64,000 bases of DNA, taken from positions 1,251,422-1,315,421 of the forward strand of contig OY970208.1 in assembly GCA_963713865.1 (NCBI GenBank), in the 5' to 3' direction. The notes under the pieces are model-generated. The model saw nothing but the letters and a program-made list of their open reading frames with translations, was not told the DNA's origin and ran no database searches. Source of the DNA: an uncultured candidate division Zixibacteria bacterium. Lineage in GTDB: Bacteria > Zixibacteria > MSB-5A5 > RBG-16-43-9. How positions within the stretch are numbered: the first letter of the stretch is position 1; each line of letters begins with the position of its first letter. Positions 1 through 64,000 of the stretch are shown here, in pieces. Both the position numbers and the translations under genes were made by a program.

Positions 1-220
1 CCCAAATCATGATATGTTACTTGAGGATGATAGGATTTTAAACAATGTGGGCATTTCATAGAAAATCTTCCTATTAAAATCTAAGCTCATCTCGCCCCAT
101 CTTAACTATGGGTTATACACCATTATTTACGAAAATCCCTCAAACAAATCAAGTAATTTTTATACCCCTATTCCTTTTAACCTGAGTGTATCTTTTCATC
201 TGCTTCTGTGGATTCGTTAT

Positions 221-247
221 AGGACAGAACAATGTTCTGTCCCTACA
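221..247. repeat. REP family A (AGGACAGAA-N5-TTCTGTCCCTACA)
   Basis: Copies at 221, 8297, 11466, 15463, 16524, 52548; variants at 30495 and 34764; all in the same orientation. Confidence 0.88.
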
Positions 248-392
248 AAAATAATGGTGTCAGGAGGTAACTCCTGACATCACCTAAGAGGGTCCAATCC
301 CTTAACCAATTTTACCCAAAAGCCATTTTCCGCAGATGGTTGGTAAGGTGTGGGGCACGGCGTGCCGTGTCCCTACAGTTTTTTTCACCCAC

Positions 393-1118
393 TCAATCAT
401 TTCCATAAAGGTGAATAACTATGATATTCCGGTTCTGTAATTTCCTTTTCGTCTCCTCATAATGTTTTTTCTGTAATTCTTCAAATTCCTTATAGGGAAG
501 GTTCTTTTCATTATTCAAATATAACTTGCATAATTTATTCAACAGTTCTTCGCTTATGTTTCTGTTGTAATTCAGGCAGACATCCACGTCAAATTGGGAT
601 GGGCTGGGGATATTAATCTGTGAATATGGTTTTGTTTGTAATAGGTCAATCTCCTTCTGGGATAAACCCTCGATTACCTGTGAGGTGAAGTGGATTCCGT
701 AACGATCATCTTCAGGAAATTTACCATATTCACACCGGGAGACATCTGATTTACGAATCCTGGAGATCGAATTAACCTTGACCACTACCCTATCTTCATT
801 GGCTACAGTAGAATACTTGAACCCATAATAATTATTTCCTTCAGGATAATTAATGGTTTGAATTCTTTTATAGATGGTAAGAGTATCAGAACGATACTGT
901 TCCTTAATATGTTTCAATATTTCCTCATCGCTTAAAGATTTCAAATTATCATCATAGCTTGTTAACTGTATGAAGCATACCAGAGAATCCCCTTTATCAA
1001 ATATCAGGTTTACTTTATATCTGGCACAGGAACCAACATCTCCAGAAGAATGGTCTTGAATAAATAAGCCGAGCAGAAAGATAAAAAGGATAATATCGAA
1101 TTTCAGATTAATCCTCAT
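393..1118 (-). CDS. hypothetical secreted protein
   Basis: 241-aa ORF with hydrophobic N-terminus; no family recognised. Confidence 0.6.
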   Translation of the reverse strand: MRINLKFDIILFIFLLGLFIQDHSSGDVGSCARYKVNLIFDKGDSLVCFIQLTSYDDNLKSLSDEEILKHIKEQYRSDTLTIYKRIQTINYPEGNNYYGFKYSTVANEDRVVVKVNSISRIRKSDVSRCEYGKFPEDDRYGIHFTSQVIEGLSQKEIDLLQTKPYSQINIPSPSQFDVDVCLNYNRNISEELLNKLCKLYLNNEKNLPYKEFEELQKKHYEETKRKLQNRNIIVIHLYGND

Positions 1119-1389
1119 TTTAGATTCATCTCTTAATAAGAGAACGTCATTAACACCAGTTTTAAAGCCAGCCTATATCACCTGGAGGAACTGGGCAACC
1201 ACGATAATGCTATTATCCACAACATCATCCTTAAGCATAAACTATAATGATAGTATTTTATGAGAGGTTATAAACAAGTCAAGTAGTTTTTAATTTATTT
1301 CTAAAAAAATAGTTTTGAAGGATTGGGTAACCTGCTTACGAAGTCTAAGTTTACCCTTCCCTTGATTGGGGGGCAAGGGATCGTAGCTC

Positions 1390-1490
1390 CCCTATCCCTC
1401 TCCCTACGGGAGAGGGAAATGACCTCACCCTGACCCTTTCCTACGAGGAGAGGAAAATTGTTTCCCTCCCCTGAAGGGGAGAGTGGGGTC
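1390..1490. repeat. REP family C (CCTCACCC..CCCTCTCC-N-GGAGAGGG)
   Basis: Tandem copies 1390-1490; others near 2603, 2678, 5188, 6294, 23059, 41747, 43481, 47457. Confidence 0.8.
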
Positions 1491-1665
1491 AATTCAATAA
1501 AAACTAGGGCAGACACGAAGGTCTGCCCATACAAAAAATCTCAAATATTCTACAGATTTGCTATGATTTTCAAATTTTAAAAAATTCTTTATAATTATTA
1601 TTAATATTTATAAAATATATTTATATATTATACATGTGAAATTAAATACAAAATCGGAGGGAAAA

Positions 1666-2472
1666 ATGAAAAAGGTAATCGCAGGATGGATTGGTAGTTT
1701 TCTGATAGTATTTTTGATTCTCCTGAGTTGCGCTACTACTGGTCCGGGTGGTAAAAGAAGTTTCATATTGATCTCAACTAATGAAGAAATCTCTATTGGA
1801 GAGAAAATGGCTAAACAGGTGGAATCTGAAGGAAAGGTTTTAAACGACTCTCTGGTTCAAGGTTATGTTAGTCAAGTTGGGCAGAAAGTTGCCGGAATAT
1901 CGGACAGAAAAGAGCTGCCTTTTCAATTCAAGGTTTTGGATTCGAAGGAGATTAATGCTTTTGCCTGTCCGGGTGGGTATATCTACGTTTATTCCGGGCT
2001 TTTGAAAATCCTGGATGATGAAGCGGAACTGGCGGGAGTCTTATCGCATGAGATCAGCCACGTGGTGGCAAGGCACGGGGTTAAAAAATTACAGCAAGTT
2101 CTGGGCGTGCAGGTGGTTCTGTCGATTGCTCTTGGCTCAAGCAGCCAGTTAAGCAAGGATTTGGTTTCCACCTCAATAGGTGTCATTCTCCAGGGGTACA
2201 GCCGAGATAACGAGTTTGAGGCGGACCAGTTCGGGACATATTATATGGAAAAAGCAGGTTATAATCCAAACGGGATGGAAAATCTCTTAGGGAAGTTAGA
2301 TAAGATGAGCGAAAAAGAACCAACTTTTTTTGAAAAGTTAGCTGCATCGCATCCTCCGACTAAAGAGAGGATGGCAAAAGTTGAAAACCAGATAAAAGGA
2401 TTCGGGACAGGAGTGGAAAACCTACCTTTTAATCAAGGTGAATATGAGAAAATAAAGAAGAGGATAAAATAA
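1666..2472 (+). CDS. M48 family zinc metallopeptidase lipoprotein
   Basis: Lipobox LLSC; INAFACPGG, HEISH and YSRDNEFEAD motifs; ATG at 1666 follows a GGAGG RBS (track ORF starts 1636). Confidence 0.9.
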   Translation: MKKVIAGWIGSFLIVFLILLSCATTGPGGKRSFILISTNEEISIGEKMAKQVESEGKVLNDSLVQGYVSQVGQKVAGISDRKELPFQFKVLDSKEINAFACPGGYIYVYSGLLKILDDEAELAGVLSHEISHVVARHGVKKLQQVLGVQVVLSIALGSSSQLSKDLVSTSIGVILQGYSRDNEFEADQFGTYYMEKAGYNPNGMENLLGKLDKMSEKEPTFFEKLAASHPPTKERMAKVENQIKGFGTGVENLPFNQGEYEKIKKRIK

Positions 2473-2719
2473 TAACAAATGACTGATGACGAATGATTGA
2501 TGAAAGAAAAAGGAAGAAGGAAGACAAAAAAAGGAAGAACCACACCCCGATCCTTTGATGAGAAATAAAATGGAAAATAAAAGATGGAAGAAGGAAAAAT
2601 GACCTCATCCCTTCCCTCTCCTAAGAGGAGAAGGGATAAATCTGAAAAAAGTAAGATAGAAGAAGGAGAATAGAAAAACCTCTCCCGAACCCTCTCCTTA
2701 AGAAGGAGAGGGAAATTAC

Positions 2720-3175
2720 TCACCGCAAACTGAAGCTTAGATTAAGCATCATCTTTTCGCTGTCGAAGGAGCAGTAAAATTGATATCTGGTCCGGTTTAT
2801 AGCTGAAGCTATTCCCAAAAAATCCATCAATAAATCCCGGTTGCTCCAGCCTTCGCGATAGGCATCATCATATTCCTTGGCTATCCCCAAAAATGCAACC
2901 ACTCCTGCTGATAAATACGGGTTGGTAACCTGAGAAAATAATTTCTGGGCTATATAACAGCCGGAGAAATGCTGCCATTTATCCGGACCCATAATATACC
3001 AGTTCTTCTCATCAACGAAATACCAGGGGTCTCTATCAGGTGAAAGCTGTTTGAAATTCCCATCTTTAGGATAGCTTTGCAACTTAAATGCAAAGCTCTG
3101 GTTAGAGAGGACTGATAGATTTAAAATCTGCAACAGGCAGATTAACGAAATAGCTATGGAAACTTTGGTTCTCAT
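2720..3175 (-). CDS. secreted hypothetical protein, YfiM/DUF2279-like
   Basis: Signal peptide; DKWQHF...KEYDD...GWSNRDLLMDFLG pattern. Confidence 0.55.
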   Translation of the reverse strand: MRTKVSIAISLICLLQILNLSVLSNQSFAFKLQSYPKDGNFKQLSPDRDPWYFVDEKNWYIMGPDKWQHFSGCYIAQKLFSQVTNPYLSAGVVAFLGIAKEYDDAYREGWSNRDLLMDFLGIASAINRTRYQFYCSFDSEKMMLNLSFSLR

Positions 3176-3910
3176 TTTTCCACCTCTTTTTTTTGATAGG
3201 GGTTAGAGGTGGGAAAAACGGAAACATCAGGTTAGGGCACAGGATATCCTAATTCCATAATTTATTTTACTTGAAAAGTAGATTCATCCCTAGCCTCCGC
3301 GGTTTATTTTCACTTCAATATAGAGCAAATAATCTGCCTTTTATCGGATATTGTCTTCTGTTTTCATAAGTTCTGACAATTCAAGTCATTAAAGGGGAAT
3401 GATAACCTGTGCAATTTTTGAATAAGTAGATTTTTATTGCATGACTTTGCAAGATTTGAGAAAAGATGGAGCTGGTTCTCCTAAAAAATGAGATGTAAGA
3501 ATGAAAACGTCGGGTATAAAACCCGACACTACAATCTGATAATCTTAGAAGGAGGAAAGGATTAAGGAGACGCATTGCAATGCGTCTCTACGATTAATTG
3601 ATAATAAGGTTTTATCAATTTTCTTATCTTTTTGATGGGGAAAAAGAATTTGAAACTGTTGATAGATAATGACTGGCCTAAACCTTCAGGTTAGTATTTT
3701 TGTCAGCTCAAAGCCCGGGACAGGAGTTTAAATCCTGTCCCGGAGATAGATTAACAAAAGATCTGTTGGCCTGGAGACCAACAGGGAGCAGAGAACACAT
3801 AATATGTCATTCTATGTCCACCAGAGGTAAGACGAAGAATCTCAGCAGATTCTTCAGTCGTCCCTGTAGGGGACTCCTTCAGAATGACAGGTGAGGTTAA
3901 GGAGTAATAA

Positions 3911-5161
3911 GTGGAAAATCTTTTAGGCAGAGTTGAAGCTTTTCTTTCTGAAAAAGAGATTGAGGTTTCCGATGAACTTGTGTTTCTGATAAATACCCGT
4001 ATAAAACCACCAGTTCCGGTCAATAAAGAAGATATCTATATCCGGGCGATGTATTTAGTCTCGGACCAGGTCAACTCTTTTGGCGGATGTTTCCCTCTGG
4101 ATGAACATCCTAAATTGGCAGAGCTGTTGGTTGATTCACCGGTATTAATTGGCCATTCTAAGGAAAAACTTCCTATTGCACGAAACTTCAAAGCAGATTT
4201 AGTCAAAAAAGATGAAGTTAACTGGGTTAAAGTTTATTTCTACTGGTTAAAAAATTCACCTGAAGCAGACTCTTTGAAAGTAAATATCGACCACGGGATT
4301 TATAAAGAGTGTTCAATCGGCTTTTCCTTTGAATTTCCAGAATGTTCCGTCTGTGGCGAAGATATGAGGAGATGCCAGCATATTCCTTTCCGTGCCTATG
4401 AAAAAGAAAATGGTGAGAAAACACAAGCTTTTTACAATTACCGTAATATCATCAAGGTGCATGAGACTTCTTTAGTTTACCGGGGTGCGGTTTTCGGAAC
4501 CTCGATGACGAACGAGCTTTACCTTTTTCAAAAGCACGATTGTGCAGATGGATTCTGTAAATTCAAAAGGGCATATAAAGAGTCGATTTTAGAATCCCTG
4601 AAAAAAGCCGGAATTGAAAAAGAGGTCAAACTGGTAGGGGATATAGAGGAGAAAGGATACTCTGATAATAAAATAGAGCTTTGCTGCGAAAATAACTTAG
4701 AGGAAAAGATTTTAAATTCTATCCCTCAAATTTTCAAGGACAGGATCTGTTTCGTAAGCGAAGAAAAAATAGAAAAGGATAAAACTCAGTCTGTGAGATT
4801 TATTTTATATCAAATACCACTTTCAGAGCAAAACCATCCGGAGGAAAACACAGTCGAGTGTAATTTAATATTTGAAGGAGCAGAGGTTACAACTGTTATT
4901 TGTATCCATCGATTGAATATGGAAAAACTTGAAAAGGGGAGAAGGTTTCTTTGTGACTTCAAGGATTTTTCTAAGATTATAAAGTCTGAATCAGGAGAGG
5001 TTTTGGACACAGGAGAATATCAGACTGCAGAGGGGAACAAAGAATTTTTCAGGTTTAAATTAGAGGGAGAGATTTTAAATGGGGTCTATTTTGCAAGAAA
5101 GATAAAGCTGAAGGATCAGGATAGATGGTTATTTTTCAAGAGGATGGCAGAACATATTTAA
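3911..5161 (+). CDS. phage prohead maturation protease-like protein with degenerate C-terminal accessory domains
   Basis: VLIGH...IAR...NIDHGIYKECSIGF...CSVCG...CQH...ETSLVYRGA resembles HK97-type prohead proteases with a Cys/His insert; GTG start after AAGGAG. Confidence 0.75.
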   Translation: MENLLGRVEAFLSEKEIEVSDELVFLINTRIKPPVPVNKEDIYIRAMYLVSDQVNSFGGCFPLDEHPKLAELLVDSPVLIGHSKEKLPIARNFKADLVKKDEVNWVKVYFYWLKNSPEADSLKVNIDHGIYKECSIGFSFEFPECSVCGEDMRRCQHIPFRAYEKENGEKTQAFYNYRNIIKVHETSLVYRGAVFGTSMTNELYLFQKHDCADGFCKFKRAYKESILESLKKAGIEKEVKLVGDIEEKGYSDNKIELCCENNLEEKILNSIPQIFKDRICFVSEEKIEKDKTQSVRFILYQIPLSEQNHPEENTVECNLIFEGAEVTTVICIHRLNMEKLEKGRRFLCDFKDFSKIIKSESGEVLDTGEYQTAEGNKEFFRFKLEGEILNGVYFARKIKLKDQDRWLFFKRMAEHI

Positions 5162-5322
5162 GAGTTTAAAGGTACAAGGATAAAGGACCTCACCCTCACC
5201 CTCTCCTAAAGAAGAATATGGATATAATAAATTAAAGATTAAAGATGAATAACCTCACTACCATATAAGAGATTAAGCGACTCTGAAAGGGTCGCACTAC
5301 GAAAACAAAAAAAGAATAAAAG

Positions 5323-5613
5323 ATGAGCGACAACAATAAAATTTTTTCAAAGGTTCAGCTGTTTCAATTTCTGATAACTTTCTTCGTTACTGTTTTCGGG
5401 GTTCTGACTGCTTATTATACTACCATCGCCGGGATCAAATTAGATTTAGCCCACAAGGCTGAAGTACAGATTGTAAATGAGCTGGATAAAAGACTTTCTA
5501 ATTTAGAGCTTTTGTTAAAAGAGAATTTTATGACCAAAAAGGAGTTCTTCGAGCTGAAGGATCAGATCAACCAGAGACTGCTTAAGATTGAAATGAGATT
5601 AGAAAATAAATAA
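5323..5613 (+). CDS. single-TM coiled-coil protein (phage membrane or holin-like)
   Basis: One N-terminal TM helix then a coiled coil; lies between protease and scaffold-like genes. Confidence 0.5.
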   Translation: MSDNNKIFSKVQLFQFLITFFVTVFGVLTAYYTTIAGIKLDLAHKAEVQIVNELDKRLSNLELLLKENFMTKKEFFELKDQINQRLLKIEMRLENK

Positions 5614-5785
5614 AGGTTTGAAAGTTACAGGGGAAAAAGAAAAGACGTGGCCGTGACTCGTATATCGTAACCGTAGGGAAAGAAGAAGATGGAAAAAGGG
5701 AATAGGGACAGGTATTAGTCTTAAGTCTAAAGTCCTAAAAAATCATAGATATAACAATTATGAAGAACTTAAAAAAGGAGCAAGA

Positions 5786-6202
5786 ATGGAGATATTAGTA
5801 CTGATTCAAAATTTAAAAGAACAAGCTGAGAGGATAAAAGAGTCCAGATTTGAGGAGATAGATTTTGACAGGCTGGAGCAAAACCTAAATCTGGCTTCGG
5901 AAATGTTGAGAAAAATGAAGGAAAAAGATAAAACCGCAGAAAATATCTTGGATGATTTTAAAACGGAGATAAAAAGGATTGCTCTTTCTCTCTCAAGGCT
6001 TAAAGGGGATAACTCAAATCTGGAGCTAATTGAGAAGTATCTCTCTGACCCGGATTTAGATTATGATGAACTCTGCCTTTTAAAAACAAAGCTTAAATCA
6101 GAATTCGATAAAAACCTCCCCAGCGCTCCACTGTCTAAGACCAGCTATAATTTTTTTAAAGAGAAGAAAGCGAAAGATAAAATCGAGGAGTTTAAGGTTT
6201 AA
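5786..6202 (+). CDS. coiled-coil protein, putative capsid scaffold
   Basis: All-helical and charged, Pro-containing tail ending IEEFKV; AAGGAG RBS; downstream of protease. Confidence 0.45.
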   Translation: MEILVLIQNLKEQAERIKESRFEEIDFDRLEQNLNLASEMLRKMKEKDKTAENILDDFKTEIKRIALSLSRLKGDNSNLELIEKYLSDPDLDYDELCLLKTKLKSEFDKNLPSAPLSKTSYNFFKEKKAKDKIEEFKV

Positions 6203-6421
6203 ATCAATAAGTGACGAATATCTGATGACTGATGGTGGATGGATATTGAGTTCTACATTTGTCAGACTAAAAGTCTGACTTATCAGAGGAATCTCTTCCC
6301 AGCCCTCTACTTGAAAAGGAGAGGGGGATGACTTCACCCCTGCCTATAGCAGGATTTTCAACCTAATCCCCTCTTGAGAGTAGATAAATAGCATCATCAG
6401 GGATGATGCACTCCATAATTG

Positions 6422-7258
6422 TTATTGTTTTAATGCTCCAGCTGTTAATCCGGAGATAATCTGGCGCTGGAAGAATAAGAATAAAATTATCACCGGAAGG
6501 GCGCAAAGGGAAGAGGCGGCCATCAGGTGTGGCCAATCGATAGTTTGATACCCCTGATATAAAGCAAGTGCTACAGGCAGGGTGCGCATCTTCTCAGATG
6601 AGGTCAAGATGAAAGGGAATAAAAAGGAATTCCAGTTAACCAGGAAAACCTGAACTGCTAAAACCGCAAGGGCTGGCTTGCACAATGGAAGAACGATTTT
6701 AAACAGTATTTTAAAATCGCCCGCCCCATCTATCCTGGCAGCATCTTCTAATTCCTTAGGTAAGTTTTGAATATATTGTCTCATTAAAAATATCCCCAGG
6801 GGATTAACCAGCCAGGGGATGATCAAAGCAAAATATGTATCATACCAGCTCAATTTTTTTATAAGGATGAATAACGGGACGATGATTATATGAGCCGGGA
6901 TCATCAAAACTAAAATCACAGACAGGAACAAAAAATTTTTCAGCACAAATTCCCTGCGGGCAAAAGCATACCCGACCATCAAACAGAAAATAATATTGCC
7001 GAGGGTAACAAGAATTGCGACGACCAAACTGTTGAGGAAAAATCTCAAAAAGGGTGCAGAGGACCAGACATCCTGATAGTTTTTCAGAGTCAGCTTTTCA
7101 GGCAGAAGGTCTCTGAAATTCAAGACATAACCGGTTTCTTTAGTCAAAGAGGTTTTGACCATCCAGTACATCGGGAAAAGCATCCCGGCTAAGATGAATA
7201 AAAGGATTAGAAATAAAAACCATCTTAATATTTTTTGTTTTGTTCTCATTTCGGACAC
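6422..7258 (-). CDS. carbohydrate ABC transporter permease (MalG-like)
   Basis: EAA loop LPKELEDAARIDGA; multiple TMs; likely ATG at 7249. Confidence 0.93.
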   Translation of the reverse strand: MSEMRTKQKILRWFLFLILLFILAGMLFPMYWMVKTSLTKETGYVLNFRDLLPEKLTLKNYQDVWSSAPFLRFFLNSLVVAILVTLGNIIFCLMVGYAFARREFVLKNFLFLSVILVLMIPAHIIIVPLFILIKKLSWYDTYFALIIPWLVNPLGIFLMRQYIQNLPKELEDAARIDGAGDFKILFKIVLPLCKPALAVLAVQVFLVNWNSFLFPFILTSSEKMRTLPVALALYQGYQTIDWPHLMAASSLCALPVIILFLFFQRQIISGLTAGALKQ

Positions 7259-7261
7259 CGA

Positions 7262-7356
7262 GTCATTGCGAGCCCGCCAAAGGCAAGGCGAAGCAATCCG
7301 TTAATTTATGTAGATTGCTTTGTCGTCCCGCCAAAGGCGGAACTCCTCGCAATGAC
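7262..7356. repeat. REP family B (~95-bp composite hairpin GTCATTGCGAG...GAAGCAATC...GATTGCTTCG...CTCGCAATGAC)
   Basis: Copies at 7262, 21133, 38407, 51814; degenerate or variant copies at 3806, 9700, 25620, 55546; half copy at ~37490. Confidence 0.88.
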
Positions 7357-7370
7357 ATATAAATAAAATA

Positions 7371-8243
7371 TTAATCCTCAATCCCTCTCCCCAGCCCAAA
7401 AGCTTTCATCTGTATTAAAGAGAAAATCATTATGATAATAAACAGACAATAGGCTATGGCTGAAGCATAGCCAAAGTTGAATTTATATAAACCCTGGTCG
7501 TATACTAAATAAACCAGGGTCAGAGTTGAGTTCAAAGGTCCTCCTTTGGTCATCACGAAGACCTCTATGAAGATCTGAAACGATTTAATGGTATTGATCA
7601 GGATAACAAACAGGAGCATCGGTTTTAGATGGGGCAGGGTTACGAATCTGAATTTCTGAAAAGGATTTGCTCCAAAGGTATCGGAGATCTCATACAGCTC
7701 TAATGGAACAGCCTGCAGTGCGGCTAAAAAGAGGAGCATATAATATCCAATGGAGACCCAGACATCCATAAGCATAATAGAAAGCAAGGCAGTTTTCTCG
7801 GAGAAAAGGAATCCTTTTTCCGGTGCAGGCAGGTTCAAAAGATTCAAAAGGAAATTGAAATACCCCTCTTTTGCATACAGATGTGTAAAAACCAGAGCTA
7901 TCACCACCAGGGAGGTTATGGAAGGAACAAAATATCCTGCGCGAAAAAATCCCCTCAAAGGTATTTTCTGGTTGACTAAAAGAGCCAGGAGCAAAGCGAG
8001 GATAGTGGTGAAAGGGATAGTCCCGAAAACGAAAAAGGAGGTGTTTTTTAAGGCGGTCCAGAAATCAGGATCATAAAGAAGCTTAAGATAATTGCTAAGC
8101 CCGAGCCATTCTGCTTTGCCGCTCAGAATCGAGTATTTCGTGAAACTCAGGATGAATGAATAGACCAGAGGGAAAAGCCAGAACAACAAGAGAATTATTA
8201 TCCAGGGAAGGAGGAAAATAAAGGTGGTTTTAGGTTTAGGCAT
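7371..8243 (-). CDS. sugar ABC transporter permease (MalF/UgpA-like)
   Basis: LQAVPLELYE..FGA...VTLPHLKP; TKGGP; FGYASAIA. Confidence 0.93.
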   Translation of the reverse strand: MPKPKTTFIFLLPWIIILLLFWLFPLVYSFILSFTKYSILSGKAEWLGLSNYLKLLYDPDFWTALKNTSFFVFGTIPFTTILALLLALLVNQKIPLRGFFRAGYFVPSITSLVVIALVFTHLYAKEGYFNFLLNLLNLPAPEKGFLFSEKTALLSIMLMDVWVSIGYYMLLFLAALQAVPLELYEISDTFGANPFQKFRFVTLPHLKPMLLFVILINTIKSFQIFIEVFVMTKGGPLNSTLTLVYLVYDQGLYKFNFGYASAIAYCLFIIIMIFSLIQMKAFGLGRGIED

Positions 8244-8353
8244 AGATAATTGTTTTTGTAGGGACAGATCAGCGATCTGTCCGTATAATTGAGAATAGGA
8301 CAGAACAATGTTCTGTCCCTACATTTTGCAACCCCGCTTCTGGCGGGATGGCA

Positions 8354-9580
8354 TTACTTTAGAATCTTATCTATCTCCACTTTTGCCTCATCTAATGCCT
8401 GAGAGGGTGTTTTTTTATCATACATCACCTGTTCAACTACCCTTTCGATTATCTCCTCGATATAAACCCATTGGGGAACAGCAGGTGAGGTTTGGGAATA
8501 TCTTAACTGTTCCTGAAAGACTAAAAGATTTTTGTTATTCTGATAATAGGGATCAAGTTCAGACCCTTTAGCTGAAGGGATGGCTGAGCCGATGGCTTTA
8601 CAAAGCTTTAAGGAATTTCCTTTTTTGATCAGATACTGGATGAATTTCTTAGCGGAGTCAGGATTTTTGCTTTTTTTGCTAATTACTAAGAACTCACCCC
8701 CGGCAAAGGAGGAGAAATTTCCTTTTTCTGGTTTAGGGATAAGGCAGACTCCAAATTTTAAATCCGGGAGATTTTTTTGGATATCGTTTAAAAGCCAGCC
8801 ACCTGAGATAACAAAGCCGATTTTCCCCTGTTTGAAATTTTCATCTAACATCCTTTGATTGTCAACAGTCCCCTGCTCAGTCAACTTTTTATAAAACGCC
8901 AAAGCTTCTTTGCCTGCAGGAGAATTTATCTCTGAACTCTGATGGTATGAAGATAAAATTTTACCACCATTTCCCCAGAAGAAGGGTAGGAACTTCTTAT
9001 ATAATCTGTGCCTCTCAGCGGAGTTTGCACCAAAACCGTAAGCTTCAGGTTTAAGTTGATTTATTTTCTGACAGTAGCTTAAAAGCTCCTTCCAGTTTAA
9101 AGGCGGTTTTTCAGGATCTAAGCCAGCTTTTTTCATCAGGTCTTTATTGTAAAATAAAACACGGGTATCCAGAAGCCAGGGGAAACCGTAGATTCTCCCT
9201 TTATAGAAAACAGGTTCCCACATCAGAAAATCTTGCTGAATTTTCTCTGCATCTGAAGTTACGTCCAGGAGGACATCCTGAGAGGAAAACTCCGGAACCC
9301 AGTCTGAACCTAACTCCAGAATATCCGGGGCTGTTCCAGAGGCGAATGCCACTACTATCTTTTCGTGACCTTCAGACCAGGTCAGATCAGTCAGATTTAT
9401 CTTTATTTCAGGATTTTCTTTTTCAAATTGATGAATTATTTCAATCAAGGCTGGCTTGACCTGCGGGTCGGTCCAGAACTGCCAGAAATCCAGAACGATT
9501 TTACCATTTTCCTGTTTAGAACAAGATAAAATCAAAAGAGATAATAAAGGAATCAAACAAATGAAAATTACTTTTCTCAA
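8354..9580 (-). CDS. sugar ABC transporter substrate-binding lipoprotein
   Basis: Lipobox ILSC; SGTAPDI, LFYNKDL and GGEFLVI motifs; TTG start 9580 after AGGAGG. Confidence 0.9.
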   Translation of the reverse strand: MRKVIFICLIPLLSLLILSCSKQENGKIVLDFWQFWTDPQVKPALIEIIHQFEKENPEIKINLTDLTWSEGHEKIVVAFASGTAPDILELGSDWVPEFSSQDVLLDVTSDAEKIQQDFLMWEPVFYKGRIYGFPWLLDTRVLFYNKDLMKKAGLDPEKPPLNWKELLSYCQKINQLKPEAYGFGANSAERHRLYKKFLPFFWGNGGKILSSYHQSSEINSPAGKEALAFYKKLTEQGTVDNQRMLDENFKQGKIGFVISGGWLLNDIQKNLPDLKFGVCLIPKPEKGNFSSFAGGEFLVISKKSKNPDSAKKFIQYLIKKGNSLKLCKAIGSAIPSAKGSELDPYYQNNKNLLVFQEQLRYSQTSPAVPQWVYIEEIIERVVEQVMYDKKTPSQALDEAKVEIDKILK

Positions 9581-9861
9581 GTTTCCTCCTCTAGGAGAGT
9601 AACGCAGACTAAAGTCTGCGACTACCAAGTTTTTCTCAGGTAATAAAGGTCTGAGGATAAGTTTGTCAAGGGTTAATCTTGTGGATAGTGCTGATTACTG
9701 TTATGCTGAGCGTAGCGAAGCATCTATGAGAAGAAAAACGAGATTCTTCCCCCGCCTTTGGGCGGGATTAGAATGACATAAATGAAATAGGGGCATCCGC
9801 CTTTGGCGAGACATCTCGCAATGACAGGTAAAGCTTGACAAATTCAGGTTTTGAATAGATA

Positions 9862-10791
9862 TTGTCGATAAATTATGGAAAAGAAAATGACTGGAATAAG
9901 AATTTGAGAAAAAAGGCAATTCTTTTTTTAACAATTTTAATACTTTCTTCATCTTTCATAGCTCGAGCGCAGGAAGAAGTTCAAAAAACTTTAGAATATC
10001 CTCCCCTGATAGGAAAGGATACAGTCTATCAGGTTGACAAAGGTGAGGGGTTGTATGAGATTGCCCGGAAGTTTGATGTCTCCTACATGTCTATAGCGCT
10101 GGCTAATCAGATTTCTGATCCTAACAGGATTTATGCAGGACAAAAACTGGTTCTTCCAACCAGGACGATTCTGCCTAAAAAGCTGGATAAGGGTATATTA
10201 ATAAACATTCCGGAATACAGGATTTACTTTTTCCAGGGGGAGGATTCAATCAAGGTCTACCCGGTATGCATTGGTCTTCCGACCTGGAGAACTCCTACAG
10301 GTGAATTTTCCATCACGCATAAAATAAAAAATCCTACCTGGTATATGCCCGATGCGATAGCGGAAAAGGAAAAAGTCAAAAAGGAGATAGTTCCTCCGGG
10401 ACCTCTTAATCCTTTAGGTGATTTCTGGATAGGGACTGATCTAAGGCACACTGGCATCCACAGCACTATTATTCCTATGTCTATAGGTCGAGCCTTGAGC
10501 CATGGGTGTGTCAGGCTCTATCCGGAGGATATAGAGGTGCTGTTCCCTCTAACAGAAGTGGGAATGACAGGGGAGGTAATCTATGAGCCGGTAAAATTAA
10601 CAGTCAGGGAAGATAGTCTTTTTTTAGAGGTCTATCCGGATGTATATGAGATGGTTCAAGATTATGAGAAAGAATTTAATAAAAAGCTGAGATGGTTGAA
10701 TCTATTAACGGATTTAGATAAAGATAAAATCAAGATCGTTCTGGAAGAGAAAAGGGGGATTCCAGTTTTTATCGGGAAAATATTTAGATGA
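9862..10791 (+). CDS. LysM-domain L,D-transpeptidase (YkuD/ErfK family)
   Basis: LysM (YQVDKGEGLYEIARKF), PPGPLNPLG, IH..SHGCVRL catalytic motif; true start probably TTG ~9904. Confidence 0.92.
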   Translation: MSINYGKENDWNKNLRKKAILFLTILILSSSFIARAQEEVQKTLEYPPLIGKDTVYQVDKGEGLYEIARKFDVSYMSIALANQISDPNRIYAGQKLVLPTRTILPKKLDKGILINIPEYRIYFFQGEDSIKVYPVCIGLPTWRTPTGEFSITHKIKNPTWYMPDAIAEKEKVKKEIVPPGPLNPLGDFWIGTDLRHTGIHSTIIPMSIGRALSHGCVRLYPEDIEVLFPLTEVGMTGEVIYEPVKLTVREDSLFLEVYPDVYEMVQDYEKEFNKKLRWLNLLTDLDKDKIKIVLEEKRGIPVFIGKIFR

Positions 10792-10863
10792 AAAAAAGTG
10801 GGGGTTCAAAATTTTGAACCCCTGCCATTTCATTTTAACATACTGCAAATGATGATTGTTTTC

Positions 10864-10887
10864 GTCGGGCATGAAGCCCGACGCTAC
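10864..10887. repeat. REP family D (GTCGGGC-N5-GCCCGACGCTAC)
   Basis: Copies at 10864, 11429, 18621, 30606; variants near 15497 and 16712. Confidence 0.8.
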
Positions 10888-10889
10888 GA

Positions 10890-11318
10890 TTATTCCTGAG
10901 GGAACCTTTTGTCCTCTTCCAGGGCGATGGTTAGAAGGCTGCGGGTGAATTCTATCTCCTGTTTGATCCGGGAAAGCTCGCCTTTCAAGTCGATTTCTTC
11001 TTCTTTCTGCTCCTGTACTTTCAAAAGTTTGGATTCAAAACGGGAAAGCCTCTGGTCGAAATTCTCCAGGACCTCCTTGAGCTCCAGGAACTCTTTCTTC
11101 AGGTCAAACAGGTCTTCTTTTATGGCTTTGCCAGAAGAATCCAGATTTTGCAGATTGCTTTTCAGCTCGGAGAGTTTTTCAGAGACTTTTTGCAGTTCTT
11201 TTTCCAGGGAGACTCCCACCCTTTCGATGGCTTCCCCTACCTCTTCGATGTCTCGTTTTTCCAAGCTCATCTCGTTTTCTTTACTCATATATTTTTTATA
11301 ATCTGGTGGAACAGACAT
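10890..11318 (-). CDS. coiled-coil hypothetical protein
   Basis: Heptad-rich ORF; the annotated 5' end overlaps a REP, so the true start is likely downstream. Confidence 0.6.
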   Translation of the reverse strand: MSVPPDYKKYMSKENEMSLEKRDIEEVGEAIERVGVSLEKELQKVSEKLSELKSNLQNLDSSGKAIKEDLFDLKKEFLELKEVLENFDQRLSRFESKLLKVQEQKEEEIDLKGELSRIKQEIEFTRSLLTIALEEDKRFPQE

Positions 11319-11525
11319 CTTGTCTGTTCTATCTTTTTTGTCAGGAATGTCTGACCTACCAATCTATTTCATTTTTCATCATCGGGTCAAAAATCCCGAC
11401 ATATACATTAATTTAGCTTCTTACCTTCGTCGGGCGTGAAGCCCGACGCTACTTTGGCTTCGTTAAGGACAGAATACTATTCTGTCCCTACAATTCCCAC
11501 CTTGAGGACAGGGTAGGTTGCCTGT

Positions 11526-12461
11526 TTAATAGATCTCTAATTGTGTAGAACCCAGTTTATCCGGGAGCATATTTTGAATTGCAGTTTTCAAGATATGCTT
11601 TGCCTCCGCAAATCTCCTTCGATTGGAGGAGGCGCCCAGGACTATTACGCAGAGTTTTTCCTCCACATTTTTTAGCATAACTGCCAGGCACCAGCCGGAT
11701 TTACCTATGAAGCCGGTCTTTCCACCCAGGATATCAAAATCTTCCCTGAGCAGACGGTTGCTGTTGCCCAGCTGATGAAACCTTTTTCTTTTGTTCACCG
11801 AGTAAAAATTATATTGCTTAGTAGTGGTAATCTGTGAGATGAGTGGGTCAGTTAAAGCCATCTTCAGAAGTTTTGCAGTTTCCCAGGCAGTTGAGACGTT
11901 GTCCGCATTGAGTCCGGTTGGATCAGCAAACTCTGTATTTTTCAGGCCTAAGGAGTCAGCTTTCTCGTTCATTCTTTCCACAAACTCTCCATCTCTCATT
12001 CCGGTAGCTCTCACTAAAGCTCGTGTAGCCCGGTTATCTGAGGACATTAAGCTTGAATGTAAAAGATCGATTAGATAAAAAGTCTCTCCCGGACGCAGGC
12101 GGGATTTAGCAGAGGCTCTGGCATCATCCCGGGTAATACTGATGGTATCGAAAAGGTCAACTCCTGATTCCAAGAATACCATTGCGGTCATCAATTTGGT
12201 CAAGCTGGCGATGGAGCGAACATCTTCACTGTTCATATCGTAAAGCACGGTCTCGTTATCCAGGTCCAGAACCAGTGCTGATTTGGCAGTCAGCTTGAAC
12301 TCTTTTTTCTTTTTGTAAGAGGTTTTTTTCACGGTTTTACCGAATGCGGGACTGGCAGAGGAAAAGGAAAATCCGCAAATAAGGATGAGACTCAGAAGAT
12401 ATATCCCCCACTTATCCAGAATAGATTCAATCGGACTTTTCCAGTCTCTAAAATTTCGCAT
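11526..12461 (-). CDS. D-alanyl-D-alanine endo/carboxypeptidase, peptidase S11 (PBP7-like)
   Basis: SxxK (SLTK), SxN (SDN) and KTG motifs; signal peptide. Confidence 0.9.
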   Translation of the reverse strand: MRNFRDWKSPIESILDKWGIYLLSLILICGFSFSSASPAFGKTVKKTSYKKKKEFKLTAKSALVLDLDNETVLYDMNSEDVRSIASLTKLMTAMVFLESGVDLFDTISITRDDARASAKSRLRPGETFYLIDLLHSSLMSSDNRATRALVRATGMRDGEFVERMNEKADSLGLKNTEFADPTGLNADNVSTAWETAKLLKMALTDPLISQITTTKQYNFYSVNKRKRFHQLGNSNRLLREDFDILGGKTGFIGKSGWCLAVMLKNVEEKLCVIVLGASSNRRRFAEAKHILKTAIQNMLPDKLGSTQLEIY

Positions 12462-12595
12462 CTTTTTCTCCTTTACTCTTTCTTACCTGTTGAAACCTGA
12501 CCTTTCCACAGTTAGGGCAAATCCATTTCCTCTGTTTATGAAAGGGTCTTTTCTCCTCCTGCATTTTGTTTTTACATCTGGGACAATACATTAGT

Positions 12596-13676
12596 TCATT
12601 TATTTACACCAGTTTTTACTTTTAAATATTCAAGAGCTTTTAAAAATTTTGAAGACCCAAACCTGACCGGGTCGGTGGCTGGCAGATTGGTTTCATCTTC
12701 AGTATTCTCTATCTCCCGCCGGGCTTCTTTTTCCTTTAAATTTGAAGTGTTCAAGGCAATCCCTATCATCTTAGACGGTTTCAAAGGTCTGGTTATCTCC
12801 TCGTGCAATCTAATATATTCGGATAATGAAGGCAAAGGCAAATTGTAATTATTGAAATTTTTCTTGCCAGGGAAATGACATAAGACCATGGCATCCGGTA
12901 AAGTTCCGTGAAGTAAGGCTAAGGATACGCCAGAGTAACCGGGATGGAGGATAGTTCCCTGCCCTTCGACTAACAGCAGATCATAGTCTTTGGATTTCTT
13001 CATTAAAAAATCCTCCATAGCACCTGCCATAAAATCGCCTTTGATTGCATCTATGGGAACCCCTTCTCCGACAATTATCATTCCGGTCTGGCCGGTTGCC
13101 ACAAAGCAGGGGTTCCACCCGAATTGGTTTGCCTCTCTGGTCATTTCCATGGCAGCTATCATCTTGCCTGACCGGCAGTCCGTGCCCACAGTCAAAACCA
13201 CCCTGGACTTAATCTTCTCCGGTATAAAATCTGCGACTTTATTGTAACCTTTTGCCTCTCTTAAATCCCAGATTCTGGCATTCCTGAAATTTGCCAGGGT
13301 AGCCAGTTCCGGGTCCTCATTTAAAATATCGTGCAATCCGTTGAGAATATTTAGCCCATTTTCAAGGGCAGAGACGATTTCTTTTCTCCACTCTGAAGGG
13401 AGCTTGCCACCGCGGGGAGCAATACCGATTAAAAGGGTGTTCTGGTTTGTAAGGCAGAGAGCTTAAAACATCCTTAACCACGGGGATTTTCCCACCCAAA
13501 CCCAGAATCTCCTGAGCAGTTTTACCCGCACGGGTGGAATCGATAACTGCTGCTACATTTTCCGGCTTGTACCTTATCAAGCCATAAGCCGTCTTCGCCT
13601 CCAGCGCCGTAAAACACCCCTCCGCTAAAATCACTATCCTTCTTCTCCCCCCACTCCCTCCCTCTACTAAAAACAT
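12596..13676 (-). CDS. DUF1611 family protein (DgcN-like), split by a +1 frameshift at ~13440
   Basis: AKTAYGLIRY N-terminus; VGTDCRSGK, ATGQTG and EGQG motifs in the second frame; removing one base at 13439-13445 gives one ORF. Confidence 0.85.
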
Positions 13677-13741
13677 TTTACCTCCGTGTAATTAGGGCAA
13701 CCTCTTGAGCATATAAAGTGCTAAGCCATAATTTGCAAATT

Positions 13742-14662
13742 TTATTTTTTCACCAGCTTAATTAATTCTTCCTTTGACCAGATTTTATCGTATTTTTCTT
13801 TCCTGATTTCTTTGCTTGAAATGTCAATTTTTATTCTTTTTAGAAATTCTTTGAAATCTGGATTAATTGTTAACTTGTTTATTGCATCCCAATCCAAATA
13901 TTCTTTAAACTTTGCGGAAAATAGTATTTCTGTAGAATCTGAATCATCCATGTTAATTTTAATAACTCCTATACCAAAAGACACTGAAAGCCTCTTCAAC
14001 TCATTAAGAAAATCCTCATCATTGGAAATTTCAGAGGCTACAAGGTAACCTTCATTTGCCCATGAAGAATTTGAGACCGTTTGGAAAAAAGATTCACGAA
14101 GATTGGAAAAATTCAACTCTCTTTTAATTTCAAAGGAGAATAACTTGATTGAAATATTACTAATGGCAGAGCTAAATTCAACTACTTCAGGCTCCCACTC
14201 ATCAATCGGGAAGTAACATCCTACCATATCAGGATGAATCCATTCACCATATTCTTTTTTCCCAGATTTAGAATGTCGAATGGTTTTTAGGTATGCTTTT
14301 AAATAATAATATCCGTAATATGCTAAAAAGGGGTGTAAATTTTCCTCAAGGTATTCAAATTTCTTTGATGGTAAAACAGGAACTTGTTTTGTATCATAAA
14401 TATTCTCTTTTTCTTTAAGCAGAGAACGAAGATAGAATCTTCTTGGTCTTGAACCAATTTTAATGAAAGGAGAATCTTTTCTGTCACGAATGTTAACATA
14501 GATTTGAGCTCCTATTGTCATCCAGGGAGTTTTCCCTCGGACACCAGATATTTTATCATAACCTTTGCTCTTAGCAATTTCCCAAATCTCTCCAGAAGAT
14601 AAAGGTCTTTTCTCCTCTTCAAGAATTTTTTTCGATAACTCAATTCCAGTTAATTGCCCCAT
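13742..14662 (-). CDS. HARE-HTH plus restriction-endonuclease-like protein (COG2958/HrgA-like)
   Basis: GKTPWMTIGAQIY HTH; EWIHPDMVG, SFEIK and FFQTVSNSSWANEGYLV motifs; AT-rich. Confidence 0.8.
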   Translation of the reverse strand: MGQLTGIELSKKILEEEKRPLSSGEIWEIAKSKGYDKISGVRGKTPWMTIGAQIYVNIRDRKDSPFIKIGSRPRRFYLRSLLKEKENIYDTKQVPVLPSKKFEYLEENLHPFLAYYGYYYLKAYLKTIRHSKSGKKEYGEWIHPDMVGCYFPIDEWEPEVVEFSSAISNISIKLFSFEIKRELNFSNLRESFFQTVSNSSWANEGYLVASEISNDEDFLNELKRLSVSFGIGVIKINMDDSDSTEILFSAKFKEYLDWDAINKLTINPDFKEFLKRIKIDISSKEIRKEKYDKIWSKEELIKLVKK

Positions 14663-14764
14663 ATTTCTTTGACCTCCTCAACCAATTTTCTATTGACCAC
14701 AAATAAAAGCCATAAATAGCTTCTCTCAATTTAATCTTCTCCGTTCCATCCTGCAACAATTTTT

Positions 14765-15361
14765 TTATTTTATCATCCCTAAAAAATCACCTAACAGAAA
14801 TTGGGCTCTACCGATCAGGAGGGTGACTCGGGACATTACGGTATAGCCGAAGGTGGTTCCGAAGAAGACCATCATAAAGAAAATCCCGATTTTGGCTGAG
14901 GTGCCCAGAACACCTTTATGCTCTCTGGAAAAGAAAAAATAGCTCAGGGTAGTAATTACCGCTAAGGTAATGATGATGTTATTAACGGAAGTATAAGAAC
15001 CCATTGAAGCTTTCATCTGGGTGTAAATCTGTGCCTGCATTACTGCCGGGATAGAGACACCTGCTCCTGCGCCGATTATTAAAGCCATTGAAATTCGGGA
15101 AAGCCAGGAAAGCTTGGGGAAAAAGCGGAGGAACATAAAGATGCCTAATATTCCAGGAACGAGATAGAGAAGGTCGCCTTGTCTGAAAATCGGGTAGTAG
15201 AGCTTAGGCAGAACAATAGTTTTGATTGAGATAACGATGAGATACCCAACAGAGATACCGACTAAAAGATACTCTGCGAATTTATAAAAGGGATTATCTT
15301 TATAAAGAAAAGAGAAGATGAACAAAGTCAAGATTGCTGCGATTAAGGTACCTAAGTCCAC
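14765..15361 (-). CDS. conserved multi-pass membrane protein (DUF6754 module)
   Basis: SFLYKDNPFYKFAEYLLVG...FGYTVMSR; about 6 TMs. Confidence 0.75.
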   Translation of the reverse strand: MDLGTLIAAILTLFIFSFLYKDNPFYKFAEYLLVGISVGYLIVISIKTIVLPKLYYPIFRQGDLLYLVPGILGIFMFLRFFPKLSWLSRISMALIIGAGAGVSIPAVMQAQIYTQMKASMGSYTSVNNIIITLAVITTLSYFFFSREHKGVLGTSAKIGIFFMMVFFGTTFGYTVMSRVTLLIGRAQFLLGDFLGMIK

Positions 15362-15568
15362 AGATTTCCTCCATTACTGTAAAAGCTCAGTGCTTTTCAG
15401 TATTTGCAATCCTGCCAAGGGTTGAGCTGACCTGGCAAGTAAGCTTTATCACATTTTCTACCAGGACAGAACACTGTTCTGTCCCTACAGTTTTGCCGTC
15501 GGGTCAGGGGACCCGACGGGCACATGGAAAGCCTCGCATTACGATTGAACTTTTGAACCATTGAACTT

Positions 15569-16375
15569 TTAAACCTTCTTTTTTCTTTCCATCCAGTATC
15601 CTATATTCCCTAAGATCACCAAAATTATAATCAGCAGATGGGCTATGGATTGGGCATCCATACCTCTTGAACCCATACCGGGCTTGCCCAGTAGAATCTC
15701 GTATTCGGCAGCGCCTTTTAGTCCATTGACCAGTCCTTCGATCTGGCCTGAATTCAAAAAAGGGTAAAAGCTGGTTGCCATAACCGCAGTCGTTAAAACC
15801 ACTAATTTTTTTTCATATCTTGCCACAGCGAAATTTATCCAGGAAAAAGGTATGTCTCCGTCTGTGACTGAAATTATGAGGGCTATCTTTTTATAATTTT
15901 TTATCTCTTTAGTCAGTTCCAAATCAAAAGTTGAATTACCAGTATAATCCTCTGGAAAGACCTGATGAAAATCTTCTCCCAAGCCTAAGATGGTTGCAGT
16001 AACCTGTGGCCTGAATCCCAGGAAAACATAGTCTTTCCCATAGGTTTTATTATATTTTAAAGCGTTCTCCTTTAAGACCTTTTCTCCTAAAGCGGTTCCT
16101 TCAGCTAAGAGGGAAAGGCCTATAACTTTCAGATTTTTTGAAAAGGAGTGTTGTAGAATTGCATTGGCTAAAGGCTGGACCTCTGGAAAGGATGAGGCTT
16201 CAAAATCAAAGGAGATTAAAACCACTGAGCTGTTTGGTAAACTACTTATTTTCTCAAAAACATTTTTGACTTCCGGGGTAACCTTGTTCGGCAGGCTCAG
16301 TTTAAAAATCAGAGGAAAGATTACGGCTATTGCCATCAGGATGAATATGGTTTTGCGGTTAAGATTTAGTTTCAT
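15569..16375 (-). CDS. conserved membrane-anchored protein (DUF6754 module)
   Basis: YGKDYVFLG, GLKGAAEYE, MDAQSIAHL; ATG 16375 after AGGAG. Confidence 0.75.
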   Translation of the reverse strand: MKLNLNRKTIFILMAIAVIFPLIFKLSLPNKVTPEVKNVFEKISSLPNSSVVLISFDFEASSFPEVQPLANAILQHSFSKNLKVIGLSLLAEGTALGEKVLKENALKYNKTYGKDYVFLGFRPQVTATILGLGEDFHQVFPEDYTGNSTFDLELTKEIKNYKKIALIISVTDGDIPFSWINFAVARYEKKLVVLTTAVMATSFYPFLNSGQIEGLVNGLKGAAEYEILLGKPGMGSRGMDAQSIAHLLIIILVILGNIGYWMERKKKV

Positions 16376-16412
16376 ATTCTCTTTTGGTGGAACAAACCTC
16401 CTGTCTGTTCTC

Positions 16413-16504
16413 ATTGTCAGACCCTAGAAACGGGTCCGTAGGACAGGAATGTCTGACCTACCACTTTTTTGGACCCACCTTGGGGGTAAGGTGGGTCTAC
16501 CGAT
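16413..16504. repeat. composite REP module (GTCAGAC...GGAATGTCTGAC plus CCCACCTT-N6-AAGGTGGG..TACCGA)
   Basis: Near-identical ~90-bp copy at 18515-18603; parts at ~11303, 11496, 18388, 31498-31620, 58095. Confidence 0.8.
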
Positions 16505-16817
16505 TTAAGTCTTCGGGATCATAAGGACAGAACACTGTTCTGTCCCTACATCTACTCCAGGCTGTCCAACTTTTCGGACAGGGACCTCCACCTTTGGCGG
16601 GATTTCGCTTCGCTCAACAAGCCCTGTCCCTACGATTTCTATCGGTCTTGTTATCCCGCCTTTCCTACGGATCCAAAATCGGAGAGGGCAAGGTGGCATG
16701 CCGTTTCATTCGTCGGGCATAAAACCTCACGTTACGAACTACATTTATGGCATCATCACGGATGATGTACTCCATGTTTTTGCTACAAGCTCCTTGTTAC
16801 GTGTTACCTGCTTAAAT

Positions 16818-17438
16818 TTATCCTTTCCCCAAATAGGTTCTCTCGATTCCTACAATTATTCTCAAAGAGGTGGCGATCGAGCCCAGACCGACCCCAATCA
16901 AAATCCCTCTTCTGGCAGCCATACTGGGGATATTCAGCACCCAGGTCGCAAATTGAGGGATGGATGAATGGAGCATCTCTCCTAAGGGAACTCTGCCCAA
17001 GATCACTAAAATCCCGGCAATCAGAAGGATGGTTGCCTGTATGTTTCTTGCCCTGAAACCCCGATAAGCGGCTGAAGCGACGAAAAAAGCCAGAAGCGAG
17101 AACATGGTTGACTGCATAGGAACCTGGAGGTTATCGAAAATCCATAAAAAAGGGGAGCCTTTTTGAATCCCTTTATAGAAACCGAAAAAAACCATCAGGG
17201 CAAGCCCGGATATGGCAACTAAATTATATCCCCATCCTTTTTGTTTTTTAGATATTTTATCCAGATGGAGAATTAAGAAACCTAAAGCCCCGACCAAGAG
17301 CGCAAAAACGTAGATTATCTGCATCCAGTCTAAGACGTTTTGATAACCTTTCAAAAACAGGGGATGAGGCACAAAAAACTGTGCCAGCATAAATATGCCA
17401 AAGCCAAAACATACCCAGAGAGGTATCTGTCTGCTCAT
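16818..17438 (-). CDS. conserved multi-pass membrane protein (DUF6754 module)
   Basis: STMFSLLAFFVASAAYRGFRAR...LRIIVGIER. Confidence 0.75.
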   Translation of the reverse strand: MSRQIPLWVCFGFGIFMLAQFFVPHPLFLKGYQNVLDWMQIIYVFALLVGALGFLILHLDKISKKQKGWGYNLVAISGLALMVFFGFYKGIQKGSPFLWIFDNLQVPMQSTMFSLLAFFVASAAYRGFRARNIQATILLIAGILVILGRVPLGEMLHSSIPQFATWVLNIPSMAARRGILIGVGLGSIATSLRIIVGIERTYLGKG

Positions 17439-17442
17439 CTCC

Positions 17443-18300
17443 TTAACCTTTTCCTAAAAAATTGATCAAAAAATTATAACCGAGGGTGGATAAAATCCCA
17501 CCGGCGACTATAAGAAATCCTATGATTAATTTCAAAAAGTCCTGCCCTTTAATACTTCCCAGAACTAAAGGGTTTTTAGTTAAATAGCCACTGGCAGCAA
17601 AAAGCTCCTCGCCTATCAAGGTGTAGTCGCAGGCAACTATGAAAAAGGAAAGCTGGATAGTTGAATCTGTGCCCGCAATCTGCAAAGCGCCGATGGAGTT
17701 TCCGGTCTCAGCTAAGATCAGAGATTCAGCTTCAAAGGTGCCTAAGAAAAGATTAGTAGCCGGTCTTTCTCTTAACATAATTCCATCTACTGCAGCTACG
17801 TATCCGAACTGGCTCTGGGTTACAAAGTAGATATTTTCTTTTTTGTAGGATTCCGGATGTCCAGCTTTAGTAAAACTCTCTTTAACTACTTCCTGGGCAA
17901 CAGTTGTTACCATCGGGTCGTAGTTCGGGATTAAAAGCGGGGTATTATACTCAGCTATTTTTTCCGCTACGCTTCCCAGGATATTCATCGAAGCCATGGT
18001 TGCCACCCTTTCCATTTTTCCCAGGCCAGAAGAAAATAATATCGGTTTACCCATCTCGGTTGCCCTGCCAACAGCTTCATCTAAAGCCTCAAGTCCAGGA
18101 ATAGAACGAATCTTCAATTTTTTACTTTTTTTAGCATAAAGGATAAACCCGAAGATAAAAATGAGAGTGAGGATTATCCCGATTAAGAGGTTTGTTTTTT
18201 GCGGATCGAACCAGCTAATTTGGTCAATGGCAAAAGCTGGAGAGTGAAAAATAAATATTAGAGTGAGAATAAAAATGAGTTGATGGATTTTCCCCTTCAG
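17443..18300 (-). CDS. DUF6754 domain membrane protein; probable CTG start
   Basis: IRSIPGLEALDEAVGRATEMGKP and DYTLIGEELFAA motifs; frame open to CTG at 18300, 6 nt after AGGAGG, adding a signal peptide and a TM helix. Confidence 0.8.
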   Translation of the reverse strand: MKGKIHQLIFILTLIFIFHSPAFAIDQISWFDPQKTNLLIGIILTLIFIFGFILYAKKSKKLKIRSIPGLEALDEAVGRATEMGKPILFSSGLGKMERVATMASMNILGSVAEKIAEYNTPLLIPNYDPMVTTVAQEVVKESFTKAGHPESYKKENIYFVTQSQFGYVAAVDGIMLRERPATNLFLGTFEAESLILAETGNSIGALQIAGTDSTIQLSFFIVACDYTLIGEELFAASGYLTKNPLVLGSIKGQDFLKLIIGFLIVAGGILSTLGYNFLINFLGKG

Positions 18301-18771
18301 GACTATCCTCCTTGATAAGTTTTTAAGTAAAGTAGAAAATAAAATTTCTTTGTCAAGGGAAATTAAAATTTGAAGTAAATCATATAGACCCGCCTTGGGG
18401 TCAAGGTGGGTTTACCGAGTTACGAGGAGCGAAGGGCGTAGCCACCGTAATGCTTTTATCGGCCACAAGGGGAGAGTGAACTTGCTACGATTGAACAGAT
18501 ATCTTGTCTGTTTTTTGTCAGACCATAGAAACGCGTCCGTAGGACAGGAATGTCTGACATACCATTGTTGACCCACCTTAGGGGCAAGGTGGGTCTACCG
18601 ATTAACGTAAGACATTGACTGTCGGGCATAATGCCCGACGCTACAATTTCTCTTGACAATTGGATTTAATTCTTCTTATATATTTTTTGGTTAGGGAAGA
18701 TAGGGAGCAAAAAACCATTTAACATTTTTCCCCCCCCCGCCTTTGGCGAGGGGAAACCATGAGGAGGGTTT

Positions 18772-21072
18772 ATGCGTCGTATTACTATGTTTTTGGTGGT
18801 GGGGTTGTTAATCAGCAGTTTAGCTTATGCAGATGTTCCCAGGCTGATCAACTTTCAGGGGAGGCTGACTGATGCAGCCGGAAAGTTCGTGGCAGATGGT
18901 AGTTATTCTGTGACCTTCAGCATCTATTCAGTTCCATCCAGTGGGAGTGCTTTATGGACTGAGGCACAATCTGTAACGGTGACCAAGGGTTTATTCAATG
19001 TTATCCTGGGCTCTGTTACACCGATTCCCAACTCTATTTTTGATTCTTATGTTGACACCTACCTGGGAGTACAAGTGGGAGCAGATGCAGAAATGACACC
19101 GAGACAGAGGATTTCCAGTTTAGGCTACTCATATTATTCCTTGAACTCTGACAAACTGGATGGTCTTCATGCTTCAGATTTCACCAGCCCGGTTTCGGAT
19201 TTTGGACGTTCGGGTGTGTCAGCTACTCTATATGAGGGGACTACTGCTTTAATTGACAAGTACGTGAACGTTGCAGGACCGGATAGTGTGATGGCTTCAT
19301 CTGGGTCTGCTTTTATAGGCAAAGCCGTAGGAAGTAGCTCATCCAGGATACATGGGGTAAAGGGTTATGCAGATAACTCTGGCAGTGAGCGCGCTTATGG
19401 AGGATATTTCATAGCCGATAGTTCCGGCACGGGCTCGCAGCATTACGGAATGACCGCAGTGGGTTATGGTTCCTCTCAAACTAGTTTCGCTCATGGTGCT
19501 CACGGTGAGGCAATTAGCAATTCCTCCGGACATGCTTCTGGTGTTTATGGTATGGCTTGGAATTATTCTTCCGGATTAGCTTATGGTGGTTATTTTTACG
19601 CGGCCAATAATGGTACAGGTAAGCATTATGGAGTATATTCCAGCGGGGATGGTAATTCTGATAGCACATCCTATGGTGTCTATGGTTATGCTCGAAATTC
19701 TTCCATTGGTGATGTCTATGGCGGATATTTCACCACCTCTTCTTCTGGAACCGGAGATCATTATGGTGTTTATGGAGAAGCTTATGGCAGCAGTTCTGAC
19801 GCTTATGGGTCATACGGTTATGCGTCTAATAATTCCGCATACAATGCTTATGCGGGATATTTTACCGCTGATTCTTCAGGCACAGGGTATCATTATGGAG
19901 TTAGGGCAAGTGCTTATGGTGACTCACCTACAGATGATGTTTTTGGCGTAAGCGGGTATGCTAAGAACTCTTCTTCCGGCTGGGTTTATGGCGGATATTT
20001 CTCCAACTCTTCGACTGGAACGGGAGCTCATTTTGGAACCTATTCCACTTGCTACGGCAGTTACTCTTCAGTCACCTATGGTTCTTATAATTATGCTCAA
20101 AATACCTCGGATGGCACTGCTTATGGTGGATATTTCACTAACTCTTCTTCAGGCACCGGGAAACATTATGGAATAAGAGCAACAAGCTATGGCTCTTCTG
20201 ATTCAGCCACCTATGGTGTTTCTGGCTATGGCTCGAACTCTTCAAGCGGTAGTGTTTATGGTGGATTTTTTGAGACCTCTTCTTCTGGTACAGGATCCCA
20301 TTATGGGATATACACCGAAAGCCATGGTTCCGGGAGCAACTACGTTTATGGGAACTATACTAATGCTGAGAACACCTCGACCGGTCCGGTTTATGCAGGA
20401 GTATTCTGGGCTTCATCTGCTGGTACAGGAAATAAATACGGAGTCTATAGTTACGCCCCGGCATCAGAAGGTTATGCTGGATATTTCTCAGGAAATATGA
20501 CTGCCACAGGCACCAAGAGTGCGGCGGTGAAGGTGGATAACGGGGAATATCGATTGCTTTATGCAATGGAATCCCCGGAGAACTGGTTTGAAGATTTTGG
20601 AGAAGGGAAACTGATTAATGGTAGGGCATTGATCCAGATAGACACATTATTCACTCAGACTGTTAATACTTCAGTTAAATATCATGTTTTCCTGACTCCT
20701 CAAGATGAACCACTGACCTTAGCGGTGGCCAACAGGACTGTCAGTTCCTTTGAGGTTAGAGGTCCTGCAGGCTCAGATATCTCTTTCTCCTATCGCATCG
20801 TAGCCAAGAGAAAAGGGTATGAGGAATTGAGGATGGCTAAGATGCTTGGCTCCACTCCAGAAGAGATGGAGGTAGTGCAGGCAAAGCGCCTGGCTGAGTC
20901 AGAACAGGAAAGCGCAAGGATGAAGCAGGGCAGAGGGGAAAGGACAGAAAAAGAAATGCAACAGTATAGACCCAAGCTGCCCGAGGCAGAGAGCGTGCAG
21001 AAGGTAAGAAAAGAAGAGCCAAGACCGGAGGATACGGAGAAGATGAGGGTGGAAATGGAAAGTGAGAAGTAA
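18772..21072 (+). CDS. secreted Gly/Ser/Tyr-rich repeat protein (beta-solenoid or fibre-like adhesin)
   Basis: Signal peptide, VPRLINFQGRLTD N-domain, eight ~44-aa YGGYF..SSGTG.HYG repeats, C-terminal ESPENWFEDFG domain. Confidence 0.75.
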   Translation: MRRITMFLVVGLLISSLAYADVPRLINFQGRLTDAAGKFVADGSYSVTFSIYSVPSSGSALWTEAQSVTVTKGLFNVILGSVTPIPNSIFDSYVDTYLGVQVGADAEMTPRQRISSLGYSYYSLNSDKLDGLHASDFTSPVSDFGRSGVSATLYEGTTALIDKYVNVAGPDSVMASSGSAFIGKAVGSSSSRIHGVKGYADNSGSERAYGGYFIADSSGTGSQHYGMTAVGYGSSQTSFAHGAHGEAISNSSGHASGVYGMAWNYSSGLAYGGYFYAANNGTGKHYGVYSSGDGNSDSTSYGVYGYARNSSIGDVYGGYFTTSSSGTGDHYGVYGEAYGSSSDAYGSYGYASNNSAYNAYAGYFTADSSGTGYHYGVRASAYGDSPTDDVFGVSGYAKNSSSGWVYGGYFSNSSTGTGAHFGTYSTCYGSYSSVTYGSYNYAQNTSDGTAYGGYFTNSSSGTGKHYGIRATSYGSSDSATYGVSGYGSNSSSGSVYGGFFETSSSGTGSHYGIYTESHGSGSNYVYGNYTNAENTSTGPVYAGVFWASSAGTGNKYGVYSYAPASEGYAGYFSGNMTATGTKSAAVKVDNGEYRLLYAMESPENWFEDFGEGKLINGRALIQIDTLFTQTVNTSVKYHVFLTPQDEPLTLAVANRTVSSFEVRGPAGSDISFSYRIVAKRKGYEELRMAKMLGSTPEEMEVVQAKRLAESEQESARMKQGRGERTEKEMQQYRPKLPEAESVQKVRKEEPRPEDTEKMRVEMESEK

Positions 21073-21327
21073 GAAGATAGACGCGAGACGACGTAGGGGC
21101 GTATCCACCAGAGACGGACGCCCCTGCCATCTGTCATTGCGACCCCCGCCAAAGGAGGGGGAAGCAATCTGTGAACTATGTGAGGATTGCTTCGTCGTCC
21201 GCCTTTGGCGAGACTCCTCGCAATGACAGGTAAAAGTAAAAAATTTAAAAATAATTCTTGCTTTTTGAAAAGTTATGTATATAATAATTGACGATAAGAC
21301 AAAAAACCTAAAACTAAGGAGTAGAAA

Positions 21328-21873
21328 ATGTCAAGAACTCTAAAGTTTCTACCAGTAGCTTTAGTAATTGTCTTTCTTTCTTTTTCTCTGGCTCTCTCCA
21401 TAGAAAAAGAAAAAGTTTTTGAAGAAAGAACAGTAAAAGAGAATTCTATAGATGAGAAAGTCCTGATAGGAAAAGAGGTGATTATACCTAAAGATACCAC
21501 TGCCACTCCCCAGAATTATCATATACCCTGGAGCAGTTTGAATGGCGGTGGAATAGATATGGCCGATACCAATTATAAAGCAATGGTCTCCTCAGCCCAA
21601 AGTTTTATCGGAGAGTCTCAGAGTACTAATTATCAAGTGAAAATCGGGTATTGGTATGGTGGTAAGCCTTTTCTATGCGGAGATGTTAATGAAACCGGGA
21701 ATGTATCTTTGGGGGATATCGTTTACCTGATCAACTATCTTTTCAAATTAGGTCCTGAGCCAGACCCATTTTATGGTGATGCAGATGCAAATGGAGATGG
21801 GAAGGTCAGTCTGGGAGATATTGTTTGGTTGATCAACTACCTTTTTAAATTAGGTCCATCCCCTGTTTGTTAA
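21328..21873 (+). CDS. secreted protein with C-terminal dockerin-like repeat pair
   Basis: Signal peptide; two GD.N..G.VSLGDIV.LINYLFKLGP repeats. Confidence 0.8.
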   Translation: MSRTLKFLPVALVIVFLSFSLALSIEKEKVFEERTVKENSIDEKVLIGKEVIIPKDTTATPQNYHIPWSSLNGGGIDMADTNYKAMVSSAQSFIGESQSTNYQVKIGYWYGGKPFLCGDVNETGNVSLGDIVYLINYLFKLGPEPDPFYGDADANGDGKVSLGDIVWLINYLFKLGPSPVC

Positions 21874-21916
21874 AGCCGTAATTAAAAGGGTCTTTCAGTA
21901 ATAAGTATGTAGAGGT

Positions 21917-21948
21917 CCTTCTGGCAAAAATGCCGGAGGGGCTTTTTT
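21917..21948 (+). terminator. rho-independent terminator
   Basis: CCTTCTGGCA-AAAA-TGCCGGAGG hairpin followed by a T run. Confidence 0.65.
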
Positions 21949-22041
21949 ATATTTAAAAAGAAGTTATAAAGAATTATTTTTCCTCCGATAAAATAAAAAA
22001 GAGTTAAATTTTCTTAAATATCCGGCTTGAAGGAGGAAAAA

Positions 22042-22975
22042 ATGGATAAGATAAAAAACTTTTTGGTAAAACACTTAGAGAAGATATTAGTTCTAGGGTT
22101 GACCGGTGTTATTTTGATTACCAACTATTTCGTTTTTCAGAAGATGGCTTTTCTTAATTTTTATTATCTGCCGGTTCTGGTGTTCTGGCTATTTCTTAGG
22201 GAAAAAATACGCCATCTATACAAGCCTTTTCAGTATCGGACTGGTGGTTTTCCTGGCGGTTTTATACCCGAACTCTTTTTATCATCAGTCAACAGGTTTA
22301 AGATTGACTTTAGATCTGGTGATCTGGGGTGGGTTTCTGTTTTTAGCCGGAGCGGTAGTGGGGACTTTATATGAACAGAAGGAAAATAAAATTCAGGAGA
22401 TCAAAAAAGCGTATGTGGGAGTGATCGAGATTTTAACTAAATACCTGGAATCCTCGGACCGATATACCAAAGGCCACTCGCTCAGAGTGGCAGATTATGC
22501 TTCGGAAATCGCCAAGTCGTTGGAATTATCTAAAAGTGAAGTCGAAAACATCAGAGTAGCAGGTCTTCTGCACGATATAGGAAAAATTGAGATCTCGAGC
22601 GAGCTTATAACCAAAGCTGCCAGTTTGACCACAGAAGAGAAGAAAATAGTTGAAACCCATGTGGAAAAGGGCGTAGAGATATTAAGCTCAGTTGGAACGG
22701 TCTTAAAAGAGTCTATTCCTATAGTTTTATCCCATCATAAATTCTTCATCGAGAGCAGTGAGGAGGAGAAAAAATTCAATACCCTTCCCTTAGGAGCCAG
22801 GATTTTAGCAGTGGCAGATAGCTTTGATGCTATGGTCACAGATAGGCCTTACCGGGCAGGGAAACCGTTATGGCAGGCGATGGAGGAGTTAGAAAAGGGA
22901 AGCGGGATACAATTTGATCCGCATGTGGTTGAGGCTTTTAAAAGGGTGTTAGCGGATAAAGTTGAAGTAACGTAA
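22042..22975 (+). CDS. membrane HD-GYP domain phosphohydrolase, +1 frameshift at ~22184
   Basis: YTKGHSLRV, LLHDIGK, AVADSFDAMVTDRPYR, QFDP; N-terminal TMs in a different frame are joined by removing one T. Confidence 0.85.
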
Positions 22976-23396
22976 AAAAAGTTCAAGGGTCTAAGAGTTT
23001 AAAGATTCAAAGGGAAAAAAGAAGTGGAATTGATTCGGTTTTCGTGAACGGAAATATAACCTTACCCTAACCCTCTTATTAGGAAGGAGAGGGGATGAAT
23101 TATGTACAGTAGGGGTTCAAAATTTTGAACCCCTGCTTTTTTCCATATTGCGGGTAGGAGTACAAATCCTGTCCGAGCAGATTACCTCATCAGATATTCG
23201 TAGAATTGATAAAAAAGCCCATAAAGATAATAATACTTAATATTATATTACTGCGGATAATTTATTGTAGAGTAATGTGTTAGCAAAGGCTTTTCTTTTA
23301 AAAAAACGATTGACAAATTAAGAAAATTGATTATTATATATTCAGATTGAGGGGGAAAAGAAAACCTTTTTGCTCATGCTTCCCAGAGGAGGTTTT

Positions 23397-24734
23397 ATGA
23401 GAGCAAGTGTTAAAGTTTTATTATCTTTTTTTATTCTCCTTACCCTGGTTAGTTCTTTACAATCCAAAATAATCTATATCCCCTCCCCCTCCTTAGCCAC
23501 AATTCAAGGAGGGATAAATATTGCCTCAGAAGGAGATACGGTTTTAGCTAATGTGGGAACCTATTATGAAAATATTGACTTCAAGGGGAAGAAGATAGTA
23601 GTAACCAGCAGATACCTTCTGGAAAATGACAGCAGTTTGGTATACTCAACTATTGTCGATGCAACTTACAAACCCTCAAATCCTGTAGTATCTTTCAAAT
23701 CAGCAGAAGATTCTCTGGCACTATTAATCGGTTTTACTATCCAGAATAGCTTGAATTCCTGGGGGGTGCTCTGCGACAGTAGCTCCAGCCCGAAGATCGT
23801 TTTTAACCGGATTAAAAATAATCTCGGTGGCTTGGTCTGTTCAAAGTCATCCAATCCTCTTATAAAAGAAAATTTCCTGGGAAATAATACTAATACCGGC
23901 ATACGATGTGAGATTGGCTCTTCCCCTCTGATTGAAAATAACACCTTAGTTCAGAATGGTGAGCAAGGTATAATAACTGAAAATTCCTCGCCTAATCCAC
24001 AGATTAAAGGGAATTATATCTCCGGACATCAGATCGGTGTAAAATGTATGAGCGGCGCTTCTCTGATCGAAAGAAATGTTATTACCCAGAGCAGTCAAAA
24101 GGGGATCAGTATAAATGGAGCTTCTCCACAGGTATTTAATAATACCATTGCCAGTAACACCGGGGATGGGGTGGAAATTATCTCTTCCTCCGGGGTAAGT
24201 CTTAAAAATAATATCATATCTTCAAGCAGTTCTGGTTACGGGATAAAGGTTTCTATGTCTGAGCCGGTCATAGGATATAATGATGTCTGGGGTAATGCAA
24301 GTGGTAATTTTTCCGGAACACCAATAGGTGTGGGGAATATGTTCTGGGGTAAAAATTACAAAGGGACCCCCTGTGATCAGTTTGGGAATATCAGCCAGGA
24401 GCCTGAATTTGTAAACCCGCCCAGCGATTTTTCATTACAATGCTCTTCTCCCTGCATAGATGTTGGAGATCCGGGTTTCCCCGTTCCGAGTTCAGGTGGA
24501 CCCAGGATCGATATGGGGGCTTATGAGTACCTTATCTCCACCGGCGATGTTTATGTAGATGGTAAGATCGATGTTTCAGATGTAATCTTCCTGATAAATT
24601 ATCTTTTCAAAAACGGTCCCGCTCCAGATCCCTTATTAAAAGGAGATGTAACTGCGGATAGTTTAGTAAATGTGCAGGATATATTACATCTGATAAATTA
24701 TCTTTTCAGAAACGGTATGCAGCCCTGTCATTGA
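23397..24734 (+). CDS. secreted right-handed parallel beta-helix protein with dockerin-like C-terminus
   Basis: TIQGGINIASEGDTVL..GTYYENI, PbH1-like repeats, SPCIDVG/DMGAYEY, paired dockerin-like repeats; ATG after GGAGG. Confidence 0.82.
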   Translation: MRASVKVLLSFFILLTLVSSLQSKIIYIPSPSLATIQGGINIASEGDTVLANVGTYYENIDFKGKKIVVTSRYLLENDSSLVYSTIVDATYKPSNPVVSFKSAEDSLALLIGFTIQNSLNSWGVLCDSSSSPKIVFNRIKNNLGGLVCSKSSNPLIKENFLGNNTNTGIRCEIGSSPLIENNTLVQNGEQGIITENSSPNPQIKGNYISGHQIGVKCMSGASLIERNVITQSSQKGISINGASPQVFNNTIASNTGDGVEIISSSGVSLKNNIISSSSSGYGIKVSMSEPVIGYNDVWGNASGNFSGTPIGVGNMFWGKNYKGTPCDQFGNISQEPEFVNPPSDFSLQCSSPCIDVGDPGFPVPSSGGPRIDMGAYEYLISTGDVYVDGKIDVSDVIFLINYLFKNGPAPDPLLKGDVTADSLVNVQDILHLINYLFRNGMQPCH

Positions 24735-24794
24735 TCTAAGTGGGAGTGGAGGCTGGAACTCCTTTTACGAAAACCGAGGGAACGGTTTCATTAA

Positions 24795-24828
24795 GGCGAA
24801 TCCCAAAGTTAAGGGACTCGCTTTTTTG
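24795..24828 (+). terminator. rho-independent terminator
   Basis: GCGAATCCC...GGGACTCGC hairpin followed by TTTTTT. Confidence 0.55.
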
Positions 24829-25058
24829 TTATCAAAAAGCGTTTGTTTTTTCCAGTTGAAAGATTTATAATAAAAAATGAGTATGGAATAAGGAAGACGG
24901 AAAATGAAAAATGGAGTAGGTAAAAAGTAGTAAACCGTTAGTGGAGATTTATGTATAGGTATTGACAATTTAGTTTAGAGTGTGTTATGGAAAATAAAAA
25001 CGTAACGTTATCTTTACAAAGTTATTAAAATATGATTTAATTATGAAGGGAGTAAGCA

Positions 25059-25517
25059 ATGCGAGTTGAAGATCAAATAAACAATGGCAAGGGAACCTCG
25101 CCCCGACATTATTCACCCCAGCTCTTGAAATTGGTGATACTTTTTATCCTTGTAATTTTTTTTCTGAATTGCGGGCTGAAAAGACCAACAGATGAGATTG
25201 GACCCATTAAAGAAGTAATTAGCCGGTTTGAAAGGGGAGTAATTAATGAGAACAGAGCAGTCCTGGATTCGGTCTATAGTAAGAAAGATATAAACAGAGA
25301 TTCGCTTGTCAGCTCACTTTTTCAGGAACTTTCTCCCATAAAATCAAAAGGGTCTTTCTCTTTTTTAAGGAGGAAGTTTTCGGTTATCGAGGATAAAAAA
25401 ACAGCTACAGCTGAGCTTTTCATAGGTGGAGTGGAGCAAAAAGAGGAGAAAGTGCTGGAGATTTTTCTGAAGAAGAAAAAAGGAGAATGGAGAATAGTTG
25501 GACAGGGTTTAAAATAA
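25059..25517 (+). CDS. hypothetical lipoprotein (NTF2-like fold possible)
   Basis: FFLNC lipobox-like; KKGEWRIV C-terminus. Confidence 0.55.
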   Translation: MRVEDQINNGKGTSPRHYSPQLLKLVILFILVIFFLNCGLKRPTDEIGPIKEVISRFERGVINENRAVLDSVYSKKDINRDSLVSSLFQELSPIKSKGSFSFLRRKFSVIEDKKTATAELFIGGVEQKEEKVLEIFLKKKKGEWRIVGQGLK

Positions 25518-25738
25518 AGTTCAAAGGGGAAAATAAAAAATAATAACGGATAACGGATAAAAAACCAGAGGGGCAGACCTGCGTGTCTGCCTTAGTTTCA
25601 GGCGATGATACTCTTTCCGGTCATGGCGAGGAGTCTCGCCGAAGGCGGATGGCGAAACAATCCATCTAGGAAGGAGTAAATGGATTGCTTCACCCCTACC
25701 GGGGTTCACAATAACAGCTTGGGGAGAAATACCAAAAA

Positions 25739-26798
25739 ATGTTAGGTTTGAATGAGATTATCGAAAAAGAAGTTACTGAGGCGATTTCTTTCCTCCAGGA
25801 AGCTTTGAAGGAAAAACCTGAGTATATCGAAATTGAACCGGGTGAAGAGGAGAAAGAGCTATTACTTTTAGATAAAAATTTAGACCAACTTTCCTTTGAA
25901 AATGTCACGGAGATTCATTGTGAGAATAAAGTTGCGGCAGTGGATGGTGGCTCTGCCACCATCCTTAAAACCAGGTCTTTTCTGATTGGAGTTTATCGAG
26001 CAGGGCATGTAATTTTTCAGAAAGGTAAGAGGGTAAAGGAGAAGTTTGTTCCTCTGAGAATGGAGATTCTATCCCTGGAGAATAAATCAGAGAAATATCT
26101 GCAAGCTTATCAAGAGTTGGTAGGTGATGTGCCGAATGAGGTCCCGGAGTTAGATAAAATTTTAGACCGGTTAAGGCTTTTTGCTGAATGGGGGCTGGTC
26201 AAGGAATTATTAACCGAATTAGATAAAGGGGATATGATTTTAGTAGATGGTTCTTTGCGGGCAAGCATCGTTCCCCCATATAACCTTCTTTTAGAAGTTA
26301 CTCAGGAAGCCAGCCAGAAAAATATATGTTTGGTCGGGGTGACTAAGACCTCCACTCTATACTGGGGGAAAAAATCTCCTTTGATTCCGATGGTGGTAAA
26401 AAGCTCAGAGAAGTTCTATCCAAAATCTAAGTGGTTCTGTCGTCTCTCGGACCTTGATCTGGCTTTGAAGAATCCCAACTGGTTCGGGACGATCTATGTG
26501 TCAAAACTTAAAGCCTCTTCGGATTATGCTTTTCGGGTGGATGTAAATCGTTCTGGATAATACTGAGCCAGCAAAGATTTTTTCCTGGCTGTCCTATCTT
26601 TCCTCTGACCCGGCATACTTAGGTTATCCATATCCTTTAGCTGCAGTGCATAATCGGGCCAGGATTCTAGGAAGTGAAGTAAAGGATATAAAATATAGAT
26701 TGCAAAGCAAGGCATTGGAAAAGGGAATTTCATCTGCGGACTGGGATTTGTTGTTCAGGGATTTTCATGAGGTGTTGAACGCGGACTTAAATAAATGA
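25739..26798 (+). CDS. nurA: NurA family nuclease, +1 frameshift at ~26551
   Basis: AAVDGGS, ILVDGSL, VGVTKTS; after removing one T the frame continues to LGYPYPLAAVHNRA and stops at 26798. Confidence 0.82.
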
Positions 26799-26964
26799 CG
26801 GATATCGGATGACGGATAAAAGAAAAAGAGAAATGGAAAAGATAAAAGAGTATGACGAATGAAGGATGTCTAGTGATGGATAAAGAAATAAAAAAATGAC
26901 CGGGGTTCGTTAATCGTAACAATTCATTGTAGGGGGGTCCCCCGCCCGGATCACAGATAGCAAG

Positions 26965-27567
26965 ATGGAAGATAATACAGAAAAACATTATCGCAGATCA
27001 ATTCGATTGAAGGAATATGATTATTCGCAGGCAGGAGGGTATTTTATAACGATTTGCACACATAATTGGAAAAACATTTTTGGTAAGGTAGTAAATGGTG
27101 AAATGATATTGAATAAATATGGGAAGATTGTGAATGAATTCTGGAGAGAAATCCCAATTCATTTTCAAAATGTGGAAATTGACTGGTTTGTTGTTATGCC
27201 TAATCACGTACGTGGAATAATGATTATTAGCGATAGATCGGAGGTAGGGGCAATTCATGAATTGCCCCTACAAAATATTAAAAACGCAAGACGTAAAATG
27301 TTATTGCCCAAAGTTATTGGTTATTATAAAATGAATTCAACAAAGCAGATAAATATTATAAAGAATACTCCAGGAATTCCTATATGGCAGAGAAATTATT
27401 ATGAACATATTATACGGAACGAAGAAAAATTATACAAAATCAGACAATATATTCAGAACAATCCCTTAAAATGGCACTTGGATAGGGAAAATCTGGAAAG
27501 AGTTGGTGCAGATAAATTCGAAGAAGAAATCTTTAGATCAAAGATAGCATATAAGGTGAATAAATGA
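26965..27567 (+). mobile_element. REP-associated tyrosine transposase (RAYT, Y1 HUH family)
   Basis: RRSIRLKEYDYSQAGGYFITICT, MPNH, WQRNYYEHIIRN, YIQNNP; HUH reads H-V-R. Confidence 0.88.
27244..27271. repeat. GTAG-type REP palindrome inside RAYT; second copy at 28731-28758
   Basis: Perfect palindrome GTAGGGGCAATTCATGAATTGCCCCTAC; the second copy has one mismatch. Confidence 0.9.
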
Positions 27568-28724
27568 CAGATAAGCAAAGAACATTTTTATTAGGTGCTG
27601 GATTCTCCAAAGCAGTGGCTGATGGTCCCCTGATGAACAAAATCTGGGAGTATATAGAAAAGGCACACGAGAATGAAAAGAATAGAAAAGTATCAATAAT
27701 TGGAAAAAATAAAAGACTGAATTGGTTTAATAAATTAGATGATTTCATAAAAAGATTAGAAGGAGAAGCAACTCTTGGGTTTGATAAGAGTAACTTTGAT
27801 GAGATTAGAGTGGGAGTAAGAGAGAATTTAGAATATCTGTTTACTATTATTGACCTTCACTTAAATGGACCTAAAATAAAGTTTAAGAGAAAAGGTTGGG
27901 ACATTGAGCCTTATCCTGCAATACCTCTGAGCTTTACAAATAGAACCGAATTGAAAGAAATAAAAAGGAATTTATTAACTTACCTCTATATAATATTTGA
28001 AAAACTTAAAGGAAACGATTTGGTTGATAAATTTGCTACTAAGATAATAAATGAAAAAGATGAGATTATTACGTTTAATTATGATTTAGTATTAGAAAAG
28101 GCATTATGGAGAAGAAATATCTGGTCTCCACTGAATGGATATGTTGGGGTCAATAGATTTAGAAGTGAAAAAGATGAAAAAGAACTGAAAAAAGCTAAGA
28201 GATATTCGAAAACAAGAATTCATAAGATGCATGGTTCTGTTTGTTGGTTTACTCCAGAGTATTTAATGAACCGACCCGATTCTTTTATATCTATAGACTT
28301 AGATAATAATGAAAATTGGGGATTTCACTTTAATGGTTTAGAAAAAACCCTTAAACGTGATCCAGTCCAACCAACAATGAAAATGGAAAGAGAAGTTAGA
28401 GGGGGATGGGGAGGTAAGCATTATCCACCTTGGATTTTACCATCTTTTATTAAGCCATTCGGGTACAAGGAATTCTATGAAATATGGAAGTCCGCATTTA
28501 AGGTTATTTCAAAAACAAATGAGCTTGTTATAATTGGATATAGTTTCAGACCAGAGGATTCCAGTGCACAACTTTTAATTTCATCTTTACCAGATGGATG
28601 TAATATAACACTGGTTGATCCGAAACCTGAAAATATTAAAGAAAGATTAGAAAAACTGGGACTAAGGATAAATAAAATATTCAAATCGTTAAATGAATAT
28701 CTATCAGAGCATGAACATTATTGA
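27564..28724 (+). CDS. SIR2-like (SIR2_2) domain protein, putative defence effector
   Basis: FLLGAGFS, IITFNYD, KMHGS and IIGYSF motifs; AT-rich; start overlaps the RAYT stop (ATGA). Confidence 0.82.
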   Translation: MTDKQRTFLLGAGFSKAVADGPLMNKIWEYIEKAHENEKNRKVSIIGKNKRLNWFNKLDDFIKRLEGEATLGFDKSNFDEIRVGVRENLEYLFTIIDLHLNGPKIKFKRKGWDIEPYPAIPLSFTNRTELKEIKRNLLTYLYIIFEKLKGNDLVDKFATKIINEKDEIITFNYDLVLEKALWRRNIWSPLNGYVGVNRFRSEKDEKELKKAKRYSKTRIHKMHGSVCWFTPEYLMNRPDSFISIDLDNNENWGFHFNGLEKTLKRDPVQPTMKMEREVRGGWGGKHYPPWILPSFIKPFGYKEFYEIWKSAFKVISKTNELVIIGYSFRPEDSSAQLLISSLPDGCNITLVDPKPENIKERLEKLGLRINKIFKSLNEYLSEHEHY

Positions 28725-28773
28725 ATACTGGTAGGGGCAATTCATGAATTGTCCCTACATTTAAGGAGCAAAA

Positions 28774-30339
28774 ATGGAATACAAAGGTAGGATCATCGGG
28801 AAAAGTATTACCGAGATTTATTTCCGGACTTTTTATGAGGAGGAGCTTCATTTAGGGGATATTTTGGTGGCGCAGGATGAGGAAAAGAATCTTCCTTTCT
28901 ATCTAAGGGTGGTGGAGGTTAGTTACGGAGTCGAAGCAACTGATCCGGACTGGGCTTCCCGCACTGCGGGGAATATGATGCTCCTGGACCGGCAGAATGA
29001 GTCCTACCAGTTTCAGGAAAAGGAAAGGAGACTTTTCAAAATCGGGAAGTGTGTTCCCTTAGGTTATGTTAAGAACAATCAGTTCAGAAAACCGAAAACC
29101 ATACCGGAACATTTTTCCAGAGTTCGCACTCCAGACAATGAAGATTTTCTTTTCCTGAAAAAATATATGGGGGATATAGAAATTGGGCAACTGCGTTCCG
29201 GCGTAGAGATAATTGATTTCAAAATAGGAATCTCCGGAGAGCTTTTTCCCTATCATATCGGATTATTCGCTACCACCGGTATGGGAAAAAGTAACTTGAT
29301 GAAGGTGTTAGCCAGTTCAGTTTTAGAATCGGGCAAATACGGAATGCTGATTCTGGACCCGCATGGCGAATATTATGATGGAGGCGGTGACCCGAAACAT
29401 AAGGGGTTGATTGATCATCCCTTAGCAAAAGAATGGCTGAGAGTCTATTCTTCCAGAGATTTGAAAGGTCCTTATAATAAACTCAAGATAAGTTCCAGGG
29501 AAATAGAGATCAAGGATGTCAGGCAGATCTACGGATTCACACAGGCACAGGTAGAGGCGTTATATGCCTTAGCTCATCATTTCGGGAGGGATTGGCTGGA
29601 GGGACTGAAGAGAAGCTCCATTCAAGAGCTGGCGATGAGCTTGTCCTCTGGCGGTGCTTTTTTTGAATCGACTATCGGGGTAATACAGAGAAGGGCTGAA
29701 CAGATATTAAGGCTTCCATTTGTACATGGCGACCCGAATGTTTCAATTACTTTAAATGTGATTAATGACCTCGCTTCAGGCAAAGTGATTTTAATCGACA
29801 CTTCCAATATGTCAGAACAGGAGGAGCTTTTGATCTCAGCGGTTCTGGCACGGGCGGTTTTCTCCAGGAATAAAGAAGCATATCAAGACCCGGCTAAGTT
29901 TAAGAAGATTCTGCCTACTTTGATCGTGATGGAAGAAGCCCAGAGAGTTTTATCTCAAAAGGGCGAAGCGGATATTAATATTTTTGCTCAAATCTCAAGA
30001 GAAGGAAGGAAATTCAAGACCGGGCTTTGTGCCATTACTCAACAGCCGAAACTGATCGATGAAGAGCTTTTGTCCCAGTTCAATACCCTTTTCATTTTGG
30101 GTTTAGCAGATGAGCGTGATAGGAATATCCTGAAAAGCTCTGCTAAGCAGGATATCTCCGATTTAGGAACAGAGATTCAGATGTTGGAAGCAGGGGAGGC
30201 TTTGATCACCTCGCCTCAAGCACCTTTTGCCATACCAGCTAAGGTTTACTTATTTGAAGAATGGCTAAAGGAAAGAAAAAACGTTTCGAAAGATAAGAAT
30301 TCCTTGGATGTAAAAGTGGATGAGGGGTTTTTTAAGTAA
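28774..30339 (+). CDS. herA: HerA/DUF87 ATPase (helicase/translocase)
   Basis: HAS-barrel-like N-terminus, Walker A ATTGMGKS, LDPHGEY, MEEAQ, REGRKF, ITQQP. Confidence 0.88.
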   Translation: MEYKGRIIGKSITEIYFRTFYEEELHLGDILVAQDEEKNLPFYLRVVEVSYGVEATDPDWASRTAGNMMLLDRQNESYQFQEKERRLFKIGKCVPLGYVKNNQFRKPKTIPEHFSRVRTPDNEDFLFLKKYMGDIEIGQLRSGVEIIDFKIGISGELFPYHIGLFATTGMGKSNLMKVLASSVLESGKYGMLILDPHGEYYDGGGDPKHKGLIDHPLAKEWLRVYSSRDLKGPYNKLKISSREIEIKDVRQIYGFTQAQVEALYALAHHFGRDWLEGLKRSSIQELAMSLSSGGAFFESTIGVIQRRAEQILRLPFVHGDPNVSITLNVINDLASGKVILIDTSNMSEQEELLISAVLARAVFSRNKEAYQDPAKFKKILPTLIVMEEAQRVLSQKGEADINIFAQISREGRKFKTGLCAITQQPKLIDEELLSQFNTLFILGLADERDRNILKSSAKQDISDLGTEIQMLEAGEALITSPQAPFAIPAKVYLFEEWLKERKNVSKDKNSLDVKVDEGFFK

Positions 30340-30633
30340 GGTTAGATGTGAGATGGAAGATGTGAGACGAAAAAAAGGTTCAAAAGTTCAGATGTCCGAA
30401 GGTTCAGGGGGGAAAGAATTAATCATAGAACAAAAAAGGGAAGAAAAGTTATTCAATCAGATATTTTCTACTTTTAGATTTTTAAAATAGTAAAAGGACA
30501 GAATCCACCTGAGGCGGATTCAGTTCCTACACATTCTGGCATCGTCACGGACTATGCACTCCAAAAAAGGGCGAGTGAACCTCGCCCTTACAAATACATT
30601 TAAATGTCGGGCGTAAAGCCCAACGCTACATTT

Positions 30634-31383
30634 TTATTTTGCGATTCTCCTTTTTACTTTGCTCCAGGATGAGGTGGTGAGGAAGCTTTCTTCCATATTG
30701 CCTATCATCCGGGTGAATTTGTTTATCGGCACTGAGAAGGTTAAGGTCTCTTCGGGAACGCAGGGGCGGGCTGAGACATCGAACATTCCCAAAACTGCTC
30801 GAGGGTGGTCTGAGTTTTTTTCAAGATAAGGATATTGAACGATTGAGCCGCAGCCAGCAGAAAACGGAGCAATTACTCCACTGGATTCAACCTCATCAAA
30901 ACTGGTCAGTGTAAAAAGCCCGGACAGGACATCAGGTGGTGAGAAAAAGATAACCACCTCAGGATGATCAAAATCATCAAGCTTATCCCATCTCTTGAAA
31001 ATTATATATTTCGCTGGCGCTTTGAACTCCGGCATTTTTTTCATAATTTCTTTTACCATTTCCGGTGTTTTTTTGTAGCGCTCCCCTTCAAGTTTTCCGG
31101 GAATACCGCAGGAAAGGAAATACTCGAAATTCGGTCTTAGTGTCCGGGTAAATCCAAGGTATCTTTTTCCTCCTGCACATCCAATGTTATCAACGCTGAA
31201 ACAGCGAGATTTTCCCTTGCGCACGGGCGATAATGCACAGATCAGGCACCTGGTCTTAGGAGATAGTTTTGCTTCCTCAATCTTTTTTACCTCGTCAGTA
31301 TAATAGAAAGTTATTGGGAGATCTGCCCCATCAAAATATTTTTTCCAGAGCTGGGTAAATTTTGTTTTGATTTTCATATCCAT
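30634..31383 (-). CDS. DUF169 family protein
   Basis: GCAGGKRYLG, EGERYKKTPE, PFSAGCGSIV, GMFDVSARP; ATG 31383 after GGAGG. Confidence 0.75.
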   Translation of the reverse strand: MDMKIKTKFTQLWKKYFDGADLPITFYYTDEVKKIEEAKLSPKTRCLICALSPVRKGKSRCFSVDNIGCAGGKRYLGFTRTLRPNFEYFLSCGIPGKLEGERYKKTPEMVKEIMKKMPEFKAPAKYIIFKRWDKLDDFDHPEVVIFFSPPDVLSGLFTLTSFDEVESSGVIAPFSAGCGSIVQYPYLEKNSDHPRAVLGMFDVSARPCVPEETLTFSVPINKFTRMIGNMEESFLTTSSWSKVKRRIAK

Positions 31384-31674
31384 AAATTGTTTCCTCCGAT
31401 AGAAATTATTCTTTCTGATAGAAATGACCAACTATAGTAATATTAGGTAGTTATCTATTTTAAGTCAAGTTTAAAATTTCTTGACTTCAAATCTTTTCCA
31501 CCTTGAGGGAATGTGGGGTTACCAATTTGGTGGAACAGACCTCTGGTCTGTTCTCAGGGATCAGACAGGAATGTCTGACCTACTAATTCCTACATTGGGA
31601 GTAAGGTGGGGTTACCGATTATTTATATCGAGCAGAAAAAACAGGTCACACGGCTGAAAGCTGCTCTACAAACA

Positions 31675-32994
31675 CTATATCCCACTGAACTGCACATCTT
31701 TAAAATAGAGACTGGGCAGTCTTAGGGAGGAATATAGGTAAGGGTCGTTTCCCACTTCCACCAGCTGATTTAAGAACTCTGTAAAATTCCCGGAGATGTT
31801 CATCTCGTGCACCGGTTTTACGATTTCACCATTCTCCACATACATCCCGATAATCCCGAATGAGAAATCACCAGTGGTGGAGTTGGAATTCCCTCCTATG
31901 AATCCGGTAACTAGAATCCCTTTTTTCATACTCTTGACCATCTCATCCAACGATTTTGTGCCATAATCTGTGATGATATTTGCTGCAGAACCTGAGGTAG
32001 GCTCCATCCCCAACTTTTTACCGTAATAAGTATCTATATAATAACTTTTCAAAACACCGTTATCCAATATCACCCTTCTCTTAGCTGCCATCCCCTCTCC
32101 GTCAAACAGTCTTGAACCCAGACCAGAGAGGACAAAGGGGTCATCTATCAGGGTGAGTTTATCCGAGCCGATTTTCTGTCCTAACTTCCCTTCCAAAAAG
32201 GAGCTTTTCTGTTGAAGTGCGTAGCCGCTCATCGGTTCAGACAGGGAGTAGAAAATCCTCCAGTTGACCCGGTTCTCAACTACCACATCATATAAGCCAG
32301 ACTGCAGTTTAACCTGTCCTAATTTATTTAAGGCGCGTTTAACTGCTGATTTTGCCAAAACCTCTGAAGCTGGTAAATCCTTATGGAAACGAACCGTGCG
32401 CCAGTCCCAATCTTCAGGTCTGCTTTTTTCGTCCTGCACAGTTACCTCTGCTCCGGCAGAAAAGATCGTACCCCGGTTCTCCCCCTCAAATCCGTTGCTG
32501 TGAACTTTTGTCGATTCAAAGAAAGTGTCAGAATAACCTGCGGTGCAGGATATGATTTTATCGCTCTGAGAGGAGGCAATTTTCTCGATTTCTCCTGCGG
32601 TTTTCACTCTCTGTTCGGGGGTGACCTTTTCATAGTCCGGGTCATAAATCTGCAGGTCAACTTTCTTCTGCCCTTCGTAATATTTTGGGTCCGGGAGGGA
32701 GCGAAAAGGGTCCTGGCTCAAATATTTGGTCATCGAGACTGTTTCCGGGATAAGGCTTGAAAGGGAGTCTTTGCGGGTGTCATTAGTGGAATTGCTGGAA
32801 TAACGCTGAGTTACATAGACAGACAGACTTAAGGAGCTTTCTTTTGACTCCTTGAGTTTTTCCAGTTTACCGTCTCTATATTCCACCTGAATGTTCCTGT
32901 TGGTGGAAACATTGACTGCCACCTCATCGGCACCGCTTTTCTTAGCCTGTGTCACTGCCCAGTGAGCTAACTCCAATCTTTCTTTTCTATTCAT
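31675..32994 (-). CDS. pmbA: TldE/PmbA family protein
   Basis: FDGEG, GGNSNSTTGDFSFG, EMNISGN; downstream of tldD. Confidence 0.88.
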   Translation of the reverse strand: MNRKERLELAHWAVTQAKKSGADEVAVNVSTNRNIQVEYRDGKLEKLKESKESSLSLSVYVTQRYSSNSTNDTRKDSLSSLIPETVSMTKYLSQDPFRSLPDPKYYEGQKKVDLQIYDPDYEKVTPEQRVKTAGEIEKIASSQSDKIISCTAGYSDTFFESTKVHSNGFEGENRGTIFSAGAEVTVQDEKSRPEDWDWRTVRFHKDLPASEVLAKSAVKRALNKLGQVKLQSGLYDVVVENRVNWRIFYSLSEPMSGYALQQKSSFLEGKLGQKIGSDKLTLIDDPFVLSGLGSRLFDGEGMAAKRRVILDNGVLKSYYIDTYYGKKLGMEPTSGSAANIITDYGTKSLDEMVKSMKKGILVTGFIGGNSNSTTGDFSFGIIGMYVENGEIVKPVHEMNISGNFTEFLNQLVEVGNDPYLYSSLRLPSLYFKDVQFSGI

Positions 32995-33052
32995 ATCTCT
33001 AACCCTGTTTTTTGAAGTTATCGAAGTTTTTTTGAAAGCTAACGTTTTAGTT

Positions 33053-34594
33053 TTATGAGGTTACTCCTCCTACCGTTATGGCCGAGACTTTGGTGGTTGG
33101 AAGACCATCTGAAACCGGAACTCCCTGGCCATCTTTGCCACAGGTTCCTCCACCCTCCTCTAATTTGAAGTCATCTGCAACCATTACTATCCTTTTAAGC
33201 ACCTCAGGACCATTCCCGATTATATTTACATCTTTGACCGGTCGGGTCAGTTTGCCATCCTCAATCAGAGACCCTGATTTGACATAAAAAGTAAAATCTC
33301 CTGCCCCTATATGCACTTCACCGTTGGTAAATGATTCCGCATACAGTCCCTTTTTCACGCTCTGGATTATCTCCTCCCTGGTATGGGGACCGGGAAGCAT
33401 ATAGGTATTTCTCATTCGCGGAATGGGAGGGTGGCGGAAAGACTCTCTTCTTGCGTTTCCAGTAGGCTTGACTTTATAATGCTTTGAGCTGATATAATCG
33501 TGCATATAGCTTTTCAGGATTCCGTTTTCGACCAGGAAGGTTTTCTCGGTGATATTCCCCTCATCATCTATGTTGATCGATCCGCGGGAATTAGGATAGG
33601 TGCCGTCATCCACTATACTGACAAAGCTTTCCGCCACCTTCTGATTCATTTTATCCGAGAAGATCGAAATTTTCTTGCGGTTAAAATCCGCTTCCATACC
33701 ATGTCCGATTGCCTCGTGCAGAAGAATGCCTGAGTTACCTGCAGCCAGAACCACCTCCATCTCCCCTCCTTCAGGCTTCACCGCCTCAAATAAAGCCACA
33801 GTTCTTCTGACTGCTTCATCTGCCAGAAGATTTTCCCTTTCAGAAGTGTAGTACTCGATCCCCTGACGTCCACCCAAACCGTAATAGTTCTGTTCCTTTC
33901 TTACATCCTCCTCGGCATTGCATGAAACATAAATCATAGTCATCGGCTGATAATCATAGGCAATTTTACCCTCCGAGTCTGCTACCAGGATATAGGTGCT
34001 CTCGTCATTGAACCAGATCTGGGACTTAATCACCCTTTTATCATTAGCAAATACTCTATCATTTATCTTCTGAAGGTAAGGAATTTTCTTATCTATTTTG
34101 ACTTCTTCCCACGGGTTTTCAATCGGATAATAATTAGGTGCAGGATTTAGTTTTAACTCCTGAGGAGGTAAATTCCTACTCTGGCTGGCTATGTTAGCTG
34201 CGGTTTTGGCAGCCAGTTTCATCGCCTGTGGAGAAAGGTCTTCAGTAAAAGAGTAACCTGTCTGCTCACCTTCAATTACCCGAATCCCCACCCCGTAATC
34301 CACATCGGTGTAGGCTCGGTTGACTGATTTATCCTCCAGACCTATCCAGTTAGTGATGCGGTGCTGGAAGAAGATATCGCAGTAATCTCCACCTTTCTCC
34401 AGGGCTGCTGCCATAACCTCCCTTATAATCTTCTCATCCACCCCGAAGTGTCTATAGTAATCGCTTAACTTTCCATCTTCTCCCGGGGAAGAAAAAGCCA
34501 GCAAGGGGTCTGCCTTGAAGATAAAAGGAATCGTGGCAAAAGCCACCCCCTGGGCACTCCATTTCAAAAACTCCCGGCGTTTGATCTTATCCAT
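33053..34594 (-). CDS. tldD: TldD family metalloprotease with twin-arginine signal
   Basis: HEAIGHGMEAD, PRMRNTY, CGKDGQGVPV; N-terminal KRREFLK. Confidence 0.9.
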   Translation of the reverse strand: MDKIKRREFLKWSAQGVAFATIPFIFKADPLLAFSSPGEDGKLSDYYRHFGVDEKIIREVMAAALEKGGDYCDIFFQHRITNWIGLEDKSVNRAYTDVDYGVGIRVIEGEQTGYSFTEDLSPQAMKLAAKTAANIASQSRNLPPQELKLNPAPNYYPIENPWEEVKIDKKIPYLQKINDRVFANDKRVIKSQIWFNDESTYILVADSEGKIAYDYQPMTMIYVSCNAEEDVRKEQNYYGLGGRQGIEYYTSERENLLADEAVRRTVALFEAVKPEGGEMEVVLAAGNSGILLHEAIGHGMEADFNRKKISIFSDKMNQKVAESFVSIVDDGTYPNSRGSINIDDEGNITEKTFLVENGILKSYMHDYISSKHYKVKPTGNARRESFRHPPIPRMRNTYMLPGPHTREEIIQSVKKGLYAESFTNGEVHIGAGDFTFYVKSGSLIEDGKLTRPVKDVNIIGNGPEVLKRIVMVADDFKLEEGGGTCGKDGQGVPVSDGLPTTKVSAITVGGVTS

Positions 34595-34838
34595 ATCCTA
34601 TCCTCCATCAATTTTTTAAAAGGTTAACTCCTGATATTTTGATTTGGGAAACTATTATCGGCTGGGGTGTTTATATAAAGCATCATTATAAAGAGGTAAG
34701 GCAAAAAGTTATACTCAACTTATTTTACGATAAAAGATAGAAAAAGTTCTATTTTTTAAAGTTAGGACAGGGATAAGCCCTGTCCCTACAAAAAACTCTT
34801 TTTTAAAAAGCCTATAGAAACACCATTTTACCGTGATT

Positions 34839-37269
34839 TTATAAGTTCCACCAGTAATTGATTTTCAATAAGAAAGTATTTCCGGGCACTGTATCGAAAA
34901 GGTTGTTCCAGTCGCGTTTGAATTTGAAATTACCGATATTTTCAGCAGTTTCGCGGGATTGAGTCCAGACTAAGAACAGGGTGCTTCCCGGTCGATATTC
35001 CCAGCGTAAGACCACGTTGGAGTTGAAAGACTTCCAGTTGAAATCTGGCTGGTAATCTCTTTCGTTGAAAACGGTTGAATCCACATATTCATATTTGTCC
35101 GGAGGGATGAATCTTTTGAAGTTGTTATAATCCACTGCAGCAATGAAGGGTTGGGCATAGACCTGTAAGGTCAGATCTTTGGTAAAGGTGAAAGTTCCCC
35201 TTAAGGTCATATCGAATCGTTTAACTTCCTCCTCGCCAAAGGATGTCATCAATCCTGTTGCCATCGCTATCTGTGAGATAAGTTAGCCATCTGGAAACGC
35301 CCCGGGAATGCATATAGCCGGGACCACCGCTGAATTCGAGATTAGATTTAGGAGTGAAATTGAACCAGAGGCCATAGTAATTATAATGTCCATCCTTGGT
35401 ATCTCCACCCTCTATATTTGGATTAAACTGCCACCATTTTCTGCTATCTGTATTCAACCAGAACCAATAGCTTTGTCCCCAGGGGATTTTGACTGTCGGT
35501 CCACCTCTGGTCTCACGGTCATCATAGGTAACATCAAAATCTAACCAGGTTCCACCACCAAAATTCCAGTTATTTACCAGCTCTATAGAGTTATTGAAAT
35601 TCCATCCCTGGTTCAGTCTCAACCCGGATAAATTTTCAGTGATGTCAAGGTTGAAATTATTATAGGTTTTGCTTATAAGCCACCATTTTTTTGTGGTTTT
35701 GTATTGCAGCCAGGCTTCGATTTCTTTGAAGCCAGAACGTCTAAAAAATCCCAGGTGATTCAACTGTAGTTTATCATCAACATATAGTCCCTCTATCGTT
35801 CCAAGGATATGCTCTCCGCCTTCCTTGTTAAAACTTAACCATCCACCATAGCCATCCTGCTCGGGTTCGGTTCTGGAACCCACCATCTGCCCTTTAAAAC
35901 TATAATCGCCTTTATGAAAGCGTAAAGTCCAGTCTACTCCTCCGGTTTAGGCAGGTTGAAAGCTTTTCTGATTAACTGCGGTTAACATTACTCCCACAGT
36001 AGAATTTCTTAAAATATCCTGCATAACCCGACCTACAAAGTAGTTTGCTTCTGGTTCTATGACCTCTGTTTTTCGATAACCGTCTTCGTGCATAAACTCC
36101 GCTTTTTCCCTTTGAGTTACTGCCTCCAAAATCCCGATGGAAGTTCCACCTTTTGTTTTTCCACTGAGTTTCCCTGCAGCTAAGATCGTGGTGGAACTGG
36201 GCTTTTTAAGATAGTAATCTACACCATCTGGTATCTGAGAGGGCATTTTTCCAATACGGCGAGAATAAAAGAGGTCTGCCGGGGTCTCAAATATCTTGAA
36301 TCCTTCAAGGAAAAAAGGGCGTTTTTCTTGATAAAAGGTTTCGAAAGTCGTCAGGTTCAGGACAGTCTGGTCTGCTTCTACCTGACCGAAATCGGGATTT
36401 ACCGTAGCATCCAAGGTTATATTGGAGGTGATACCATATTTGAGGTCAAATCCCACGTTTCCAAAGAAATCCCTGCCATCCGGATTACCCAGATTTTTAG
36501 GTTCGGTCTGTTCGTAAGAGACAGCATAGGGGAGTACTTCTAATCTTTTTGGAGCGGGGATTTTATCCAATCCTTTCAAATGACCGAAATGAGAAACAAA
36601 ACCGCTTGCTTTTTCCGGGATATAGACCCACCGGTCCAGTTCATTGTTGTGTCTTATCTGCCGGCTAAAGTAAATCCCCCAGACCGGGTTTTGCTCAGAA
36701 GCAAAGCGTAAGCAGTGAAAAGGGATTTTAAATTCAGCAGTCCAGCCGGAACTGGTTCTACGGGCAGCAGAGTCCCAGATGCCATCCCAGGAGTCATCGC
36801 TCCAGTTGTCATTATAGTAATATGAGTCCTTCTGCGTTCCAGACACATATAAGGTGAAAGCATAAGCGGTTTGGTGGTCGTGGTGGCTATCTATTATCAC
36901 GTTGAACAGGTCATTATCTGCCCACCTATCCCTTCGGGTTAACCGGCTGATGATTTTGTCCGGCTTTGAATCGTATAAATCTACACCTACATATAGAGCA
37001 TCATCGTCATATGCTACCCTGACGAATGTGGATTCTGTGGCAGGTTTTCCTTCATCCGGCTGATACTGGATGAAATCCCCTGAGCGAGGTGCTTGTTGCC
37101 AGAAGTTCTCATCCAGCACGCCATCTATTTTTGCTCCCTCATTAATACGGATAGCGGTGATGCTTTTAACAGTATCCTCGTCTGTTTTTTGAGCTAAGAT
37201 ATTTGTAGAGCTTAAATCAAGGGAAAAGAAGAATGCTAAAAAAGTGAAGATCCGCTTGCAACTTTGCAT
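34839..37269 (-). pseudogene. DUF5916 / CBM9-like outer-membrane protein, interrupted
   Basis: IDGVLDE..W, WTAEFKIPF, NPDFGQVEAD, EKRPFFLEG, LFYSRRIG, C-terminal KINYWWNL; in-frame TAA at 35947-35949 and +1 frameshift at ~35241. Confidence 0.75.
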
Positions 37270-37593
37270 TTCAGTTCCCTCAGGTTTTGTTTGATTTTTC
37301 CAAGGAACATTGCTTAGAGATCAGGGAATTCATCCCTTATTCGATATATCTCTTTATACTTAAATAACAATTGAAAGGTTTCTTAATTTTGAGATATTTT
37401 AAAGTAATAAACCTCAATGAATATTATTATATTTTCCCGTCAGGTCAGTGGACCTGCTGGACACAAGAATACCTTTAATATATGCAGAGTGCTTCGTCGT
37501 TCCCTACGGGGTCTCCCCGCAATGACAGGGTCCTGCCGGGCAAAATCGATATTTTCTCAATGGTAAAAAATAAAAGGTGAAAGTATATAAAAT

Positions 37594-37842
37594 AAGTCTA
37601 AAGGCTATAGGCTAAAGTCTAAAGTCAAAAATCTAATAGCGAACACTAAAAATAGCCTCACAGCAGATTAAAGGGATTAAGCTGAAAAATACTTCAAAGA
37701 AGAAGGCTAAAATCTAAAGGCTAAAGGCAAAAGGCGAAAAAAATGACTGATGTCGGATGACGGATAAAAGAAAAAAAGTTAAAAGATAAAAATATTCTAA
37801 AGTCTAAAAATCAAAAAGCTAACAGCTAAACGCTAATAGCGA
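37594..37842 (+). repeat. heptamer microrepeat leader (CTAAAGT/CTAAAGG/CTATAGG and AATAGC/AACAGC units)
   Basis: Same units recur at 38281, 38519, 41951, 46028, 46963 and weakly at 5719, each upstream of a phage-like gene. Confidence 0.75.
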
Positions 37843-37857
37843 AGAAAGGAGGAAAAA

Positions 37858-38277
37858 ATGGGAATAAGGGAACAGGATTTAGAGGTGACCGGGGCGATTT
37901 ATGCTACTTTTTCCATTAAACAAACTTCAGGTATGGATGACCTAAAAGACCAGGATTTGGGAAAGGCAGTACAAATAACTTCTGGCAATACGGTTGGTCC
38001 ATCCACAGATGGGTCGATGGTTCTGGGTAAGTTAGTGGATTTATCATTGACCGATGCGGACAATGGTAAGAGGGTGGCTACTGTTCAGCTTAAAGGGATT
38101 ATGACGCTACCTATTACAACAACTTATCCGGTGGTAGGAAATCGGGTAGTGGGTGGAGCGAACGGAACCGTAAGGCAAGCTCCAGTTTTGACCGGGTATG
38201 ATCCGGCTGGAGGGAATTTAGCCAGAGGAACGGTTATTGCGGTGAGTGGGACAATGGAATGTACGCTTATTCTATAA
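37858..38277 (+). CDS. phage capsid decoration (head cement) protein-like
   Basis: 139-aa beta/Gly-rich protein (GKAVQIT..NTVG, VATVQLKG) directly upstream of the capsid gene; AAAGGAGG RBS. Confidence 0.7.
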   Translation: MGIREQDLEVTGAIYATFSIKQTSGMDDLKDQDLGKAVQITSGNTVGPSTDGSMVLGKLVDLSLTDADNGKRVATVQLKGIMTLPITTTYPVVGNRVVGGANGTVRQAPVLTGYDPAGGNLARGTVIAVSGTMECTLIL

Positions 38278-38667
38278 AAAAGTCTAAAGGCTATAGTCTA
38301 AAGGCAAAAGGCGAAAACAAATGACTGATGTCGGAGGGTGAATGACGGATGAAAGATAAAGGGAAAAGGAAGATGATAAAAGTTCAAGGGAAGAAGAAAA
38401 GATGCTGTCATTGCGAGAAGTCCCCATAGGGGACGACGAAGCAATCTACTCAGTATAGACAGGTTGCTTCGTCTCGCCTCCGGCAGCGGACTCGCAATGA
38501 CAGGCAGATAAGATCATTAGGCTAAAGTCTAAAGGTTATAGTCTAAGGTCCTTAGATCAAAAAGCGAATAGCTAGTCACGAAAGAAAAAACCAGGAGTGC
38601 GAAAGCTTGCTTTTGCTGATTTCGAAAAGCATCAGCACGCTGATGCTCTCCAGAGAAAGGAGAAAAA

Positions 38668-39789
38668 ATGGAATTAGAAAAATTGCTTCTGGAGATGGAT
38701 AGATCTCCACATCTGGCTAAACTCTTAGAATTAGCTTCAAAGGAGAAGCCAATCCCTGCAAGTTTAGACCTGGCCAGGGCTAAAAGCTTAAAATTGGGGC
38801 AGGAGACTTATTTAGAGGCACAGAATAGAGGGGTCAGCTTGTCTGAGCTTTTAGAGACTGAGGAGTATGATCCATCGCCCATCGATTCACCTCTAGATGC
38901 ATTTGAAAGACAACTTTTAGTCCACGATGTTAAAGTAGGCGGTAGAAATCCTGTAACCGTGGAGATGTTCTACCAGGGCGCACCAGCACTTCTTCCTGAA
39001 TTTATGCTCCGGGAGATAAAGCAGGGGCAGAAGATGAGGCCTGAATTATCAAAGTTCTTAGCTTCATCTGCTCAGATTTCCAATTCACGTTATACCCCTT
39101 TTTATGTAAATGTTATGCCTTCGCAGAAAAAGCTTTCTTTGAGACCTATCGGGGATCAGGTAGAAATTCCAACTATCTCTATTGCTGAGCAGGAGCATAC
39201 GATCGTTGTTCCGGATTATGGTGTTACTTTGAAGACCTCTTACAAGGCTTTGAGGTCCAGGACCACTGCTCAGTTTAAAGTACTCTTATGGTATATCGGT
39301 TTCAGACTACAAGCGGATAAGATGGGTCTGGTGGTTAATACTATCATCAACGGGGATGGGAACAGCAACTCTTCCACAGTTTTTAATACAGCCACTTCCG
39401 GCTCTCTGCTCTATTCAGATTTGATCAGTTTATGGAACGAGTTTTTCCCTTTTGAGATGAATACGATTGTCTGTCATAAAAACCTTTTGCGCACTATCCT
39501 GACGATGAGCGAATTCAAAGACCCGATGGCAGGTTTCAATTTTCAGAGAACCGGAGAGTTAGTTTCTCCTTTGGGCTCGACTTTGATAAGGTGCGATGAT
39601 GTTCCTACAGATTTAGTTATCGGACTGGATAATCGCTTTGCGATTGAGGAGGTAATAACCCAGCCTCTAATGGTGGAATATGATAAGGTGATCGAGCAGA
39701 AGTTAGAGGAGGCGGTTATCTCCGAATCGGTAGCTTATGCGAAGGTGATTAAAAAGGCATCGCTGGTTCTGGACACGGTCTGGACGTAA
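38668..39789 (+). CDS. phage major capsid protein (HK97 fold)
   Basis: LDAFERQL, LLPEF, SYKAL, INGDGNSN, PFEMNT, EFKDP..GFNFQRTG, IGLD.RFAIE, VEYDKVIEQKLEEA match a prophage MCP family I recognise; AAAGGAG RBS. Confidence 0.85.
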   Translation: MELEKLLLEMDRSPHLAKLLELASKEKPIPASLDLARAKSLKLGQETYLEAQNRGVSLSELLETEEYDPSPIDSPLDAFERQLLVHDVKVGGRNPVTVEMFYQGAPALLPEFMLREIKQGQKMRPELSKFLASSAQISNSRYTPFYVNVMPSQKKLSLRPIGDQVEIPTISIAEQEHTIVVPDYGVTLKTSYKALRSRTTAQFKVLLWYIGFRLQADKMGLVVNTIINGDGNSNSSTVFNTATSGSLLYSDLISLWNEFFPFEMNTIVCHKNLLRTILTMSEFKDPMAGFNFQRTGELVSPLGSTLIRCDDVPTDLVIGLDNRFAIEEVITQPLMVEYDKVIEQKLEEAVISESVAYAKVIKKASLVLDTVWT

Positions 39790-39902
39790 AAGAAAGGTTT
39801 AAAGGTTCAAAAGTTCAAGGAAAAAAGATAAAGGAAAATGAAAGAAGGAAAATAAAAAAAAATTACGGATTTTGAATTTTGAATGATGGCTGAATTCACG
39901 TA

Positions 39903-39932
39903 GGGGAGGGGCTTGTCCCCTCCCCTTTTTTT
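39903..39932 (+). terminator. hairpin plus T-tract after the capsid gene (REP-derived)
   Basis: GGGGAGGGG-CTTGT-CCCCTCCCC-TTTTTTT. Confidence 0.55.
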
Positions 39933-39999
39933 CGCCCCAACGCGGGCGACCACAGGGGGTTGCCCCTACCACTTCTATCTTCCATTTGTCATTGTTTTT

Positions 40000-41550
40000 C
40001 TAAAGACACGGTGCCGGTCCACCTTTGAAAAGATAATTGATTAAATAGACTATATCGCTAACAGTTACTTTGCTATCACAATTAAGATCCGCAGATGGTA
40101 ACGGAACTGGTGCTGGCCCTCCTTTAAATAAATAATTTATCATATAAACCACATCCGAGACGGTTACCGAGCCATCACTATTAGCATCACCTCGCAGGGC
40201 ATCGATCTGCAAATACTTGATGGTTGTGTAGTCACTTGAGGTTCCAGTGCCCTGGCTCTCACCAGTTACATAGACATTACCAGAGTCATCTACGGTTATA
40301 GCCCTGGCAGTTTCCTGAGAGTTCACTGGTCCATTATATCTGGCTACCCAGAGCTGGTTACCATCCGGATCATACTTTACTGTGGCAAAATCATCCGCTT
40401 TCAAATCAGCATCGTCACTCGATCCGGTCACATAAACATTGCCAAAGCTATCCACGGCTAAAGCATAAGCCACATCGCAGCCATCCAGCCAGGAGTGGTA
40501 TCTTGCTGCCCAGAGCTCGTTCCCTTCCTGGTCGTATTTTACGGTGGCATAGTCGAAAAGGGTATTACTCATGCGGGTCCATCCGGTTACCCACGCATTC
40601 CCCCAACCATCTGCGGCTATAGCTAGAGCAGATGCGCCAGGGTCATTGCCCGGCTCACCACAATACCTTCTAATCCAGAGCTCGTTTCCGCTGGAATCAT
40701 ACTTCACAGTTGCATACTCATTTAAGGTCTCGATACCTGCACTTCCTCCAGTCACATAGACATTGCCAGAACTATCTAAAGCCAAAGCATAAGCCACATC
40801 ACTTCCACCTTTAGGTCCATTGTATCTTCGCACCCAGAGCTCATTTCCCTCCAGGTCATATTTTAGAGTTGCGTAATCCGCAATTGTTACGCCGCTATTA
40901 CTTCCTCCGGATACATAGATATTTCCGAAATTATCTACTGCGATTGCATTGGCCTCATCTCCCCCGTTACCGGACCCGTTATACCTTTTTACCCAGAGCT
41001 CGTTTCCATTTATATCATATTTCACGGTTGCATAGTCTTTGTTGGTTACACTGCTGAAACTATATCCGGTCACATAGACATTCCCGGAATCATCTACCGC
41101 TATATCTGATGCTCGATCATCCGAGCTTTCTGGTCCGTTGTACCTTTTTACCCAGGCAGTCTCCCCGTCGGGATAATACTTGAGGGTGACATAGTCGAAG
41201 TCACTGCTACTGATTTGACTATATCCAGTTACATAGACATTCCCTGTGCCATCCATTGCCAGGGCAGCTGCTACATCTGAAGAATCTATAGGTCCATTGT
41301 ACCTTCTTACCCAGGCAGTCTCCCCATCGGGATAATATTTAAGGGTGGTATAGTCCCAACCTGTCCCATTCCCCAGGCTCTGTCCGGTTACGTAAACATT
41401 ACCTGAATCGTCTACTGCTATAGCTATAGCAATATCTTGCGAGTTTCCTGGACCATTGTATCTTCTTACCCAGGCGGTGTCTGCAAAATCAGCAAAGAGG
41501 GGTGAAGTAAAAAGAAAGATAAAAAGGAAAGTTAAAAATGCTCTGGTCAG
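40000..41550 (-). CDS. SBBP beta-propeller repeat protein with dockerin-like C-terminus; probable CTG start
   Basis: Repeated AVD.SGNVYVTG...DYAT.KY...WV.RYNG; frame open beyond the track start (41256) to CTG at 41550, encoding a signal peptide. Confidence 0.82.
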   Translation of the reverse strand: MTRAFLTFLFIFLFTSPLFADFADTAWVRRYNGPGNSQDIAIAIAVDDSGNVYVTGQSLGNGTGWDYTTLKYYPDGETAWVRRYNGPIDSSDVAAALAMDGTGNVYVTGYSQISSSDFDYVTLKYYPDGETAWVKRYNGPESSDDRASDIAVDDSGNVYVTGYSFSSVTNKDYATVKYDINGNELWVKRYNGSGNGGDEANAIAVDNFGNIYVSGGSNSGVTIADYATLKYDLEGNELWVRRYNGPKGGSDVAYALALDSSGNVYVTGGSAGIETLNEYATVKYDSSGNELWIRRYCGEPGNDPGASALAIAADGWGNAWVTGWTRMSNTLFDYATVKYDQEGNELWAARYHSWLDGCDVAYALAVDSFGNVYVTGSSDDADLKADDFATVKYDPDGNQLWVARYNGPVNSQETARAITVDDSGNVYVTGESQGTGTSSDYTTIKYLQIDALRGDANSDGSVTVSDVVYMINYLFKGGPAPVPLPSADLNCDSKVTVSDIVYLINYLFKGGPAPCL

Positions 41551-42017
41551 AAGTCCTCACATTTCAAAAGAGCATCTTGATTCGCTGCTTCAGGATTAAT
41601 ATAAATAATTCTTAAATTTTGACAAGATGTTTTTACAAAGCGAGAAGTGAGAAAAAAGGTTCAATTCTTTGACTGGACCAGGATCTGATAGCGTTGTATA
41701 CCCAAACTTGTTTGGGGATGGCACGCTTCATCCCCATATTTAATGACCTCACCCTCGCCTTCTCCTGTCCTACGGTGGCTACGAGCCAGCCCGCCCGTAA
41801 GGCGCCAGACGCAGTCTCCATTTCTCGGACGAGAAGAGGGGATAAAGAGAACAGACAAGATGTCTGTTACGCCTATCAAGGGAGAAGAGATTAGTTTTTA
41901 CAGAAAAGCTATTGGTTTTAAAGTAAAAAAGAAAGGAAGAAGGGGGATGAAAGGCTAAAGGCTATAGACTAAAGTCTAAAGTCGAAAAGCAAAAAACCAA
42001 TAGCGAATAGCGAACTT

Positions 42018-43443
42018 ATGCAAAAATTAATCGATACGGTTAGCGCTTATTATGGGAGCGGGATTCAGACCCAGAATAAACTCTTTATAGTTTCTTCCGG
42101 GCAGTATAAAGGGAGGGTGATTTTAATTTATCCTCTGAATGCAGGCACAATCGTCTACAGATGGGCTGAGCCTCCATATATATCTTGGTCTTCACCAGTA
42201 AATATAGTTGCCAATTCTGGGGATTTCCCCTGTTCTGGTTTTATGGATTCATCTGGTAATCTTTACCTCACTTACACCGTGCAGACCAGTTTGGCTTTAG
42301 CGATGGTTAAGCTTTCCTTCACCAATGGTTCCTGGTCGATTGGAGCAGTAAGGAACGTCTGCACAGTGGAAAGTAATTATTATCCTTCTATACTTAAAGA
42401 TTCGATTAACAGGTTGTGGATCTCTTGGAGCTATTATGATTCAGTAACGGGGAGGTATTCGGTGCATGCCAAATCCTCCACCGATGACGGGATAACCTGG
42501 GGAACAGGGGAGACTGACCCGGGTGAGGCTTTAACCTCTGACAGTGCAAGCTGTTCTTCTCAATTGATTTTTCAATCACCTTATATCAGATGTTTTTATT
42601 CTGATGACGGGAATACCTTAGCTTACCGTTCCTTTGAGCTTTTCGGTGGAGTTCTGGTCTTCTGCAGTTCTGGTTTATTCAGGGTCTAATATTCAGGATG
42701 ATTTTCAGATTTCTCTTTCTACAGACAATAAATTGGGGATTGTTTTTCCAGGGAGTTCTTCTCTTTTGTACCGGGAGTATGATGGAGCCTCCTGGAGTGG
42801 AGCATCTCCAGTGGATTCTGGTTTACCCATCAGTCCGGCAATAAAATTTTTCGAAAATACACCTTATGTTTTTTACGGGAAGAATATGGGAGCGAATCAG
42901 AATCAGCTTTTCTACTCTTATAAGTCCGGAAGCTCTTTTACTACTCCGGCTCCTCTGGTTGATGGGGCAAAGGTTCTGGATAAAGTTTTCTGCTATGATA
43001 ATTCTGCAACTAATAAATATTATGACAGGACCACAGAAGCAGTAAATACTACTCCTGCAGATATTTTTCATCCAACCTCTAATAGTTTAATCCGGGATAT
43101 AGATGATGTCTTCTACCTGGGGATGGATGAGAAATTCAATCAGGTAAAAGTCATTTTGTCAACAGCTGGGATAGGGGGACAGGTGGTATGGGAATACTGG
43201 AATGGTTTTGAATGGAAAAGCTTTACACCTTATTCTGGAGTTTATCATTTAGATTCGGGTAATAAACTGGTTATTCTGTGGCAGGATTTGTTTTCTGTCC
43301 CTTCTGACTGGCAGCAGTGCGGGGTGAATAACTCGACTGAGTTCTGGATTAGAGCCAGGGTTACTACTGCATATACTACTGTGCCGGTCGGAACGCAGAT
43401 TACGACAGTACCGGAAAACAAATACTTAATAGTGGTTCAATAG
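42018..43443 (+). CDS. beta-rich hypothetical protein (BNR/Asp-box-like) in the phage-like cluster, +1 frameshift at ~42652
   Basis: SSTDDGITW Asp-box; WEYWNGFEW; two track ORFs join on removing one T. Confidence 0.6.
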
Positions 43444-43528
43444 TTCAAAAGTTCAATCTGCCAAAGGTAGAGAAAGAAAACCTCACCCCATCCCTCTTCT
43501 TAATATTAAGGAGAGGAAAAAAAATAAT

Positions 43529-43561
43529 AAAAAACCCTCCTGCAGATCTGCGGGAGGGTTG
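43529..43561 (-). terminator. rho-independent terminator of the csp gene
   Basis: AACCCTCCCGCAGATCTGCAGGAGGGTT hairpin followed by a T run on the - strand. Confidence 0.7.
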
Positions 43562-43583
43562 ATAATGCGGTCAAATATATTTT

Positions 43584-43802
43584 TTATAATTTAACTACAT
43601 TAATTGCCTGTGGTCCTTTGGGTCCCTGAGTTGTCTCGAAGCTGACCTCATCTCCATCATTCAGGGATTTAAATCCATCACCCTGAAGAGACGAATAATG
43701 CACAAAGACATCTTTGCTGCCATCGTTTGGAGAAATAAAGCCATAGCCCTTTGATTCATTAAACCACTTTACTTTACCTTCTGCCAATTCCTTTTTCACC
43801 AC
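43584..43802 (-). CDS. cspA: cold-shock protein
   Basis: [29 protein letters not shown]. Confidence 0.93.
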
Positions 43803-44021
43803 CTTTCATCCGAATAACGTTAAAACAAAAAACCACGAAATCCACTAAACCTTGAGTTTTCGTGGTCACTATAATTATAATCTAATAAATCGAAACTTTC
43901 CTTTTTCAAAACCTTCACTTCATATTATACGTCAAAAAAATCGTTTTGTCAAACAAAATTTTTGTAAACATAAATTATTACTGATATCGACAAAAACTGA
44001 GGTGAGCTTTAATATCCATTT

Positions 44022-45566
44022 TCAGCAACTTGGTGGGGGGCCACCTTTGAAAAGATAGTTGATTAAAAAGACTACATCGGAGATTGAGGGTTTTCCATCG
44101 TAGTTGCAGTCAGCAGAGATAAGAGGATCTGGAGGTGCTCCTCCTTTGAAAAGATAGTTTATAAGATAAACGACATCAGCGATAGAGACTTTTCCATCCT
44201 GATTTACATCTCCACGATAAAAAACAATATGATTATATTTAATGGTTACATAATCAAATTTTGTTTCACTCTGGTAGCTTTGACCAGTTACAAAAACGTT
44301 ACCTGAATTGTCTACTGCTATAGCAGTGGGTTTATCATCTTCTCCTCCATTATATCTATTTAACCATAGGAGGTTGCCTGCTGGATCATATTTCAGAGTG
44401 GCGAAATCAAAATCTGTTCCGTTGCCAAAACTTCCACCGGTGACATAGACATTGCACGAATCATCTATGGCTATGGCTGTAGCCTCGTCATTGCCATTTC
44501 CAGGTCCGTTATATCTTCTCACCCAGAGCTGGTTTCCACCTGGATCATACTTTATAGTGGCATAGTCAAAATAGGTTGAGCTGTCGTAACTTTTTCCGGT
44601 TAGATAGATATTACCAAACCGGTCCAGGGCTAAATCGGTTGCCTGGTCTTCAGAGTTGCTTGTTCCATTATATCTTCTCACCCAGGCCGTATCTCCATCA
44701 GGATAATATTTCAGGGTAACGTAATCGTTATCCATGAAGTTATCATAACTTGTTCCGGTAACAAAGATATTTCCAGAACCGTCTACCGCAATGGCACAGG
44801 CATCGTCGTCTGAATTCCCTGAACCATTATATCTTCTGAGCCAGGCGGTATCGCCGTTCGGGTAATATTTTATGGTGGCATAATCAAAGCCATTATCTCT
44901 GCTGGAGCTTAATCCCGTTAAGCAGAGATTACCCCAAGGATCAATACTTAAGTCTTTGGGATGGTCATAACCGTTTCCAGGTCCGTTGTATCTTCTTAAC
45001 CAGGCTGTTTCACCATCAGGATAATATTTAAAAGTAGCATAGTCATCAAAAGTAACAAGATCCCAGCTATGTCCGGTTACATAGATATTCCCTGAAGAAT
45101 CAACGGTTATGGCGGTTGCAGCATCATCGTGGTTTGTTACCGGACCAGGGTATCTTCTTACCCAGGTGGTCTCTCCATCTGGCTGATATTTTATGGTGGT
45201 ATAGTCAAAGTTATAGAATGTGCCTATTCCCACACTCCAGCCAGTTACATATAAATTTCCTGATTTGTCCAGAGCTAAGGCAGTTGCCCCGTCATCGTAA
45301 TTTCCTGTGCCATTATATCGTTTTAGCCAGGCAAGTTCTCCATCCGAGTAATATTTCAGAGTAGCATAATCATATCCTGTGTTGTAGCTAAAGCTCTGAC
45401 CGGTAACATAGACATTTCCAGAATCGTCTAAAGTCAGGGCTGAAGGAAAATCATTAAGGTCTGCTGATCCGTTGTATCTTTTAACCCAGATAGTGTCGAC
45501 TTCCTGGCAAAGGAGAATTAGAGGTATATTGAGAAGCAAAAAAAGAGCTAAGAGAAATTTTCTCAT
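44022..45566 (-). CDS. SBBP beta-propeller repeat protein with dockerin-like C-terminus
   Basis: Signal peptide, repeated SBBP units, paired dockerin-like repeats; paralog of 40000-41550. Confidence 0.85.
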   Translation of the reverse strand: MRKFLLALFLLLNIPLILLCQEVDTIWVKRYNGSADLNDFPSALTLDDSGNVYVTGQSFSYNTGYDYATLKYYSDGELAWLKRYNGTGNYDDGATALALDKSGNLYVTGWSVGIGTFYNFDYTTIKYQPDGETTWVRRYPGPVTNHDDAATAITVDSSGNIYVTGHSWDLVTFDDYATFKYYPDGETAWLRRYNGPGNGYDHPKDLSIDPWGNLCLTGLSSSRDNGFDYATIKYYPNGDTAWLRRYNGSGNSDDDACAIAVDGSGNIFVTGTSYDNFMDNDYVTLKYYPDGDTAWVRRYNGTSNSEDQATDLALDRFGNIYLTGKSYDSSTYFDYATIKYDPGGNQLWVRRYNGPGNGNDEATAIAIDDSCNVYVTGGSFGNGTDFDFATLKYDPAGNLLWLNRYNGGEDDKPTAIAVDNSGNVFVTGQSYQSETKFDYVTIKYNHIVFYRGDVNQDGKVSIADVVYLINYLFKGGAPPDPLISADCNYDGKPSISDVVFLINYLFKGGPPPSC

Positions 45567-46084
45567 AAGGTAATCCCGGTTTAGCCTGTCAGGTCAGTCC
45601 GCCTTAGGCGGATGACAAGCACTGGAATAAAGGTACTCCTACATTTAATATACGTCCATTTCTTGTTTCGACAAGAAAGATAGTTAAATAAAGGGTTCAA
45701 GAGTTCAAGGGATGAAGGGAGTAAATAGAGGATGAAGTAAGGTAAAAATGTGAGCGTTATTCGGGTAGCATGAACGTGGGTAAAAACAAAAGGAAGATGG
45801 AGGATAGAAAACAAAAAAATGACAAATGATAAGGAAAAAAATTCAGGGATAAGCCCTAACGTCACAAAAATCTAAAAAAAACAGACAAGATGTCTGTTCC
45901 ACCGATTTTCACAAAAAATATGGGGGTTACCAACTTGGAACAACAGAATTGCTATTGGTTTTAAGGTGAAAGGGAATAAGAAAAGGAAGATGGAAGACGT
46001 AAGACGAAAAATAAATACTTAAAAATTAAAAGCAAATAGCCAAAAACCAATAATAGCCAACGGTGAACAGCAAGGTGCAAAATT

Positions 46085-46921
46085 ATGAGTTTTACTAACA
46101 TCTCTTTAGTTAAAAAGCATATCTCCGAGCATCGTCTGGGGATTTCTGAGATGGAAAACCATCCCTGTCATCTTTCGGGGGATTCTCCAGTTAAGCTTCC
46201 GGATTCTAATGTCCAGGTTGGCTCAGAGAAGATTAAAGGTAAGGAGATTTTATCTCCGGTTCAGGAGGGGGTAAGTTTTTTATCCGGGGACACAATTCAG
46301 CTTTTACATTCGGAGTTGATTTTAGATACAGTGGTCGTTACCTCAGACTCATCCTTAGGGAAAATCTACGTGGAGAATATCGATTATTCGATAGATTATG
46401 AGAATGGAAAATTGACCCGGATTTCAAGCGGCTCAATTTCAGCTCTGTCTTCAGTGGTTATTTTTTACCTCTATTACCGGGTTTATCAAAAAGATATAGA
46501 TTACAAACTCGATTTTCAGAAAGGTGAGCTTACCCGAATTGCCAGCGGAGCGATAGAGGATGGGCAATGGGTTCTTTTAGATTACAAGGTGGAATACGGG
46601 TTTTTAAATGATGAAACTATTGCCCAGGCGATGGCGGAGGCAAATGAGAGGATTTTGAAATTCATCGACCCTTCTTATTATGAATCTGAAGATCAAGGAC
46701 TGGTTATTGCAGAGACCTGTCTTTCAGTATCAATCCTCTGTGACATTAAGGCCGTTGAGGTTCTAAATTTCAATATCTATGGAGCCAATGCCCAGCTTTT
46801 ATCCAGGTCCTGGAATACGATGGCTGAGGTTTACTCCAAAAAGGCATATCTAATCCTGAGCAATTTTGCCAAGCCGGGTTCTTCACTGATTGCACCTAAA
46901 GCGGTAAAAAGTGAAAATTAA
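46085..46921 (+). CDS. putative head-tail adaptor with duplicated inserted beta domain
   Basis: Helical N- and C-termini (TNISLVKKHI; LNDETIAQAMAEANERI) flank two Y....DY..D...G.LTRI.SG.I repeats. Confidence 0.5.
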   Translation: MSFTNISLVKKHISEHRLGISEMENHPCHLSGDSPVKLPDSNVQVGSEKIKGKEILSPVQEGVSFLSGDTIQLLHSELILDTVVVTSDSSLGKIYVENIDYSIDYENGKLTRISSGSISALSSVVIFYLYYRVYQKDIDYKLDFQKGELTRIASGAIEDGQWVLLDYKVEYGFLNDETIAQAMAEANERILKFIDPSYYESEDQGLVIAETCLSVSILCDIKAVEVLNFNIYGANAQLLSRSWNTMAEVYSKKAYLILSNFAKPGSSLIAPKAVKSEN

Positions 46922-46999
46922 GACGAAAGACGATGTAAGTTCAAAGGTTCAAATGTTTAAAATCAAAAGCAAATAGCTAACAGCTAAAAGCGGATCTAT

Positions 47000-47369
47000 A
47001 TGAACATCACATTAGATTATCTCAGGGGGAGAAGGGTCTGGCTAATTAAAAATTTTTGCGTCTGGGGAGAATATTCCGCAATTGATCTTCTTTTCGTTCA
47101 GACGGAGATAACAGAGTCTTCAAAGAGGGTCATTTTCAATAGAATTGGTCTGGGAGGAAAGGCTCAGGAGTCAAATTTTAGTACCCTGTATGATTATAAA
47201 GGGAATCAACTTCCACAGGAAATAGAGTCTCCTAAAATTTTAGTATTACCTAAGAATGATATCTTCTGTCTGGTGATAGAAGAATCGAAAACGAATTTTA
47301 AAATCGTTAAAGGGAATAACTCTTCTGAAAATGGTTCTGGTTGACCTTCTGATATTTGAGCTGGGATAA
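47000..47369 (+). CDS. hypothetical protein in the phage-like cluster, +1 frameshift at ~47335
   Basis: Track ORF ends 47344; removing one T gives C-terminus GLVDLLIFELG* ending 47369. Confidence 0.55.
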
Positions 47370-47502
47370 AAAATAGTGGTCAGTGATCAGTGATGAGAAA
47401 AGAAGAAAAAAAATAATAAAACGTAACCGTTGTTAGAATGTCATGAGTATAAATTGACCTCTCCCTTGCTCTCTCCTTAGAGAGGGGAGTTTAATATAAA
47501 AA

Positions 47503-47772
47503 ATGAGAAATAAAATAAATAAAAAGCAAAAAAAGAATAGGCAGAATTTTTCTGAATCGGAAAATCACAGTGAAGAAAAATTTTTAGAGGAGCTGATCTC
47601 CTGTGTTTTGAAAAAGCTGAAATCCGGGAAATATCAGGTGAAAGTGGCAGATGCTATCCGGGCTATAGAGCTAAAGCAGAAGATAAGATCAAAAGAGCCA
47701 AAGAAAAGTAAAGAAAAAATATTCTGGGAATTGATTGATCAAATAAGGAAAGAGGAGCTGCCGAAGGAATGA
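47503..47772 (+). CDS. small basic helical hypothetical protein
   Basis: 89-aa Lys/Glu-rich ORF; stop overlaps the next start (ATGA). Confidence 0.55.
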   Translation: MRNKINKKQKKNRQNFSESENHSEEKFLEELISCVLKKLKSGKYQVKVADAIRAIELKQKIRSKEPKKSKEKIFWELIDQIRKEELPKE

Positions 47773-49823
47773 AAAACAGTAGACAGCATATAGTAGGCAG
47801 TAGGCAGGGAAAGAAAGCAAACAGTAGACAGCATGCAGTCCGTCTGAGGCGAAGTATACGGTGGATAATATTTCTGATTTTTCCCCTATATGCTGTCTAT
47901 TGTTTACTGTCTACTTCTTATGCGGAGATAAACAACACCTTAGCTTATTCGGTTTCTCATACCCAATCGACTACCGCTAACCGTCTTGGTCTGGTGAGTG
48001 AAATTACGATCGCACAGACTATCCTAGCAACTACAGATGAGACCTGGTATGGGATTGTAGTTTATTTAGACCGGAATGGTTTTTCTTCCTCTACCGATTC
48101 GGTTAAGTTGAGGTTCAGAGAGAATGCAGTAGAATTTTGTAGCACGCCTGATACGAGTGCAGTTCCCAAACGGGATGTTTATGTCAAGGTTACAGATATT
48201 CCAGATGGCGATGCTACAAATAATACAATACCGCCGGATAGCGTTGCCAGGGGATATGCTATCTGGTTTATTTTCAATACTCCCGTTAGTGTATCTGCGG
48301 GGGTTTGCTACAATATCTTCTTAAATGGCCCCTATACAGATGCAAACAATCGGATAAACTGGTTTTACGGGACTAACGGTTATGTCAATGGTTCTTGTTG
48401 GTATCAGACCACTGGTTCCTGGACGAATTATAACTCTGATTTGGACTTCAGGGTAATTAAAGATAAATATGCTCTGATTGCAGTAAGAAGACTACCTTTT
48501 AATACGCGAGGCATATTGACTATTAATTCAGATATAGATAATTCGACAGTTGATTATCTGGATTCACTACATAAATGGCTCAATACCAGCCAGAATGTAG
48601 GTGGTTCCTGGGGAACTGGATTGAATGGTCAAATAGCAGGAAACGAAGTCTGGTTTGGAAGAGGCTCTTTAGCTGATTCTTTAGGGGTTTATTCTAAGGA
48701 AGTTCCTTTCTATTTTCACGGATTAGATACGACCTCAAATTTTTACAAAGATTCATTGGATAACTATATCTCACGCCGTTGGGCAGATGGTAACCATTCC
48801 TATGGTGATTGCGGCTGGGACGGGGCTGATCCCACTTGTATGGATTCTACTCACGTTAAGAAATTTTTAAACTATATGCTTAATCGCCCTTCTACTTTTG
48901 GCAAATTATATAAAGGTGGACTTTTTGTAAATCACGGCTCACAAAAGATAAATTTCGGAACTGCAGGTGATGTTAATTTTTTGGGCGATTCCTCTGGCAC
49001 GATTTATTATCACGCTAATAAGACTTGTGCTTCAGGTAGGTTTAAATTTATATGGAATTCTAATCTTACTGATCCGGGCACTTCTTTATCTCAAAGATTG
49101 TCTTATGATGATTGGCAGAATCAACTGGATTCGCTCAATATCACTGCTATACCTTTGTATGATCGCACTTTTAGAGATGGCACTAAATATTATGAATATA
49201 AAAGGGTAGGCAGATCTGCGGCAGCCAGGCCTGATTCTTTATATAAATTTTTCAACCAAACTGTCGCTAAAAAATGTTCTGATTCTAACTGGATTTCTGT
49301 AATCCATTGTCATCTGGGATATGAGGACGGATTAGACCAAGATGATAGAGATACTATAAAAGCAGTTTTCGATTCAGCATCAGCCTGGGATTTATGGATA
49401 CCATCTACCAAAGCACTTTTCAATCAGCAGGCGGCTTCTGCTTTTGCTCAGATTATAATTGATAGACCCACTGGCTCTAAGAGAAGAATAAATATAAAAA
49501 GTCTTTATGATTGGAGCTGGGGCTCACATGTGCCGGACAGGGAAGAGGTTTCTTATCTGACTTTTATAGCTTACGCACCTGAAAGTTTAATGATTACCAT
49601 CAACGGTTCAGCAGATACCCTATCTGATAGTATTATGGTAAATCAACAAGATGTTCCTACGGGTTATATAGCATCAGGTGACCGACTAAGGGCTATGTCC
49701 TGGGTGGGGATGTATAATCGGACTGCAGGCAGATTAGTAATATTGCCTTCAGAAGCACCATCTGCAGGACAAAAGAGAAATAGGGCAGCAGTTATAAAAC
49801 AACTTCTGGAGGATAATAAATGA
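47769..49823 (+). CDS. large secreted protein, possible polysaccharide deacetylase-like domain
   Basis: Signal peptide; TINSDID...NHSYGD...NHG...HCHLG possible metal-binding pattern. Confidence 0.5.
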   Translation: MKNSRQHIVGSRQGKKANSRQHAVRLRRSIRWIIFLIFPLYAVYCLLSTSYAEINNTLAYSVSHTQSTTANRLGLVSEITIAQTILATTDETWYGIVVYLDRNGFSSSTDSVKLRFRENAVEFCSTPDTSAVPKRDVYVKVTDIPDGDATNNTIPPDSVARGYAIWFIFNTPVSVSAGVCYNIFLNGPYTDANNRINWFYGTNGYVNGSCWYQTTGSWTNYNSDLDFRVIKDKYALIAVRRLPFNTRGILTINSDIDNSTVDYLDSLHKWLNTSQNVGGSWGTGLNGQIAGNEVWFGRGSLADSLGVYSKEVPFYFHGLDTTSNFYKDSLDNYISRRWADGNHSYGDCGWDGADPTCMDSTHVKKFLNYMLNRPSTFGKLYKGGLFVNHGSQKINFGTAGDVNFLGDSSGTIYYHANKTCASGRFKFIWNSNLTDPGTSLSQRLSYDDWQNQLDSLNITAIPLYDRTFRDGTKYYEYKRVGRSAAARPDSLYKFFNQTVAKKCSDSNWISVIHCHLGYEDGLDQDDRDTIKAVFDSASAWDLWIPSTKALFNQQAASAFAQIIIDRPTGSKRRINIKSLYDWSWGSHVPDREEVSYLTFIAYAPESLMITINGSADTLSDSIMVNQQDVPTGYIASGDRLRAMSWVGMYNRTAGRLVILPSEAPSAGQKRNRAAVIKQLLEDNK

Positions 49824-51803
49824 AAAAGATTAGGCTCATAATACTGATTTCGATTTTAATTCCATGCTGGTATTTTAATAGTATAGGATTTTACGGAACA
49901 TTCTACGATGGCACAGGTGCCAGGGATACTGTCTGGATGAATGTTGCCACTTTCGATACTTTAGGTCAGCAAACAAATGCGGATTCAGTTTGGTTTATTC
50001 GTCATTACAGGACTACAGCAATTGATACTGTGATTATGAGTACAGCTACTGCGGGGACTGGATACTATATTACTGGTAAAAGAGCTTTTGATGGCACTAA
50101 TTATGGTGATTATACGGTCAGGATTAGGTGGAAAAGCCAGACTAAATATTTTGGCAAAACTGAAAGCTATACTGTGTTCCCCAGCGATACTTCAAATATT
50201 AAAACGATGCTGACTAATAATTCTTTTGCCCAGATTGGCACGGATAAAATCTGGAGATTGAGAGGGCTGGCAATTAGAGGAACATCTGGAGATGATACCG
50301 CTTTTATAGCTCAAGGCTATGGCTACGGTATGGGTGTATTAGCAGGGGGTGGGTCAACTGGAGCAGATGGCTTCTATGCTTTAGGTGGTGGAACTGGTGC
50401 AGGGTTTCATTCAGTTGGTGGCTCTGGCGATGGAGCAGAAGGTATTTTTGCCGAAGGAACAGGGTTCTGGTCCGGGCATATATGGTCTTGGTGGAAACTC
50501 TGGTAGTGGATTACAGGTTATTGGTCAAGGTTCAGCTTCAGGAATAAGGGCTGATGGCGGATCAAGTGGTAATGGTATTACAGTAACAGGTTTTAGTTCA
50601 GGTTCTGGGATAAGAGCAGTAAAAGGTTCAACTGGATATGATATTTATGGTAATATACAAGGCAATCTATTGGGCTCAGTGAACTCAGTAACATCTGGAG
50701 TTACGGTTTCGACTAATAATGATAAAACCGATTATCAATTAGCGTCCGGGCAGGTTATTTCCAGGGCGGATTCGGTTACAGGCGTAGGGAGAATATCGTC
50801 AAATCTGGATAAAACTAACTATTCTCTAAATTCCAATTATCTAACTAAAGCGGATTCAGGTTCTACAGGTACAAGTTATCTGCGGGCAAAATATATCGAG
50901 GACAAAATCGGGTACCGACTATCGGCTCAAGGTCAGGCAGATATATGGATAAATGATACTACCGGTGAAAATTCAGGCTGGGCTGGATTTTTTAAAGGTA
51001 GATTGGATGCCGATGTTTCATCGAGATTTGCTCCTGGTGATTCAGGGATTATAGCCAGAGTTCCCTGGGATAACGATTTGATTGCTCAAGCTCAAAGGAG
51101 AATAAGATATGTTGATAGTTTAGGAGAAGAGTTATCAGGTGGTGGAAGTGCAGCTAATCCGGACACTATAGCTAATCATGTCTGGATCTGGGATAGCAGG
51201 ACTTTAACCTCAGGAGCAGGGGCTGGTACTAATCAGGTTGTCATAACCACAAAACAAAGCTCTGATTCAACTCCGATCGCCAGTGTTCAGATGCAGGTTT
51301 TAAATTATGAGCAGACCGCAACAGCCGGACTATTAACCACTAATCCATCTGGACAGGCAACTTTTGCTTTAGATAATGCTATTTACAAAGTGCGGATGTT
51401 TAAACCGGGCTGGCAATTTACTGTTCCAGAAAGTTTAGTTGTTTCCGGAAATAGTTCTGCAACTTTCTATGCATCAGTTTTTGATCCTGGTTTACCACCC
51501 TCAGCTGAGCTTTGTCGGGTTTATGGCTGGATTAAAGACCTTAAGGGCTTGCCAGTAGTTGGAGCGGTTATCGATGCTAAGATCGTATCAACTCCCTTAA
51601 GGTATCAATCGGTTTTAATCAGCCCTTATTATAGAACTACAAACACCGATAGCGAGGGATACTGGTATTTGGACCTGTATCCTAATTCTAAATTGAGCCC
51701 CTCCAGTACCCAGTATGATTTTACTATCTATATCCCTTACGGTACAATCCTAAAGTTAAAGAACACTGTTCCGGAACAGAGTAGCTGGGAATTAGGATGG
51801 TGA
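49820..51803 (+). CDS. Gly-rich fibre-like secreted or structural protein, +1 frameshift at ~50465
   Basis: Signal peptide, G.G.G..A.G repeats, C-terminal beta-sandwich-like domains (CRVYGWI, TDSEGYWYLDL); two track ORFs join. Confidence 0.55.
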
Positions 51804-51923
51804 TTCTTAAGATGTCATTGCGAGTCCGCCAAAGGCGAGACGAAGCAATCCGTTTAATAACTCATTGAGGAGATTGCTTCGTTGTCCCCGTAGGGGGACT
51901 TCTCGCAATGATATGATAAATGT

Positions 51924-52466
51924 ATGAGGATCTTTTTCTGGAGGGTCAAAGGGTATAGAAATATCTGGAGATTTAAAATTATGTGCTGGACAGTTTATAA
52001 AGACTTGAGAATGGATCCATTGAATCCAATTTCTGTTAAGACAAAGATTACTTCAGAGGAGGTGGATGCTTATCTCGTCTCCACTCCTCTCCGGGGAATA
52101 GGAAATGATTTAGTGCGGGTGGCTTCTAAGAACAAGGTTAATCCAATCTATATATTGGCTCATATTATACACGAAACCGGCTGGGGAGAATCAAAGATCT
52201 TTCTAGAAAAGAATAACCTATTCGGGTTTGGAGCTTGTGATAAAAACCCTTTAGCTCTGGCGATTAGTTTTGGTTCGGTCAAAGAATGTCTGGAAAAAGT
52301 GGTCAAATATATTGCCAGAGAGTATTTGAATGAAGGTGGAAAATTCTATGCTGGTTCAAATCTAATTGGGATGAACCGCCATTATGCCAAAGATAAGTCC
52401 TGGTGTTTTAAGATTACGGCTCTGATGAATCAGATCGAGGATTTTCTTTTTGAAAGAAGAAATTAA
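51924..52466 (+). CDS. GH73 glucosaminidase (endolysin-like)
   Basis: AHIIHETGWG, KNNLFG, YAKDKSW; no signal peptide; true start possibly 51981. Confidence 0.82.
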   Translation: MRIFFWRVKGYRNIWRFKIMCWTVYKDLRMDPLNPISVKTKITSEEVDAYLVSTPLRGIGNDLVRVASKNKVNPIYILAHIIHETGWGESKIFLEKNNLFGFGACDKNPLALAISFGSVKECLEKVVKYIAREYLNEGGKFYAGSNLIGMNRHYAKDKSWCFKITALMNQIEDFLFERRN

Positions 52467-52595
52467 AAAGTTAGATGCGAGAAAGGAGACAAGAAATTGG
52501 ATCGTAGTGCGGCCCTGCACCAGACGGTGCAAAGTCGCCAAATATAAAGGACAGAACAATGTTCTGTCCCTACAAATTATTTTACAGGAGGTGTT

Positions 52596-52958
52596 ATGCT
52601 AAATTTACCTAACCTCGCCACGGGCTACTGGCAACTGTTTTTTATCCCTCTCTCTATCTTCTCAACCGTGAGCGGCTGGATCTTATCCGGAGTCGGGACT
52701 TTAATCACCCTGATCGTTGCCTGGCTGGCCAAGGAATATCTTGTTCCTTATCTTTCCACCGAGAGGAAGAGGAAAATGGCAAGCTACATCCTTTTGATCG
52801 CCGATGAGGTAACGGATTATTTTCGGCTGAAATATCCGGAGGTTAAATGGACCGAGTGGCTGAATCAGGCGATTGATAAAATTATCGAGATCACTGGTAC
52901 TACAAAAGAAGTGGCTTCAAGAGCGGCACAGGCGGCCATAGCCAGGAAAATCAAATAA
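52596..52958 (+). CDS. holin-like membrane protein
   Basis: N-terminal TM segment(s) then amphipathic helices; next to the lysin; AGGAGG RBS. Confidence 0.55.
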   Translation: MLNLPNLATGYWQLFFIPLSIFSTVSGWILSGVGTLITLIVAWLAKEYLVPYLSTERKRKMASYILLIADEVTDYFRLKYPEVKWTEWLNQAIDKIIEITGTTKEVASRAAQAAIARKIK

Positions 52959-53021
52959 GAGAAAACGGTTTTCCTGATTGGTGAGCGAAAAAATAATATA
53001 GAGGCACGGTATGCCGTGCCT

Positions 53022-53522
53022 CTATGCACTCTTTTCTAGTTTCAACAGCCTTTTCTTAAGCTCAATCCCGCCTCCATATCCACCCAACCCTCCATCTGAT
53101 TTAATTATTCTGTGGCAGGGGACGAGTATAGATACGGGATTTGTGGCGCAGGCATTTCCCACTGCCCGGGCTTTTTTAGGACTGCCAACCATAGCAGCTA
53201 ATTTTTTATAACTGATGGTTTTTCCGAAAGGGACTTCCAGCATCTTCTTCCAGACCTTTTGTTGAAAAAGAGTGCCTGAGCTTAAATCTAACTTCTCGGT
53301 GAATCCAGCTTTTTTACCGGAGAGATACTGGTTGAGCTGTTTTCTCAAACTGGAGAATTTTGCTTCAGATTTGACCAGCTCGACATCCTTTTTCTTCTTT
53401 AACTCCTCAAAAAACCTGCCCCAGGTAGGTTGATGAAAAAGCAAATTATTTAATCCCTTATCAGTCCTGGTGACCAAAATTCTCCCTATCTTACTCTCCA
53501 GAACCGCATAATAAAGTTTCAT
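53022..53522 (-). CDS. ogt: methylated-DNA--protein-cysteine methyltransferase
   Basis: FQQKVW, ARAVGNA, PCHR active site, GGYGGG. Confidence 0.95.
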   Translation of the reverse strand: MKLYYAVLESKIGRILVTRTDKGLNNLLFHQPTWGRFFEELKKKKDVELVKSEAKFSSLRKQLNQYLSGKKAGFTEKLDLSSGTLFQQKVWKKMLEVPFGKTISYKKLAAMVGSPKKARAVGNACATNPVSILVPCHRIIKSDGGLGGYGGGIELKKRLLKLEKSA

Positions 53523-53630
53523 AAAACCTCCTCCTTAGTAGTGAGTGATCAGTGACCAGTTTTTAGATTTTTATTTTAAAGATCATTGAACCTTTGAACT
53601 TTTGTCCTCCTCAGGCGGATTGAACATTTT

Positions 53631-55460
53631 TTATTGTTTATGAAAATATTCATAAATCTTTTCCACTAATTTCCGGGGAATACTCTCCGTTTCCAGAAGC
53701 TCATTTAAACTTGCTTGTTTAATCCTTTCAACTGAACCAAATTTAGAAAGGAGAGCTTTTTTTCTGATTTTACCAATCCCTTCTATCTGGTCTAACTCTG
53801 AGGCTCTAACCTTTTTCTCCCTTAAAGTTTTATGATAGGAGATGGCAAATCTATGCGCCTCATCTCTGATTCTCTGTAATAATCTTAAAGAGGAGGAGCT
53901 TTTTGGAATCATAAGGGATGAAGTTCTTTCTGGCAAAAAGACCTCATCTAACCTCTTAGCCAGCCCGATAACATTTAAGTTCTTAATCCCTATCTCATTT
54001 CCTCTAGCTCCAAATTCGGATAAAACCTTTAAAGCAGAGGAGAGCTGTCCCTTACCTCCATCGATTAATACTAAATCTGGCAACTTCTTTTTCTCCTCTA
54101 AATTTCTAATGAAGTATCTTCTGACTACCTCCTCCATCATAGCATAATCATCCTGTCCTTGTACGGTTTTTATCTTGAACTTTCGATATTCTGATTTCTT
54201 AGGTCTGGCATCTTCAAAAAAGACTGAAGAGCCAACCGCATCGGTTGGTCCTAAATTGGAGATGTCAAATGCCACAATTTCCCTCGGAAAGTTTGGTAAA
54301 TATAAATCCTTTTTTAAAGCTACAATTGAAGATGGAATCGTTCTTTTTATCCTTTTCTTTTGAATCAAAAGCTCCATCAAGAGAAGCTGGGCATTCTGAG
54401 TTGCTAAATTTAATAAACTTACTTTCTCACCTTTTCTGGGTAAGATAAGCTCAACTTTTTTCTGGCCTTTCTCCTGAAGCCATTCCTGAATAATCTCCTT
54501 ATCCTCGATCTCAACCGGTATGAAAATCTCCTCCGGTATTATGGCCACATTCAAATAATATTGCTTTAAAAAAGAATTCAAAATCTCTGCATCCGGAACA
54601 TTTTTCCGGGCTTTTAAATAGAAATGCTGTCTGCCAATTAAAACCCCTTCTCTAACCTGAAGGGTTGCCATACAGATATCTGAACCATCCCGGGCATAAG
54701 CGATAATATCCCGGTCAATCTCCTCTTTTCCTACTATTTTCTGTTTCTGCATTATGCTTTCAATGGCTTTGAACTGGTCCCTGACCCTTACCGCCTCTTC
54801 AAACCTTTCCTCTTCAGCTAATCTATTCATCCTCTGTTTCAACTGCTTGATTAAAACTCTATTTTTACCGGATAAAAATAAAATGACGATATTAATTATT
54901 TCCCGGTATTCTTTTTCCGAGACCAGACCTTCACAGGGTCCCTGACACCTCTTAATCTGGTAATCCAGGCATAATCTTATCCTTCTCTTAGAAGGAAGCG
55001 CATAGTTACAACTTCTCACCGGGAAAAGCTTTCGCAGAAATCTTAAGGACTGCCTCATCCCTTTGACATTGGTATAAGGACCAAAATATTTTGCCTTGTC
55101 CTTCTTAGGTTTCCTGACCACCAGTATCCGGGGAAAAGGCTCATCCACCGTGACCTTGAGATAGGGGTATCTTTTATCATCTTTCAGATTAACATTATAG
55201 CGGGGCTTGTGTTCCTTGATCAGATTAGATTCCAAGATCAAAGCTTCCATTTCTGAATCAGTAACCATAACCTCGAAATCTTTTATTCTCGAAACCAGGG
55301 CCGAAGTCCGCGGATGTTCTACCCTGTTCTGGAAATAAGCTTTAACCCGGTTTTTCAAAGATTTAGCCTTCCCCACATAGATAATCTTCTCCTCTTTATC
55401 TTTAAAAAGATAAACTCCGGGCTGTGTGGGAAGATTTTCTAATTTTGCTTCAAGATTCAT
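53631..55460 (-). CDS. uvrC: excinuclease ABC subunit C
   Basis: GIY-YIG N-domain (PGVYLF..IYVGKAKSLKNRV), FDISN, DGGKGQ, RDEAHRFA, HhH. Confidence 0.97.
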   Translation of the reverse strand: MNLEAKLENLPTQPGVYLFKDKEEKIIYVGKAKSLKNRVKAYFQNRVEHPRTSALVSRIKDFEVMVTDSEMEALILESNLIKEHKPRYNVNLKDDKRYPYLKVTVDEPFPRILVVRKPKKDKAKYFGPYTNVKGMRQSLRFLRKLFPVRSCNYALPSKRRIRLCLDYQIKRCQGPCEGLVSEKEYREIINIVILFLSGKNRVLIKQLKQRMNRLAEEERFEEAVRVRDQFKAIESIMQKQKIVGKEEIDRDIIAYARDGSDICMATLQVREGVLIGRQHFYLKARKNVPDAEILNSFLKQYYLNVAIIPEEIFIPVEIEDKEIIQEWLQEKGQKKVELILPRKGEKVSLLNLATQNAQLLLMELLIQKKRIKRTIPSSIVALKKDLYLPNFPREIVAFDISNLGPTDAVGSSVFFEDARPKKSEYRKFKIKTVQGQDDYAMMEEVVRRYFIRNLEEKKKLPDLVLIDGGKGQLSSALKVLSEFGARGNEIGIKNLNVIGLAKRLDEVFLPERTSSLMIPKSSSSLRLLQRIRDEAHRFAISYHKTLREKKVRASELDQIEGIGKIRKKALLSKFGSVERIKQASLNELLETESIPRKLVEKIYEYFHKQ

Positions 55461-55807
55461 ACATACTCTATACGATTAATACCTGATTCTAATATATACC
55501 AACTCCTGCCAAGACTGTCAAATAAAAAAAAGATGCCCACTTTCTGTCATTACGAGGAGTCCCATACGGGGAGGACGAAGCAATCCACAGATGATGAAGT
55601 AAAAGTAAAGGGATTACATCACCCGTAGGGCCCACAATGACAACCGGAGCACTCATTGAGGCAGACCCCTATTTTTGCTCTGTTAAATCCTATAATCTCG
55701 ATAACCCACAAATAATTCCCCTTGTTTTTTTCCTTTTTTGAATTATTATATTACTGATTAGTTAAAATATTAAGGCAAACTTATAACCTTAAAAAAAAGG
55801 TAGAATT

Positions 55808-57784
55808 ATGAAAAGGTTTCTAAGGGTTTTCATCATTTGCGGACTTTTTTTAATTGCAGTTCCCGGTCTTATCTCCGCGGTTGACCTTTCCAGGGGTATA
55901 ATCCTCGACATTCCTCAGGAAAAAGCTGAATCACAATTCGGGAAAATCCCTCCATCTCAACTCACACCGCAGGACAGCAGCGCGATGGCTTCATTCCGTT
56001 TTACCGGCGATACGCTTAAGGTATTAGCCATTATGGTGGAATGGTCGAATCGAAGAGGCACATATTCCAGAGAGACTTTTGATAGTCTGCTTTTCTCCAG
56101 AAATGTCTATCCGGGCGGCTCTGTGGCTGATTATTGTTACGAAGTTTCTTATGGTAAATTAAATGTAGTGGGAGAGGTAAGAAACTGGTATAATGCCGGT
56201 CTTTATTCGGCCTATTATGATTTTGAAAAACTGTTTCCAATACTTGATCCGGTCATAGACTATTCCCAATTCGATGGTAACCAGGATGGAGATGTGGATG
56301 CGGTTATCTTCATCCGTTCCGGCAACGGGCAGGAGGATTCGCAGGATTGGAATGACATCTGGTCTTTTGCTATGGTCTATTCTCCCGGTTCAGGTTCAGG
56401 TCCCTACGATGGAATGCGCATGCCCAGGTGGAACACCTCTCCAGAGACCCAGCCCTTGCATAACCCTCTTTATCCACCGGGCTTTACAGGTGAGAATAGA
56501 TTAAATAAAATAAGAGTCTTCTGTCACGAATTAATGCATAATGTAGGTTTACCCGACCTGTATGATTATGATGACAAGCTGGTTATTTCAACTTTCAACA
56601 CACCGGATGACGACAATGACCATCCTTTAGTTGACTGGGATGTGATGGGATATTACGGTTATGGATATCTCTCCATCGGTTCGCAAATCCCTTCTCATCT
56701 TTGTGGATGGAATAAAAAAATAGCCGGATGGATTGAGCCGGTGGTAGTGGGTGGCGGAGCTCATAACCCTGTTATATTATATAATATCGAAACAACCGAG
56801 GATAGTTCCCTGTATATGATACCCATAAACCTGGCTGAAGGGGAATATTTTCTCTTAGAATACCGTAATCCTCGTTCCACAGCTAAGTTTGATAAAATAG
56901 ATTCTGACTTCAGCTGTTACCTCTGGCCCAATCTAAGTTATGGTGGAGATACCCTGGACCGGGGTCTTTTGATTACTCATGTTCACGATTCTTTAGGAGC
57001 TTATTTCTGGAGGATAAATGACGGAACGCCGGATTATTCACACTACACAGTAGCAGTGGAAGATGCAGGTTATAATCCAGCTAAAGATACCTCTTACAAT
57101 CCAGGAGGGCATGTTTCTGATAGTGCTCTCTGGTGGTACTCCTATGAGACCAGAAAATCAGCCCCTTTCTCCAGTTATGAACCCGGTCAGGAGATTTTCA
57201 GCCCCACTACCTACCCTAACAGTAATAGCTATTTTGGACCCACAGGTATAATTGTCAGAGTAGATTCCATAATTAACGACCGGCTCTTTGCTTATATCTA
57301 TGCTCCGATTCCACCTTTCACTTTAATTTCGCCTGAAGATAGTGTTTTTGTCCCTTATATAGTAAACTTCAACTGGACAGAACCCTACTCTGGGGATCAA
57401 CTCAGATATGATTTATATGTCAGCACTTCTCCTGCTTTTAACCTTGATTCCACAATTATCTACGATAGTCTTTTAAGCAGCCAGTTTACGGATACCCTGG
57501 AGATCGCAAGATATTACTGGAAAGTCAGGGCTTATGATAACTCTTTAGAAAAATGGTCCAACCAGACCTGGACTTTACTTTCTGCGATGTGGGGGGATGC
57601 TAATGGTGATAAAAAAGTTAGCGTTTCAGATGTAGTTTATCTGATAAACTATTTATTCAAAGGTGGACCTCCTCCTGTTCCTGAATTGTTAGTTGGAGAT
57701 GTTAATTGCGATGGTAAAATCTCGGTTAGCGATGTAGTTTATCTAATCAATTACCTTTTCAAAGGTGGACCACCACCCTGTTAA
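55808..57784 (+). CDS. M6 (immune inhibitor A-like) metalloprotease with dockerin-like C-terminus
   Basis: Signal peptide, HELMHNVGLPDLYD, WDVMG, EYFLLEYR, paired dockerin-like repeats. Confidence 0.88.
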   Translation: MKRFLRVFIICGLFLIAVPGLISAVDLSRGIILDIPQEKAESQFGKIPPSQLTPQDSSAMASFRFTGDTLKVLAIMVEWSNRRGTYSRETFDSLLFSRNVYPGGSVADYCYEVSYGKLNVVGEVRNWYNAGLYSAYYDFEKLFPILDPVIDYSQFDGNQDGDVDAVIFIRSGNGQEDSQDWNDIWSFAMVYSPGSGSGPYDGMRMPRWNTSPETQPLHNPLYPPGFTGENRLNKIRVFCHELMHNVGLPDLYDYDDKLVISTFNTPDDDNDHPLVDWDVMGYYGYGYLSIGSQIPSHLCGWNKKIAGWIEPVVVGGGAHNPVILYNIETTEDSSLYMIPINLAEGEYFLLEYRNPRSTAKFDKIDSDFSCYLWPNLSYGGDTLDRGLLITHVHDSLGAYFWRINDGTPDYSHYTVAVEDAGYNPAKDTSYNPGGHVSDSALWWYSYETRKSAPFSSYEPGQEIFSPTTYPNSNSYFGPTGIIVRVDSIINDRLFAYIYAPIPPFTLISPEDSVFVPYIVNFNWTEPYSGDQLRYDLYVSTSPAFNLDSTIIYDSLLSSQFTDTLEIARYYWKVRAYDNSLEKWSNQTWTLLSAMWGDANGDKKVSVSDVVYLINYLFKGGPPPVPELLVGDVNCDGKISVSDVVYLINYLFKGGPPPC

Positions 57785-57873
57785 AAACAGTTTGGAGTTT
57801 GTTCATTTGTAAGTTTGTTAGTTTGTTCGAGGTTTCTTCAAACTCCAAACGGACAAACGATCAAACTGTTTTC

Positions 57874-57946
57874 GCCACCGTAGCTCAGATGGCAGAGCAG
57901 CTGATTCGTAATCAGCCGGTCACCCGTTCGATTCGGGTCGGTGGCT
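57874..57946 (+). tRNA. tRNA-Thr(CGT)
   Basis: Cloverleaf GCCACCG...CTGAT-TCGTAA-TCAG...GTTCGATTC...CGGTGGC; CCA not encoded. Confidence 0.92.
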
Positions 57947-58211
57947 GTAAAAAACAGTGGTTAGTTGTCAGTGGTCAGTGGATGGTAGGGGTGACCCTCT
58001 GTGGTCGCCCATTTTTATTTCGTAGCGTTCCGGGTTTATCCCGGACGTTTTATTTTCGCTCGACACAAAGGTCGGATGTTACAAGTTCTATTTCTCCACC
58101 TTGAGGCAAGGTGGGGTTACCGGCTCACAGGAAAAAAAATATTTTAATAATCTTCAAATGAAACAATAAAAGATTAAGTATAATATATTGGTATAAAACA
58201 TAAAAAAACAC

Positions 58212-58240
58212 TTGACAAGGATAAGTCTAAATATTATAAT
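58212..58240 (+). promoter_or_regulatory. sigma70 promoter P1 of the rRNA operon
   Basis: Perfect TTGACA-17 bp-TATAAT with A-rich UP region; a second TTGACA at 58345 is a P2 candidate. Confidence 0.85.
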
Positions 58241-58430
58241 AGGTTTGCCGATAGATATAGAGGGAGCTAAAAAGCTGTCCTTCAGGCAAAAGGATAAAAG
58301 TTGAGAGGAAAAAAAGACTCTTTGAAAATTTGTAAAAATTTTCCTTGACAAATATCGCAGATAGTTTATATTTAATGTCTGCCTGAAAACGATATTTGAA
58401 GGCAGACATTTTTTTCGCTATTAAAAAGAC

Positions 58431-58443
58431 TGCTCTTTGAAAA
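58431..58443 (+). promoter_or_regulatory. rrn leader boxA antitermination element
   Basis: TGCTCTTTGAAAA; related TGTTCTTTGA copies at 60424 and 61583 in the spacer. Confidence 0.7.
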
Positions 58444-58530
58444 TTAAATAGCGTGCATAGGTTTTGAAGACGATGCGGGTCTTCGATTTCGAACAATAGA
58501 GCCCAAATTCGGGTTCGTTGTATGAGCTTT

Positions 58531-60083
<1,553 letters not shown>

Positions 60084-60249
60084 AAGGAGTAAAAACAGGT
60101 GCGTAAAAGATCGAACGCATTGTTCTTTTAGCTTATGCACGCTATCTTAATATTTTTTTATATATGGTGGCCTTTTTGACTTATCCGAGAGGCGGATCCT
60201 GAGGATAGGTTTACAGCAGAAGCTCAAGAAGGCTGTGAACCCTCGCTGT

Positions 60250-60326
<77 letters not shown>

Positions 60327-60429
60327 GAATAAAAAAATGTAAATGGTTCATAGTGGATAGTTAATGGTACAAAAAAATAAAAAACTATGAACTAATAACC
60401 ATTAACTATGAACTAATTGAGGTTGTTCT

Positions 60430-61098
60430 TTGAAATATGATTTCTATGACCGAGAGGAATATTACAAGCCTAAGCTTGCACTTAAAGTCAGAAATATTCT
60501 TCATAAAAGGCTTCTGAAAAATATTTCTCCACCGGAAGAGGTTCTGGAGATAGGGATAGGTTTTGGCGAATTTGCTCGCTTCTGCAGAGATAAAAAGATT
60601 AAATATTCAGGGATAGAACCTAACTTGAACCTGAGGGAAAAATTAAAAGGAGAAGGTTTTCAGGTTATGGATGGTTCTCTACCAGTTCTACCGGAGATGG
60701 AAAGAAAATATGATCTGGTTTTCCTGGGTCATATTATTGAACATCTAAAAGATTATACTGAAGTCCTTGAATCATTTGAAAATCTGAAGAAGGTTTTAAA
60801 GAATACGGGCTATATTATTCTTCTCTATCCAGAGGTGCCTAAGACTCGATGGTTGTTTTATCACGATTATACTCATTCTTATCCCACCTCGATTCGAAGG
60901 GTGGAGGATCTGTTGAAAGATTCCGGGTATAGGGTGATTGAGAGTCATAATTATGTGAGCTTTATCGTAAAAGGAGCCTGGTTATTTTATGTCCTGGGTA
61001 AGATTTTCCCTTATTTTTTGTTCGGTGAAAAAAAGAGATATTTCTGGCGGTTATCTTTTTCGATGAATTCTTTTACGGTAGCTCAATTAAAGGTATGA
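60430..61098 (+). CDS. class I SAM-dependent methyltransferase inside the rRNA spacer
   Basis: VLEIGIGFG motif I, GIEPN, YDLVFLGHIIEHL, HDYTHSY; TTG start after GAGG. Confidence 0.85.
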   Translation: MKYDFYDREEYYKPKLALKVRNILHKRLLKNISPPEEVLEIGIGFGEFARFCRDKKIKYSGIEPNLNLREKLKGEGFQVMDGSLPVLPEMERKYDLVFLGHIIEHLKDYTEVLESFENLKKVLKNTGYIILLYPEVPKTRWLFYHDYTHSYPTSIRRVEDLLKDSGYRVIESHNYVSFIVKGAWLFYVLGKIFPYFLFGEKKRYFWRLSFSMNSFTVAQLKV

Positions 61099-61120
61099 AA
61101 ATTACGTAAATGGATTTTAC

Positions 61121-61193
61121 GGGGATATAGCTCAACTGGGAGAGCGCCGCCTTTGCAAGGCGGAGGTTACCGGTTCGATCCCGGTTATCTCCA
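61121..61193 (+). tRNA. tRNA-Ala(TGC)
   Basis: GGGGATA...CCGCC-TTTGCAA-GGCGG...GTTCGATC...TATCTCCA. Confidence 0.93.
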
Positions 61194-61208
61194 GAAAATA
61201 TAAGAAGG

Positions 61209-61493
61209 ATGCATTTCGTATATATAATCCAAAGTTTAATGGATGACAGATACTATACGGGATACACTATAGATTTAAAAAGGAGATTAGAGAGACATAA
61301 TTCAGGATACTCAAAGGCGACTAAGAAGAGAAGACCTTTTAAGTTAGTTTATTGTGAGAGTTATCAGAATAAAAGTATAGCAATAAAAAGAGAGTATTTC
61401 CTGAAAGGCAAAATCGGAGGATCAACTAAGAAAAGTTTAGTTGAGAATTTTCCGAAGGAGGAATTGGTAAGGTATTTGAAGCTGGTAATATAA
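61209..61493 (+). CDS. GIY-YIG nuclease family protein inside the rRNA spacer
   Basis: FVYII...YYTGYT.DLKRRLERHN...TK.RRPFKLVY.E...AIKRE..LK. Confidence 0.9.
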   Translation: MHFVYIIQSLMDDRYYTGYTIDLKRRLERHNSGYSKATKKRRPFKLVYCESYQNKSIAIKREYFLKGKIGGSTKKSLVENFPKEELVRYLKLVI

Positions 61494-61527
61494 TGGGAGA
61501 GCGCCGGTTCGATCTCGGTTATCTCCA
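61494..61527 (+). pseudogene. tRNA-Ala remnant (direct repeat lacking the anticodon arm)
   Basis: TGGGAGAGCGCC joined directly to GGTTCGATCTCGGTTATCTCCA, matching two parts of 61121-61193. Confidence 0.8.
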
Positions 61528-61642
61528 AAAAATAGTAGACAGTAGATAGTAGACAGAATATAGGAATTGTTTCATAGATATTTGTTCTTTGACAATTTAA
61601 TAGAGAATTAGGGTGAGCATCTTTTAGATGCTACAAATTTCG

Positions 61643-64000
<2,358 letters not shown>

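Follow-up and report, generated by a model that had tools for sequence, protein, structure and literature searches.

HK97-family prohead proteases carry a His and a Ser motif, and the lambda order D-E puts the decoration gene immediately ahead of the gene for the major capsid protein (MCP). Capsid-forming phage-inducible islands (cf-PICIs) are small chromosomal elements with head, packaging and connector genes and no recognisable tail; they use the tails of infecting phages and are mobile, carrying integrase and replication genes. Encapsulin systems, as far as we are aware, by definition lack a portal, a large terminase (TerL) and a head-tail adaptor. Among gene transfer agents (GTAs), the RcGTA type belongs to Alphaproteobacteria (Rhodogtaviriformidae). 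The FpGTA of Faecalibacterium is a genus-level, GTA-like element, proposed to be podovirus-like, which comprises two operons approximately 125 kb apart with TerL, portal, scaffold, MCP, short-tail-type, holin and endolysin genes, and which has been shown experimentally to package approximately 8.5–9 kb of DNA (PMC12946183).

The window, that is, the whole 64,000-nt stretch of DNA analysed here, comes from a single-contig, 2.72 Mb genome of Candidatus Zixiibacteriota, a little-known phylum, and contains what is probably one part of a host-owned structural and packaging gene set derived from a tailed phage (Table 1). Judging from genes alone, we consider it reasonably probable that this set constitutes an anciently domesticated, phage-derived, GTA-like particle system that has been pulled apart by host DNA in this family. 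Since its head, DNA-packaging and neck genes stem from a common ancestor and have been kept working in nearly all relatives, the set is probably not a prophage but a host-owned particle system resembling a gene transfer agent, and the particle is possibly short-tailed. No published description of a Zixibacterial capsid cluster was found in the literature.

The Zixibacterial set differs from RcGTA in its host phylum and apparently in its phage ancestor; its MCP belongs to Phage_capsid_4 and its TerL to Terminase_6N, it includes no recognised siphovirus-type tail tube or tape measure, and a propeller lectin-like gene adjoins the MCP gene. Moreover, it occurs phylum-wide, in 95% of high-quality genomes. 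With FpGTA it shares a location outside Alphaproteobacteria and, in this genome, a span of approximately 125 kb, whereas the putative Zixibacterial particle system is phylum-wide and contiguous in most lineages. Gene kinds and, nearly, gene order are those of a lambda- or HK97-like head module, including the invariant H82 and S135 of the protease and a decoration gene directly preceding the MCP gene; in contrast to such modules, the portal gene precedes TerL, a small membrane protein is encoded inside the head module, and the element is not mobile. As in encapsulins, the shell protein (MCP) belongs to the cell, is passed on vertically and is presumed to fall in the phage capsid (HK97) fold class, but its gene is co-inherited with those for portal, terminase, maturation protease, decoration protein and adaptor. 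Like a cf-PICI, the cluster is a small chromosomal element with head, packaging and connector genes and no recognisable tail, whereas its scanned ORFs include no integrase or replication genes and it is vertically inherited in approximately 95% of the phylum's high-quality genomes.

Table 1. Features of the particle gene set and intervening elements in the window (window positions).
Feature	Position	Strand	Basis
Prohead (head-maturation) protease-like gene	3911–5161	+	phrog_16951 match; tblastn to annotated phage proteases
Small TM-helix and coiled-coil protein	5323–5613	+	Translation; conserved between protease and decoration gene
Coiled-coil scaffold-like protein	5786–6202	+	Position and composition only
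Cellular gene block, outside the system	6422–37269		Pfam
Decoration-like or virion structural protein	37858–38277	+	Weak PHROG matches
REP-like palindromic element between decoration and MCP genes	38408–38484		Inverted repeats I1–I3, direct repeat D12
Major capsid protein (MCP)	38668–39789	+	PHROG 3922
Antisense SBBP beta-propeller and dockerin gene, insertion	40000–41256	-	Pfam
Beta-propeller (lectin-/sialidase-like) and C-terminal beta-sandwich protein	42018–43443	+	Frameshift-split
Cold-shock-protein-looking antisense ORF, insertion	43584–43802	-	Translation read by eye
Second antisense SBBP and dockerin paralog, insertion	44022–45566	-	Pfam
Head-to-tail adaptor, gp6-like helical core with inserted beta domain	46085–46921	+	Fold
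Conserved small protein, ~114–124 aa	47000–47344	+	Beside adaptor in relatives
Small protein, basic N-terminus	47503–47772	+	Composition; weak PHROG matches
Lineage-specific 684-aa protein, hydrophobic N-terminus	47769–49823	+	Translation
Fibre-like protein, Gly-rich N-terminal repeats, conserved C-terminal half	49820–51803	+	Frameshift-split
REP-like copy related to the 38408–38484 element	51823–51911		Repeats
GH73 N-acetylglucosaminidase, endolysin-like	51924–52466	+	Pfam, PHROG
Small membrane protein, cluster end, holin-like	52596–52958	+	Position and hydrophobic N-terminus only

All the ORFs that the first-pass annotation had assigned to the system are present where it had placed them, on the + strand, but two gene models changed. 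The ORF 42018–42689, taken as a whole gene, covers only the 5' portion of a 473-aa gene split by a 1-base frameshift near 42652–42654 in this assembly, and 49820–50506 and 50385–51803 are a single gene split by a frameshift near 50465. With these two genes broken in this assembly, the statement that the core ORFs are intact was only partly right. The gap of host genes that it had described, from 6202 to 37858, measures 31,655 bp and holds cellular genes by Pfam (ABC permeases and a binding protein, YkuD, Peptidase_S11, DUF1611, HARE-HTH, beta-helix with dockerin, NurA, SIR2_2, HerA, PmbA/TldD twice, and DUF5916/CBM9). The REPs between system genes were likewise recovered as palindromes, and neither a portal nor a terminase gene lies within the window. 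Two of the three reported antisense genes were identified by Pfam as SBBP (3.5e-36 and 1.5e-38, in order of position) and Dockerin_1 (1.2e-11 and 5.3e-12) genes; the third looks like a cold-shock protein gene when its translation is read by eye. In the other 53 loci the MCP and propeller genes are adjacent, with no SBBP/dockerin gene between them.

The MCP, portal, TerL, protease and adaptor are homologous to their phage counterparts. The call of an HK97-type major capsid gene was confirmed by a match to PHROG 3922 ('major head protein', 1.4e-59) and by the match of the ortholog P0094 to Phage_capsid_4 (2.5e-7); the gene is single copy in its own genome. Its presumed fold class (HK97) follows from family membership. 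The window's MCP and protease and the genome's portal reached no Pfam family themselves. The decoration protein call at 37858 found weak backing in phrog_4588 ('virion structural protein', 2.5e-6) and phrog_122 ('head decoration', 0.024), and the gene adjoins MCP in all 54 loci. The presumed prohead protease consists of an N-terminal protease-like domain (approximately residues 1–210), a middle region and a conserved C-terminal end (approximately residues 363–414). Its N-domain matched phrog_16951 (2.3e-18), a family without assigned function, and tblastn matched genes annotated 'head maturation protease' (2e-5) and 'major head and protease protein' (6e-8), with no Pfam or PDB sequence match; besides H82 and S135, the cluster C145/C148/C155/H157 is invariant in 13 orthologs, in agreement with the original call. 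Homologues of the 5323 gene occur in 45 of the 54 relatives' loci, all on the MCP strand, and those of 5786 were detected by tblastn in nine, all from close lineages; the latter ORF is present, its scaffold label reflecting position and composition.

Downstream, the propeller gene is one gene of 469–500 aa in relatives, and its fold is generic, lectins and glycosidases scoring far above the single phage tail match. The adaptor-like gene indeed encodes a protein with the fold of a head-tail adaptor. The 47000 protein, encoded beside the adaptor wherever it was found (52/54 loci) and without a Pfam or PHROG match, is guessed from its position to be a neck or connector component. The 47503 protein is found in 30 of 54 loci, although in L131, L132 and L160 its gene lies between those for portal and TerL; with weak matches only (phrog_1007, 4.8e-4), it is a weak candidate for a small-terminase-like factor. 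By eye, its composition looks helical. The 47769 protein, without a family match, fills a variable slot of approximately 2 kb in the cluster and has a homolog in one of the 54 loci (G007; dN/dS 0.067, with dS saturated). Of the 54 loci, 46 contain the C-terminal half of the fibre-like gene 49820–51803, a gene for which no family match was obtained. The 'fibre-like' (47769–51803) and 'holin-like' (52596) ORFs exist, their names coming from position together with composition and a hydrophobic N-terminus, respectively; the 52596 protein, also without a family match, has homologues in 30 of 54 loci, in each of which its gene closes the cluster on the strand of MCP. The lysin at 51924 was verified as GH73 (Pfam Glucosaminidase, 1.6e-15; PHROG endolysin, 6.1e-18). 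It adjoins the 52596 homolog in four of five genomes of the same family and was found in none of the 54 relatives' loci, two same-family loci stopping short of its position; we regard it as a family-specific addition beside the terminal membrane protein. Six cluster proteins obtained no family or fold assignment in our searches. No small terminase, tail tube, nozzle or regulator was recognised among the system's genes, and a lysin was recognised solely in this family.

A portal (G000:C1:1179216-1180532; phrog_3753, 5.7e-36) and a TerL (G000:C1:1180696-1182147; phrog_2, 2.8e-27), which the first-pass annotation had proposed to seek elsewhere in the genome, are encoded approximately 73 kb upstream of 3911. 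The TerL of relatives matches Pfam Terminase_6N (4.7e-14), and neither the Walker A and Walker B motifs nor the nuclease aspartates vary among 19 TerL sequences, that of this genome included.

The MCP is found in 36 of 41 relatives, with identities from 97% (genus) down to 59% (class), and the protease in 38 of 41; portal and TerL are kept across all families sampled. An MCP profile matched 255 of 285 phylum genomes, 189 of the 198 high-quality ones (at least 90% complete) and 118 of 130 genera, mostly once per genome, and the same search found no MCP in 30 genomes, nine of them high-quality (e.g. G107, G123 and G159). All 54 loci are collinear, in keeping with the expected orthologs in the same order: portal, TerL, protease, TM protein, (scaffold), decoration, MCP and propeller lectin, followed by adaptor, small genes, variable genes, fibre-like gene and TM protein. 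Cluster size among relatives is 12.5–18 kb, with a median portal-to-terminal TM span of 13.8 kb (n=23), and the genes of our genome span approximately 125 kb in the original order on one strand. We conclude that the ancestral state was one collinear cluster of approximately 13–14 kb, and that the 'exploded' layout is derived and confined to this genome's family. Clusters are flanked by PEP-CTERM, TPR, CDP-alcohol transferase, dockerin and methyltransferase genes, with the same upstream chromosomal neighbours in four families. The MCP tree (62 genomes, 16 host families) agrees with host taxonomy at the minimum of 15 label changes (mean 45.9 after shuffling; none of 200 shuffles as low), as do the TerL (13) and portal (12) trees at their minima, host family codes serving as a coarse stand-in for a species tree. 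Outside the phylum, the nearest MCP relatives (33% identity) lie on chromosomal contigs of gut bacteria, the family being widespread in Ruminococcaceae, Oscillospiraceae and other Clostridia. The MCP has only eight relatives in IMG/VR, one a fragment of this cluster (L172) and the others at most 32% identical.

This domestication evidence fits equally a particle whose role is not general gene transfer but, for instance, packaging of a specific locus, use of infecting phages' tails, DNA release for biofilm or nutrients, or a lectin/fibre particle for killing or adhesion. We consider such a role unlikely. In its favour, keeping the set in 189 of 198 high-quality genomes points to a considerable advantage for the cell, and neither a tail tube nor a sheath, tape measure or nozzle was recognised; on the other side, the conserved adaptor, lectin-like and fibre-like proteins suggest an adsorption device of its own, the 10 flanking ORFs scanned in relatives include none of the integrase or replication families that define mobile islands, and neither a pac or cos signal nor a specific cargo was identified.

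The scattered layout could also indicate a decaying cryptic prophage remnant without present function, at least in this genus, conservation elsewhere being history. Some erosion is visible. Besides the two frameshifts in this genome, the propeller gene carries different, independent frameshifts in the congeneric genomes G001 and G002, no decoration gene was found in G001, and in one population (contigs of three runs from one study) the MCP has a 1-base deletion at 39317. However, the extra bases of both frameshifts are absent in sister-strain contigs (base 50465 from those of three of four runs), and a 621-aa ORF of G013 matches both parts of the fibre-like gene, whose frame changes between 50407 and 50526; the two frameshifts may be assembly errors. 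Both G001 and G002 retain a full-length portal, and the TerL motifs are intact. Against the two congeneric genomes, dN/dS lies well below 1, as the vertical reading had anticipated: 0.036–0.040 for MCP, 0.04–0.05 for the 5323 TM gene, 0.07–0.08 (0.077) for the decoration gene, 0.12–0.14 for the protease and 0.23–0.26 for the fastest-evolving member, 5786 (0.04–0.26 across the tested genes, which included the adaptor gene). With dS of 0.36–0.79 among the three genomes, selection therefore acted during congeneric divergence, and the insertion upstream of MCP is also present in G001 at least, where a p35947 homologue directly precedes the MCP gene as in our genome. Strong purifying selection thus extends to the genus with the scattered layout, and a functionless remnant appears very unlikely.

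An encapsulin-type nanocompartment, in which the HK97-fold shell would enclose protein cargo, for example the variable middle of the protease gene product targeted by its conserved C-terminal end, would accommodate a conserved, single-copy, vertically inherited shell protein, the absence of recognised tail proteins and a protease ORF that varies from approximately 244 to approximately 790 aa while its C-terminal end matches across order-level relatives. Nevertheless, the conserved TerL motor with its invariant ATPase and nuclease motifs, the portal and the adaptor, all co-inherited in the cluster, favour DNA packaging over a pure protein compartment, and no match to the encapsulin Pfam family was returned for the MCP, making this reading very improbable indeed.

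The evidence weighs heavily against an active temperate phage co-diverging with its hosts, or a chimeric assembly of prophage and host DNA, which we give hardly any chance: homology to phage head genes and the viral classification of L172 in IMG/VR stand against a 12.5–18 kb cluster whose scanned ORFs and 10 flanking ORFs include no integrase, repressor or replication family, an MCP mostly matched once per genome in 95% of high-quality genomes, three gene trees that recover host families perfectly, recurrent upstream neighbours in four families, and a single-contig genome whose 37800–53000 layout independent contigs reproduce piecewise, including a 14-kb sister-strain contig over 44024–53000.

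Synteny, trees, dN/dS and the terminase and portal genes in the genome thus support the earlier reading of a non-excising, vertically inherited particle-forming system, either GTA-like or a tail-less capsid, except that it lacks neither terminase and portal nor a neck, TerL, portal and adaptor being present. In the history that we propose, the phage-derived set would have been acquired by the common ancestor of those Zixibacteria that were sampled and passed on vertically from there; in this genome's family, cellular genes would have been inserted, segments rearranged and the GH73 lysin added by the terminal membrane protein. The genes would still build a procapsid matured by the protease, and TerL would fill it with DNA by way of the portal; attachment to other cells would fall to a short, adaptor-based neck or tail bearing the lectin and fibre proteins, and particles would be released by cell lysis. 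DNA packaging and transfer by the Zixibacterial particle are what we infer from this gene set. Since the coding genes, spread over approximately 125 kb, would far exceed the expected content of a phage head, if that head is assumed to be of ordinary size, the cargo of this genome's particle would be host DNA, like that of a gene transfer agent (viriform).

Examination of the ORFs in the window recovered every member of the phage-like gene set named in the first-pass annotation, all on the + strand. Designated by their start positions, these are a protease-like gene (3911), a transmembrane (TM)/coiled-coil gene (5323), a scaffold-like gene (5786), a decoration gene (37858), the major capsid protein (MCP) gene (38668), a propeller gene (42018), an adaptor gene (46085), two small genes (47000 and 47503), a variable slot (47769), a fibre-like gene (49820), a GH73 lysin gene (51924) and a terminal TM gene (52596). 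The same annotation held that host genes part the scaffold-like gene from the decoration gene, and 31,655 bp of cellular genes indeed lie between positions 6202 and 37858. Genes in this insert include those for an ABC transporter, YkuD, a D-Ala-D-Ala carboxypeptidase, HARE-HTH, a dockerin beta-helix protein, NurA, SIR2-like and HerA proteins, two PmbA/TldD proteins and DUF5916. The NurA/SIR2/HerA stretch is the lowest-GC part of the window (0.335-0.364) and looks like an anti-phage defence island. The window ends with a 16S-tRNA-tRNA-23S operon, where a 222-aa ORF, which could be a gene inserted there or have arisen by chance, occupies the approximately 800-bp tRNA-Ile/tRNA-Ala stretch of the 16S-23S spacer.

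Positions, strands and family matches of features in the window and, where prefixed G000:C1, elsewhere on the single contig of the genome
Feature	Position	Strand	Family match or remark
Portal	G000:C1:1179216-1180532	same as cluster	PHROG 3753, 5.7e-36
TerL	G000:C1:1180696-1182147	same as cluster	terminase PHROG 2, 2.8e-27
Protease-like gene	3911-5161	+	phrog_16951 (unknown function), 2.3e-18
NurA/SIR2/HerA stretch	25739-30339		within the 31,655-bp insert
NurA	25739-26560		
SIR2-like	27564-28724		
HerA-type ATPase	28774-30339		
CTAAAG-type leader	37594-37752		5' of decoration gene
Decoration-like gene	37858	+	virion-structural PHROG, 2.5e-6; 'head decoration' weak, 0.024
CTAAAG-type leader	38280-38567		5' of MCP gene
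MCP	38668-39789	+	PHROG 3922 'major head protein', 1.4e-59
SBBP-propeller + dockerin gene	40000-41256	antisense	
CTAAAG-type leader	41937-42014		5' of propeller gene
Cold-shock-protein-like ORF	43584-43802	antisense	likeness by eye
SBBP-propeller + dockerin gene, second	44022-45566	antisense	
CTAAAG-type leader	46005-46054		5' of adaptor gene
CTAAAG-type leader	46942-46993		5' of 47000
GH73 glucosaminidase	51924	+	Pfam 1.6e-15; PHROG endolysin 6.1e-18
222-aa ORF	60430-61098		in 16S-23S spacer

The particle genes identified encode MCP, portal, TerL, protease, a decoration-like protein and an adaptor, the tail being recognised no further than the adaptor. The window's MCP, the protease, portal, decoration gene, adaptor and fibre genes showed no significant Pfam family, the MCP and protease profiles matched no PDB sequence, and the majority of the remaining cluster members reached no Pfam or PHROG family. 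Family scans of the cluster ORFs recognised no tail tube, tape measure or small terminase, which is not proof of their absence. Protein-atlas matches were mainly to the cluster's own Zixibacterial protein clusters, together with leads scoring below 0.9 to connector and adaptor families, and all 120 MCP homologs among the matches listed were unnamed or 'hypothetical protein'.

To place this arrangement in context, up to 20 kb around the MCP gene was compared in 54 further genomes, which represent 16 host families. The same gene order, which the first-pass annotation had proposed looking for in related genomes, was found in all 54 loci: portal, TerL, protease, TM/coiled-coil, (scaffold-like), decoration, MCP, propeller, adaptor, 47000, 47503, an approximately 2-kb variable slot, fibre-like and TM. 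The decoration, MCP, propeller and adaptor genes were each present in 54/54 loci, the protease in 53, the 47000 homolog in 52, the C-terminal half of the fibre-like gene in 46, the TM protein in 45 and the terminal TM protein in 30, while TerL and portal were seen in 39 and 37, respectively, within loci that end at 20 kb. From portal to terminal TM gene the cluster spans 12.5-18.1 kb (median 13.8 kb; n=23 loci with both ends visible). GH73 was present in 0/54 loci; it adjoins the terminal TM gene in four of the five genomes searched from the family of the Zixibacteria genome studied here (G000). Disturbances of the layout in that family are of more than one kind: one genome (G003) has the protease segment inverted and 21 kb from the MCP gene, this genome and another (G007) have portal-TerL oriented away from the protease, and G000 carries two stretches of inserted host DNA, of approximately 73 kb and 31.6 kb, as well as three antisense genes.

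Several features of the loci and their flanks recur. A PEP-CTERM protein and a TPR protein are recurring upstream neighbours across four families. Opposite-strand dockerin/SBBP surface-protein genes (about 700-750 aa) adjoin the cluster end in families f10, f14 and f16 (downstream flanks of loci L139-L150 and L157), and in G003 and G067 (loci L035 and L126), as in the window, SBBP genes occur within the cluster or next to it; the site may be a recurrent insertion hotspot or reflect a functional link. In three genomes of families f11 and f18 (loci L131, L132 and L160), the 47503 homolog is located between portal and TerL, not after the adaptor. The position between portal and TerL is the usual place of a small-terminase gene. 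The purine-rich CTAAAG-type heptad leaders were considered as a cluster-specific regulatory signal, a role that was rejected: elsewhere in the genome they also occur 5' of SBBP genes and of ORFs that look like housekeeping genes (by eye, riboflavin-synthesis-like and NusB-like), and none was found upstream of portal, TerL or protease. They are host-type leaders.

In relatives, one of the two conserved genes directly upstream of the protease matched Pfam Terminase_6N (4.7e-14), and the corresponding pair, portal and TerL, was located in G000 approximately 73 kb upstream of 3911, in the expected order and with cellular genes around; the window itself corresponds to G000:C1:1251422-1315421. The earlier observation that the window holds no portal or terminase is thus correct, and both are encoded elsewhere in the genome. 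Across 19 TerL sequences, G000 included, G87-S93, D194, E195, D322, D375, D381 and D454 are invariant; we take G87-S93 to be Walker A and D194 and E195 to be Walker B.

HK97-family prohead proteases (Peptidase S78-like) were defined by a catalytic His and Ser, a herpesvirus-protease-like fold and a gene immediately 5' of scaffold and MCP. In the protease-like protein encoded by 3911 and its homologs, H82 and S135 are invariant and tblastn yielded matches to annotated proteases; no Pfam match was obtained even at E<=10, and no PDB profile match. The protein ranges from about 244 aa to about 790 aa across lineages, and relatives of families f2 and f4, which belong to the same taxonomic order, have 300-400 additional residues, placed after the conserved N-domain and before a C-terminal end of about 50 residues that is likewise conserved.

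The predicted model of adaptor 46085 (pLDDT 88.4) consists of an N-terminal helix and a C-terminal three-helix bundle, with an inserted beta domain that is also found in phage tail and receptor-binding proteins. Its sequence profile gave chance-level matches only against PDB sequences, and the best Foldseek match of the model in the PDB was a phi812 baseplate chain (TMq 0.28). The adaptor fold emerged only in a VIA-align wide search, where the helices aligned with head-tail adaptors and neck proteins of phages: phiCD508 neck (score 9.1), T4 gp13/14 (9.1), P74-26 neck (8.9), Pa223 (8.8), JBD30 (8.4), SU10 (8.4), HK97 gp6 (8.0; 89/96 residues) and an RcGTA virion chain (7.6). By this model, 46085 has the fold of a gp6-like head-tail adaptor (Phage_connect_1-type), a class of small helical bundles that dock on the portal.

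The cluster is distributed almost throughout the phylum. An MCP gene was found in 36 of 41 relatives (24 of the 25 high-quality ones) and a protease gene in 38. MCP identity follows taxonomic rank: 95-97% for genomes of the same genus, 83-86% for the same family, 71-80% for the same order and 59-65% for the same class. The MCP profile matched 255/285 phylum genomes, 189/198 high-quality genomes and 118/130 genera, mostly with one match per genome. A pattern scan of one genome per species returned 238 MCP-encoding stretches, the best 80 of which came nearly all from Candidatus Zixiibacteriota and otherwise from MAGs with generic or apparently mistaken labels.

Congruence of the MCP tree with the host, proposed as a check from the sequence alone, was borne out at the level of host families. 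With host families coded by the genome tool's taxonomy, which is independent of the cluster genes and coarser than a species tree, the MCP tree (62 genomes, all 62 rows) required 15 label changes, the minimum, versus a shuffled mean of 45.9 (0/200 shuffles as low). All 13 multi-member host families formed single groups, and the three families of G000's order clustered together. The TerL tree (40 of 41 loci with a match long enough) and the portal tree (38 of 41) likewise needed the minimum, with 13 changes versus a shuffled mean of 28.3 and 12 versus 26.5, respectively. At the level of host-family labels, the cluster therefore appears to have been inherited vertically and to have co-diverged with its host, as expected of a gene transfer agent (GTA). 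The prediction of dN/dS below 1 also stood, with Nei-Gojobori values of 0.036-0.26 against the two congeneric genomes (dS 0.36-0.79): MCP 0.036-0.040, TM 0.037-0.052, decoration 0.077, protease 0.12-0.14 and scaffold-like 0.23-0.26. At the family level, where dS is saturated, the adaptor, 47000, 47503 and 47769 gave 0.07-0.14. These ratios show that the genes are under purifying selection in the host, again as in a GTA.

Some members carry lesions. ORFs 42018 and 42634 correspond to a single gene of 469-500 aa in 27/27 relatives, and 49820 and 50385 are likewise one gene in relatives. Contigs of sister strains lack base 42652 in 4/4 sequencing runs and base 50465 in 3/4 (runs from two studies), so both breaks are assembly errors or very recent. 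Among the runs listed for 37800-47799, none was of RNA. The propeller gene changes frame at a different place in each genome of the genus (near 460 in locus L002, near 3718-3725 in locus L003 of G001, and at 42652-42654 in the window), and it is intact in other genera and in G000's sister strains; the frame changes could reflect relaxed selection or MAG assembly errors. The decoration gene was not found with this query anywhere in G001 (98% complete), and it is missing there between the upstream host gene and the MCP gene (L003 985-1531). A one-base deletion in the MCP gene at 39317 (codon 217) is carried by contigs of three runs, all belonging to one study, and is not offset by a second change in the contig concerned; it is absent from the run of the other study.

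Taken together, these data best fit a GTA-type (viriform) particle-forming system that has been domesticated. The cluster contains tailed-phage-like head, packaging and neck genes, and from portal to terminal TM gene its ORFs are largely accounted for in 15 relatives, the variable slot excepted; ten ORFs from the short flanks of six relatives belong to cellular families. The cluster and flank ORFs that were scanned included no integrase, repressor or replication family, so the system would seem, as far as ORFs that include several with no family match can tell, to lack genes for autonomous replication, integration or lysogeny. An integrated prophage would bring an integrase, attachment sites, repressor and replication modules and a patchy strain-level distribution. 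Neither an active nor a decaying prophage fits the 95% prevalence (189/198 high-quality genomes), the presence of a single copy, the congruence of the trees, the low dN/dS values or the lack of any mobility or replication family in the scanned ORFs. A protein compartment of the encapsulin type, formed by a shell protein alone with no portal, terminase or maturation protease and holding cargo that bears a targeting peptide, does not fit either, because a TerL motor with invariant catalytic motifs, portal and adaptor are inherited together with the MCP, and the protease is conserved with it. An assembly chimera was rejected, the genome being a single 2.72 Mb contig and a 14-kb contig reproducing the layout of 44024-53000.

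Outside the phylum, the MCP matched five of 50,697 phage records (31-33% identity), all 'UNVERIFIED Bacteriophage sp.' human-faecal contigs. At least two of these, MT835508.1 (L120) and MT835769.1 (L121), are pieces of bacterial chromosomes and were therefore of no use for finding phage neighbours. Both carry a compact ORF run (20800-27700 in MT835508), in which two ORFs match the window's protease and MCP (MCP 33% identical) and only in size and order do their neighbours resemble TerL, portal and small genes. In MT835508 the run lies beside a ribosomal-protein operon, which is 45-70% identical to that of G000. Members of this MCP family (Pfam Phage_capsid_4) number at least 7,994, the named ones from Ruminococcaceae, Oscillospiraceae and other Clostridia. 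IMG/VR contained eight MCP relatives, one being a fragment of the Zixibacterial cluster and the rest 27-32% identical; three (L176, L177 and L179) show the order portal-protease-MCP. The fragment, an 11-kb 'viral genome' (L172; IMGVR_UViG_3300027896_005586), comprises a dockerin gene, portal, TerL, protease, TM, decoration, MCP and propeller genes. Fragments of the Zixibacterial element and of a related chromosomal cluster are thus already labelled as viruses by prediction pipelines and in phage databases, which calls for caution in practice.

The MT835508 and MT835769 elements may be GTA-like, of the kind treated in PMC12946183. That paper describes FpGTA of Faecalibacterium, a GTA proposed to be podovirus-like, encoded in two operons about 125 kb apart and packaging about 8.5-9 kb of DNA. 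FpGTA is the closest described analog in architecture. Published work recognises three independently exapted GTA groups (PMC9662315), places very few GTAs outside Alphaproteobacteria (PMC12946183) and indicates that the handful of independently domesticated GTAs known have nearly all been studied in Alphaproteobacteria (PMC12946183, PMC9662315). Searches of the open literature found nothing linking Zixibacteria with a gene transfer agent and, among the papers listed, nothing relevant on Zixibacteria/Zixiibacteriota with encapsulin, HK97 or terminase, mentions of capsid or prophage looking incidental.

In G000 the coding genes are spread over about 125 kb, and particles, if made, would carry host DNA rather than this locus of approximately 125 kb. 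As a tentative reading, which we judge somewhat more likely to fail than to hold in full, Zixibacteria would possess their own independently domesticated GTA, as old as the sampled phylum and present in about 95% of high-quality genomes. It would possibly be short-tailed, with a lectin-like propeller and variable fibres, would be functional though scattered over 125 kb, and may share a Phage_capsid_4 capsid lineage with the GTA-like elements of gut Clostridia. The MCP, protease, scaffold and decoration protein provide concrete targets for heterologous assembly, and the reading makes a clear prediction for the sequencing of encapsidated DNA. A capsid lineage shared with the gut Clostridia elements would suggest that, beyond Proteobacteria, one class of GTA heads is both old and widespread. 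If true, the system would represent a new virus-to-host exaptation, a phage-derived packaging particle conserved across a whole uncultivated phylum, as well as a natural experiment indicating that such a system tolerates being pulled apart, and a candidate route by which genes move within the communities of sediments and soils.
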